Shown here: positions 1 through 64,000 of the stretch, in pieces | Position numbering within the stretch: the first letter of the stretch is position 1 | How the letters are laid out: each line of letters starts with the position of its first letter | DNA from: Zancudomyces culisetae HAW-14-8 | Lineage: Eukaryota; Fungi; Kickxellomycota | NCBI GenBank assembly: GCA_052426225.1 | Contig: JBNJNM010000012.1 | Location: forward strand, 1,798,001-1,862,000 | DNA length: 64,000 bases | Reading direction: 5' to 3' | Program-made: the position numbers and the translations under genes | Notes under the pieces: generated by a model | What the model saw: the letters and a program-made list of their open reading frames with translations, nothing else | Databases searched by the model: none | Told to the model about the DNA's origin: nothing

Positions 1-230
1 AACAAAGAAACCCCAGTGACCATTATCTAAGTATTGATTCTGTCATAAACTCATGCCCCCTCTGTGGCGCCAACAAGCCTTCTCACACCGCATCAACATG
101 CCAATTCAACTCCAATTTGCCCTTCCTAACTCATAGAAGAGGTTTTGTGTTTAATAACCCAATGATCCCTGTTAATTTTAAAGAAATGTATCTGGCAGTT
201 ATTGATACATACTTGTCCAAGCTTCAATAG
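1..230 (+). mobile_element. Possible degenerate 3' end of a non-LTR retroelement ORF
   Basis: CPLCGANKP (from 54) continues, after a frameshift, into ..STCQF and a frame ending at TAG 228-230, followed by T-rich sequence. Resembles the CCHC knuckle at the end of LINE ORF2. Confidence 0.25.
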
Positions 231-1583
231 AATTTTTTTCTCTTTTCTTGTTTGTTTCTTGTTTCATATACCCTAATTCATATAATCTTTTTTCTGGTCT
301 AATTGATGTTTCATCATGTTTTTACACTTTATTAGAGTCCAATATTATTTTATAATATATCAATCTAGCCAACCTCTGTGATGTGTTATACAAGTTCTAT
401 ATAAGGTTTATTATTTTACAAAAAAATAAAGTATTTTTCGAATCCAATAGTTGTCAACTCATCCTGAGCTTTCATCAATAAAAAATTTGATATGGAACTA
501 AGCTAAGAATAAAATATTAACATACGCCCAACACGCTACATATTCACACTCTCCACTTTGAATAATATAGCAGAGTCCATTTCTTTTCTATATTTTCAAT
601 CCTTGACCTGTATTTTTGTCTGTTGTTAGACTGCAAAACTGTGAACTAAAAATATCTTGGAAACCCCATCCAATCAAAAAGATGATACCAAGCTAATTAG
701 TGAATCATTTGAATCATCATCACCATTCCCAAGCTTTGGTATTTTCTCAGTACTCTAATCCTGTTTCAAATTTATTTTTTCGCTTATTTTTGATCAAGAT
801 GGGTTTTGTTACTATTATCTATATATACCACTAATCCATTCAAAGAATAATCAAGAATAACAATAGTAATCTGACACGAGTAAAATTTTTTTTATAATGA
901 TAAAACATCTTTTATTTGACCAATATTCTGAAAAATGCATTATATTTCACAAACTTTTCAAAATTCAACTAACAGATACTTTGGGTTCATACTTACTATT
1001 TCAAGCTAACGCTTTAATGTGTAAAAACAATATTGCGCACTTTTTGTACTCTTAATCACACATTGAGCTTTTTTCGGAAAGTTTGACTGCTTTTCATCAT
1101 CCTGATGGATTGGAGAATTTATCTTTGCTTACATAATCAGAATGTGAATTACACAAGGGGGACAATTTCAAAACAATCGGCATAGGATGAGCTTGTTTTC
1201 ATTCACAACGGAATTTGTTATAATAACGTAACAAGTCATTCCTTAGATAAAGTTTCTTGATTAACTCCTGAATTTTGTACTTCAACAAGATGGGAAAGGG
1301 GGAAATAAAAGTCAAAATCGAGCCGATGTCGCTTTAATTTATAGCCGAAAATCTACATTTGTTGGTGGCTTTTGTTAGGTTCTTACCACCTAGTAGTACC
1401 ACCTTAGTACCACCTATAACACGATCAGATGGTTATATTATACACATCCTAAAACACGGGGTTGTACTCTTATTTTTTTTTTTTCCTTTCCTTTCATTCT
1501 AATTTTTTTTGTAAAAAAAAATAACATAAATACTAGTAGTAGACTCCTTGAAGTATGAAGTAGTAGTTTTGTTGCAAGGAATA

Positions 1584-2862
1584 ATGACAGGAAGAGTATC
1601 AATAATTGTACATGGTGGTAAGTATAGTTTTTAATTTAATCCACTTTATGCAATATATTATAGACAAAGCTAATAACTCTACTAAATATAAATAAAAAAA
1701 GGTGCATGGAACATCCCAGAAGAGCTTAAACAAGCTCACGTCGATGCAGTGTCTGAGGCTTGTGAGCATGGATACAACCTATTGGCTGAGCAAGGGGAAA
1801 GTTATCACAGAGCCATAGACGTTGCGCAAAAAGTGATAGAAATGTTGGAGAGTTGCCCGGTTCTAAACTGTGCAAGAGGCTCTCCTCTTAACGCAGATGG
1901 ATACGTAGAAATGGACGCGTTTATAGGCGATGATAAATATAATTTTGGTGCGGTAATGGGTCTGAAGAGTGTATTGCATCCTATAAGAGTGGCACGAGCA
2001 GTAAGAGACAGAACTGAACATTTACAGCTGGCTGGAGAGGGAGCAAACAAGTTTGCGGAAGAAATAGGCGAAGAAAAGGTTGATCTGGATAGGTTATTGG
2101 TTGACAGAGAGTTGCAGCTTTACAAGGAAAGTCTCAAAAGTAAAGCACAGGCAGCAGATGAGGGTACAGTTGGTGCGAATTCCAAAATAAAACTGGATAC
2201 AAACAATCAAAACCCGGATAGCATACCAGTGGATGAAAAGATGGAGAAGCTAGATAAATGTTCAGACACTGTAGGTGTAGTTTGTAGAGATAGGTATGGC
2301 GATATAGCAGTTGCATTGTCTACTGGCGGAACACCTATGAAAGTACCTGGAAGGTAAGTTTAATGTTTTTGTATTCGGATGAGGAGGGTAGGAAGGGGTG
2401 GATGGTTGTATTTTTTTACAACAAATATAATGTGTGGTTTGTGACACCAAATGATTCTTGTGGTAATGTACTAAATGGTAATTAACACTGAAAAATAAAA
2501 ATAAACATTTACTTAGAGTTGGAGACACGCCAGTTTGGGGCGCAGGAGGATACGCGCTCAAAGGATGTGGCGCAGCATCAACTGGACATGGAGAAGATCT
2601 TTTGCGAATCCTGCTTGCAAAGACTGTGGTAGACAGTATGCTCTCATCAAAACCGGGCACCGCTGAGAATGCAGTAAAGTGTGCTCGGGAAGGGGTTGAG
2701 TTCATGGAAAATGAAATCAAAGGATCAGGTGGCGTTATTTGTATGGATAGCGAGGGAAATCCAGGCTTTTGGTTCAACACAGAAGCAATGGCATTCGCTT
2801 TTAAAGTTGAGGGAGATGAACGAGGGCTAGTAACCGGTGTTAACCACTGTGATAAGCTATAG
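1584..2862 (+). CDS. Isoaspartyl peptidase / type-2 L-asparaginase (Ntn hydrolase), 3 exons
   Basis: Exons 1584-1617, 1702-2353, 2517-2862 join in phase, giving IIVHGGAWNIP, VEMDAFI, autocleavage site D-TVGVVCRD..G.IAVALSTGG and PGRVGDTPVWGAG, plus STGHGED. Confidence 0.93.
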
Positions 2863-3107
2863 CCTTTTTTATGATTATATGACTTTTATTTTAAAGCAGT
2901 AAAAATACAAAAAATCAAAAAATAAAAGACCAAGTTGAAAGAGTGAGAAGAAAATAATATCTAACCATATATCCTGGCGATTGGATAAATACAGTTTATT
3001 ATTAGAGCATGATTCAATTAATTCACACACGTGTGACGCCCTTGTATATTACTGTCATGTACAGAGCTATAAAAAACCCACTTTGGAGACAGGCAATACA
3101 ACATTCG

Positions 3108-5875
3108 CTATTCCTTATTAAAGGCCCAAAAGTTAATTCCACGAACCAAGTTGACTAGATCAATCCATTGCTGCGTATTTTGGTAAATCCCGCTTTCTTC
3201 TCTAGGCGAAGATACCGAATGTGTATCAGATCCTTGGCCAAAGAACCCTAGCGAGCTTTTGCGTGAACTAGGACTGGAGTTCGAGTGTGAGTGGTGAGGA
3301 TAGCGATCATAGTGATGAGCTTTCCCAAATGCTCCTTTTCCCAGAATATTCAAGTTGGTTTTTCTTGAAGATATGCTCGAAAACGTACGCTCGTTTTCAT
3401 AAAAGTTTTTTTTGGCTACGGCAACCAGCGTGAAACAAGGGTAATCAACTCGGGACATTAGATACACCAAGTCATCGGAATTTTTGGAAACAACAAGGGG
3501 GGTATAGGGAGAGCCCTTGGCCGATTGTTTCGGGGTTGAAATGTTTTTGTCTACAGAATTGGGCAGCAGATCTGGGGTTGCACTTCTCTGGGTGTGTGGC
3601 CTTAGGGGAACTTTTGTTTCATCAGGGTTTATGCCTGATTTTGAAACCTTTCGGAGATAGTTTTCAAATGTCTTTTTGACCAAATTGGATGAGGTGCTAA
3701 CCTCCCTGAGCATAGGTTCCGAGGTGCCTTTATCGTGACTAACTATTAACTTTGGAGATCTAGTTTCAGCGCCATATTTCCCTTTGTCTACTACCTTGGA
3801 AGGAGCATCGAGGATACCAGATAAATGGGTATTTTTCTGTGTGGCTAGATTGGATCCCGATTTCGTCTTGTTTATTCGTGCATCATAGGTTAGTAGAGTA
3901 GAGTCAGGGTCCTGGGTATGAACTTTTTGTTCCACAGCATAGCCTGTATTCATCCTCAAGTCCTCCTTCTGTGAATAAATGTTATAGTACGAATGCGATA
4001 TTTCATGATTTGTTTGACGTAAACCCGCTGTGTTCTGTTTAGGAAGCAGTGGTGGATTTTGTAGAGTATTTGGTTCAACATTCGGCAGACCCAAGGGCTG
4101 TTCTTCAAGCATGCTATTGACAATTACCCCTGCTTCGCCATCAAGATCTTGTTGGTTTTCCAGCATTGCACCCAGAATATCAGGCAAATAAGATTGTCTG
4201 AACCACTCTACACCGTGCTCTGTATCTGACATATTCCCTCCAGAAAACCCAGTACTGGACTCCTGAGGTTCGGTGTGCTGATGAATGCGACCATATTTCA
4301 TTTTTCCGGAATCACCAATGTCCTGCAAAAAGTAATCGCAAAAATAGCTCAAGACAGCGCAGCCGGCTACTTTAAACGGACTTTTTTTATATTTTGCATC
4401 AAATAGATTGTTTCCTGATGGGTAGAACAGCTTATCTTCTCCCGGTTCATACAAAAGTGCAATACATATAGCATCCAATGCCTCAAATGCCCGTTTCAGC
4501 ATGTGCAAGTAATTGTTTTCTAGGGGTATTGAATGCCACAGTCTGTACAAACCCTGGTTGTAGCTTAGGTTGCTAATCCTTTCTTGTTCACCATATCTAC
4601 CATTCACCTGCAAAACCATACCTTCATCATAGGCCTCTAACGAGCTTTGATACGCTAGAAGATTTCCTTCAAAATAAATCATAGCCTTTACCCGCAAACA
4701 CTCGAACCAATTTTCTAAAAAAGGAAATAATTGACTTTCTTTACTCAAGGTTTTTGTCTTCAGCCCGCCATCGCTCGCTTCGATCTCATCGCGTTTCCAG
4801 AGGCTTTGTACAGAGCTCTTCAGCCATTCCCCAATCTTACTGCCTTTTATTTCGGAATATCCTGCAGAATTTATGCCGCTGTATCTTTTGAAATCACCTG
4901 TGTTATTCCTGATTGCTGTTTCGTCGCGTATTAAATGCTGTTTTGCTCCATAATCTGCATGATCGTATTTTTCCTTTTTTTTCATATCGATATTCATTTC
5001 ACTTTTCCAATTTTCCAACACCTCTTTTATTTCAATCAGCCCAACAACTGAATGGTAATAGTCCAGTTCGGTAATATTTTTATTAAGCTTCAAAAGTTTG
5101 CACAGTAATATAACTTCAGCACTCAAAATTTTCCACAGTTGCATCCAACACTTATTTCTATACGCTCCAGCAAGAATTTCTGTTATATTATTCAACTTTT
5201 CCATTGTAGTGTCTAGTTTGTTGTGGCTCCGAGTAAGTGACAGCTCTGAATATACCTGCAGTAATTCGATACGGATACATATATAGCTGTTTAAAAATTG
5301 TAGATATTTTTCAGCTACTTTTAGGCTTTCTATTCGAAGTCGTTCACTTTCTACGACTGGCTGTTTTGATTTATACACATCCTCTCTGTTACCCAAAACC
5401 CAAGAACCAGATTGTTGGGATAGTTTGTCGTCAGCTGACTCATCCAAGTTTACATATTCGGGATTATTTGGTTCATATTCAGCACTTCCATTCCTCTGTT
5501 CTATAAGTGCAATCTTGATTTCTTCAAGCAGTTTTTTAATGGTTTGTCTGACTCCTGTGTAAACTTTGAGTATACCCTATTAAGTGATTTTTCATTCCGA
5601 ATCTGATTAAAATACTCTAGAAAATTGAATTATAAAACAATTCAGTACGGAATATATAAAATCAAACTTACGCCGGATAACAGTGAGGGCCATTTGTAAG
5701 TCTCAAAAAAGCTGCAATAATTTTTTTCCGTATTGACCAGCCGCAGCATCAAACCACCAAGCGCAGCATTTTTCTGCATAACCATTGAGGCTGATTTATT
5801 AGCTAGTGCAAAATCGTGCCTCGAGAGGTTTTTCGTAAATTCCTCCACTAAGTCTAGAGGCCATTTCTCTGCCAT
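3108..5875 (-). CDS. KICSTOR subunit 2 (C12orf66/KICS2)-like protein, 2 exons
   Basis: Exon 5875-5672 (GTAAGT donor) joins exon 5576-3108 in phase 0. Blocks recalling C12orf66 occur in order: IRIELLQVY, SAEVILLCKLL..ITELDYYHSV..L..IK..L..W, LFPFLENWFECLRVKAMIYF, YLHMLKRAFEALDAICIALLYE, YLPDILGAM, YLMSRVDYPCFTLVAV. Recognised from memory only. Confidence 0.72.
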
Positions 5876-6362
5876 TTTTCAGATTGTGGGCATTTGTATT
5901 ATGTACAAGTGTAGGCTTTAAAAAAATATAGATTGTATGAGAAGTGTCCTTTCTACAACTTAATGTGCCTAGTTTAATGTGGTATTGTGTTCGTGTTTTG
6001 TCGACTTGCTACCTTTACCGTGCTGATTAGATTTATGAAACTGAGAGTATTATAAAGCTAACAAAAAACAACATCAAATTCTATATAGGACTTGGATATA
6101 CACTAACCATTGGCTAACCCCGACGATTTTTTTTTATTGGATCAAACTAGTTCTATTATAACTGCACATAATTTTCCTAGCTTTTTATTGCCTGGATTAG
6201 CTAATTGACTACATAAAAGCATTTGGAGCTGGATGGCTGGCAATGTAAATTGAAAGATAAAAGCATTCCAAAAACAGTCTTGAGAATCTCGGCATTAACA
6301 ATTCCAATTTATTTGTACAACCAAATTTTTCAGTGCTTCAATATAAAAGACCACAGACCAGC

Positions 6363-6922
6363 ATGTTTAGTAGAGGAAAAGCTTTTAGAGGTTCACGAGC
6401 TGGCGGTATTGATTTGGGAAAATTGGCGAAAAAGTACCCAATTATACTTATAGGCATCCCTTCGTTCGCAGCAGTAATTGGGGGATTATACCTACTCGAG
6501 CCGATCCAAAAAACACGCTTCGAAATTTCGGATCAGAAGAAAATTGTAACTTTTTGATATTGACACATTTCATTCTTATTCTTACTGATAACCAGCTACA
6601 AGTATTCTTTTTCCTGCTATCTGTTTGAAACACTTTAGGTTACCGAAAGCGAACTTGAGAAGCTCAAAACGTCGAAACGATCACTGAATCTGCAAGAAGA
6701 GTATTGGGTAAGAAAGCTTGGTATTTTATTGCTTTATTTAGCTATATTTTATGCTCAGCATCTACTCATGTTGAGGTTTGTAACGTTACCAGAATATAAA
6801 ATCATGATAACTCATGATATTGGTATTTGTAGCGCTTGCAACAAGAAGGGACCTGGGATACATATGACATCAAAAGAGTAGACAGAAAACCTGAGGATGA
6901 ACCTGTCTTTGATCGGTCATGA
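6363..6922 (+). CDS. COX16: Cytochrome c oxidase assembly protein COX16, 3 exons
   Basis: Exons 6363-6545, 6639-6707, 6833-6922. Product has KKYPIILIGIPSFAAVIGGLYLL (TM), QKTRFEISDQK, LNLQEEYWRL and DTYDIKRVDR, matching the COX16 pattern. Confidence 0.88.
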
Positions 6923-7223
6923 GCTTTTTTTTTATTATACTGGATGATTTTATTATGATATTTTTTGTGAATTATAGAGTAGTGATTTTTAATGATCCAT
7001 TTTATTATTATTATCAATACAACCAAGTAGGACAAGCGGGGGGTAATGTTATATGGTGGAAACTTTGAATGGAATAAAAGACTAGTGGAATTAGCAAAAT
7101 ATAATATAATATAATATAATATAAACATATTATCTTTTAATGGGTGAAAGAAATATCACCAATAATGCTTATATGACATTAAAGTGGTTTTTTGGGAATT
7201 ACACACACGTATGAAGATGATTA

Positions 7224-8912
7224 TTAAATGTTTAGAGAAATATATCTGTTTTCAGATCCACCAAATGATTCGACCAATACATTGATGATCCCTATAGACT
7301 CGAGCTTCAAAAGAGCAGTAGATATTTGATTGGGACTATATAGTGAAGATAGTTCACTCTCAAGCCTGTTGTAGCTTATTTGTTCGGCTACAGATTGTGA
7401 TAAAACCTCAATAATGGAATAAAGCGCAGGACCCGAGTCGGGATAGTAGAGCTTAAACAACCGACCCAGAAATCTATGCTTTGACGCAATTGTCTGGCTG
7501 TTCCTTTCATCCGCGATCTCTTTAGTCATTAGCTCAATAGAGTCGATTAGTTCGATGCCCTTGTTTAATGATTCCTCGTCTTCCAGCTTCCAGTTTTCGA
7601 TCTTTGAAAAGTGCTTTCTTAAATAATCGAGACTATTATTTGTTTCATTAATAATTTCTGCCCTTGGGTCTCTTTTTTTTATTTTGTTTAGCAGCTCATC
7701 TTTTGAATCACGTATGTTTTGGAGGTTTTGTTTATATTCATTGATAACCACGTTGTTTTGCGACTCGATTCTCGTGCTTAATCTCTTTGTTCCCTACAAA
7801 TATCAGTTATTACTAGTTAAAGCATACCAACCTGTCTTATAGAAAGAGGCTTTTCCCCAAAAGTCAAATAGAAAAAAAAGAGAATAGATGGAACTCAGAG
7901 AGTCACGTACCTTATTTTTGGTTTTAATGTGGATTTGCCTCTTCAATGAATTCAGTTGTCGCTCCTATCCGAACAGTTCAACAGTTGTTGGCTTCATTTT
8001 TATGTTATGAAACACATATAGCAAAATATGTTTTGTTTAAAAATAAAACAAAACGAGTGAAAATAAACAGCTTACAATGTTTGAAATGGAACTTTTCAGC
8101 TCCAACATGTCATTTTGCTGCCTTTCTGCTCTCAGTTTATAATTTCTTATTTCTTCAAGAGTTTTTAGTGCTTCCTGATTCCTTAAAATTGTGTTTTCAT
8201 ATTCCTCTTTTTGTACCTTAAACTATACAATATCCGTAAATACAAAGTTTAATAGTACATGGTTCTCCTGTTAACGATCATAATAAGCGATAAGTTTCCA
8301 AGAAAAGTCAAAATTGCAAAAGTAAAAAGTAAAATAGGTATCTTTACATCTCTGATCTCTTCTAGCTGTGCCTTGGTCGCAAATTCTATTACATCCTCAA
8401 TTTGCTCGACTTGTCTGTATAAAAATGGAACAGCTCTTTTTGAAGTAAGCTCCTGCGCCGATTCGACCTTTTCTTTGGTAATCAAAGTCGAGTTCTACAA
8501 TTAGAAAAGTATTTTCTATACCATATTTCTATATTTCTACCAAACTATGTATCTATGCTGATTAGATAATTATTTTTCGATTTCTTTCCAACCCGAAAAT
8601 CTAGATAAAAAAGAAAGTAAAATAACCTCCCTCCCACACTATGTTAAATAATTTGTATAAGAGTACCTACTTTTTCAACCTTACATGCATCTTCTACAAA
8701 TGAAAAGCTCGATACCAATCCCTCTAGTTTGTTACTCGATTCTGAAAGCTATTTTTTGGAAAAATTAATCAATCAATCGCAGCCGAATTCAGGATCAAAT
8801 ATCTTATAGAATGATGTATAATCAGCTAGTAGTTAAAACTATTTGTTCTTACATATCCATTTATCTGTTGGAGCAGTTGGATGCTTTCGGAGAGCTTAGG
8901 ATTACCTGCCAT
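7224..8912 (-). CDS. Spc19-like DASH/Dam1 kinetochore subunit with coiled-coil and C-terminal winged-helix-like extension, 6 exons
   Basis: Six exons join in phase 0 (8912-8853, from 8748, ~8494, ~8222, ~7964, ~7793-7224). N-terminus LSESIQLLQQINGYLSES..LEG.VSSF..V...TLITKEKVESAQEL....VPFL resembles Spc19. The gene is solid; the identity is moderate. Confidence 0.55.
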
Positions 8913-9362
8913 TTTATTTAGTATACTAGTAATTATTACAATTAAATCAGTCAAAGGTTTTTCTTGAATCAACTTGTAAAATGTTAAGCATGTTTAACAT
9001 TTCACTATAAATAAATACCACAAGCCAATAGTCTGTTTTGATTTTCATTGGATTGTTTACTAATTGGCAACATTCACAAATTGGGGTTAACTTTTTTTCA
9101 CACTTTAACTGTGGATGCTTGTCAGGGCCACATGTTAAGTAAATGTAAATGAAAAATGCAATTACTGTTGTATAACGATAGCAGATATAAGAGTAGGATG
9201 AAGGTAAACGCAGGCTTTTGCTCTGTTTTTATTGAAAATTGTGACTTTTTAGTGCATAGCTGCGTTGTGTAGCTTATTCTGTCAATATTTTCAAGAAACT
9301 AGCAAAAGTGGCAAAGTTAGCTACAAAATAATAAAATCTATGTTGTTCAGGAACACTGCTAT

Positions 9363-12300
9363 CTAGCTGAAGTATTTCTTGTTGATTGCCTCAATCTTTA
9401 ACTTCAGTTGTGATATTTTCAGCCTATAACAGTAGAGACAGAGATTGTAGTTAAATATTAGTAAAAATAATGTGAGTGATAGTGTACTTATTAGGAATGT
9501 AAGGTAAGCATACAAGCAAGTGCATCCGGCTCACCAGGTTAAAGTTAGCAAAAAAAAAAGAAAATAAATGTAAATGTAAAGAGGTATAGAGAGGAACCTA
9601 CATGTCAGCTTTCTTCTGTGATTCTGGTGATTTTAGTATGTACGTTTTGTTGGTTGTGTGTGCGATCAGCTTTTCTAAATCCTGTGTCAATTTATTGATA
9701 AATGAGGTTTGTTTATCTATTTCGGCCTGAGAAATCGGTTTAGCTGGGGATTTCCCAATAGTTGCAACATCAACATTCTTGGGGAGCTCAGGTACGTAAA
9801 TGAAAACGTTTGAAGAAATTTGGGCAGCAAACTGAGGCGAATAGTTAGGGATAGATAAATAGCCATCAGGGTGTACATCAGTTAGGATAAGCTCGAGGTT
9901 TTCGGATTTGGATAGGCTTTTTATGTGGTATGAAAGCTGGGCTACTATTCTTTCAAATTTTGAAATATCAAAGCTGAAGATGCCATCAGTTTCACCGCTT
10001 TCCATTTGAATGCCAGAAAGATTGCTGGGTTTTCCATTGTCATTGGAATCTCCAATACCACTTACTAATGCGGCTTTATTTACACATATTACCAGTTTTG
10101 GGATGCTGAGTGAACTATGAACATTATTTGTCTGTCTAAGCATTCTTGATGCCCTGCATATTTCGAGTATTATTTGGGTATATGATTCCATCTCCCTGTT
10201 AACATATTTTGAAACATGATCAAATTCGGGATACTCTGAGATCATTAATACTGCGTCTTTAGTGATACCTATAATTTTAATATAAAAGTAAATGGGTTTT
10301 TAGGATTAAGGAGAGAAGTGATACAGTATATTTTGTGTAATGGCAGCCAGGAAAGTGAATTGATAAATATGATTACTTGATTGGAAAAAATAGTCAAAGC
10401 CCTTTAGCGACTTGAGAGATTCAAATAACTCCTCGGTTATGAATGGCATAAATGGGTGCAACAGTTTTAGGATCCCGGAAAAGACGTTAACTAGACTATA
10501 TAACACCGATTCATGTGTCTACATATACAAATCGTATCAGTAAATATTCAGACGACCCTGTTGCCAAATGTACTTGACTCAAGTAGTATCTATGCCGATG
10601 AAAACATCAAGGAATAAAGGGATATTACTTACCTGTCCACTGGAGTAGTCCTTTTTAAATAGTATATGTTTGCTCAAATCAATATACGAATCGCAAAAAT
10701 CCCGCAACACAAAGTTTTTGACACATTCTGCAGCTGTTCCAGCACGCAAATCCTTCATGTAAGAATTGGTTCTTTTGACTGCATCTGCAAATCTTGAAAA
10801 TATAAAAGCATCAAATATAGACAATTCTTGAGGCAAGGAATAAGCATTTGACATGGACAATTGGCCGTTTGGATGTCCGTTTATATTTTCTTCATAATAG
10901 CGTAGCATATGCTCTTCGATAAATCTAAAGCTATTCCACAACTTGTTTGCAAAATGGTAGTTCGACTTTATATTATTGATGTTTATGTTGATCTCACTTT
11001 GTGAAGAATACAATACCAACGCCATTCGCAGAGAATCGGCTCCGTATTCTGGGATTCCATTGGGAAATTGCTGTCTCAAATTGCTCAGACCGCTATTTTA
11101 TATCAGATTATTTTTCTGTTATTTTTTTTTTGATAAAAAGAGACAGGAAATGGAAGAAAAGGTATTTGATAGCAGATAATAGAATTTACGCTTTTTTTTC
11201 CTTATCACTAAGATAGCTTGAAACAATCGGTCTTTCGAGCTCCTTCAAGGTGATCCCTTCTACTACCGAAAGTGGGTCAATTACATTCCCCAAAGACTTG
11301 GACATTTTACGACCTGATGAATCTCTTATCTATATCAAATATGCAACAACGGGATGGTTAGAGCAGTGAAGAATTAAATTCAACTATCGTTGCTTCTCCC
11401 ATGACATTTAAAAGAACCATGTTGGCATTTTTTTGTGTATATGCAAATATATCAAGTATAATATCTTTTACTCTATTTTAAAATTCTTACCATTGGATGT
11501 AAAAATACTTTTTCAAATGGGACAGCACCTGTAAACTGGTAGCATAACATCACCATCCTGGCAACCCAAAAAAAGAGAATGTCATTTCCGGTTTCTAAAA
11601 AATCCGACAGTTTCTTTTTTTTTGAAAATGCTAACGTGTTTTCAGGACCCTCATTGCTATTAAAGGCCGTGAGCGGCAATAAACCAGATGAAAACCAAGT
11701 ATCCAAAACATCTTCATCCTGGGATATACTAACTATACTTTCGTCAGGCAAAAGGCGTTTCTTTGCTAGGTTTAACGCATCCTCACTGCTCTTTGCCGCC
11801 ACCCAATACCCATTATTTTTTCCATCAGTACTCACTCTGTACGCTGGAACTCTATGTCCCCACCACAATTGTCTTGAAATACACCAATCTTGGATGTTTT
11901 CAAGCCACCTTCTCCAATGACTATTATACTTTTCTGGTGATATTTCAATATCTCCATTTTTGACGAGTTCCAAAGCTTTTTTACCCAAAATTGTAGCTTT
12001 CACAAACCACTGTGGCTCAATCATAGGCTCAATAATATCACCAGTCCTTGAACAAGTTGAAATGATTGTTTTGCTATTTTCCTCTTTGATTATTTTGCAG
12101 ATTTCTGGATGTGTATTGTATCGTGCATATCTATTGTCATTACTTCCCCTGAATTTGTTTTTCTTTATCATGTAGTCGATCACATATCTTCTTGCCTCCC
12201 ATCTATTCAGTCCCTATTTATAACAGTTTTATCGGAAACTTGTTTTTATACACGCGCAACTTTTAAGTAAATGGTGTTTAGATAAATTATCTTTACCTCA

Positions 12301-14307
12301 ACCTCGTTGAATTCCTTTATATTAGTAGAAATTCTGCCATCCTCTGTAAATATAGTGACCATTGGTAGTCCATGTCTTTTAGCACATTCAAAGTCGTTGA
12401 AATCATGGCTAGGTGTAATCTTAACGGCTCCAGTACCAAAGTTCATATCTACACACACATGATCACCTACTATTGGAATTCTTTCACCTGAAATAGGGTG
12501 TATTGCGTACTTTCCAATATATTCCTATAGCATTGTTATTATTTTTAAATTATTTTCAGCTTTTCTTTTTTTGGCTTTTTCGTGTAGTAACCATTTTTTT
12601 CACTTGACTTTTACCAAATTTAAAAACGAATCGAATAAACATTAAATAGAAAGTAGGCTTATAATCCAACATTGAACAACCAGAACAAAAAGAGCTAACC
12701 TTATATCTGGGATCGAGTGGATGGACCGCTATAGCTGTATCTCCAAATACGGTCTCTGGTCTGGTAGTTCCCACAATTACTTCACCAATAGATTTTTTTG
12801 AATCATTCTGAACTTCATATGCAAAGAAATACATTGCTCCAAAAAGTATCCTAAATTATTATATTTCTACATTTAACTCATCTGATATTGGATTGCAAGT
12901 TGATACAAAGGAATAATATACATGATGTGATTCAAGTCTTACGGCTCTTTCTCTCCGGGCACTTTCAAAAACTCTGGTGCAGGTAACTCAACAGTATCGA
13001 TCTATCTCATGAATACACCCTTTAAGTTTTAAAATAAAGTAAAAAAACTCTTTTCCCGCAACTTAACCATAAATAGATGAGAAATACCTCTATATCTGAA
13101 ATAACACTCTGTAGTGCACAGCACCAACTAACAAGTTTCGTTTCCCTGTATATCAGTCCTTCGTTAAACAATTTTATGAATGCATCTTGAACAATCCTTG
13201 AATGACCCTCGTCCATTGTAAAATACTCTTGATCCCAATTCATTGATGCTCCCAATTTTTTCTATTTACACATTTTCGTTTAAATTAAATCCATTAGAAG
13301 GCACAGTGGGTAATCCATAAAAAAGTAAGTTTGTCATGAGCCTTTTTTAACATATTTTATAACTTACAAGCTGGTGAGAAATACGTGATTCGCTAGCATT
13401 TTTCCACTCCCAAACGTGTTCAACGAACTTTTCTCTTCCCAGATCATGTCTATTTTTCTATATTATTATTACACCATAAAGCTTATACTGAAATGTTTTT
13501 ATACAAGCGGCCCCGCTTCCAAACTACATGTGATAGCATACATTGTATTTCTGCCGAATCTGCTTTTCCACAATCACTTGAGTTGATATTCCTGCATGAT
13601 CGGTACCAGGAACCCAGTTTACCGAGTGTCCTTTCATTCTATAGTACCGTGCATATGCATCCTAAAGGCGTATACGTATGTTATTATAAGTTCTAAACTT
13701 ATACTTTACTTCTGAATATTTCTTCGTTCATTCAATACGCTTTACATGCTAAGCATGTTTATTTTTTTCGACTGCACAGAAGTAATCCGGTCATCTAAAT
13801 ACAAGTACTATTGCTACATACCTGAATCGCTGCAGTCATTGCATGACCCAAGTGCAGCACTCCTGTTACATTTGGTGGTGGTGCCAACATATAAAATGTC
13901 TTTTCGTCATTTGCACTTTCAAGGCTTTTCGGTTTGTATAGCTCTGTATATATTTGTTTTTAATTTACTTTTCTGTACCATGTGGTTATTTCAATAATAA
14001 ACCAATCAACTATGAAAATCGTGAAAACGAATTAAAATGTGTTCGTTTACTTTTTTTAAGCCATATGTCGCTCCATTTCGGCTCTATCTCTTTCTATTTC
14101 GGTAGGTTATACAATTCGTGATTTATCATTGTCCTTATATCTGTGTTTATAAGTCGTTACTATGCGAGTCGATAATCTTCTTACTGGTGAATACTTTTTT
14201 AATTCTCTACAGAATTTGGAAGTGCTCGCAAAGTTCCTAGAAACTGTATAAGTTATATAGCGCTTTGAGCCTAGTGAAATACTCCTAAACTGGCATTTGG
14301 CAATCAT
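9363..14307 (-). CDS. Valyl-tRNA synthetase, probably mitochondrial (~15 exons)
   Basis: [13 protein letters not shown] (HIGH), [64 protein letters not shown] (KMSKS), YGADSLR. First exon 14307-14185 is Arg/Ser-rich and presequence-like; last exon 9423-9363. Confidence 0.95.
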
Positions 14308-14622
14308 CTCTTATCGTTTCTGCTCAAGCTTATACCAAATATCATGTGCTAAATCGACCTTGTTTTCTGTGTGTAATCGTTTCTAGTTGTTGATAAGGCG
14401 ATCACTAGTTTCGATTTATTTTCTTTTAGCTGAAATGCGTAAAACAACCACTGCAGCTATTGTGCCATTGGCTACAGACTTGGGCACATGCATTTTCAAC
14501 TGGTTTACGAATCCAACCAACCAAAACTTAGCCAAACTCAACCAAAATTAAAGCATCGATTTTTCATGTTTGTGGTTTCAAGTTCAGAACACAATTCATT
14601 AGTAACTATATACTTTTTTGTA

Positions 14623-16146
14623 ATGAACTATTTATCAGGTGCAAAGCGACACTCACTTTACTCACTCCAAGTATATACTAGACGGCTCTCTACTGTTATT
14701 AGTAAGTTAGATATATTTAATTGCTTTTGAAAAATAATAAACACAACAATAACGCCAAATTTATTAGGCAAAATGAAGATTGAACCCATTCCATCGCTCC
14801 AGGACAACTATGCGTATTTGGTCATTGACGAAAAAGCAAAAGAGAGTAAACAGATTAAACATTTTTTTGTCTACATATTTCTATATTTGTTTTGTCTTTT
14901 AGCTCTGTATAGTATCTTGAATTGCAATTTCCCTTTATCGTTTTTAGCGATTATGCCTAAGTTGGTTTAGTTGAATTCATAAATTGAAAATTTACCTAAC
15001 TAACACGAATAAGTACCTGTTGAATAGTAAGCGTTGTTGATCCAGTTGAACCTGCAAAAGTTGTAGAGGCAATCTCAAAGTACAACCTTCCGGTTAAAAG
15101 CATCCTCACTACTCATCACCACTAGTAATACACTTTTTATGTGTATACCAATACTTTGCTACTTTTACATACTCACCATTGACATTGGGAAACAAAAATA
15201 AAACCAAGGATAAATATAATATTAACAATAATACATCAACAATCTCAAATAGTGACCATGCAGGAGGAAACAAAGCGTTTACAGAGCTATTTCCAGGGAT
15301 TACGGTGTATGGTGGTGACAACAGGATTCCAGCACTGACAAGACTTTTGAAAGACGGAGAAGAGTTTGATGTAGGTCCTGAATACGAATATATCTACTCA
15401 TATAGATGTTATATAACATTGGAATTAACGAATGTAGTTGGGGTCCCTCAAAGTAAGATCACTGAAGACCAATGGACACACCTCAAGCAGTATAAGTTAC
15501 TTTATCCAAGACGGTGATGATCGTGTTCTGTTTAGTGGCGATACCCTTTTTATAGGTAATTAGGTCAAACACCTCTTTTATTTATTCCTACGCCTGTGGT
15601 CTCTAACTAATTGGTAAATCCAAGCCCTAATCTCACATTTGGAGTAAAAAAACCATATAGCTGGGTGTGGCAGACTCTTTGAAGGAACACCCGCCGATAT
15701 GCACGAGTCTCTTAACGTTAAATTTGCCTCTCTACCAAAGGACACAAAGGTTTATGTAGGACACGAGTATACCGCGAGCAACGTTAGGTTCGCTATGAGT
15801 GTTGATGGAGATAACGAAGCCCTAAAGGTGAGTTTTTGCGGTTTATTTGATTGATAGTTAACCAAAATAAGTAACCTTTGATAACTTTATTTTAGGCGAT
15901 GCAAAAGCTATACTCTACTCAAAAAATGACCATTCCTAGCACTATTCAAAATGAATTGAATATCAACCCATTCATGCGCGTAAAGTAAGTTAAAATTATT
16001 TTTATTTTTAAACAGTAGGCATAATAATGAGAAAATTGATATTTATAATATGTATCAATAGTGAACCCGCCTTACAGAAGGCAACAGGAGAAACAGACCC
16101 GGTCAGCGTCTTGGCCGCTTTGCGTAAAATGAAGGATAGTTTTTGA
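14623..16146 (+). CDS. GLO2: Hydroxyacylglutathione hydrolase (glyoxalase II), 8 exons; core start at 14773, upstream presequence exon 14623-14701
   Basis: [36 protein letters not shown] (THxHxDH, split by an intron), [57 protein letters not shown]. Confidence 0.95.
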
Positions 16147-17307
16147 TCCTTGATTAGCTCTTTGCAGCTTTTTATTATTTTTGACACTTTGGTCTTCTTA
16201 TGATCATTTGATTTAATTGACTACTCAAATAAAACTATAATTTAAAATCAACTTCCTAATCCCCGTTTTATATTTAATTTCACCATACTATAACAAGAAC
16301 TGAGATATTTAATCTTTGTTAGATATTTCTAAAAAGTAAGCTTAATCACTCAGAGGTCGTACTAACCAGCTTAGTGTGAAAGAAGGCTGAGTCACATCGA
16401 AAGCATAAAGAGGGTTTAATAGTATCCAACCCGCTTCATTCCCAGTTTTCAAATTATACATTTTTTTGTTTTTTACCAGGATACAAGCAAATTATGATAA
16501 AACAGTGGTCTACTTCAATAGATTATATTTTAGAGTAGTTTTTGTCTACTTGCCTAGGTTTTCCAAACGCCGTTGAGATAACTAGATTCTTATTTCCACC
16601 AAATTCCATTCTGAAACTACTGCTTTACGAGTCAAATATAGTTATTCTTATTACCTCATATTGTTGTCATTACTGAGGAATCGAGCTTTTAATGAGTTAA
16701 ATTTTATTATTCCAAGACACAAGTATCTTTTTTCGTGCGTTTCGTATAACATTTCTGGTGCAACACCAATCTGAATACCCAACCTTTTTGCCAAACTACT
16801 GCTTTTACGGCTAGCTAAGTTGTTGGAGCTTTATATTCAGTGAGAATCCTTGTAAGACACTTCTGTTTTGTTTCTAGTGAATAAAGATAATAAAGTGCTT
16901 CCAAGTTAAACATAATGTAGAACCATTGTGAATCCTCAGTCTTTCTATTAGCCTTTTTTTTTGGTCCGCCATAACCAACTATCTCTGCATGCCGCTCTTT
17001 TTTTTATGACTCTGGTTATGAATAAAGTATACAATGACAATAATAAATAAAAGTTATGGTAAAATACTGTGTATTTCCTGTAATAAAGTATTCCGATGGC
17101 ATTCTGAAGGGTTTCTTTTCAACTTTGCTATTTCTTTATCATTGTTTGGATTTCCGTTTAACGCCTTCATATATCAAAATTTCTTTTATTATTTTAATTT
17201 GAGAAGATAAAGTTTTGAAGTATCGGAGTGGATAATGATTGTAATCTCAAGCCTGTAAGAATAAGATATCATTAAAAGACTTGATTTTCTAGGGCCAAAT
17301 ACCAAAA

Positions 17308-20300
17308 ATGCCTCCTAAAAAAAAAGTAGTAACCAACAAAAATAAGGACAATGAACAGGAAAATCAAAAGGTTGTCAGTAAAACTGAGGAAAAAGGTGTT
17401 CATGATAAGCCGCAGTCTGGTAAAGCCGACGACATACTAGAAGCAGGCCAGCTATTAGCGAATGCTAGCCAGCTCAAACACAAAAACATTCATACCAATG
17501 AGTCAAGTAGTTATAGTGATGGCAGCTCAATTTTTGCTGGAATAAATTCTGAAAACTTGCCAAAATCGATAATAAACCTGGTGGATAGGGGCTCTGAAAG
17601 TGCGATAACCATGGCATTAAAAATAAGACATAGCTACTCGCAACCGTACTTCAACATCAGTAGCTCAGTTCTAGTCGCATGCCTTAATTCGGTTAATTTT
17701 AATTCAGCAAATATAGGTCATTATGGAACTGCAGATGTAGAGAATAAACCAACTAATCTCTTTTCTGATGAGATGCAAAAGATGTACAGCAGTGCATATG
17801 TTGAACAGGATGTCGGTAGAAATGCACCGGCATCAAATCCTCATATTTACAAAATGGTTACAGATGCCTATATATATATGCGGAGACAAAAAAATAATCA
17901 GCTGTTCATTCTGCATGGATTAACCGGAAGTGGAAAAAGCAAGACAGAAAGTGACATTTTAGATCAACTTGGAACAGTTTCGTCGCAGAACGGACTCTTC
18001 ATAACGGAGCCGCACAAAAAATTACATCTACACACTATTTTAATGAACTCGTTTGGTCATGCGTGTGTTTTTGAAAGTAGAGCTAGCACAAGATATGCTG
18101 TGCTCAAAGAAGTACAATTTAATAAACGCGGGCATATTGTGGGTCAAAAAAATATTGTATTTGGTTTTGACAGAAGTAGAATCACTGATTCAGGTTCTAA
18201 TGGGTATAACTTTAATATTTTTTATTATCTGCTTTATGGTGGGGACAACGAACTACTTGAAAAAACATACATATGCAGGGATCATAAAGCATATCCTCTA
18301 TTGTGTCGTAAAAAAGAAGATACAGAATATTCAGAGGCTCTTTTGAGCACTTGGTTTGAAGAAATAAAAGCTGAGAGCAAATTCAAACTCAAACAGACTA
18401 TAGATAGCATGCTTGGATTGGGCTTCAGCAATCAGACTATATTAAACATTTTCCAGTTAATAGCCGCAATATTAAACCTAAGTAACCTCAGCTTCAAAGA
18501 TTTGGTGGGAATAGCGGAGGCTGCAGTTGTTGACAATGAGTCAACTCTTAATGCAGTATCAAAGCTGCTAGGCGTTCCAAGCAGACGTCTTGAGACGGCC
18601 TTGACTTACAAAACAATAATATTGGGAAGCGAGATATGCACAGTTTATATGAGTGCATCCGGTGCAAAAAAGCAAACCAATGCGTTGATTCGTATTCTAT
18701 ATCAGCTGGTGTTTCTATGGATAGTAGATACAGTTAACAAGCTAACGGATAGTAAAACTTTGGAGAATAAGATAGCAATATTGAACATGTACGGATTTCA
18801 ATGGAGACCTTCGAGGATTGAGACCACAGAAAATTCAAACGGGCATATGTACTCATATGAACAATTGCAAGTAAACATTTTAAACGAAATGGTATATTGC
18901 TATATGTTTCAAACGGTTATGAGCCAGGATCTGGGTATAAATGCAGAACTTCAAGAAGAAATGATCCCAACAAAACACTTACCGTGGATGTATAGATTAG
19001 ATCTGCTGAATTTGTTGTGTGGTGGGTTTGAAAAAGAAGGTGATGGAATCATCTCAATCTTTGAAAATCATACTAGAGATGAAGAAATTTGTTATGAGGA
19101 TGTCCAACTGTACAGAAAACTGTATAAAAACAGCCGGAAAAAAGAAGGAATCAACATACAGAGAGATAAAAAGACGGAAAAGCATGTATTTGAAATCAAT
19201 CACTTTATGGACACGCTCAGCTATGATATTACTGGATTCTGTGAGAAAAATATCGACCAGATAGTTTCTACAGATTTTATACTATTGTTTCAAAATAGTT
19301 CTAGCAAGCAGTTTGTGAAGACTCTATTTAGTACAGAGTTTATTCACATGTTTTTACACCCAGAAAATAACACAACAATACTTGAAGCTCACATCACATC
19401 CAATATACGATTTAACGGTAACGACATCCCAAAAAACAGCCATAGTGATGATAAAAAATATCAGGAAGGTACACAAGTGCCTACAGAATATAATAATCAT
19501 GGGGATTTGCACAAATATGGCGGTAACAGTATAATTGGCTTTGAGACGGCCGTTGATGAGGTGTTACCCATAACTCCAATCGGAGAAGCCTGTTTAGCAC
19601 TAAAAAACATACTCGCCTCATCAAAACACTATAAATGCAGACATGTGATACACATTCGATCCGAAAATCCCGATAAAAGCCACAGATATTATGAAAAAGG
19701 TGTGCAAAACAAGTTTTTTCAAAGCTTTGTTACGTACCAAGTACGTGCTTTTGGTATAGCAGACTTGTCCTTGAAATTTGAGGATTTTGATTTCTTTGCG
19801 TGTATCGAGGTTGAGCATTTTGCAAGCAGATATAAAAAGTTATCTAAAAAGTATGCAGATCTTGAGCCACTACTGTTGATGGAAAAGATCTCTGGTAAAT
19901 ACAACTGGAAAACAGGAGTTGATTATCAGGTAGGCAGGTCCAAAGTATTTATGACCGAAAGTATCTGGCAAGTTCTTGAAATGCAGTTACGTGCAAAAGA
20001 AAAAACTCAGAAACGAAGTTCGCATTCGAAAAAAAGACTTAAAAAGAGCTTTCTTGATCTGAATTTGAGTTTTGAAGGAAAAATGATAGATCAAACCACC
20101 AAAGATATCCCAAAAGTAAATGAAAGTGAATTTTTCACTGATTCTGAGTTTGGCAGTGAAATAGAAAACCTGTATACTAGAGATTTACTAGCATTTGGGG
20201 TACAAGCAAATAGCAATAATGACACCTTCAATCATCTCGATATTGACGAGCATGACTATTTTGACAGTATGTTCGAAGATGATGATACAAATGATAAAGA

Positions 20301-23300
20301 TAATAAAAAATATAATGCAGCGCATGGGAGTACAAACAAACTAAGATACAAGGAGGCTCAAGAAACAAAATCTAGGGTGGCCTGGAAAAATATCACAAAA
20401 CTTCTAACTTTTTTGATACCGAACAGCCTGCTTATACTTTGTGGAATTAAAGGGAAAGACACACAAATAGCATGGAGAGAAAAAGTAGCGATATGCATGT
20501 TGATTCTGTATCTATGGCTACTAGTTTTGTTTGTTATTATTGGATTGGGGTTCATAATGTGTCCCATAAAGCATGTGTATAACATAAGAGAGGTTGGTGT
20601 GCATAACTCGCGGGACGACGCCTATATAACACTGCATGGTCGAGTATATGACGTGACAAAGTATCTGAAAATCAGCCATGCTCAGGCCATTGGTGGTACG
20701 ACTATTGGAGAAATGGGAAAGTTTGCCGGATTGGATGTCAATGCCTCGTTCCCCATACCCATAAGGTCAGCCTGCTCCAGCCTGGTAACTAAAAGCATAG
20801 ATCCCAATTTCAACATGTTTTTGAAGCCTGATGATGAGACAAGCGTATTGTTTCCGTTTATACACAGACCGGGACAGCCTATTGGAAAGATGCTACCGGA
20901 CCCAGGATTTTACTATAATTATGTTTTACCCAGACTAAGAATTTATTTAAAGGGCGATTTGGTTTGGAGTAAAGCAGACTTGGATGATATGCATTTTAAG
21001 CATGGAAGCTATTCCAGGATAATTCGTGAAGAAGTCTTTAATCTTGATGCATACTTTAGAACCATAAATGCACCAGAAAATCAGGGAAACCTAAAATTCA
21101 AGTTTTTAAGCAAGTATGTAGAGGCAATTTTTGACGATGGACTGATGTATTCCACAGATATTACCAGGTATTGGGATAGACTTCCGATCGATCAAGAAAC
21201 ACGCTTAAAAAACTATGAATGTCTTAAAAGCCTGTTTTATGCCGGAAAAATAGATGAAAGAAAGTCTTTCCAGTGTTTGTTTTCGAATTACCTATTGCTT
21301 TCATTTGCGTTTGTCCTGATGGCTGCAATATTGGTCAAGTTTCTAGCATCACTACAACTAACTCCGAGACGTAAGCCTCAAAGACTAAACAAATTTGTTA
21401 TATGTCAAGTACCATGCTACACTGAAGGGGAGCACTCACTAAAACTGACAATTAATAGCCTGGCGGGCCTAAACTATGATGCCAGATATAGGATACTTTT
21501 TATAATATGTGACGGAAACATAGTCGGGAGCGGGAACGATCGATCGACTCCAAGGATAGTGCTAGATATATTAGAGGTAGATCGCAGACTTGATTCAGCG
21601 GGTTACAGTTTCTATTCTTTGGGAGACGGAAGCAAAATATTCAACATGGCCAAAGTTCACTCTGGGCTATATGAGTTTGAAGGGAATTTCATCCCCTTTG
21701 TAGTAGTTTCAAAGATAGGAATGCCTGGAGAAAAATACAAACCTGGAAATCGAGGTAAAAGAGATTCACAAATGATATTGCTTCGATTCCTCAACAGATT
21801 ACATTTTGATTTACCAATGACTCCGCTTGAGCTAGAGATATATCACCAAATGAAAAACGTAATTGGTATTCACCCAGCACTGTATGAATACATCTTAATG
21901 GTTGATGCAGATACACAGGTGCATTCAGAGGCGCTTAACAGATTGGTGTCATGCATGGTTCATGACTCAAAAAAAATAGGAATTTGTGGTGAAACGCAAA
22001 TCGCAAATGAAGATAAAAATTGGACCACAATGATACAGGTTTACGAATATTTCATCTCGCATCACATGTCAAAGGCCTTTGAATCGCTTTTTGGGTCAGT
22101 AACGTGTCTTCCTGGATGCTTTAGTCTATACAGGATTAAAACAACTGACGGGATACCTATCGTTGTTTCAAATAATGTGATAAGAGACTACGAAGAGAAT
22201 GTTGTTGATACACTCCATAAAAAAAACCTACTGTCGCTTGGTGAAGATCGTTACCTAACCACACTTATGATTAAATATTTCCCCCAGTACAAACTATCAT
22301 TCACAAGCGATGCAAAGTGTAAAACAGCAGTGCCCGAGAGTTGGGACGTGCTGTTATCACAACGTCGTAGATGGATCAACTCAACCGTACACAACCTGGT
22401 AGAACTGACGTTTCTGCCTGGTCTGTGTGGTACGTGCTGCTTTTCTATGCGGTTTGTGGTGTTTCTTGACCTTTTTGGAACGCTTACAATGCCATGCACT
22501 ATTATCTACTTTGGATATCTTGTATACGTGGCAGTGACCAAAATCACTGTTATCGGGTACGTATCTTTGCTTCTTTTGGCCATCACTTACGGGCTGCAAT
22601 CAATTATTTTTATTCTGAAAAGGCAATGGCAGCATGTTGGATGGCTTATAATATATATGATGGCGTATCCACTCTGGTCGTTCTTCATCCCGATTTACGC
22701 ATTTTGGCATTTTGATGATTTTTCTTGGGGAAACACGCGTGTAGTTGTGGGTGACGATGGAAAAAAATTGGTCCTGGTTGAGGATGAAGAAAAAGTTGAA
22801 TACACAAAGATTCCACTGCGAACCATATCGGAATATGAAGAAATACTAAACGAAAAACAAACTCGTCTCCAGGAAATAAACAATGTGGCAAAGGAAATCG
22901 AAAACCTTTCGCAGTTGTCTTTGCTTGCAAGTAGGAACCCCATACAAAACGTAGACATTCTAAGTCGAGTATCTCAGAATCGCACTCCTGTTTACAGCGA
23001 TAAGAGTTACTACCCAATGTTTGAGTCCACGCTCAAGAAAAATCACGCTTCAAATGACACACGATTTCAACACCACAAAAACGACACTATCCAAAATAAC
23101 TCTGAACGGTTTACTAGTCACAATATGCTTATACACACTCCAGCAAGTGACAATGCCAACTACAATTGCCGAATAGACCCTCGAAAACAGTATGGCCAGG
23201 AGTTGCGGGTTTTTTCTAATACAAGCATCAATACAGCTACCAAAAAATATAATGAACTTGGCACTAATAAATGGCCTGTCTTTGAGAACTCTCCTAGTAC

Positions 23301-23814
23301 AGCATATTTTAAGACACTGCACAAAAATAATAACGATGACACCCCCATCTTTAACAATGGTCGTTTATTGTTTAACAACCAGCCATCGGTAGCCGCTCAA
23401 ACCCACTCACCTGCTTATTATGCATTACCAAGTCAGATAAACCCCAATTTTCACCAATCTAGTCCTGAGTACGGGTTCCAGCTAGATACCGGTCCATTCC
23501 ATAGTGCGCACACCAGCATAAATATGTATAACACGGCGCATAGTAGTAAACTTGGCATTCTAAATCCGTATCCGTATCCGTATAATAGCATGGAGAATTT
23601 TGTATTTCAAGAGGATAGTGCTCTGCCGGGAAAATACTTGTCATCCGACCGTGAAATGCATGACGAAATAAAAGAGGTTCTTAGCTGCACAAATTTAGCA
23701 GCTGTACCAAAGGAACGTATTATGACTCTACTTGAAGAGTACTTCAACACCAGCATGAAGCCATACGAACAGTTTATCCGTAGCGTTGTTGACGAACTTC
23801 TCAGAGCAAGCTAG
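17308..23814 (+). CDS. Chitin synthase with N-terminal myosin motor-like domain (division 2, class V/VII-like), single exon
   Basis: P-loop GLTGSGKS, AWREKVAIC TM, cytochrome b5-like HGRVYDVTKYL, QVPCYTEG, GNRGKRDSQ, LMVDADT, VTCLPGCF, LGEDRYLT, SQRRRWINST, FDDFSWGNTR, C-terminal DEK_C-like helices. Confidence 0.97.
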   Translation: MPPKKKVVTNKNKDNEQENQKVVSKTEEKGVHDKPQSGKADDILEAGQLLANASQLKHKNIHTNESSSYSDGSSIFAGINSENLPKSIINLVDRGSESAITMALKIRHSYSQPYFNISSSVLVACLNSVNFNSANIGHYGTADVENKPTNLFSDEMQKMYSSAYVEQDVGRNAPASNPHIYKMVTDAYIYMRRQKNNQLFILHGLTGSGKSKTESDILDQLGTVSSQNGLFITEPHKKLHLHTILMNSFGHACVFESRASTRYAVLKEVQFNKRGHIVGQKNIVFGFDRSRITDSGSNGYNFNIFYYLLYGGDNELLEKTYICRDHKAYPLLCRKKEDTEYSEALLSTWFEEIKAESKFKLKQTIDSMLGLGFSNQTILNIFQLIAAILNLSNLSFKDLVGIAEAAVVDNESTLNAVSKLLGVPSRRLETALTYKTIILGSEICTVYMSASGAKKQTNALIRILYQLVFLWIVDTVNKLTDSKTLENKIAILNMYGFQWRPSRIETTENSNGHMYSYEQLQVNILNEMVYCYMFQTVMSQDLGINAELQEEMIPTKHLPWMYRLDLLNLLCGGFEKEGDGIISIFENHTRDEEICYEDVQLYRKLYKNSRKKEGINIQRDKKTEKHVFEINHFMDTLSYDITGFCEKNIDQIVSTDFILLFQNSSSKQFVKTLFSTEFIHMFLHPENNTTILEAHITSNIRFNGNDIPKNSHSDDKKYQEGTQVPTEYNNHGDLHKYGGNSIIGFETAVDEVLPITPIGEACLALKNILASSKHYKCRHVIHIRSENPDKSHRYYEKGVQNKFFQSFVTYQVRAFGIADLSLKFEDFDFFACIEVEHFASRYKKLSKKYADLEPLLLMEKISGKYNWKTGVDYQVGRSKVFMTESIWQVLEMQLRAKEKTQKRSSHSKKRLKKSFLDLNLSFEGKMIDQTTKDIPKVNESEFFTDSEFGSEIENLYTRDLLAFGVQANSNNDTFNHLDIDEHDYFDSMFEDDDTNDKDNKKYNAAHGSTNKLRYKEAQETKSRVAWKNITKLLTFLIPNSLLILCGIKGKDTQIAWREKVAICMLILYLWLLVLFVIIGLGFIMCPIKHVYNIREVGVHNSRDDAYITLHGRVYDVTKYLKISHAQAIGGTTIGEMGKFAGLDVNASFPIPIRSACSSLVTKSIDPNFNMFLKPDDETSVLFPFIHRPGQPIGKMLPDPGFYYNYVLPRLRIYLKGDLVWSKADLDDMHFKHGSYSRIIREEVFNLDAYFRTINAPENQGNLKFKFLSKYVEAIFDDGLMYSTDITRYWDRLPIDQETRLKNYECLKSLFYAGKIDERKSFQCLFSNYLLLSFAFVLMAAILVKFLASLQLTPRRKPQRLNKFVICQVPCYTEGEHSLKLTINSLAGLNYDARYRILFIICDGNIVGSGNDRSTPRIVLDILEVDRRLDSAGYSFYSLGDGSKIFNMAKVHSGLYEFEGNFIPFVVVSKIGMPGEKYKPGNRGKRDSQMILLRFLNRLHFDLPMTPLELEIYHQMKNVIGIHPALYEYILMVDADTQVHSEALNRLVSCMVHDSKKIGICGETQIANEDKNWTTMIQVYEYFISHHMSKAFESLFGSVTCLPGCFSLYRIKTTDGIPIVVSNNVIRDYEENVVDTLHKKNLLSLGEDRYLTTLMIKYFPQYKLSFTSDAKCKTAVPESWDVLLSQRRRWINSTVHNLVELTFLPGLCGTCCFSMRFVVFLDLFGTLTMPCTIIYFGYLVYVAVTKITVIGYVSLLLLAITYGLQSIIFILKRQWQHVGWLIIYMMAYPLWSFFIPIYAFWHFDDFSWGNTRVVVGDDGKKLVLVEDEEKVEYTKIPLRTISEYEEILNEKQTRLQEINNVAKEIENLSQLSLLASRNPIQNVDILSRVSQNRTPVYSDKSYYPMFESTLKKNHASNDTRFQHHKNDTIQNNSERFTSHNMLIHTPASDNANYNCRIDPRKQYGQELRVFSNTSINTATKKYNELGTNKWPVFENSPSTAYFKTLHKNNNDDTPIFNNGRLLFNNQPSVAAQTHSPAYYALPSQINPNFHQSSPEYGFQLDTGPFHSAHTSINMYNTAHSSKLGILNPYPYPYNSMENFVFQEDSALPGKYLSSDREMHDEIKEVLSCTNLAAVPKERIMTLLEEYFNTSMKPYEQFIRSVVDELLRAS

Positions 23815-24032
23815 TTTGCTGACTACCTAAACACTCAGTCAGGACATCTTCTTTTTATACCGTTGATTTCGACAGTGAGTAATTGATACTTGGCAACAGG
23901 CTAAGCAAAAACTACTTGAAGCTTATTATACAACAAAATTATCATTAACATCACAATATTTAACTATTAGAAGCTTAAAAAAAATCGCTCGCTCAAACAC
24001 AGTTTAGTAAATGCAAAAAAAATTACAAATAG

Positions 24033-25731
24033 CTACTGAATGCTGAGATTTTTTATAACATTTTCGCGAATGACCTTGAGTTCGTCACTAATAGGATCGA
24101 ATTTTAGCGGTGAACAGTTCCATTGCGTTTCCAACCGCTGACGTACAATATCAAAGTCATCCCAAACAAAATCTTCAATCGGACCCTTATCATATACAAC
24201 TTTAAGCAAGTTTCTCTTATCCCCGTACTCAATTTCTGGGTTACCCTCAGTATATGAATACTTGGGGTGCACCATGGGAGCAGTATCGTTTTGTGCAGTA
24301 GGGAAAACTACAAAAGCACCTGGTAAACTTATTTTTTTGGAATCAGATTTTGGAATCTTCATAATATCCCTTCTAGTTCCGTCTGCATAAATTACCAACG
24401 AAAGTTTCGTAGCAAAACTCATAGTGTCTCGGTTTACCTTTTGCAAAAGCCCACCACCCATGCCAAAAGCAACATTTTGTGCAGAAAACCCTATTTCCTC
24501 AACCTTGGCCAGTATTTTTGCAAGAGATGTTGGTGTAACTCCATCACCTTGTATGACTGAACAACCTTCAATAACTTTAAAGCCTTTAGAGTTGACAGTA
24601 CTTCCGAATACTTTTTCTCCAGCCAGCAACCCCATCACAACTGTCTCTACCTGGTCACCACTATCAGGTCTGAGAACCAGCATACCCCCTTTCTCTAGCT
24701 TCAAGGATGCCACTGAAGGAAGAATTTCAGAAAGTGCTCTTGTGTAGTCGTAAGAATCCATTACACATGCAACAATATTGTCTCCATATGTTTCAATAGC
24801 CTTTTCCATTGCTTCTCTTTCAGTTGGAAATGCTGTCATGACTGAATGCTCGGTGGCCGGTATGCTGGAGGCGATTTGTTTTCCTGAATTGAGCATATAC
24901 TGCCCGTAGTAAGCAGCGCTTAACGTATCAGACCCTTCGAAGCTTAAAAGGTGAGCACATCCACCTATCACCGATTGTTCTAAGGATGTACACCCTCGAA
25001 AACCAAAATCATGCATTTTTCTGTATAAAAGAAAAGTTAAATGTTAGTATACACATATTTTACCACCCTCTACCGCCATGTGCAGAGCATTCTTTTTTAT
25101 CCTTATTTTTTACCCTTTTACTTTGTATATATCTCGAGTGTATTACTAAATGGAAAATTTTATCAATTATGAAAGAGACTTACACTGAAACTAAAAACTG
25201 GAGTGCGGGATCTACTGTTCTGTTAAAACTGTCTTGAATAATGGTTCTAGATCTACGAGATAATGTCGCAACGGTTGATGGATACCAAACCATAGTAAGA
25301 ACTGTCTCGAGGTAGGTTACCAACCCGCTATATTCTTCGTCCGCGGTTACCTGAAAAACAGGAACATGTGGGTAAACGACAGAGCCCTCAGGTAGCGACT
25401 CTATTTTGACTGGAAAGTACCCGTCATTCTCTCTAATGAACTTTTCAAACAAATGCTTAGGGAATGGGAAAGGAGTCTGAACAGCATTAAACGTTTTCAA
25501 AAACTTCTCTGTTCGTTCAACATCCTCGATTGTCCATTTCTTTGCAATATATTCTGTAATTATATACCGCATTCCATAGTAGACGATTCGGTGGTCTTCG
25601 GAATCTTTCTCATAACTAGTTCTGAATTCGCCATAGCATACCATTTTCTTGGCATCTGGGTACAGCTTGAAATGGCTTAGCTTGTATGCATCCGTGAGTA
25701 CGGGCAGGGGCAAGCCGAATAACCGATTCAT
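24033..25731 (-). CDS. NAMPT: Nicotinamide phosphoribosyltransferase (NAMPT/NadV family), 2 exons
   Basis: Intron 25183-25021. Motifs LTDAYKLSH, WYPSTVAT, HDFGFRG, SFEGSDT, SIPATEHS, DSYD, LRPDSG, IQGDGV, FGMGGGLLQKVNRDT. Confidence 0.92.
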
Positions 25732-26389
25732 TTTATTGAAGATTTTGAGACACTACTTGTAAAATATATTTATTCGATATTTAAAAGGCAAAACTCTAAT
25801 TTTTATCTGTGTTTATATAAAGTTTTGCTTTTAGGTTTTGTTGGCAATTTCCGGAAACACAGAAAACAAAGGTTTCGTAGCAGTCTTGTGATCACTAAAA
25901 TAAATAAAAATAGGTGTAGCGAGAAAATCCCAACCCCTGGCTTTGCCCTTGTAATGGTTCCAGCTATTAAATTGCGAACCACTTATCTAATTTCCGTAAT
26001 TAGGCGAAATGGTTGGATCAAGTGGAAAATAGTACGGACTTTGGAGATAGGAGACATAAGGCAAAACTTCATTCATTGGATCATATGCAAATGAGCGTGA
26101 ATTTTGATTTTGGATGGAGCTGAATTGAGGCAAATAAAAATCAATCATACACACAAAAAGCAGAGACATATGAGGCTAGGCTTATTTGCAAGATACTGAT
26201 TTTTATCACTGATACTTACACTACATAATTTCAAATACACAGCAAAGCTCGAGCAAGAAAAATAGACAAGCATGAAGAGTAGATTGAGGAATTGGTGATA
26301 TATTAAAGCCCAGGAAAGTATAGATATCACTAACCAAAAAAAAACATCACGAGCTATTTAAAAATATATATATAAACCACAAGAGAAAA

Positions 26390-27424
26390 TTACATCTCAA
26401 GGCTTTTTCTGGCCATCTCAAGCGCACCTTCTAGAGTTGCATTGCCTCCGATAAATCCGGTGGCGTGGACAAATATACATCCAGGAATGCCGCTTAAATT
26501 GCTCAATTCCTCGTCACGAACTCCGCGCCATGCTTCTGGGAGTGCTTTTCTGGATTCAAAACTGCTGGAGCTTTTTCCGACAGCCCTGACCCGATATGAG
26601 GGTGTTGATGCCAACGAGTCCTTGAAGAGTATATATATCACCTGTTTATCGCTACCAGAAAGAGATTCAATATCATAAAGGTGCTCTCCCCAAGGACAGA
26701 AGCCAGTGTCCAATACCATTATTTCGCCGCTGCTGTGATATTTGAACCTATTTTCGTATGCATTTTTCACCATTTCCCGCGCCGGTAGCCATGAACGACC
26801 ATAATACTCGACCTCTTGTTTAAAGACACCGCCAACTAACTCCATAGCCTTTTTGAAATTCTCAAGATTCTCAGTAGAAGTTTCTGAAGGGGTATCGTTC
26901 CAGCTAGGGTTAAGTCTGCTTACCATATGATGAACGGTTGAATTTTGTATGCTATATCTCGGCTCAACCTCAATACTGCTTGGATACAAAGAAACGCCGT
27001 TGTCAACACCATCAAACCCTTCGATGAGGCTTGAATATACTTTGTTGTAAATCAAGTCGATTTCTGGATCAGCAATCTCGGGTTTTTGTTCTTTTTGTAA
27101 TAGAGTTTTTATTACCTGTTTTCCATAGTGCTTGTAAATCAATCCTGCACTGCTCAGCTTGGTTTCAAAGTCAGCTGAGAAAGTTTCGGTAAACCCACGT
27201 TGGTGATGATCATACTTCTTTGACTCGTGATCGTAGACTCCTCCAACATCTACAATGATATCGCATCCATCCAGCACTTTGGCATCGCGGGTTCGCTTTA
27301 TCTCTGCATCTGTGTAGTCATCGAGCTGCTTCAGCATGTAAATTGCCAGCGCTTCGTCGGAGTGAAAGCTTCCGCTGTGTGTTCCTATTATTTTTGCAAT
27401 CTTCATTCTCTTTACTGCTTGCAT
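26390..27424 (-). CDS. MYG1: MYG1 exonuclease family protein (UPF0160), single exon
   Basis: IGTHSGSFHSDEALA, DVGGVYD, YDHHQRGF, KLSSAGLIYKHYG, DGVDNG, LPEAWRGVRD, FVHATGFIGG. Confidence 0.95.
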   Translation of the reverse strand: MQAVKRMKIAKIIGTHSGSFHSDEALAIYMLKQLDDYTDAEIKRTRDAKVLDGCDIIVDVGGVYDHESKKYDHHQRGFTETFSADFETKLSSAGLIYKHYGKQVIKTLLQKEQKPEIADPEIDLIYNKVYSSLIEGFDGVDNGVSLYPSSIEVEPRYSIQNSTVHHMVSRLNPSWNDTPSETSTENLENFKKAMELVGGVFKQEVEYYGRSWLPAREMVKNAYENRFKYHSSGEIMVLDTGFCPWGEHLYDIESLSGSDKQVIYILFKDSLASTPSYRVRAVGKSSSSFESRKALPEAWRGVRDEELSNLSGIPGCIFVHATGFIGGNATLEGALEMARKSLEM

Positions 27425-27595
27425 TTGACTGTCGTAAGTATAGTTTTCGTGAGAGACTTTGTGTGTGTTAATTCCTTGTGTCGTTACTCTTGCTTTTTAT
27501 ACCAAAAACGAGCAACTTTTGCATTAAAAATACCTAATAAATTAACGAATGGCTATGTGTGGACAGCTATTGTTTATATTTGCACTTTAATGGCT

Positions 27596-27635
27596 CTATT
27601 TTTCTATTTTTCTATTTTTCTATTTTTCTATTTTT
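27596..27635. repeat. Tandem repeat (CTATTTTT)x5
   Basis: Five perfect 8-nt units upstream of MYG1. Confidence 0.9.
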
Positions 27636-28416
27636 CTCGATTTAGAAAAAAAAATTTTTTGTCAGAAAACGTGATCTGTACAAAGTGAACAATTTAAGTT
27701 CAAAAAAAAGAAAAATAGAAAAAATTAGAAAAGAAAAGACAAGCCAATAGCTTCCTGGAATCCTTGAGAAATAAGAAGGTGCACTCTGTTACCCAAGTGG
27801 TTGCGGGAGTTTTTTTAGAATCGTTTTTGGAAAATACTAGCAATTATTGCCGCAATTATGATTATTTGCCTGTAGTTTTAGCTACAAAACTGTATCTTTT
27901 TTGTTGAGGAAGTATCGAGTTATCTCTTCAAAGCTGCACTGTTTGATGGTATTAGTAGATGTATCATTATATCTTTTATACATGGGAACAAAAAGAAAGA
28001 ATATTTTGGAAATAGATTTTTTTAAGAGTTTTTTTAATTAAATATTCTAAATATATTTAGTTCAAAAAAGCTGTAACCAAAAAAGATAAAAACAGTGCAA
28101 ATGTTATAAAAAATAGGAGATATAATTAAACAGAGATGTTTAACTACATACCCCCTTTACAAAGCGACAAACAACTTTAGCCGCGTATTAAAATCTTGCA
28201 GCCTATATATTGATGTTCAAGTGAATGTTATGTAATGAAATATAGCCATCGAGTCTTTATCAATATTTTTACATTTGTCGCAACAGGAGGAATCAAGTTT
28301 TTGCCATTATACAGAGAGGTTCAGGTTATATTATACATATTAATTAGGCGATACAACACTGTATACACACAACTGCAAAATTAGGCTGCTTAAATTAAGT
28401 GAACACTCAGGTTGGC

Positions 28417-28424
28417 TATATAAA
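28417..28424 (+). promoter_or_regulatory. Putative TATA box upstream of secreted-family gene 1
   Basis: TATATAAA ~120 nt upstream of ATG 28543, followed by a CT-rich tract (28468-28505). Confidence 0.4.
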
Positions 28425-28542
28425 TGACTTTCATCTCCAAATATTGAATATCTATAAAAACCGTTGCTTTTCTCTCTCACTTTTTCTCTCTCTCTCTCTC
28501 TTTTTATAGCTAACCGTTTATTAAGTGCCAGATAAAAAAATA

Positions 28543-29118
28543 ATGCGAAGAATACTCGTCAGTATAGTTGGTATATCCTTCTTTGCAAACGGATATTGTG
28601 AGGATAGCAGCGATTCCATTGCGAAATTGGCTGAATTGAAAAGAATATCTCCAGACTACCACATCTACAACCGAGAGATACTAGGTACGAAGGCAATTGA
28701 TGCTTTAAATTCGTATGCCAGCGATAAAAATATTGTGGGATTTAGAGCCGTTTCGTTGTGTGGCGATCCATCAGGGAGCCTACATTTATACGATACATTT
28801 ATTTTAAAGGAGACGTGTAACTCGATGCTCGGTGTAAGAACAAGAAGTGTGTCTTGGAAACCAGGAGAACCATTTGTCGATAATAGTCAACACAACTATA
28901 TCTGCCGATACCCAGCTATGGAAGCAGGAGCAAACTTGCAATACCTTGAGGTTGAGGACGAGATATCCAAGTATGTAACCGTCACGCTTTGCATTAAGAA
29001 TCAAATGTATATTGTAGAGTACGACTATGCTGGTATAGACAACGTGAGCAATGTTCACAACGAGGTTGATCAAACATGTGCGTCCGAGCTTTTTGCACCT
29101 CTTTACAATAGGTTTTAG
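28543..29118 (+). CDS. Uncharacterised secreted four-cysteine protein, family member 1 (191 aa)
   Basis: First ATG at 28543 gives signal-peptide-like MRRILVSIVGISFFANGYC. Colinear similarity to the ORFs at 50672-51292 and 52173-52802. Confidence 0.85.
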   Translation: MRRILVSIVGISFFANGYCEDSSDSIAKLAELKRISPDYHIYNREILGTKAIDALNSYASDKNIVGFRAVSLCGDPSGSLHLYDTFILKETCNSMLGVRTRSVSWKPGEPFVDNSQHNYICRYPAMEAGANLQYLEVEDEISKYVTVTLCIKNQMYIVEYDYAGIDNVSNVHNEVDQTCASELFAPLYNRF

Positions 29119-29397
29119 ATGAAATTTACTAGTTTATTGTCTCGTTTTACGAGGGATTTATGTTGGTAGTGGGCTTGGCGTTGATAGGCATGGCGTATGA
29201 TAGATCATATTTTACGCCAAGAATATTTTGCTATTTTACTATGCTATGAAATACATATAAAAGATTCAAAAGCCGTCAGAGGAGGAGGAGATTTGGTTTT
29301 ATCATTGTGATTCCACTTCAAAACAGATAGTGTAAAGTCTTGTCGAATCTAAAGCTTGACAATCAATAAAAGGTTGAGGGAAATGAAAGGGGAGAGG

Positions 29398-29398
<1 letters not shown>

Positions 29399-29452
<54 letters not shown>
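29399..29452. repeat. (TG)27 microsatellite
   Basis: Perfect dinucleotide run. Confidence 0.98.
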
Positions 29453-29454
<2 letters not shown>

Positions 29455-30782
29455 AATTTGTTGATTCTACATGATTTGTGGTCATCTAATTTAATCATGC
29501 CTATATAAAAGCAACCTGTTTGTGCACATAGACAGGAGAAAAAAAACACAAAAAAAAATTTTTTTTAATATATCTTTCAGGACATTCCAAGTAATAGGTA
29601 CAAAACTGGAAAACAAAGGCTATGAGCAAGTACAGTGGAGGATTTTGGTTGTTGGTATTGATGAGAATAAAAAATATTGTAATCATTAAATGGTGGTGGG
29701 AGGAGGAGCGGGGGGGGGAGATAGTGTAAGGCCAGTACTGACTTGACTATAGGAAGGGAAATATCATATGATTTTTTTAGGGGGTGGTGTGAGGTCAGGA
29801 GCTAATGGCAAGCAGATATACATTTAAGAGGGTTGATAGAAGCCATTGCTGATTCTTTGTTCACTTACAAAACAAAAAAGTGATATCAATTTTTTTTATC
29901 TGTATCAAGATAATGTGTGGGAATGTTGTTTTCTTTTATTGAAGAAAATTTAGATACAAGTAATTGGGAGGGGAGCAAGAAGGGAGCAAGGAGGAAGGAG
30001 GAAAGGAGATGAAAGAAGATGAGAAGAGGAGGAGGAGGGTTGGCTACTCATCCTCTATAGGAAAAAAAGAATCAAAAAGAAAAAAAAGCATATATGGTAG
30101 AAGCAAGGAAGGACTTATATTTGGGCCAACAAAAGTTTTAGAGTAAAAAATTTTTTTGGAACGAAAAAAAAAGAAAAAAATCAAATAAAACGGGAATGGC
30201 AGTGAATTAATAATTTCGGTTCAAGGGGACAGGCAAAATGAACGAATAAGGATTCAAGTAAATAAGATAAAAAAATAAATGCAACTGAATTATAAAAAAA
30301 TTTTTGGATTATAAAAAGAATGAACAGTGTAAGATGAAATAACATTGTTTTGCTGTGTAAAATAAACTTGAAAGTTGAGAAAAACACTTGACAAAAAAAA
30401 AAAGAGAAAAAAATAGAAACCGACAAGAAATAAATTAGCGAAATTAGTACAACTGGTTTAGTCAAGGCGATTGAAAATCTATATATCATAAAACGAGAGA
30501 AATATAATAAGCGAAATTGCACACGGTAAGGATAAAGTAATAGTGAGATTTTTTAAAAAAAGAGAGAAGCTTGGATGATTGTCGAGTTAATGCATTATTC
30601 AAAATTGAATTCTGAAAATTAAATAACCAATTGTCACCTTTTTTATAAATAAAAAAAGTGGGTGAAGGGGGGGGAGGGAGGAAGGACTGATAGAAATTAA
30701 AAAAAAATTAAAAAAATCGAAAAGAAGAATCAGTAACAACGAGTATAGCAAAAATATTATAAAAATAGAAAGTGAATTGAAG

Positions 30783-33700
30783 ATGAGTACGGAACGTGGA
30801 TTGGATTCCAGAGCTATTTTGCATGGATTGGTGTATCTCCATAAAAAAAATCAACTAAACGTAAAATGTTTAGAAGAAGACGCGCCACAAACAACCAAAG
30901 GCGGCAATGGCAGTGGCGATAGCGGAGGAGCAGGTGGTGGTGGTAATGGTAATGGTAGCGGCGTTAGTGGTAATGGTAATGGTGGTGCTGGGAAAGGGAA
31001 TAAAAAGGGAAAGAGTACTGCGGAAAATGAGGGTACATTGGAAAAAGAAGGACCTGGAGGAAGCGGGCAGCACAGCATAGCAACGCTAAAGATCGAAAGT
31101 AGTGCGGTGATGAAGGAATTGGCACGATTTAGAGCATGTGATGAGGAGGGAGTAACATGTTTTTACTGTCGTGAATGGGCACAATGGGTGTACCGAAAGC
31201 AGGTTTCAGGAGGGCACGATGTTGGAAAACGCAAAAAAAAGGGAGGAAAGACGGAAAAGGACGATAGTGAAGAGAGAGAGGGGAAACGAGCAATGCGAGA
31301 AAAGTACCGTACAGTGGGTGAGCTATGCAAAAAGCTACGGGGTAGGATCGAAGAGGAAAAAAAAAAGATAGAGAGTCTTCGAGAAAGCAGTGAAGGCAAC
31401 AATGGAAACGGAGGGAGCAGTGTCGGTAGTGGGACGGGAGGGAATTTGATTGAGGCGATGATAGACGATGTTAGCAAGTGGACAGAAGGATACAGTTTTC
31501 CACTTTCAGAGGTATACGAAGATTTGAAGTTTGATTTTCCGACAGAGGCATTCCCATTTGATGAGCAACAAGATCCGTTGGATCCATCACTACTGCTGCC
31601 AGCCCTACAGGTGACAAAGACATTTATAACACTTCCATCGGCAAGGTTTTCGTTGTTGGGAAACATCACGAGCGAGCTGATAGCAACACACACATACCCG
31701 ACGTGTCAGCACAACAAGGCAGACCATCCGACACCATCGGAGCTGGAAACGCAACGAGTGATTTTCAACTCACAGTTGACGCGACAACGGAAAGAGTACA
31801 TGGGTAGCTATACACACGAGATGGAGCCGGTATGGCAAATTACGCAGCTGCTTTTAAAGAGTGTGCAGCGAATAGAGGCTATGCGGGTACGGTTGTTTAC
31901 GAAGGGATGTCATGCAAACCGGCAGCAGTTTATTCAAAGTATTAGGGAAAAGACGCTTCCGTTTGCAGAGTTTTGGGGGCAAGCGACCCGCAACATCGCC
32001 AAGGGAAACAAGGCAACACCAGCGATTGTGAGTGAAATGGATCAGATTTTTGCGATACACTTGGAAAACGTGTTGGATGTAAGCTTATCGTGGTCCAAGA
32101 CATTCCTAGAGTCGTATTATGGTGTGGCTAAGGAATTTGTGCGCGAGTTGGAAACGATTTTGGGAGAGTGTATTACAATGTGCGACCGGCGCGCACAGGG
32201 TTTGAAATATCCACCGCCGCTAACACTAATGCCACAGTACAATGCTGCGCGGGATTCTATTTCCCGTCTACAGCCACAGCTTGCGGAGCGGATTGAGCAG
32301 ATCCAGACGATGCTAAAACAGCGCAACGAGCAGGTGTTGAATGAGGTAATGGATGTTAAAAAGCTTTGGGAACTTCCGAGCGATTTACCACCAGGCAAAG
32401 CGATTTCACTGAGGTTTGAACAAGCAAATTCCAAAGAAATGCGCAAACGGATGAAGAAAATTGAATACCTACAACATGTTTCTGTAATTTCGTGGTCTAT
32501 GCATGAGATGGAGCAGTTGTTGACGGCTGCTGACGTTGCAACAGTGGCAGTTGATTGTCTTGAGCTGCTGATTACGGAGGCGGAAATACTGGAGCGAGCG
32601 GTTGGGCAGGTTTTTGCTAGAAAGTTAGAGTCGACAACGGACGAATTGCGCGAACAGCGGCAGGATATTATTGACGATTTCACGGAGGGATTGCTGACAG
32701 GACGTGAAGAATTGGCAGGAATTATCGGAAAACTTATGCTTAAAGAGGCGTGGCGAATTCTAGAGACGAACATATCGCTGCAGAAGCAAATGGATCTTTT
32801 GGGAAGTGGAAGTGGGTTTGGTAACGACGGAGGAAGCAGCAATAGTCTTTTGGCTGCTAAGAAAGGTAAAAATCATTCTTCTAAACAGCAAAACAGTTCA
32901 GCTAGCAGTGCAAAGAAAAACAAAAAGAAGAAACGCAAAAATAAAAACAAGAATAAAGCTAAACCTGCTGTTGAACCTTCTCACAACCACGCAGCAGAAC
33001 GCGATCAAGCTGAGCGGAAAAATGAAGTTGTTGAAGAAGATGATGAGGATGATGAGGAACTAGAAGAGCTAGAAGAGCTAGGTGAGGTCGAAGAATATGA
33101 GGAAGAGGAAGAGGAGGAAGGACTTGGAGAAGATGACGATGATATTGTTGGAGCTGAGGGTGGTCAAGACTACTATGAGGAACATGAATATGATGAAAAA
33201 TATGAATATGAGAATCATAATGATAATGTAAATTTAAGTGCAGACAAAGACAAAGACAAAGACAAAAATTTAGATGTAAAAACTCCAGTATTGCAGACTT
33301 CTGAGCATGTTTTGGTAGACACAACTGACCAAAAAAATAAAGTTAATGATAATCTAGACAAGCACGAAAATGTTGATGGTTCTGATTCTTTTATTTCTCG
33401 GAAATCTATTGAACCTCTTGAATCTCTTAAACCCAATACTGATACCAATACCAATACCGATACCGATATAAATACCAATACCGATACCGATACCAACACC
33501 AATATCGACACCAATGTCAATATCGATACCAACGTCAATCTCAATCTTGCTCAACCCACTCCACCCACAAATGTTGAAAACATCAACAGTCTGAACCTTA
33601 TTTCCACCCCTGAGCCTATCAAAAGAGACTTCGAAATTGAAAATATGAGCAATCCGAGCACCATTACCAACCTCGAATGTACTATTATTGAAAAAGTAGA

Positions 33701-34107
33701 CTCTGAAATCGAATCATTCAACAAACTGCTTGCTAGCTACGGCGATATGTTTACCTCTGATGATTTGGTTTCAAACAAAAGCATAGAATTAGATGTAAAT
33801 GGTCTAAAAGGTATGTCACATGATCAACTAGCCATTTTTACCCACAAACTATTGTTGCAAAAGGCCCAATATGCTCAGATGTTGGATAGGCTATACAAAA
33901 GTGTTCATTTAGTTAACAAGTCATACATCGATATTCAAACTCAGCTAAAAAACCTGGCTTTACAGACCGAAAAGCAACATACAGATACTCTTTTAATGGC
34001 TGAAGCCCTGATTAGCTGTGAGGCTGAGCTAGAGTTTCTAAGGAATAGTAGATCCAGTGGTAAAAAGGGTGTGAACAATCTAGATAACAGTGGAAACATG
34101 TCTACCC

Positions 34108-34141
<34 letters not shown>

Positions 34142-34679
34142 GCAACATAGACAGCTGTTTTCGTTTTCAAATACTGAGGAATCTTTGCATACAGATCCTG
34201 TCAATAACTTTCCCAAAAACGCGGGTAGTATTAACGGCTCCCAATTTACTTTTCGACTAGATTCCAAAGTTCAAAACTCGTTTTTGCGACCAAATGCCGA
34301 AAAATTAGAATATTTGGCATCACCCACAAAGCCCATAAATCCTCCCGGTATTGGTGCTGGTATTGGTGTTAGTGATGGTGGATTGTTTGCTGATATTGTA
34401 GGCAACACCAATACTCTTAATCATCTTAATCCAAGTTCTATAAACAACAACGAAAGCCCTGTCAACTTGAATGGCCTTTATAGACAGCCACTACAGCAAC
34501 ACCACCTCCAACAACAACAACAACAACAACATCAGCAACAACTTTTACACCCTTTTCTACCATTTAACTATGTACATCAACAACATCAACAACATCAACA
34601 ACAACAGCCTCATAATATTATACCCCATAATATTTTGAATCTAAATCAAAACGCCTTTGCTTCAAACCTCAACAAATAA
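30783..34679 (+). CDS. Large uncharacterised helical/coiled-coil protein (~1298 aa) with CxxC motif, basic NLS-like patch, acidic tract and polyQ
   Basis: Uninterrupted 3.9 kb ORF with first ATG at 30783. CFYC motif, long amphipathic helical core, KKNKKKKRKNK, E/D tract, DTNTN repeats, polyQ. Confidence 0.85.
33435..33545 (+). repeat. Degenerate hexamer coding repeat (AATACC/GATACC; TN/TD dipeptides)
   Basis: Encodes NTDTNTNTDTDINTNTDTDTNTNIDTNVNIDTNVN. Confidence 0.85.
34107..34145 (+). repeat. (CAA)n polyglutamine tract
   Basis: 13 Gln codons, almost all CAA; further CAA tracts at ~34509-34607. Confidence 0.95.
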
Positions 34680-35117
34680 ATCCCCTTTCTAGATTGCTTT
34701 TTTTTTTGTCTTTAAATGAATGTTTCTTTGTGAGGTTTGTTTCTTTTCCTGTTTCTTTTTCATTTCTTGGTGTGATGTTCTATTTTCCATTCCCCTCCCC
34801 TCCCCTCTCCTTCTCTCCACCTCATCCATCTCCACCCCTTCTTTTTACATAAAGGATTCATACTTTTTGATGACCGTCTAGTAAATAAAATATGTTCATA
34901 TTATTTGTATTATTATTTGGATTTGTATTTGTATTTACACCAAACAAATATTTTGATGAGCAGCTAAGAATGGGGGTCTATAGAACAAATTGATGCATAT
35001 TATTGCATCTCGTAATTATTACTAATTGCAAATAAATATTAATAATATAAATATTCCAGCAATAATAGACTTTGTAAAACTAAAAACAAATAAAAACAAA
35101 TAATATACATTTAAATA

Positions 35118-36357
35118 ATGAACGAGTATAGCGAACAACGATTACGAGACTTGGGTACGGGTTTTATCGTCTAAAAGAATTATTAGACTTTGTCTTTATG
35201 CGTCAGAAAATGTCCTACTCTATATGCAAAAAAAAAAAGTACAAAAGATTTGTAAATTCTAAATCTGACTAATACAACATGGTTTGTAAAATAGCATGCA
35301 AGATAGAAACGGAGTTTGTAGAGGGAGTATTTAACTCCAATAATGGCAAGTTTTCTATTATTGACTCTGGTTAACTTTTATTGTAAATATTTTTGGCTTT
35401 TCAATGTAAGCTATTCTATGCAATCTGAGTCTGAAAATTGTAATGATTTGAATGTAGAATTAAATGTTCTTGAGGAAATATCTGTAAAACTAGACAATAA
35501 CGAAAAGGCTGTAGAACGGGTACGTGCACTGTCACTACTGGGATATATGCACTTGGCTTAAGATTCTCAAAATATTTTATTTACTCCTTTACTTCACTCC
35601 ACATCCTTTCCACTTCCCCTTTCTAACTTGACCCCGACTTTTTCGATATATTTAGAGTATTTCTGCGTTGGAAAGTATCAAACCACACTTAAGCCAAACC
35701 AATGTAAACGAAAAAATCAAGCAAATCGAAGCTATTTACAAGGATATCGAGCGTTTTGAGCAAATCCTAAATATTGAACACGAAAACGTCAACAAGCTTG
35801 ACAAATGTCTTGACGAAGTGGTGGAGAAATTGATAATGCCCTTGCAGAGCGAGTTTAGTGATATTAGGGACTTGGATAGATTGCTGAATGAGAACACAAC
35901 CAACAGCATGAATACCACTACTGGTGAGGAGAATGCTGGTGGAAGCGCAGGTGCGGGTGCGAGTATGGGTGGTGGTAATGGTAATGGTAATGGTAGCGGT
36001 GTTAGTATCAGTGTCAGCACTAGCAATTACTTGAACAGATTTTCGTTGCTTGGTGCCAAGGCCACCGACTTGTTTATTGAAAAGGTAAAATTACTAGTGC
36101 GGTTTACATGATTACATGGGGAGCAAGTATTTTGAATAGTAATAGTAATGATAATAATAATAATAATACCAGTAATAATAACCACTGCTATATTGTTTGT
36201 TTATCCGCTCTAGATAATGAATCCTAGGAGTCAAAGACATCCAGCAGATCAACAGATAGGTGTTTCTGAGTGTGACGGAAATACCTACTCGACTGCCAAA
36301 AAAAAGCCATGGATCTCTCCCTCTATAGAGATTCCTGAGCTTAAGAAAATTCCTTGA
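35118..36357 (+). CDS. BLOC-1 subunit 4 (Cappuccino/Cnl1)-like coiled-coil protein, 5 exons
   Basis: Exons ~35118-35154, 35295-35345, 35458-35519, 35656-36084, 36213-36357 join in phase. IEAIYKDIERFEQIL...NVNKLDKCLDEV recalls BLOC1S4; Pro-containing C-terminal tail WISPSIEIP. Confidence 0.5.
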
Positions 36358-36641
36358 AGTTGCTGGTTTGTTGGTTTGTTGGTTTGTTTACTTTTTATTT
36401 TTCTTTTTTTTTATAGCTCTATTTATGAACCTTTCAAATCGCAAACATTTTCCTATAATTTCAATTTCTCGTGGATTTTATAGTATATCAACCAAAATTT
36501 GTAATTTTATTAACCCAGTTTCCAATTTTTCAGTATCCCAATTTGTAATATTGTTTTATTTAGTTTTATATTATTCACATTTTATAAACACCAAAATTAA
36601 AATTAAAAAAAAGAAAGAATCCTTTCCAAACATAAAACTAA

Positions 36642-37716
36642 ATGAGTAAAATATCAGGTCCTGTGAACACAGTGATGTCTGGAACGACTTTGACAACTGT
36701 TGCAGCTACCCCAAGTGGGAGTGGTGCGGGTACACAGCCTCTGGCTACCTACGAATGCAGTATACACGGGATTATCCACTCGGATCAGGTAAATATAATC
36801 CGGAGGCGGATTGAAAGTATCTGCTACAGCAGTACTATGGTTGGCACTCAAAAACGGGAGGAGCCGAGAGAACAATGTCAGAAATTCAAAATCTACGAAC
36901 CTAAAGTTCAGACACCAATTGGGCCGAAAAGAAAGAACGATATTTTATTGTTCACCAAAAAAGAGTACGACGAAAACAATAAAGTAAAAATGTAAGTGGA
37001 GTAAATCTTGTGTGATTCTTTATCTGTGCCGTCTCTCACAACTATTTATTAAACATTGGATTTTTTTTCTCCATTTCATTTTGTGAATAGGACGATCTTT
37101 GAATATGGACAACCAGATACTAAAGCTAGCAGAAGCGCAACGATTAGACCCATAACAAGCAGCGGGATTTACAACTGTGAACCCGAAAAGCTGTTGGAAA
37201 ATCTGGGATATAGGTAATTCTGGCATTTCAGTACATACTATGTCTTTTATCGATGTAATTCTGTAATTGTATTGCCAGTTGTTATGAAATTATTTCTCGA
37301 TTACTATTGAATCAACCAAGTATAATACCATCATTCATTCATCCAAAATAAATCAAAAACCAACTAGGGAATATGCAAGCTTTACAAGAAAAGGGTACTG
37401 GTATGACTATTACGGAAGACAAAAAGGAAAAATAGGATTATACAAAGTTGAAAGGGGGACTCAAGGTAAACAAAAAGAACAAGGACAAGAACAGGCGGGA
37501 AACAACGATGTTAAGGAATCTGAACAGAGTCAAGAATGGATTGTTGAAGTCACAAGCTTTGCCAAAGGAATCGACAATGTACAATATAGCGTCGAAGTAT
37601 TAGAACAGATTAAAAAAGAATTGAACATGCTACTGTTAATACACAGAGACAAGATCAAGCTTGATTTGGTTGTGGTTGATCATATTTACACTCAAAGCAA
37701 AATTAGCTATCGATAA
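36642..37716 (+). CDS. MED18: Mediator subunit 18 (Srb5), 3 exons
   Basis: YECSIHGII...RRIESIC, WTIFEYGQPD...ATIRPI, LLENLGYR, EY..FYKKGYWY, WIVEV, DLVVVDH. Introns ~36992-37090 and ~37214-37367. Confidence 0.85.
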
Positions 37717-37725
37717 ATACTAGTA

Positions 37726-40700
37726 TCAAGCAACCATCATTTCTATCTGTGCGAGTCTTTTTTTATTGCTGCTATTTTTGCTGTTTGCATCAATGACATG
37801 ACACAGGTCAACTCTTACTCCTGCAGATAATAGTAGGTCTATCCATCCCTAACAGCAAATGTTGTTATTTATAAAATCCGTTACTTTGTTACTTGTAAAT
37901 AAATATATATTTATACATTTATGCATTAAATCATTAATAAGTGTTAGCTTATCCAGTATATTTACAGAAATAATATACAAACTTCTCAATTTATTACCTT
38001 TTGTGTTTCAGATAAAGTATCACCAGGTCCTTTGACTATAGATTAATAATATGCTCAGTTAGCTAAATAACGTTCCATTTTATCAACCCAACCATGCTTA
38101 CAATTCATATTAGTGAAAAAGTAAATGTGAAATACAAATGATTAATTTTAATCTTATTTTAATAAACTCGAACCTTCCGAAAAGACCAATACGTTAGAAT
38201 CAATATTCCAGGCGCAAATGTCGGGCATCCCACTTGAATGGCGTTTGTAGTCTGATGCTAAATAAATACACACTTCGGCCAATGCACTAGGTCCTAGCAG
38301 CGTGACTAGTTCACAAAGGACATCGGCAGAATAATAATTCCAGTTTGAAACCCCAATACATATCGTATTCCTTCTCGATTCTCGCAGATACACCGCTCTT
38401 ATAGCACTATGCACCCGCGAGCTGTTTCCATCTGATGACATAATATCTTTGATTCGCCTGTCAATCAAATCCTTTCTTAATGCGTAGAACGAATCGCAAT
38501 GATACATATCCAGCGGGTGTGTCTGGAACTCTGAATCAAACATTCCCTCAACAGGTGAAAAAATGATATCCCAAAATAATATTACAAAAAGTGTATTCAG
38601 TATCGAGTTCTCCGAATGAAATCCGGATATATTTTCTGCCTCGTGGTAATAGTCCAGTGCTATCTCCTCAACAGTCTTTAAGGTGCTGTCATCGGCCAGG
38701 TTTTTCCATACAGCCCTTTTGCTATAAGGATTTCCGACTTTGTATGCGCATACGCTGACTTCATTGGGTGTCTTTTGAGCGGGAAAGTTAATAATGAGCT
38801 GAAGTTCTTCGGGGGTATTTAGCTTTTTATCGATATTTGCTAGTCGTTTCCCAAGCTCTTTCAAGTCAAATACACTTGTGTTGCTGTTTAAAATCGCCCT
38901 GATACATGTGTCTCTACACTCCAGCAATACCTCTATACTATTTGCTTCGCTATCAAACAGGTAGTTGTACTGTATCAATGCGAGTCGTTTATACCATTTA
39001 CCTTCCTTCACCCTCCTATACCACTTTTGTTCGAGCAGTTTTTTGAGTATTTCGCTTTCGCCTTTAAAGTCCTTTAGTGCTGCCATTGACTTCATGATAT
39101 AATTCTCAACAATTCGGGTCAACACCCACCCAGCTGTCAATCTTCTTTTCCAGTTTCCCACCTTTGTTTTTTTATCATCGTTTCCTTTCTCTTTCTTCTC
39201 CATATTTTTCCATTTCTCCATTTTTTCAGTTACCATCAAATCCCACACCTTCATAAGTGGCTTTGTAATTTCATATATATACCTCCATCTACTAGTTGGA
39301 TCTTCATCTTTGATAAGAACTTTACTACCACCATCACTGATGTTTGACAATTCTCCATTATTTGCTACGTTTTCCAAGTATGCTTCCACATCCATCATGT
39401 ATTTAAAGTCTAGTACTGCCTGTCTACTTTTAAACATGGTTGAACTCCTTGTAACTTTGTAATTAGGGTAATTCATTTTCCCCATTTTCTTAAGAACCAT
39501 GGCTGTAACAATCTCAATGCTACTTCCATAACCCACCGTGTTGTTTTCGCCTTTGTTGACACTACCCAGTGAGCTATCATTTGAGAATCCTTGTCGAGGG
39601 CTGTATATCCGCCCAAATATCAAATTCACTCGCTCCATCAATGCCCGGCTATTCGGATTTACCTTTATCGCTTTTCCTACCATCGATTGCATCCTATTCC
39701 TAATCTTCACTTCAACCGACTCTCTCCTAGAACTACTACTTGTATTCCTAAAAAATCCACTAATATTTTGCTGTTTTTTCGCAACTTTTTTCATCTCCTC
39801 CATTATTTCCTGTCGCTTCATTTTTCTTTCCCCAGAAACGCCAACTTCCTTGCAAATATCCTTTAGCTTTTCCACACTAATTAGCTCGCTCAACTCATCA
39901 ATATCATCTCCGCCACAGGAAATAAGGGGTAATACATTTCTGCAGTCAAAAAGCTGCTTTCTTCCCCGCACCTCTTCTCCACTGCAATATCCGCAACTAT
40001 CACTTGCACCATCACATGTATCTCCGCACTCGTCAAGCTCATCATAATATACATCTCTTAACTCATCAACCGCTCTCTCGACATCTCTAACTTCTCTATA
40101 GTTTATACTTTTTACGCTGATCCACTTGTTTCTCCGCGTATTTAGCCTTACAAACAAACATCGGGCCTCCATGCTTAAAGTAAAATATTTCTTAAACATT
40201 TTGATCTCGTTTTTACAAAACAGATAACTTTCCTCTTTCAACACCGTTCGTAATATGGTCTCAAACACATCGACCATATACCCTCCCCCATCACCTTTTT
40301 TGCCATCACTCCATTGGCTCGCTTCTGTAGTATTTAAATCTGGTTGACTAAAGTCTATCGTATTCGCGGTGGCCCATTTCTCAAAATCAAAACATCGATC
40401 TTTTACGATCGTGGGACTGTTCTCGCGTTCTAGTTCTCTATCCTTTATTTGCTCTAGAATCTCCTCGGAGATATCATGTGTATTTGAATCTAGTGTGTTT
40501 TGCTCGGTCTTATCCTCGAGTTTAAGTTCGAGAATGCTTTTTTGTGCTATTATTCCTACTTTGGTTTCGGAACTTTCCTCTTGTATAATTACGCTTTTAA
40601 TATCTTCTTTTTCGGTAAAGCTGGTTGATTTTTTTATACTTAAGCTTAGCACATGGCTCTGTTGGGTTTTTTTTATAATTCTATATACAATTGTAAGTAC

Positions 40701-40995
40701 CATAATTTTAGGATCCAATTCTTAAATTTTTGTAAAAGTTGGTACATTTCGGTACTTACAGGCTATCTAAGGACTTTCCTCTGTGTACTTTATTTGAAAA
40801 TTGCTTTTCTTCTTTACCTTGCGCATGTGAAACGGTAAAATAATTCAACAATGTGACTTTGCTTCCCCCTTCACTTTGATTTCTACGTCTACCATTGTTT
40901 TTAGGTTGTTTGTCGATGCTCTTTCTCAACGGTTCTCTCTGCTTAATTCTAGCTTTTGTGTCTCGGTTTTCAATAGGATCTTTTTTCGAATCCAT
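37726..40995 (-). CDS. FAN1: Fanconi-associated nuclease 1 (VRR-NUC), 4 exons
   Basis: Exons 40995-40760, 40680-38174, 38035-37998, 37848-37726. ARCLFVRLNTRRNKW, TVEEIALDYY, GFHSENSILNTLF, EFQTHPLD, and PD-(D/E)xK site SGMPDI...FSEVKGPGDTLSETQKGWID. Confidence 0.95.
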
Positions 40996-41811
40996 TTTTT
41001 GCGCCCCTATATTACGGATATGGTGCTATAGATACGTGAAGATAGGTCTAATGAAATACAATATATCGCGCTAGAGAACCTCTTAAACATAAGCTACAAA
41101 CACATAGTTTTCCAAATAGATGCTGAGATACGTGTTTTCGTGTGTAAGTTTGTTTATTTTACTAAAGAAAACACCACTTTCTCAGCCTACGGGATTAGGC
41201 TAAACAAACGGCATTAAATCAATCGAAAAAAATTGAGTAGTGCTTTCTGGGAGGGCATTCAAAAAAAAATTTTGAAGTAGAAATAATCATTTCTGATTTG
41301 ATCAAACCCATTCTTTGTCTCCAATGAATGGACCTGGTTAGTGAAACTTACCATTGGTGAGTTTTTTACTTTTTTTACGTTATTTACGTTTTTTCTTTTC
41401 CATTCATTTTATCTCGGTGTATTTATCTGTGATTCAAAATAAGGCAAGCAGTGCAGAAAAAAATCGCAAATACGCAGCAAAAATGGTTTGATTTTAATTT
41501 TCAATAAAAGGAGGGAAAGACTCTTGTTGGTTTGAGATATATAAAAAGATCAAGCAGGTCAATAACACTTTTCTAATTTTGCAGATATTTGTTTCTTTTT
41601 GCTTTAAATATACAACTAGTAGGTGATAAGTTTTAAAACCAGGAAAAACCCCAAATTGAGCTTATTAACCATACAAATCTAAAAGAATACAACTACTTTT
41701 CTGAAGGAACAGTAAAGTTTGTAACCAATATATACATTGAAATACTCATTTGTGGTTTACATCACAAGGGTATTTATAACCAAAAGATATAAAATACACG
41801 CAAAATAATTA

Positions 41812-43378
41812 ATGCAGCAACACACTGCGGCTAGCAGTAAAAAACTGAAAAAGAAATACGAAACAGATATGCCGATAATCAGGGACGAACTTCCTGAAGA
41901 TTTCAGTGTGAGTCAATACGCAACTAAATACCAGGGGAAATATCTGATAAGTCGCCTGACGCTACTGGCTGAATTGTGTCCAGGATTTGCGTTGGATTGC
42001 TACAGAGCGGCTCTTGAAGAACTTGTTAAAACGACATATGATGTTAATGCGTATAAAAAGATATACACAAAATATAAAAATGAGGTCGAGAAGAGACATA
42101 TGTTGACAGATTATTTGTTGTATGATGAAGAGTGGGTAGAAAAGGTCACTCAGCAAGTTCGAGTAGAGTTTAACCAGTTGGAGCACGAGTTGATTGACTC
42201 TAAGGCGAGTCTGATGAAAAATAGTATTAGGGTAAATATTTACGTTTATGTTATATTTTAACAGTATAATCTATTTTCTCAGTCGTATATATGTGTGTGT
42301 ATTGTGGAATATACAGACTGGATGAAATTCTATAGTTGACACAAATCCGGATCGGAGAACTGAGATTCAAGTACGGAGATTTGACAGGAGCAAAAACATG
42401 TTTTGGTAGATTGAAAGAGGTTAGCACCAGTAGTGAACAGTTGCTAGAAATGTATGTTCTGATGATAAAGGTACGTTGACTTTTCTTGATTATGTGCTCA
42501 AATATATACTTAGCAGAAAAATGAACAAAAAATCAACACCTTTTGCCAAAGCGCTCAACGAGCTGTTTATGAAAAATTAGACATGCATTGGAATGCAGGA
42601 CTATTCGATGCTGGGAGCCTATCTTGAAAAAGTAAAAGCGTTACGAGTGGTCAAAGATGAGTATTGGAACATAATATGTTTTGCCACTGCGATAATGCAT
42701 CTCGAAAACAGAGAATTTCGCGCGGCTTGCGATGCATTTCTTAATATGAAATATAATGACGAAGATGACTTTGAAGGAATTACAAACAATGTGGACATAG
42801 GAATTTATGGTGGATTGTGTGGGTTGGCGACATTGAGTCGGGAGGAGATCAAAGAAATGCTTATAGACAGTAAAAACTATTGTAGTTACAGAGAATTGGA
42901 TTCAGAAATAAACTCGTGTATATTGGATTTCTACGACGGAAAGTATAAAACAATGAGTGAAAAACTAAGTAAAATTATCAGCAAACAGAGAGTAGATATG
43001 ATTACACATAATGCATTGGAAGAGTTGTATAGGAATATAAGGTATAAGATTATAAGAAGCTATATAGCACCAAAGTCAAAGGTTGATTTGAATAAGATGG
43101 TAAATGCACTAGTATATTACAAAGAGGGTGTGGAGGGATTAATACAAGAGCTGGTAGCATTTAAGCTGCAGTATGATCAAGTCGATGAACTACTGGAGAA
43201 GTATAGGATTAATGAGTATGATGGGTATTTGGAACAAGATTTGGAGGTGAATTATGCGCTGGAAAAGGCCAGAGCTTCTGTAATTAGCGCTGAAATGGAG
43301 GTGAATGTCAGAAGTGAGATTGAAATGTTTAAGATAAATTTATTAAACAATGGTATGCTAGCTGGCAATCTGAAATGA
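41812..43378 (+). CDS. CSN1: COP9 signalosome subunit 1 (PCI domain), at least 3 exons; 5' end may extend with small exons in 41325-41711
   Basis: YATKYQG...ISRL, DEEWVE, LEHEL..SKASLMKNSIR / L..IRIGE...KYGDLTGA..CF.R, DIGIYGGLCGLATLSREEIK, LYRNIRYKII.SYI.P. Exons 41812-42231, ~42336-42470, 42581-43378. Confidence 0.85.
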
Positions 43379-43421
43379 ACATACGACAAAAAAACAGGTG
43401 CTCTATATATAATTACAAGGT

Positions 43422-45068
43422 TTATTTGTTTGATTGGTAAAAACCAAGTCTTTTTGTTAGCACTGTATTCACATTTTCCAACCGTTTGATTTTCTGTCGT
43501 AAATAAACAACATCTTGGTCAACGAAAACGTCTGGCTGCCGGTTGAGCGAAAAGTTTTCTTCGGAAACGGCCCTTAGGCCCAATAGGGACTCTTTATTGT
43601 TGATGGTAGTAAGATTGGCTGAAGAAGACAAAAACTCGGAAAATGAAGGGGAGATTGAGTTAGAAAAGCTATCTGGTCCGTTGTTTCTTGCTGTAAGCTT
43701 GGCGCTTGTGTGTCCATAAGATTTATAAACACCAGCAATGTCACCCCTATCGTTCCTCCTGATATCGTCTGTTGTGATGCTGCGAGGACTAAAATCGCCA
43801 GGGCTATGCTGGGTACTGTATTGAGAATTGTATTGAGCGCCTAGCCGATGGGGACGGAAGGATATATTGTCAGTATCATAGCTGTATCGTTGGCTGAACT
43901 CGGCTGAGTCATGAGGATTGCTGGGTTTCGGAAAGTTATCCATAGAATACTTGTGAAGTGTGGTAAATGGAAACTCGTTTTGTTTTCCTAGTTCAAGTCT
44001 GTTAGTGCTTTTCATGTATTTAGATTCGTTCAATTTTGAATCTTCATTCACGTTGTTGTGCGTATATTTTACTGAAGAATGATCTTTTGAATATCTCGGG
44101 CTTGAATTTCCAAGAGCCGCAATAGATGGCCTCCTTTCTACGTCCATATAGCTTTGATACCCGCGACTATTGAAGCCAGTAGAATCAATGGCAAGATTTT
44201 TCTCGGTCCCGAAGCTACGGTTGATATCTTTGTTATCCCCTTCAAAACTTCCTTCAACTCTGAACATGCTGTTGCCGAATAATAGAGATTTGTTTTCGGC
44301 ATTGATACTGTTTTTTTTTATGCTGTTGAGCTCGGCTTTGATGTGTCTATTCAGTGCATCTAATCTGGCAAATCCTCTTCCACAATAGTTGCAAATATGG
44401 GGCTTTTCTCCTGTATGTAATTTTACATGTCTCTTTAAATCGTGGTGCCTCCTAAATGTCATTTTACATACTTCGCATTTAAATGGCCGTTTGTTTGAAT
44501 GCGTTAACAGATGAGACTTTAAATTATGCAATCTCGAGAAGCTTATTTTGCAATGCTCACACTTGTATGTTTTTTTATTTAGCAAAATACCTTGTTGGTG
44601 AATTTTCTCAAGTTGGTGTTCTGATGACTGATTACTAGTTAACAGCAGTTCTCCGAAAGAACTGTTCGATGCATTGTACGATGTTGTATCTTCTTCTTCA
44701 TTACTACTATTACTACCTACGCTGCTATTTCTTCTAACGTTTATATCTATCCTGTCGCTAATCACACTGTACATAGGTAGCCTTTCCTTTATTGTAAAAT
44801 CTCTTTGGGTGTTGGCTGGCACCATGGTTTTTCTATACTCACTCTCACTTTCCTTTGTTGTACTCATCATATGTGTGTTCATATCAATTGCATGAGTACC
44901 ACCGATCCTTTCTCTACCATAGCCTTCAACTATATATGCATTACCAGAGATAATATCTTTTGGTGTCTTTGTTACCCCATCGCTATAACATGTATCGCTC
45001 CTCTCTGCTACACATGCTTGTATGAATTCTGATATTGGGGGAAGTTTGAGTTGACCGACTTCTTTCAT
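43422..45068 (-). CDS. Three-finger C2H2 zinc-finger transcription factor (Crz1/Crz2-like fingers)
   Basis: CEHC..FSRLHNLKSHLLTH, CEVC..FRRHHDLKRHVKLH-TGEKP, CNYC..FARLDALNRH; N-terminal LKLPPISEF motif; C-terminal coiled coil. Confidence 0.9.
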   Translation of the reverse strand: MKEVGQLKLPPISEFIQACVAERSDTCYSDGVTKTPKDIISGNAYIVEGYGRERIGGTHAIDMNTHMMSTTKESESEYRKTMVPANTQRDFTIKERLPMYSVISDRIDINVRRNSSVGSNSSNEEEDTTSYNASNSSFGELLLTSNQSSEHQLEKIHQQGILLNKKTYKCEHCKISFSRLHNLKSHLLTHSNKRPFKCEVCKMTFRRHHDLKRHVKLHTGEKPHICNYCGRGFARLDALNRHIKAELNSIKKNSINAENKSLLFGNSMFRVEGSFEGDNKDINRSFGTEKNLAIDSTGFNSRGYQSYMDVERRPSIAALGNSSPRYSKDHSSVKYTHNNVNEDSKLNESKYMKSTNRLELGKQNEFPFTTLHKYSMDNFPKPSNPHDSAEFSQRYSYDTDNISFRPHRLGAQYNSQYSTQHSPGDFSPRSITTDDIRRNDRGDIAGVYKSYGHTSAKLTARNNGPDSFSNSISPSFSEFLSSSANLTTINNKESLLGLRAVSEENFSLNRQPDVFVDQDVVYLRQKIKRLENVNTVLTKRLGFYQSNK

Positions 45069-48000
45069 TTTATATTGGACTAGGGTTATATGTATTTATG
45101 TGATGATCACAAATATGTGTATATTAATCGAATTTGTTGTATACTTGTCTAAGTTTGGTATCAATGCAAATAATGTTCAGGATTTTATATCGTACTTCCA
45201 CTCTGTATATATTTTTTTCGCTTTGGTTTTTTAATATTATTTTATTGATATATTAATATGCTAGTAAGAATACTGGGTATTTTTTACTCGCTCCTCCTAA
45301 ATAAAACAACAGAGTATATAATTTAATATTGGTTTAAAAGTTTGGAAAACACAGTCCTTGCTTTGTTCAAGTGTTGGGTATTGAACAACTATGCTCCAAA
45401 ACCTTTTTTGGTTCAGTCAGCTATCCTTGTATTTATAGTGCTGATGGATTAGTAAAAAACTAAAATCAATGTAAAGTCAGAATATAAAACGTGTTTCGCT
45501 TTTTGGTTCAGGAATTCATCGTATTCGACGTTTCTTTATAAAGTGAAAAAATATTATTTTAAATGCTAGTGTCTAAGCCATTAAATATTTTTATACTGCT
45601 CCTTTAATTTTTTTTTCCTTTAGTCTGGATTACGTAAATCGTCCAATTATAGGTGGGTTGTGAAGTGAAATTAATCGCCATCGTCGCCATTCCCAAAAAA
45701 CAGCGGCCTTGACTAACACATAAAAAAATGGATAGCGATGTTATCATATATTTTGTAATACCTGCATGTATATGCTAACACATTATTAATTTATTATGAT
45801 TTAATTTTTTCGCCGAATTTGGAATTTTTACATGAGCCGAGCCATTCAGCCATAAATCGCCCCGTTTCACCAGAACTATCTATCTATTTCGTCCGCCTAT
45901 TTGTTTAGTTTACGTTTCAGAAATCCACACTTGAATATAAATACCAAATTTATGCAGATATAGTGTGTTATCAATGGCTTTGTCAGTTTATTGGTTGGTG
46001 CAGATTGCTCTAAAAATAAAAAAAACCGGCGTTAAAAATAAAAGATCTCAGTTTTTTTATTATCAACTTTTGTTGCAAATTTGGGATGTTCAGGTAGTTT
46101 TATGCTGATAAATAACACCTATGCTTGTTTTTCATTAGTGTATTCATTTCCTCAAAACAAGATTGTCATGAGTGAATAAGGGTAATGAGCACTTAATTAC
46201 ACAAATCTTTTTTTTTATGGCGTTTCCCAATAGGCAGGAAAGGAGCACTTAATCCTCTACCTAAAAACTTTTCACTGATCACAAAAGACCTTCAAAGCTC
46301 GTCCCCCATTTTACTCCTACTTTTCCTTCTCTCATTTCATCCAGCTCTCTGGGCCATACTACAGGTTTTTTATTGAACAGTTTTTTTTTGCCCAGCTTAA
46401 TAACTTGACTTAGTTTAGCTTGCTTGGGCCTATCTACCTCATTCTCAATTCACTGCGAAATAGATTAAAACCCTCTTTGTTTCAAACTGGACTTGAGAAT
46501 AAATTAAAAAGTTGCCTACTGATTACTAATCCTTCAACCACAAAAAATTTCGTTGTGGTTAATCTGCCTTCATTTATCCCGACTTGTATCGCATCATGTT
46601 ATCATGGGGTTCTAACTAGTTGCCAAAATAGATGCTAAATCTCAAAATCGACATTTTTGGATCTGTATACTAAATTACGTAATACGATACTAAAGCAAGG
46701 TTATTTTACCATAGCAAATTAATGACAAAGCTGGAACATTGCTTTATTTCCGCATTTACGTATTTACACATAAATACCAAAGTATAAAAACGGATATAAT
46801 CAAAAATCATCGAGAAAAATAAAAAAATACTTTTTAACCACATTTCTAAATTACGTCGATTTATTCGATGATCATTAATATGGAAAAAATTTTCTTGCTA
46901 AAACCAAATTGCAACAATCTCACTGAAATTTTGAATGCTCGCCTCCCCATCCCAGTCGAACTTTGCTCTCCCCCTCACGCTAGATTGGTTTATATTTTCA
47001 ATATAACATTTAAAGGTTTTTTTTTTCTTTTTTTTGGATTTTTTTTTTACTTTAACCTTTATTAGACTACTAATATTTCTTTTTCTGCGCAGCAACAACA
47101 ATTAAATTAAATTAAATAATCAAAGACGTATTTTTCTACACATGCTGTCCAGTTCTAAAAATACCATATGGTGTTGCAAGTTTAAATCAAAACTATATCC
47201 TCGCGAGTAAACGCATGCGCCATACCCCACACCTGCAGTTTATCCTAGTAGAATCTATAAGCTGTTAATATTTTTGTTACTTTTATATAGCTGTCATGTG
47301 TATCTTCGTTTATTGCTTACATAATTCTTTATTGGTCATTTCCCCTCCCAAAGTGTTATATTTTACATATTACCTAATATATATTGAAACTAGCAACAAA
47401 TAAAAAGTAATAATTATACCAATAACAACAATATAATAACTATGCATTTTTGCTTCCAACCTCCTATACTAGATTTTGGGCATTGAAACCCAGAAAGACG
47501 CTAAAACATATGGTTTCTACAGACCCAGGCATTTCATTTTGCCTACCCCTACCCCTTTCTTTTGGGTCTAAAATAGATCTTTAAAATTACCGAATAGCAT
47601 AAATACATCTATATTTGTAAACAAATATCCACGTGTAAAAAAAAAGAGTTTGCTTTATGTTACCACAAATAAGTACCAGCGGATATTATTTAGCATACTT
47701 TTTTGTAATCATCTGTTCTCCTCTAAAATATTTGTTGGAAATTTTTCGTATTTTCACCAACAAGCCCCCCGTCCTATCTATTCATCCACAAACAGCACAA
47801 TTGTTTAAATAAGTTAATACTGGCTACCACAAATCCATAAGTTTCAACTTTTGTACAATTACTATTTGTGGTTTTAGTTCCACAATTTACATAATTATAC
47901 CTGTAAATTCACATTTACCAACTGAAACATGGGTACGATAAGTACTCAAAAATGCGTAATGACACATCTTTCCATTACTTTGTCATCTTCGCTAAAAGTG

Positions 48001-50671
48001 ACGGTGTTGGTCAGTGTAACTCTCTTACTACCCTAGAATCAATTGCTGCGTTTTTTTTTTGCTTTCAACATGTATATCACCACTCACATGATTATCCAGA
48101 TATATACTCTAATAGCACAACATTTTAACTTATTTTCACAAAAAGCGGTATAGTAAGTTACTTAACCCTCATTGAACTGTGGCCAAACCAAAATAGTTAA
48201 CTATATGAGTATTTTTCTATCTGCTGTCAAGCACTTTGTTAAAAAACTTTTATTGGTAATGGATATTCATTTTTCAGTTATTAAAACTGATAATAAACCC
48301 TTTTCTTGATAACACGTCTACCTAAATAGAAAAAGGCTGTATTTTTTTGGAACTTCCTGGAATATCTTCACACACAAACACACAGAATAGCCAACACATG
48401 CCTAATCAGAAAAATATATTTGAATCAGCTCATATGGTTTCAACTATTATTATTTTATGATGAGCTTTTATCACTTTTTGAGCTTCCCTAACCCTTAGTT
48501 TTCACTAATACAACACCGTTTGCCACGACCTACTAAAACAGGTTAAATGACATATTTTAAACCACATATGCGTCATCAATATCGAGTAGAAATGACGATA
48601 GCGTTTCTCATAATTTTTGAATTATTATACACCCAGCAATATTTGGATAGCACATTTCAGCTTCGCTGAAACCTTTTGTCTAAAAATCAATTATTTCTTT
48701 TGATAAATAACGAAATCAAGCAAAATTTCAAAATTTTTTGGACCTGTCCACCTTTAAAACATTCTAAACATAACACATAACACACATCATTATTGCACAT
48801 CATTATCGCACATCACCCCATTTCGAGGCCTGCGTTTTTGTTCCGCTTCAACAGTCTTGGTTATAATTTATGTCCAAAACAGGCAAAGCCAGTAAATACT
48901 GAACACAGCTTTTTTCTCTGGGCACAAATAGACAATAGCAAAGTCCAAATATTTTCCAGCACAACTACTTGCTTACAGTAAGTGACATACCAAATTCTAG
49001 CATTACCAAGCTTTTTATTTTTAGAAATCGATGTACTTTTTTTAACGCTTTACCTCAATTCGGAGGTAAATGACAAAAAATACTAGAACTAGCATGGTAC
49101 TAATGTTATTTTTTTAATGTTATTATAATATTGTCCCCAAAATCATCACATTTTTCCGTATTCTAAATCATATAAACCCCATTCATTTTCCTTAATCTTG
49201 CTTATTCAAGCTTTATACGATTTAATATGTAAAATTTAGACAGTTTTAAATTAATTAATCCGCAAACTAGGATATACAGTAACATGTACAAGGCCCAGCA
49301 TATTCAAGACTTGTTATTTTTGATTTGCACCACAAAAATTCTGCATTACATAGGGAAAATAAAGCTTGGTAAAGCAACCCATGATGGAAATAGCATCCTT
49401 TCCAGTTTTCTCCCTCCCCTTTCAAACAATATCATTTTGGAGCCCCCTTTCAAGCAGTCTATGGTATTCATTTTTGGTACTCACTACTATCCTCATCACA
49501 ATTTTTGGATTTGTATAGCATTTATTTCCAGCTTTGACTTGGTCTTACTCTGAATATTCGTCGCTTTTTTTTTACATTTTAATAATAACCGAAAACTGTT
49601 TTACTGGATTTCCTAGATCAAAACTGGAATTAATAAGCCGCAATAGTTTTAATTTGGCAAAAAACTCTGTTAACTTTACTACCGACTTGGTTTCACATTC
49701 AATACAATTTACGTAATATGTATACTAAACTATCGAGAAAATCAATATTTCCTAATTGGGAAGATTAAAATTTTGTTATTTAATGACTAATGGGTAGCTA
49801 ATTAAAATAAAATATTGCATGTGAATAATAAACCTATTGCATTAACAGCAATGTCCAACATTATCAAACTTAGCCAATTATCATCACATGTGTTCTGGCA
49901 ATCATTCCAAGCTCTCCCTTCATATCTTGTCTAAACCACTTCTCCTCACTTGATAAGTTTGCTTATCGATTATCACTCATCATCTCAATACTTTTGTCCT
50001 TTAATAATTCAAACTGGATTGCATCACTTAACAAACATCATATACCTGTGCCAAAGTTCATAAGTTTGTATTTGCACTTTTCCATCCCTGCGGATATTCC
50101 AATAATCTTTTTTTTTTGAATTCGAGCATGAGTGGAATCACATGGAGATAAGCAATTATAGTGACTCCTTTGTTCCTTAACAATTTGTTAGTGTTATCAT
50201 TCGCATATGACAAAATCAACCTTAAATGTTACCACTACATACCATCGCCCTAGTGCGTTACTTTTTTTTTTATGTGCCCTTGGTGATGCACAAGCTTGGC
50301 TAAACTCATTCTCGTCTTTCTTCACTCTTCAAAAAAACAAAAAGGACATATGCGATCAACAAGACCGGAAATGGTATACAACACACTCATTACTTTTGGT
50401 AACCGGTGTATATTTTAAACAATGACAATACTCAGCCAAGTGTTCTTAGCATTCTAAAACGTTTTTTTTTTGCCATAGGCGCTTTTTTGTTGAGTACCGG
50501 TGTCCTTGGCCTACTCTCAATAAATTATTATACTTTTGAACTCTAGTGTTTACATTATGTTTAATGTATTTACTTGATTCTAAAATGACAGTGACCCCCT
50601 TGGTTATAACACTTTCAAAAAAAAAAGACTTTAAATGAGAATCAAGTAAAAGAATGCCGTTTGGATCAAAC

Positions 50672-51292
50672 TCATACGTTCCCTTCAATCGCGAATCCAG
50701 GGGGATACTTTGGCTTTGATATGCTATTGTGTATGAACACAAAAAACTCAAGTGCACACTCTCCTGTTTGAGAAGTCTCAAGTTCATCCAAACTGTTAGT
50801 ACTTTTAATTGTATAATATACTCCGTAGTCGTTGCCAGCTTTACAAACAGAAATCGTCAAGAACTGAGACTCGTCGTAGTAAATCGTAGAATACATTGCT
50901 TCTTTATCATGGTCTATTGCTGGGTATCCACAAACTTGACCAGCGCGGGTATTATCAATCAGAGGATTCCCATATTCCCACACTACACTATCTATTTTTA
51001 TCTCGTCATCTGTACTACAAACCTCTTTCAAAATACGTGTGTTGTAGGTATATTTACCCGCTTTATATTGCTCTTTGGGTGGTACTGCTCTCAAACCGAC
51101 TAAAGTTTTACTGTTTTCATAAAGCCCAAGAGCTTTAATAGCCCGCTTTGCAAGCGTTCCCCGATTGTATGTTGCATAGTCCTCCGAAAGCCTCGTTTTG
51201 TCTGCAAACTCTTCTATCGAGTCACTAAATGAGCTTACTACGGTTAAAAAACATAGCACAAGAACAAAAAAGCAGCTATTAGACCATTCCAT
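50672..51292 (-). CDS. Uncharacterised secreted four-cysteine protein, family member 2 (206 aa)
   Basis: ATG at 51292 gives signal-peptide-like MEWSNSCFFVLVLCFLTVVSS; paralog of members 1 and 3. Confidence 0.85.
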   Translation of the reverse strand: MEWSNSCFFVLVLCFLTVVSSFSDSIEEFADKTRLSEDYATYNRGTLAKRAIKALGLYENSKTLVGLRAVPPKEQYKAGKYTYNTRILKEVCSTDDEIKIDSVVWEYGNPLIDNTRAGQVCGYPAIDHDKEAMYSTIYYDESQFLTISVCKAGNDYGVYYTIKSTNSLDELETSQTGECALEFFVFIHNSISKPKYPPGFAIEGNV

Positions 51293-52172
51293 CTTTTCAA
51301 TCTTGTAAGCGGGTGATACTAATTGCAAATAAATATCTCAAAGTGGCTTATTGATGTATATATCCTTTTTAAACTAAAGGGTGTGAGTGGTAAGTATCGT
51401 TTCAATAGCATATTAAGTATGGTCATCTTTATTTTATATTAAAAAGAGATGTGTTTATTATACTTTACTCTGTTAAATATTTATACAAAAGATAAAACTG
51501 TTATCAACTCATGCAGGAACGTGCGTATTCTTATATTCACAAGTTTTAATTAATAGATTGGCAGTGATGGATTGCGTTTATTTACAAACTCGATATAATA
51601 TAACTAGGTTAATGATTAAACAATAAAACCAGACTTTAATGATGAGTATTTACACATCCAATAGCAGTTTTAATTGCAGAAAATAAAATTAAGCAAGAAA
51701 AGACTTGTAGTCTATTGCCTGTACTCTCGTGTATAGCCCTGTATAGCTAAGGGTAAGTAAACAGTTAAACATGAACAATCTTCGTAAGTGGAGAGTTTTA
51801 AATGATAATTATTATTGTTTTTTAATTAATATATTGGAAGCATTTTTGTAGTCGGAAATAATGGGGTTTACGGCAGAATGAATGTCAAAAAAGAAACTAA
51901 CGAGTCCTTAACTCGCAACTTTACCAACTCTTTGTTGTTTTTTTGACTTTGTCATAGGCATTAAAGTATAGAAATTCAAAAGTTATTCTGTATAGTTGGT
52001 TAACTGGTTTATTTTAATGCAAATATTATAGCCTGACACAGCCTACTAATTTTAATAAATGCGGTGGTAAATCTTCCGTACTAATTCTTAACTTGTTTTT
52101 TTCTTTCTTTTTAATAGACGCTACAGGTGGAATCGATATATTCATATATGAAATCCCAAGTAATGCGTTTAG

Positions 52173-52802
52173 TTATTTATTGATAAAAAAATCAGGAACA
52201 TATGCTGGCCGCTTAAAATTTTTCCAAATGGAAACGAATAACTCGTACGCACAATGGTTTGTTTGGTCTAACCCAAGCTGGTTCTTGTTATCAGTGTTTA
52301 CATATCCATATTTGAAAGTATATTTGTCATCGTTTACACAAAGCGAAACTAATAGAAGCAGATTCATATCACGTTGAGCAAGAGGTGATATCTCACCCGT
52401 ATCATAATCTATCAGTGGATATCCACATATTTGGCTATTCTTTGAATTATCACTTAATAGAGACCCTGGCTCCCACACCACAGTGTTTATTTTTGTCTTA
52501 TTCTCCGTGCTACATATCTCTTTTAAAAGATATGTATTGTAAGCACGTGTATCAGTGGCATTCTGACCCGCAAAAGGAATGGACTGGAATCCGACGAGGC
52601 CAGTACCGAGTCGATAGGAATTAAGTGCCTTAATTGCTTGCAGTCCAAGTGCTTCCAGGCTGTATATTGAATAATTTGGTGTAAGCTTTGTTGCTAGTGC
52701 AAGCATTTTGATTGTATCTGAAGTAATACATGGAACAACGTTGATATAGAACAACAGGTATGTAAAAGTTCTGATGGTTTTTTTAAACTTCATTTTCTTC
52801 AT
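52173..52802 (-). CDS. Uncharacterised secreted four-cysteine protein, family member 3 (209 aa)
   Basis: Basic N-terminus followed by hydrophobic TFTYLLFYINVVPC; paralog of members 1 and 2. Confidence 0.85.
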   Translation of the reverse strand: MKKMKFKKTIRTFTYLLFYINVVPCITSDTIKMLALATKLTPNYSIYSLEALGLQAIKALNSYRLGTGLVGFQSIPFAGQNATDTRAYNTYLLKEICSTENKTKINTVVWEPGSLLSDNSKNSQICGYPLIDYDTGEISPLAQRDMNLLLLVSLCVNDDKYTFKYGYVNTDNKNQLGLDQTNHCAYELFVSIWKNFKRPAYVPDFFINK

Positions 52803-52860
52803 ATGATTATTAACAATGATACTATTACATTAAATGACTTTAATGGATACTGGGGTGTGT

Positions 52861-52869
52861 TTTTATATA
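52861..52869 (-). promoter_or_regulatory. Putative TATA box upstream of secreted-family gene 3
   Basis: TATATAAAA on the minus strand ~60 nt upstream of ATG 52802. Confidence 0.4.
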
Positions 52870-53899
52870 TGCTTGAAAAACAGAAGCGTTAGCTAACCAA
52901 AGGAATGCTTTCTTTGTCAAAAGCAGAAAAAGCTTCTTGCAATTTATATCGTTTTTGAGGGACTGTACACTTACTCGGTATTAATGTGCAAGAAATGCCA
53001 ACATTATCTCAACTTTGTTAATAATCTGATAGGTGTATTTTCTGAGAGAATGGATCAGCTGTTAGCCAAGTAGAATAGAGAGGTTGGTCTATCAAATGTT
53101 TTAAAGGATTGTTGTGAAATGAGAGTATGAAATGGCCATTTTGTAGATAAAGCTTGGGAACGAGGAGGATATTGTCTAACTCCAAAAAAAAAATACAAAC
53201 AACCATCGGGTAATACTGGAATTGAATGAATGGAGATCGGTAAAAAAAAAATAGTAGAAACTGGAGTAATGGCGGAGTTGTTTTCTTTTTTATATATTTT
53301 TCCTTTTTATTTTTCGATATTCATGATCGTTGTTCATTTGTTTTTAAACGGATTTTGGGAAAAACAGACAAATATGATATTGTACAAAATGAAGGAAAAC
53401 AAAGGAACTTGAATAATATTGATAGAAGAAAAGCAAAGCAAGAAACGTATAATTAATATATCCATTAGGCCATATTTCATTCACTGACTTTAGCTTTTCT
53501 CTTGTAATAGCAATGCATTCTTTTATAAAGATTTAAAGAAGATACTAGTGGAAGTGTTGTTATCTTTTTTTTGGGGGGGGAGCGGGGGGTAGTCAGACAT
53601 AAATTATTGTTCAGAGGCGGAGTTTTGTGGTCTGTCGCAGTTTAGTGGAGATACTAAAACTTTACCAATTTTTTGTGCTTGATTTCTAAAACGAGTAGTA
53701 GTGACACGTGGAATCGGTTAGACTTTTAAAACATAAATACCATTCGAGGAAAAAAAAAATGTATACGTTATAGTTATTTGCTGGTAAATAATAATACAAT
53801 ATCCTTTTGAAATATCCACAAAAAAGGAAAAGAACAAACAGTAAGAAGAATAAAAGAGAAAAGCGGAACGTGGGGCGTGGAAAGAGAGAGAAATACAAT

Positions 53900-56192
53900 A
53901 TGGAAGAGAGCAGCAAATACAAAATATCAGCAATATTAAGTGGCCATAGGGGTGACGTAAGCAAAGATACAATGCTAATAATAAAAAAAGGCCAAGATGA
54001 ATATAATAGAATTAACAATGCGAATTGTACATATGGAATAGGTCAAGGGAACCGCATCGGTAGATGAGGACACAATTGTAACAGTAAGCAGGGATGGAAC
54101 TGGGATAATATGGGTGCGGAAGGGAAACAGAATGTTTGAGGCAGAAAAAACGTTAGTGGGACATGAAGGATATGTCAATTCCGTGGCTGTACTCAAAGAC
54201 CCGATTTATGGCGATAAAGGCAATAGAGGTAAGTTTTAAAAAAAGTGAATACAAAAAATTATTGACAGTGTTGAAATTGCGTCTAAATCGGATAAGGTGG
54301 AGTACCATTTTGGTTATAAAAAGAGGGGGATGGGAAAGAGGAGAGAGAAATATTAAACAGAAAGACAACAACAACAAAAAATAGGATATATATTGACAGG
54401 AGGAATGGATAAAATGGTGTATGTATGGGATATAAGTGATGTGGAGGAGCCAAAGTATGCATTGGTAGGGCACAAAGAGAATGTATGTACAATCGCCGGG
54501 TTGCATGGAGGGAAAGGTGTAGTTACAGGTTCATGGGATAAAACAGCAAGAGTATGGCATAACTGGGAGTGCATTCATACCTTGGAAGGGCATGAGGGAG
54601 CGGTGTGGGCAGTACTGGAGCTGGACGATGGAACAATTCTAACAGGTTCTGCAGATAAAGTGATACGAAGATGGAAAGATGGAAACTGCATTCAAAAGTA
54701 TGTGGGACATGATGATTGTGTGCGAGGACTGATGAAAGTGGGTGGGGAAACAGAGAGCTTTTTGTCGGTATCTAACGATGGGGCGGTAATCAAATGGAGG
54801 ATAGTTGACGGGTACATAGAGGATAAGATGGTTGGTCACGAGTCGTTTATATATTCAATGGCGGTGACATCTACAGGTGAAATAGTGACAGCAGGCGAGG
54901 ATAGGACAGTGAGAGTATGGAAAAACGGGGAAAACATTGAAACACTTATCATGCCAGTAACAACGATCTGGAGTGTTGCAGTGATGAGCAACGACGATAT
55001 AGTGTGTGGGGCAAGTGATGCGATGGGATATGTATTTAGCAGAAGCAAAGAGAGGCAAGCAGATGTGGAAGTGGAAGAGCAGCTGAAGAAGAAAAATGCA
55101 GAGTTTGCTGTAGCAAAGAAAACGATGGAAAAGCTGGATATGAGCAAAATTCCAGGGGTGGAAAGACTAGAGTATCCAGGCACAAAGGACCAACAGGTGA
55201 TTATGGTTAAGAAAGAAGGAAAAGTGGAGGCGTATCAATGGACAGTTGATGGAGAAAGTCAGGAGTGGGTGAAGGTAGGGGATGTAACAGACGTGGCAGA
55301 GCAGCAGCAGAAGCAGGAGTATGAGGGAAAGCAGTATGACTATGTGTTTTCGATAGATATTGGAGGAGGTACGGGTGAGGGTCAGGAGCATTTGCTGAAG
55401 CTTCCATATAACACCACCGAAAATCCGTATATGGCGGCTCAAAAGTTTATAGAAAGAAACAATCTAGACCAGAACTATTTGGAAGAGATAGCCATGTTTA
55501 TAATCAAAAATAGCGATCAAGGTCAAGGTCAAGGTCAAGCTCAGAACCAAGATCAAAGTGTAGGCAGCAATGACGGTTCAATATTCAATCCATATGCCCA
55601 GCCTATTGATGGCGGAGCTGGAGCAGCTGTGGGGACTGGTGGAGTTAACAAGGAATATAAATTTATAAAGTCGGCCAACCTAGACTCAGTATTTAAAAGA
55701 ATAGCTGAGCTGGCTAGCAAGAATGGCATCGAGAACACAAATTTGGGTGTTCTTGAACAGATTTGTAAGAAACTGGGTGGAACAATACCGACATCATCGC
55801 TGAGCAGAGACGATGTAGAGCAAGTGATATACACAGCAGCCATGTGGCCAGTGGAGCATCGGTATCCGATTTTGGATCTGTTGCGACTGATAGCTGGTAG
55901 ACCAGAAAACAGATTCATAGTGGACTACTGCAAAGCGAACCAGTTGGGGCTGGTGAAGTTTATGGAGCAAACATTTCAGGCTGAGCATGATTTGATTAGG
56001 CAGACAATGATGTTTCGGTTTTTGGCGAACCTGTATTCGACCGAGGAAGCTAGGCAGTGTGTAGAGCAAAACAGGCAGGATTTGGAGCAGGAAATAGTAG
56101 CTAAATACAGCAGTGTTGTCAGCAACAACAAGGACAAGAACAAGGCGCTGGAAAACTCGTACAATGCATTTTATTATAATTTTAGTCTATGA
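53900..56192 (+). CDS. DOA1: DOA1/UFD3/PLAA ubiquitin-binding WD40-PFU-PUL protein, 3 exons
   Basis: Exons 53900-53956, 54042-54228, 54385-56192. WD40 repeats (GH..WD), PFU EYEGKQYDYVFSIDI...LKLPYN...NPYMAAQKFI, PUL WPVEHRYPILDLLRL. Confidence 0.95.
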
Positions 56193-58830
56193 AGATTTAA
56201 TCCAAGTCTGTAAATGTTTAATGTGACTATAAAGAAAGGTATGAATGTCAGCTATAATTATGGGTAAAAGCACCTGGTTTAGCCAGTTGGAAAACCCTAC
56301 TAGTTTATACAAAATGTTGTGGTACAGCAAATTATAATTTATGATTTTCTCATATTTAAAAGTGGCTACATGATTCGACTTCAATTGGCGACTCAGGTTT
56401 GCTATAGATTTTTCTGTTCTGTTTATGTTTGTAGCTATTCGCATCGAATTTAAAAAGTCTTCCTGGTCCCCACCACTTCTGCTATTCCCACTCATACCCC
56501 GTTCTAAGTTTGTGCTACTGTTACATATTAAATTGCTGTAGTATACTAACCACGCTTCAATCACAAGCAAGCTGGTGAGCAGCTGTTTAATTATAACCAC
56601 ATACCGGCCAGTATTATCACCAACTCCACTGTATGAATCGTTATAGCCATTCTCCATGATTGCCGCTATTCCACGGCCACTAAAAAGTCCATTGCCAATA
56701 GCGTTGGTATTAATATTGCCACCACTACCACCACCACTACTACCGCCACCGCCACCACCACCACCACCACCACCACCACTACTTCCACAACCACTTCCAC
56801 TATTATCGTTAGTACCACTACAGTTACTGCCAACACTGTTGGTATTGCTGCTGCTTGTGATGCTTATTGGCCATGCGCTGTTTCCAATACTACCGGAATA
56901 CTTTTTTTGCAACGTTGCTGTTTGTTGACTGTTCTTGAAATTTGTATTCGTACTTGTATTTGATATATCAAAATAGTTTTTCCCACTCGTTATTTGCTTG
57001 AGCTTTTTAGACATTTGTTTGACAATATCTTCGCACACCCTTTCCAAATTCTCCAGAAAGATTCCTATCTTTATGCTATTCCTTTTCAGCTCTTCTTCTA
57101 TATGCTGTTCGTCGTTGCTACTTCTACCTGTGTTATTATTGTTATTTGTTTTGTTGTAGTCACCATGTGCCTCTTGGGGCCCTTTAACATTGTATTCGCG
57201 GCTGCTGGTAATTGTTGGCAGCTCAATGTCCGCACTACCTAATATCGTCTTGAGTAGCCTTTTCATTCCATTTATCTTGGTTTCAACATTATTTATCTTT
57301 AAGTTTATGTTCCTTGGACTGCTTATATTACTCCATACTTGCTTGCTCAAATAAAGCGTTGGTGTTATAAAACCTCCTTTCTTCATCATACTTCTTAGTA
57401 TCAGCCTGGTCATTATATACGGACCTAGAACACTTCGCCTGCTTTCCAAATATAGTCTACATACTTTAATATTTTCTCTCTCCTCTTCTTCCATCATGTC
57501 TACCTTATCGTCTCCTACCATTTCATGTCTGCTTTGGTCTCCCCCGCTCCTGCTGATGCTGTTCAGTAGTGTTTCTTCGCTGTTTATTGCCAAATTATTT
57601 TCACCAAGTCGTTTATATATCTTTTCTATCTTGGATATTATCCCTTTTGTACCTTTTATCTCATCTTTGACATTCTTTTCTTTTTCGTCCACAGATTCAC
57701 CTTGCACCCTCTCTACTTCCTCTTCGTAGTATCTTTCTCCATAATAGTCCTCTTGGTCGTATTCGCCCTCCTCCTCCTCTTCCTCGCCTTCTTCACCTTC
57801 ACCTTCCTCGTCTTCTTTACCTTCACCTTCTCTCCCCCCCTCCAGTTCTTCTTCCTCTTGTTGTTCCTCGTCTACATAATCTTCCTCCCCTTCCTCATGT
57901 GGCTCAATTATTTGTTCCATCTCGTATCCGTCGAATTCATCGTAGGTGTCTATTTCCTCTTTATTATAGTCAGTATCTAATATCTCTTCTATATGCTCTC
58001 CTATTGTACAAACAGATTCATGTCACACATCTTCGCTTTCCTCGATTTATATACGTACGTACCCTGCAATGATTTTTGCTGATTTCCATTTTACTTACCT
58101 TCAACATCATTTCCACCCGCCTCAACCACTACAACCTCATCTTCAGCATTCCCACTGCCTTCTTTTCTCTGTTTCCCCCCTATTTTCAGCTCATTCATTC
58201 CCCGCTCTAAATTATTTACTCCAACTTCGTTTTTTCCTTCTTTATCGCTTTCCTGCACCAGTTCAAAACTTCCCTCCCTTTCCGACTCATTTACCCCCAT
58301 TGCGTTTCCACTTTTCGCTTTTCTATTACTTTCACTGTTAATAGTTCTTCTATATGCACTTCGCTGAAATTCATTCAAGATTCTCACTCTCGTAGCATAG
58401 GTATCTTGCTATTTTTATTTTTTCCCCCATAAATATAAAAATTAAAAAACGCCTTGTATCATATTTTATATCATGTATTCTGAGTTTCAAATACATGTGT
58501 CTTTGTATATAGTTATATATTTTTTTCAGATATTCTGAAATTGTATAAAAAGGAGAAAAAAAAAATCATCATAATAATTCAATGTTGACTTACGAAATGA
58601 GTAAGCTTTAACCGACTCTCTTCATCGTTTGTTTGTTCTAGCACCAGGCTTAGCGTATCTATTGCTTCTAGATATGCCATTATCGCCTCTTTAATCTGTC
58701 CTCTATTATCTAGTGCTACTGCCAATTGCGCCTTTCGCAGTGCCAGGGTCAGCAGGAATCTAAACGATTTACTTCCTTTGCTTTCCATTTTATCTAACTG
58801 CTTTCTTCTGCCATGACTTCGATGTTCCAT
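56187..58830 (-). CDS. Fungal MIT-domain-containing protein, 3 exons
   Basis: Exons 58830-~58594, ~58409-58099, 58000-56187 join in phase. MIT: LLTLALRKAQLAVALDN...AIMAYLEA..L..VL......L...QDTYATRV. C-terminal PY.M.R.I..SM..GGFITPTLYLSKQVW...KI..VETKI block. Confidence 0.85.
56720..56800 (-). repeat. (GGT)n poly-Gly/Ser coding repeat
   Basis: CCA runs on the + strand encode SGSGCGSSGGGGGGGGGGGGSSGGGSGG in the MIT gene. Confidence 0.9.
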
Positions 58831-60160
58831 ATTTAGTATTTCTATCGCCCACTACTAATATATTATTACAACAGATATCAAGCGTTTCAGGAAATAGTAA
58901 TAGCAACTCTTTACTATTGTTGCTAATTTCCCTAATTAATCAATTTATTCTATTTTTTTTTATTTCGTTTGTTCTAATTACAAATCGACCTTGGTTTTCG
59001 GATTTTTAAAAAAAATAAAAATATTATATATATACATAAATACATGTAAATACATAATCATCAAAAAAAAAATTTTTTTTTTGCTCGGAAATAGCTGGAG
59101 GGGAATATACGAGTTCCCTCAGCAAATATATTTTTGCTTGATTTCAGTCCCTTTTGCTATTCCTTTTCCCTTTCCCTTTTCAATATACCCTTTTTCCCTC
59201 TGATATCTTTTTCATATTAATTAATCCACCACCTTTTTTGCGTTTATTTGCTTTCAAGCTTTTCCTAAATTATGATTTATTTATCGCCTTTTTTCCTTAA
59301 TCTGTTTTGTTTCCATCAATTTGATATTGCCATTTTATTCGCTGTTTAAAAATAACATATCCTCTGTTCAGGCGATAAAGCGTTGATTAAACAAAATTTC
59401 TATCAAATCTTCACAAATTTAATTTCCATCATTTTTGTATATTTTCACCTAATACTTTCAGATTCTCTAGCTTTCACGCTTTATAAAAATTGGTAAGCTA
59501 AAGGAGCCAATAAAGATAAAAGAATAGGCGTTAGTTTGGGAAGCTTGGTATACTTTACTTTTCTATTTCTAAGTAGCTTGTCTCTAGCACATTTACTCCC
59601 ACCTTACAAGTGTATTACTTTAATTTCAAGCGTGATGCCCATCCTTTCCCTAGAGCCTGGCATGAATTCCGTCCTTCATAGCTACGCAAATATTACATTT
59701 TTGCTATATGGCCAATACAAATAGACGGTCCCTTGTACAAGATTTCGTGAGAAAAGAGCACGAGGGATGTTGAGAGGAGGGGAGGAGGGCTATTATAACA
59801 TTAGATATTAACTAGTGGGTCTAAAATCCCGATCCTCCAATCTTATATCTTGAAACATTTCCCCTATACTTGTGTGGAAAAAAAGAGCAAATACCTATCA
59901 ACGTATCCTTTATAGCACAACATCAGTATTTGCCAAGAAATACGGCGAGTAAAATAAATTAAAACCCCCCCCCCCAACTCAGCCCTGTTTCAAAACTAGG
60001 TAGCATAGCAAATCACCAGTAAGAATCTTTAACGTGCCAAGATTCCTTTCCAGCCAAAGCTGGAGATCACATATATCTGCATTGCTCCGCCATCCGCATT
60101 TACTTTAGTAGCTTTATGATTGTGAAATTCGAGAGTTGATGTTTTAAAATACACGATTTT

Positions 60161-60190
60161 GAGTTCGGCTGAGTTCGGCTGAGTTCGGCT
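60161..60190. repeat. Perfect tandem repeat (GAGTTCGGCT)x3
   Basis: Three exact 10-mers ~40 nt beyond the IST3 stop, next to a poly-C run. Confidence 0.95.
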
Positions 60191-60230
60191 TAGCCAGCCA
60201 GTCAACCTACCCCCCCCCCCCCGAGTTGTT

Positions 60231-61462
60231 TTAATCACGGTCGTATGAGTCTCGACTGTATTTCTCTGCTCGTGATCTTTTGGACTCCCTTTCTCTGCTA
60301 TATTCTCTGCTATATTCTCGTTTCGACCTACCAGGATTACCCTTAGCATTACCTACTTGTCTGCTTTCGTCTTTATATTTGTTGTCATAATCTCTATAAT
60401 ACTCACGGTCATCCGCCCTTGTTGATTCTCTACGCTTTCCACCCTTTTCCGCGTCCACACTTCTTTTTTCCAAGGATCTATCATTTTCTTTTTTCGACTT
60501 TTTGAGCTCTTTTTTCTTTTTTTTATAAAGATACTCGGCCATTGGGTCATCCAAATCTATTCCTAATTCCAACATTTTCCTGACCTTATCACTATTACCG
60601 TCACCTTCTTTCACTGTGCTCGCTATTCAGCAGAATATTTATTCCGATTTATTTAAGTTTATTTTGCTTTGCATCACATTCAAAAAAATTGACGTTACGT
60701 GAAGTGTAGCAAAATATTATGCGCTTTTAACAAAATATTAGTAGAAAAAGATTTACAAATACCTTTTACTAGTTTTGGAGCCGCATTCATACTGGGTTTC
60801 CATTCTGAGTCGGAATCACCTGTATTCGGCTGTCTATAGCCTTTTACATGATCTACTCTGATCGTTCGTCCAAGTATCTATTTCGATTCAATCATAACAC
60901 CATGGGTATTTTAGTATAAATGATAGTTTTTATTTTGCCTCATCAGTATAAATCTTAATCTTTCACTTACTTTTGTCCCATTTAGATTGTCAACAGCGAG
61001 TATCGTGCTCTTTTGGTTTTCGTACTGCATAAACCCATACCCCTTAAATTTTTTGGTTTCTTTATCCTTGATTAAATTTATATCCACGATTTCTCCATAT
61101 CTATTTATTAATAGCGCATTTATAGGTAAGTACTAATAATTGAACAGTAGAAGCTATCGTTTTTTAGTTCCTCATATGCTAAAAACCACATTAAAACACA
61201 AAAATTTACTTACTGTGAAAATATACAGATAACATCTCCCTCTGTTAACTCGTATGGAAGCCCTCCGACAAAAATATATGCACTGTCTTTATACTCCTCA
61301 TGCCAAGATTCTCCATGCCTTGTTTCTCGTGCAATTTCTCTTTCATTTATTCGCCGTATTTCGCTTACAACACTATAGTTCATACAACGGAAGAGTTAGT
61401 AAAAAAAATTAATAAGTAAATATTAAATTTAGATCCATTAAAAATAAAGCAACCAACTTCAT
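60231..61462 (-). CDS. IST3: RES complex RRM protein IST3/Snu17/RBMX2 (Cwf29), 5 exons
   Basis: 5-nt first coding exon (ATGAA), then VVSEIRRINERE...SWHEEYKDSAYIFVGGLPYELTEGDVICIFSQ/YGEIVDINL...YENQKSTILAVDNLNG/ILGRTIRVDHV; DLDDPMAEYL and an R/S/E-rich tail. Confidence 0.95.
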
Positions 61463-63166
61463 TTCAGCAGATTAATTTCAAATCTAGTAGATGGATTTTT
61501 GTAATTCTTCTCGGTTTCCTATACGCTTGTGCTGAACCTTGCTATAATTTTGCTCTTAAACGACTTCACTCTGGTAAATATTCAAATTTAAATAATGTAG
61601 TCGTGTTGTAGGTTTTGTTTTTATCGTGAATCAGATATGTTCAATTCTTTTTTTAAATGACCTTGCTTTTTTGTGTATATTGTTTAATTTTTTTCATGTT
61701 ATTTTGAGCAGTTTAGGAAATAGGAAAATCAAAATTGAAAAAATTAAAAAAATAATGTAACTGGAGGTAAACTATTGAGCATTTAACAAACACCACACCG
61801 CTTTTGACTTTTATTTATTTAATTGATTGCTTTTATTATAAACTTTGAAGATTGCCATCAGTGTAGCATCTACTCACATATACTAGTGTCTAATGAGCTA
61901 GCAATCAACTACAAAATGGTACTCAGTTACTGGGCACTACATTCCATTACCATATTATATGTATGATGAAAATCAACCGACAAATGGGATATAAGCTATA
62001 ATGGAATAGACCCAATCTTATGAAAAGTGAGGACTTGGGGAGAGAGATAACGCTAGCAGTACATAAGGCATCGTATTACGTCTTGTGTACATAACGGTGG
62101 TCCTTCCCAAGCAGGTGCTCGATATCATAATTGTTTGTTTTGTCGTATAAATTCTTGTACAAAGAAGGATGGAAAATCAGGATAGCTCCATAGCAAGTAA
62201 AGCAACTCAATTTATAGCTTGCTTAAAAAACGTTCATTAACCCTCGCTACACTTGCTGGGTATACAATTTAGAGCGACCCCTGTAATTGACGTTATTGTT
62301 CCCCAGCACCCATGGCAAAGACCAAGTAATATTTTCTTAGGATTAAAAGAGAGACATTATGATGACTATTTAGATTTTACTAGCTTATCACTGTGTGTGA
62401 ATTATATAGCTACTATCTTTTAAAACAAAAATCATAACAGGTCAATAAATTCTTAGTTCCAAAACCAAATATACTCAGGTTGATGAAGCGGTTTGATTAA
62501 AGGTTTTGGTCACTGATATGCTCAAGGGTGGAAGCCAAATTCCGGAATTTAATTTGCTGGAGAAACACCAATCAGGGAATGTCTGCAGAGATTTTGTATG
62601 GGTTTTTTCCTTATTAAAATTCTTTTCGTCTAGCCTATGAATGAAGAAAAAACTACTATTAAACTATCAATTGTTACATCACCACTAAAAATTCAAGTTT
62701 GTATGTGCATTCACTCATTTTTAATATATACACCTCCAAAGCTTTAATATTACTGGTTTGGAATGTATAACCAGTTTGATATATCCGAAACCTCCGCGCC
62801 CGGATTAGTTGGTTTAGCTATCCATTTTATCATAACATAGTTGGTGTTAAATAAGCAGCAAAAAAAATAAATGAAAAGTATAATTGAGGATTCACATGAG
62901 AGGATTTGCTCATTTCCAAAGTATGTAGGTGTTTATAGAATTCAATTTTCAATTGCTCCAAAAATTCCACTAATTTGGCGTTGAAAATTAATCCGAAATT
63001 GTAGGATATTAAATTTCCAAAGAGCATAGTAATTGTTGTCATTATTGAAACCTTCAGTTCTTTATCTACCTTAAAAATAATGATAATCAAAGACACAACA
63101 AGGTTTTACTGTTGACGTGAAATAAAATAGAGTTTGATCCACTTTAATATCTACTCACTTTACAAA

Positions 63167-63193
63167 AACAACAACAACAACAACAACAACAAC
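63167..63193. repeat. (AAC)n microsatellite
   Basis: About nine AAC units in intergenic DNA. Confidence 0.9.
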
Positions 63194-64000
63194 AAAAAAC
63201 AGGTCTCTAATGGTTTAATAAAAGTAGTAATACAAGAATCAGCATTATGTAGTTGGCGATTTTCATTTACAATTGGCAAACAAAATAGAAACCCAGAAAA
63301 AGATAAAAATTTTTCCAATTTGGAGAAAAATCACTACTAGAAACAATACAGAAATGGAGAATGAGCATGTATCACCGGTTTTGTTTTTGTTAATGTAACC
63401 GCTGTGAATGTAGAAAATGCTACACAATCAAAAAATCCATTTTTGGTATCTGCTGCGTTTAATTGTTTACAGACACAGCTGGACTATAGCGAGAGTTTTG
63501 CAAGTTTAAACTCTTTTTGCATCTGCCTTTTTTTTGCATATATGTTTTTTTTTAATAAAAAATTATACAAATAATTAGAAATCGACAACGTTTACAATGA
63601 ATTTACCCAATTCTTAATTATAGAGGCAATTAAAAGCATTTGTGTTTAAACCAAGCTGAAAAACACGATTTCCATTTTTTGTGTTTTTGTTTTTGGTATG
63701 GACAGACTAAATATCTAGAATCTCGAACAACAGAGCAATAAATGGGTTGACAGCATTATTATTCTTGTGCTAATAATCACGAGTATTTTCATTGTTGGTT
63801 ATACTAAATAAAATATAATTATAAGGCAGTTCAATTATAGCCATAACACGCTTAGAATTCCGCCAAAATTTAAGAACACATCGGCCTAATTTATCCAGTT
63901 TATTGAATGGACCCTTCAGAATGAAATAAAAGGTAGAGTGCTAATCCATTACAAAAGTGCAATAAAATGATGTATATGGTTTAAAGGTTACAAATACAGG

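Follow-up and report, generated by a model that had tools for sequence, protein, structure and literature searches.

Genes of the Window and Their Products

The analyzed stretch of DNA (hereafter, the window) comprises 64 kb of the genome of Zancudomyces culisetae (C12:1798001-1862000) and carries three related genes, designated below as genes 1, 2, and 3 (Table 1). Z. culisetae belongs to the order Harpellales and inhabits the hindgut of mosquito larvae, in agreement with an earlier note on this DNA, in which a gut-dwelling, early-diverging fungus had been guessed. The three intronless ORFs described in that note are all present, and each of them runs from ATG to the stop codon without interruption. 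No other copies of the family, intact or decayed, were found within the 64-kb window, and no RNA genes were detected in it.

Table 1. Location of the three genes, the TATA-like elements preceding them, and the broken copies of the family. Positions refer to the window, unless a contig is indicated.
Feature	Position	Strand	Description
Gene 1, subfamily A	28543..29118	+	single exon, 191 aa, ATG to TAG
Mature domain of gene 1	28600-29115	+	coding part following the putative leader (residues ~1-19)
TATA-like elements, gene 1	28417..28459	+	126, 124, and 90 nt before ATG
Gene 2, subfamily A	50672..51292	-	single exon, 206 aa, ATG to TGA; downstream gene of the tandem pair
TATA-like elements, gene 2	51432..51485	-	146 and 193 nt before ATG, within the 880-bp tandem spacer
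Gene 3, subfamily A	52173..52802	-	single exon, 209 aa, ATG to TAA; upstream gene of the tandem pair
TATA-like elements, gene 3	52861..52948	-	65, 67, and 146 nt before ATG
Broken family copy	C6:202090-202542		
Broken family copy	C9:710742-711328		
Broken family copy	C21:810271-810641		

According to the BLASTP analysis, the proteins encoded by genes 2 and 3 are 37% identical (E 2e-43), and a second pairwise comparison within the trio gave an identity of 29%, ungapped (E 4e-35). Since these values are far beyond chance, the similarity of the three proteins is real. Their alignment contains 36 invariant columns, including four cysteines. The invariant motifs are S-D-x-I after the leader, Y..Y, AI.AL..Y, VG, Y.T..LKE.C, V.W..G....DN, C.YP, C, Y...Y, and CA.E.F; each motif of the colinear alignment listed previously was found among the invariant columns. 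The statement that all cysteines of the mature region are conserved holds for the four that are invariant across the trio, but the mature part of the gene 1 protein carries one additional, non-conserved cysteine.

Signal-peptide-like N-termini followed by SD[S/T]I had also been reported for the trio, and all three proteins indeed start with basic residues and continue with a hydrophobic stretch ahead of the invariant S-D-x-I. The maximum mean Kyte-Doolittle hydropathy over a 9-residue segment of the N-terminus was 2.63 for gene 1, 3.41 for gene 2, and 1.91 for gene 3; the hydrophobic leader of gene 3 is thus the weakest among the three, and its N-terminus is strongly basic. Gene 1 is also present in the GenBank contig LSSK01001348.1, where it is annotated as a single-exon gene of a hypothetical protein that differs by 1 aa.

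Size and Phylogeny of the Family

The earlier note regarded the three proteins as an orphan family of three. The family proved to be much larger: 36 intact ORFs and three broken copies (Table 1) were found on 11 contigs of the 27.1 Mb, 25-contig genome. The profile constructed from the trio revealed 18 genomic places, while that of more distant members revealed 38, the counts being merged afterwards.

The intact copies form two subfamilies, namely, subfamily A with four conserved cysteines (14 genes, including the trio of the window) and subfamily B with six conserved cysteines (22 genes). Profile-profile comparison of the two gave a probability of 99.95% and an E of 1.3e-37 over 183 columns, indicating that A and B constitute one family. 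The duplicated and cysteine-stabilized character attributed to the proteins beforehand is supported. In the maximum-likelihood tree, each subfamily is supported at 100/100. The window trio forms a clade (support 98/92), in which genes 2 and 3 are sisters (95/86). The terminal branches of the three genes are long (0.7-1.07 changes per site), so the duplications behind the trio are old.

Identity among the 36 open copies ranges from 14 to 37%. Most of the precursors have a length of 186-214 aa, and the mature proteins have a mass of 19-21 kDa; most members are acidic (pI 4.5-6). Across the whole family, no residues except the cysteines are invariant. A K-E pair before the first cysteine, a tryptophan, and Y-P after the second cysteine are common, each being substituted in some members. 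As the cysteines alone are invariant, the family does not have the look of a protein with a catalytic site.

According to the hydropathy analysis, a hydrophobic leader is present in 33 of the 36 copies, which is consistent with the secreted-looking profile suggested for the window genes. In subfamily A only, the leader ends just ahead of the conserved D-E-I helix start, and small residues precede the conserved mature start of this subfamily. Neither a C-terminal hydrophobic tail nor an ER-retention motif was found in the family alignment. The small size, several conserved cysteines, and lack of a transmembrane or anchor segment agree with the small secreted cysteine-stabilized (effector-like) class, to which the proteins would belong. 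Judging from their sequences, the family proteins are probably exported, and their conserved cysteines would pair into two disulfides in members of subfamily A and, probably, into three in those of subfamily B.

Upstream Elements and Selection

Among 7-mers, TATA[AT]A[AT] showed the highest enrichment in the upstream regions of the 33 non-redundant family genes, with a peak at -100 to -150, and TATA-like elements precede each of the three window genes (Table 1). A scan for bacterial promoters and terminators in the window gave results at the level of shuffled sequence; such signals are irrelevant here.

The GenBank contig LSSK01001348.1 aligns with positions 25267-33431 of the window at 98.6% identity, so that the window stems from a different isolate of Z. 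culisetae or from an improved assembly of it. Differences between the isolates amount to 5.2 per kb in gene 1 versus 23-25 per kb in the flanking intergenic DNA. For eight subfamily-A genes compared between the two strains (4,725 bp), 14 synonymous and 10 nonsynonymous changes were counted, corresponding to a dN/dS of 0.19. The dN of these genes (0.0027) equals that of MYG1, a housekeeping neighbor (0.0025; dN/dS of MYG1 is 0.07).

Among subfamily-A paralogs in general, synonymous sites are saturated. Comparisons of young paralogs bearing a leader gave dN/dS values of 0.24-0.7 in five of six independent cases, and the sixth (C6/C10) showed zero synonymous differences and hence provided no ratio. 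No sign of positive selection was found in the two-strain comparison or in the young paralog pairs. The ORFs of the window and the family as a whole are genes maintained by purifying selection. The rapid diversification supposed in the earlier note is supported neither by the strain comparison nor by most of the young pairs that have synonymous differences, and the strong divergence between paralogs is explained by their age, as reflected in the lengths of the terminal branches. The three copies that lack the leader have a pairwise dN/dS of ~0.9, as expected if constraint goes once export is lost.

Genomic Context

Gene 1 is flanked by the MYG1 gene and an ORF of 1300 aa, while the tandem pair is bordered on one side by a DOA1-like gene and on the other by 5.6 kb of DNA devoid of ORFs and RNA genes. 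No repeats of note were found around the tandem pair. The suggestion that the genes lie in gene-sparse DNA is correct only for the 5.6-kb stretch that borders the tandem pair on one side, but the family as a whole is situated amid housekeeping genes and away from contig ends. None of 38 copies comes closer than 100 kb to a contig end, and 6 of the 38 are less than 200 kb away from one, versus 18% expected by chance; a preference for chromosome ends was accordingly rejected.

A cluster of five family genes on contig C13 is interspersed with genes encoding an Rpb2-type RNA polymerase subunit and NF-YA, and the idea of an island of secreted-protein genes was therefore discarded. A conserved partner gene was rejected as well, since common flanks were found only for recent segmental duplicates and none are shared across old paralogs.

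Occurrence in Public Sequence Data

In an exhaustive HMMER search with a 15-member profile against 1.84 billion representative proteins, 23 matches were obtained. Ten of them were looked up and all belong to Z. culisetae; the remaining 13 are near-identical to copies from the genome studied here. A search with the profile of subfamily B yielded three matches, again from Z. culisetae only. All of the public matches looked up are named "hypothetical protein AX774_g..." and originate from the Z. culisetae assembly GCA_001969505.1. Consequently, so far the family is restricted to Z. culisetae among the annotated proteins searched, the collections of which appear to comprise annotated fungal proteins only.

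The exact protein of gene 2 is absent from the public collections searched. The protein of gene 3 is not on record either, and no match to it was found among 5.8 billion clustered proteins. The published genome of Z. culisetae (28.7 Mb, 35.5% G+C) was annotated ab initio (PMC5026252). The absence of the tandem-pair proteins from the public sets indicates that ab initio annotation misses short single-exon secreted genes here.

A search in Pfam with the alignment of 36 rows (32 genome copies and 4 GenBank variants) found no family match at E up to 5, only scattered chance ones, and the proteins of the window trio likewise gave only chance matches. The sequence profile search in the PDB revealed nothing below E 0.5, and no description of the family was found in the literature. 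These results agree with the earlier view of a lineage-specific family with no recognizable domain. The family is probably one of the small secreted protein families that are specific to individual lineages of host-associated fungi.

Predicted Structure

Two structures were modeled using the AlphaFold2 program, one for the full protein of gene 3, built on 15 paralogs (pLDDT 82.3, pTM 0.77), and one for the mature protein of gene 1, built on 36 sequences (pLDDT 84.7, pTM 0.82). Both models agree in the order of their elements: three helices at the N-terminus, approximately seven strands, and a short helix that precedes the final strand. Only paralogs entered the models, whose topology could be wrong despite the high confidence.

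Comparison of the two models with the PDB in the Foldseek program gave nothing at E 0.001 or better (TM ~0.1-0.2), and one model compared with BFVD gave no match at E 0.001 or better. In the ESM Atlas, the best feature score was 0.82, which is at noise level, and the structural TM did not exceed 0.35. VIA-align against 48,161 PDB representatives produced best Z values of 2.8 and 3.1 (2.8 in a second look); according to the notes accompanying the program, even models without a match usually attain Z 7-8. The predicted fold thus has no detectable relative in the PDB, BFVD, or ESM Atlas and is possibly new; these searches were run with the whole domain and do not strictly exclude a known sub-fold within its sheet part.

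Strands 1, 2, 5, and 7 have a column entropy of 1.8-2.0 bits in the alignment, versus 3.0-3.4 bits for the loops, and all long insertions sit in loops. Taken together with the models, the alignment points to a fixed, disulfide-braced core combined with variable loops as the pattern of the family.

Possible Function of the Family

The combination of a conserved core and hypervariable loops suggests export and a binding role outside the cell. We lean, if only modestly, towards the view that the family members are exported single-domain proteins acting outside the cell as binding modules and encoded by functional genes found so far only in Z. culisetae. Each gene would give rise to a cleavable leader and one compact domain of ~170 residues, in which three N-terminal helices would lie against a sheet formed by about seven, mainly antiparallel, strands. 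The disulfides would brace this domain, the core strands and the cysteines being conserved and the four intervening loops being hypervariable, with many insertions and deletions. Different paralogs might recognize different ligands. These could be present on the cuticle of the host, in the lumen of the gut, on other microbes living there, or on the surface of the fungus itself, where the wall, the spore, and the holdfast are candidate targets. No ligand, partner, or conserved neighboring gene was found for the family.

A more specific version of this proposal is tentative and may well not hold: a previously unseen fold would have been expanded to about 36 variants as a recognition scaffold with variable loops, suited to life on the hindgut cuticle and binding surface molecules of the host, of microbes, or of the fungus itself. 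If true, such a scaffold would represent the counterpart, in a commensal, of the effector families of pathogens.

Among known systems, the MAX effectors of Magnaporthe and the FOLD/SIX1-Avr3 proteins of Fusarium are similar in general appearance. Like these proteins, which carry a signal peptide, members of the family have a putative leader and a length of less than 250 aa; a small number of conserved disulfides (predicted for the family), a core that is conserved although the paralogs show very low identity, expansion in a single lineage, and the absence of a Pfam domain are further common traits. However, membership in either group was rejected, since no structural superposition was obtained. 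Avr3 (7t69) occupied the top row of the Foldseek results, yet with an E of 0.083 and a TM of 0.10, and AVR-PikF (7b1i) reached only Z 2.0-2.3 over ~61 residues. In addition, unlike these systems, the family belongs to a commensal fungus with an insect host, is located amid housekeeping genes, and is under purifying selection.

Like the probably exported proteins of the family, family-2 cystatins are secreted and combine two disulfides with a helix on an antiparallel sheet; a strand containing a conserved V-G and an equally conserved tryptophan are common to both. The domain of the family is ~50 residues longer and has a different order of helices and strands. Cystatin (PF00031) was rejected because none of the 36 members matched it in Pfam at E up to 5; no cystatin rows were found in five PDB fold searches, three of them in VIA-align.

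Cache/PAS-like extracellular ligand-binding domains, which recur among the weak structural rows, also begin with helices and continue with an antiparallel sheet. The similarity is limited to Z 2.0-2.5 with an rmsd of 4.3-5.9 over ~80-95 residues, which corresponds to noise, and there is no sequence signal; moreover, these domains are receptor modules of bacteria, unlike the fungal family. Membership was rejected, the best Z for such domains being 2.5, with no row in any search above Z 3.1.

Harpellales live in larval guts of disease vectors, and to our knowledge almost nothing has been reported on the molecules that they use there. Members of a large family that is maintained by selection and probably exported are candidates for a part in attachment, recognition, or competition within the gut of the mosquito. 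Should the models be right, a fold without a counterpart in the PDB, BFVD, or ESM Atlas is gained as well.

Other functions were considered in addition to extracellular binding. The proteins could be building blocks of the fungal wall, of the trichospore and its appendages, or of the holdfast glue, rather than ligand-specific binders. Z. culisetae glues itself onto the hindgut cuticle; we know of no molecules established for this attachment, and the papers found name no holdfast molecules. Secreted-looking proteins that are abundant as a family would suit such a purpose. Nevertheless, a structural role seems unlikely, given that each protein is a single compact globular domain lacking repeats, low-complexity regions, GPI-type tails, and wall-linking motifs, and that 36 deeply diverged paralogs with variable loops better fit recognition.

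Another explanation, which we also regard as improbable, is that the proteins are strictly host-directed effectors manipulating gut cells or immunity of the mosquito in an arms race. They are small, secreted-looking, cysteine-stabilized, orphan, and expanded, and the host-associated lifestyle of Z. culisetae is documented (PMC5026252). The idea of an arms race is weakened by the lack of positive selection wherever it could be tested; the genes are under purifying selection and the paralogs are old. Furthermore, the genes are chromosome-internal and are found amid housekeeping genes, not in fast-evolving compartments. The fungus itself stays outside the host tissue, on the cuticle lining of the hindgut, which also speaks against this explanation.

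An antimicrobial or killer-toxin-like activity against rival gut microbes or other fungi appears to be quite improbable. Fungal killer toxins are typically small, secreted, disulfide-stabilized alpha+beta proteins encoded by multigene families, and the proteins studied here, which look secreted and come from a habitat crowded with bacteria, correspond to this description. However, no KP4, KP6, or other toxin fold was present in the Foldseek lists or among the rows with Z of at least 2, a check that does not by itself exclude a family outside these rows. Most of the members are acidic, unlike most membrane-active antimicrobials, and no conserved immunity-like neighbor gene accompanies them.

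Finally, chance ORFs or decaying remnants, for which one could cite the three broken copies and the three copies that lost the leader, deserve hardly any credence in view of 36 open frames of ~190-240 codons in DNA with 35% G+C, the conservation of the cysteines and the core, the low dN/dS between strains, and the promoter-like TATA elements positioned upstream of the genes.

Recent Duplication and Decay within the Family

Three copies of one subfamily-B (six-cysteine) gene were located on contigs C13, C21 and C9 of the Zancudomyces culisetae assembly. The ORFs flanking these copies are 92–99% identical, and the two intact copies, on C13 and C21, are 99% identical to each other. The trio arose by a recent dispersed duplication, with the frameshifted C9 copy already decaying. 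In addition, two 3.5-kb stretches (C6:1656685-1660239 and C10:1347038-1350592) contain one family gene apiece, and their flanking ORFs are 100% identical. The two family genes differ by 1 amino acid; this similarity reflects a segmental duplication of very recent date or, alternatively, redundancy in the assembly.

The hydrophobic leader has been lost from three further subfamily-B copies; in both of those on C8, the extra N-terminal cysteine is gone as well. The dN/dS value between the leaderless C8 and C9 copies is about 0.9. These copies are probably turning into pseudogenes, although GenBank lists one of them as a 167-aa protein.

As for subfamily A (four cysteines), two of its genes are located in divergent orientation 1.6 kb apart at C12:2340052-2342824. 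Both are ordinary family members, and they are not sister to each other in the tree.

Subfamily-B copies and simple repeats near gene 1
Feature	Location	Remark
Subfamily-B gene	C13:1645067-1645714	intact
Subfamily-B gene	C21:1923946-1924593	intact
Subfamily-B copy	C9:710742-711328	broken, frameshifted
Subfamily-B copy	C8:1254685-1255203	hydrophobic leader lost
Subfamily-B copy	C8:1358733-1359251	hydrophobic leader lost
Subfamily-B copy	C9:728917-729594	hydrophobic leader lost
(TG)27 microsatellite, perfect	window 29399-29452	280 nt downstream of gene 1
8-nt repeat, 5.4 copies	window 27595-27637	upstream of gene 1

Annotation and Assembly Context

GenBank annotation is present for gene 1 of the window (start at 28543) and for 12 further family members. 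Neither protein of the subfamily-A tandem pair (window 50672-52802) was found in any public protein collection searched; evidently, either the species' ab initio annotation skips some short single-exon genes or the stretch is not in the older Z. culisetae assembly. The 5.6 kb at window 45069-50671 (32% G+C) yielded neither an Rfam match nor a tRNA, and none of its ORFs exceeds 89 aa. A C2H2 zinc-finger gene borders this region on one side and the tandem pair on the other.

Compared over 8.2 kb, window 25267-33431 and contig LSSK01001348.1 of the older assembly differ by 1.4%, through 61 substitutions as well as indels, most of the latter located in intergenic DNA. Accordingly, either the two Z. 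culisetae assemblies represent different isolates or the older one, obtained at 26x, contains errors. A long TTAGGG array (C6:2921265-2921882) lies approximately 1 kb or less from the end of contig C6 (2,922,669 bp), so at least some of the contigs represent telomere-capped chromosomes.
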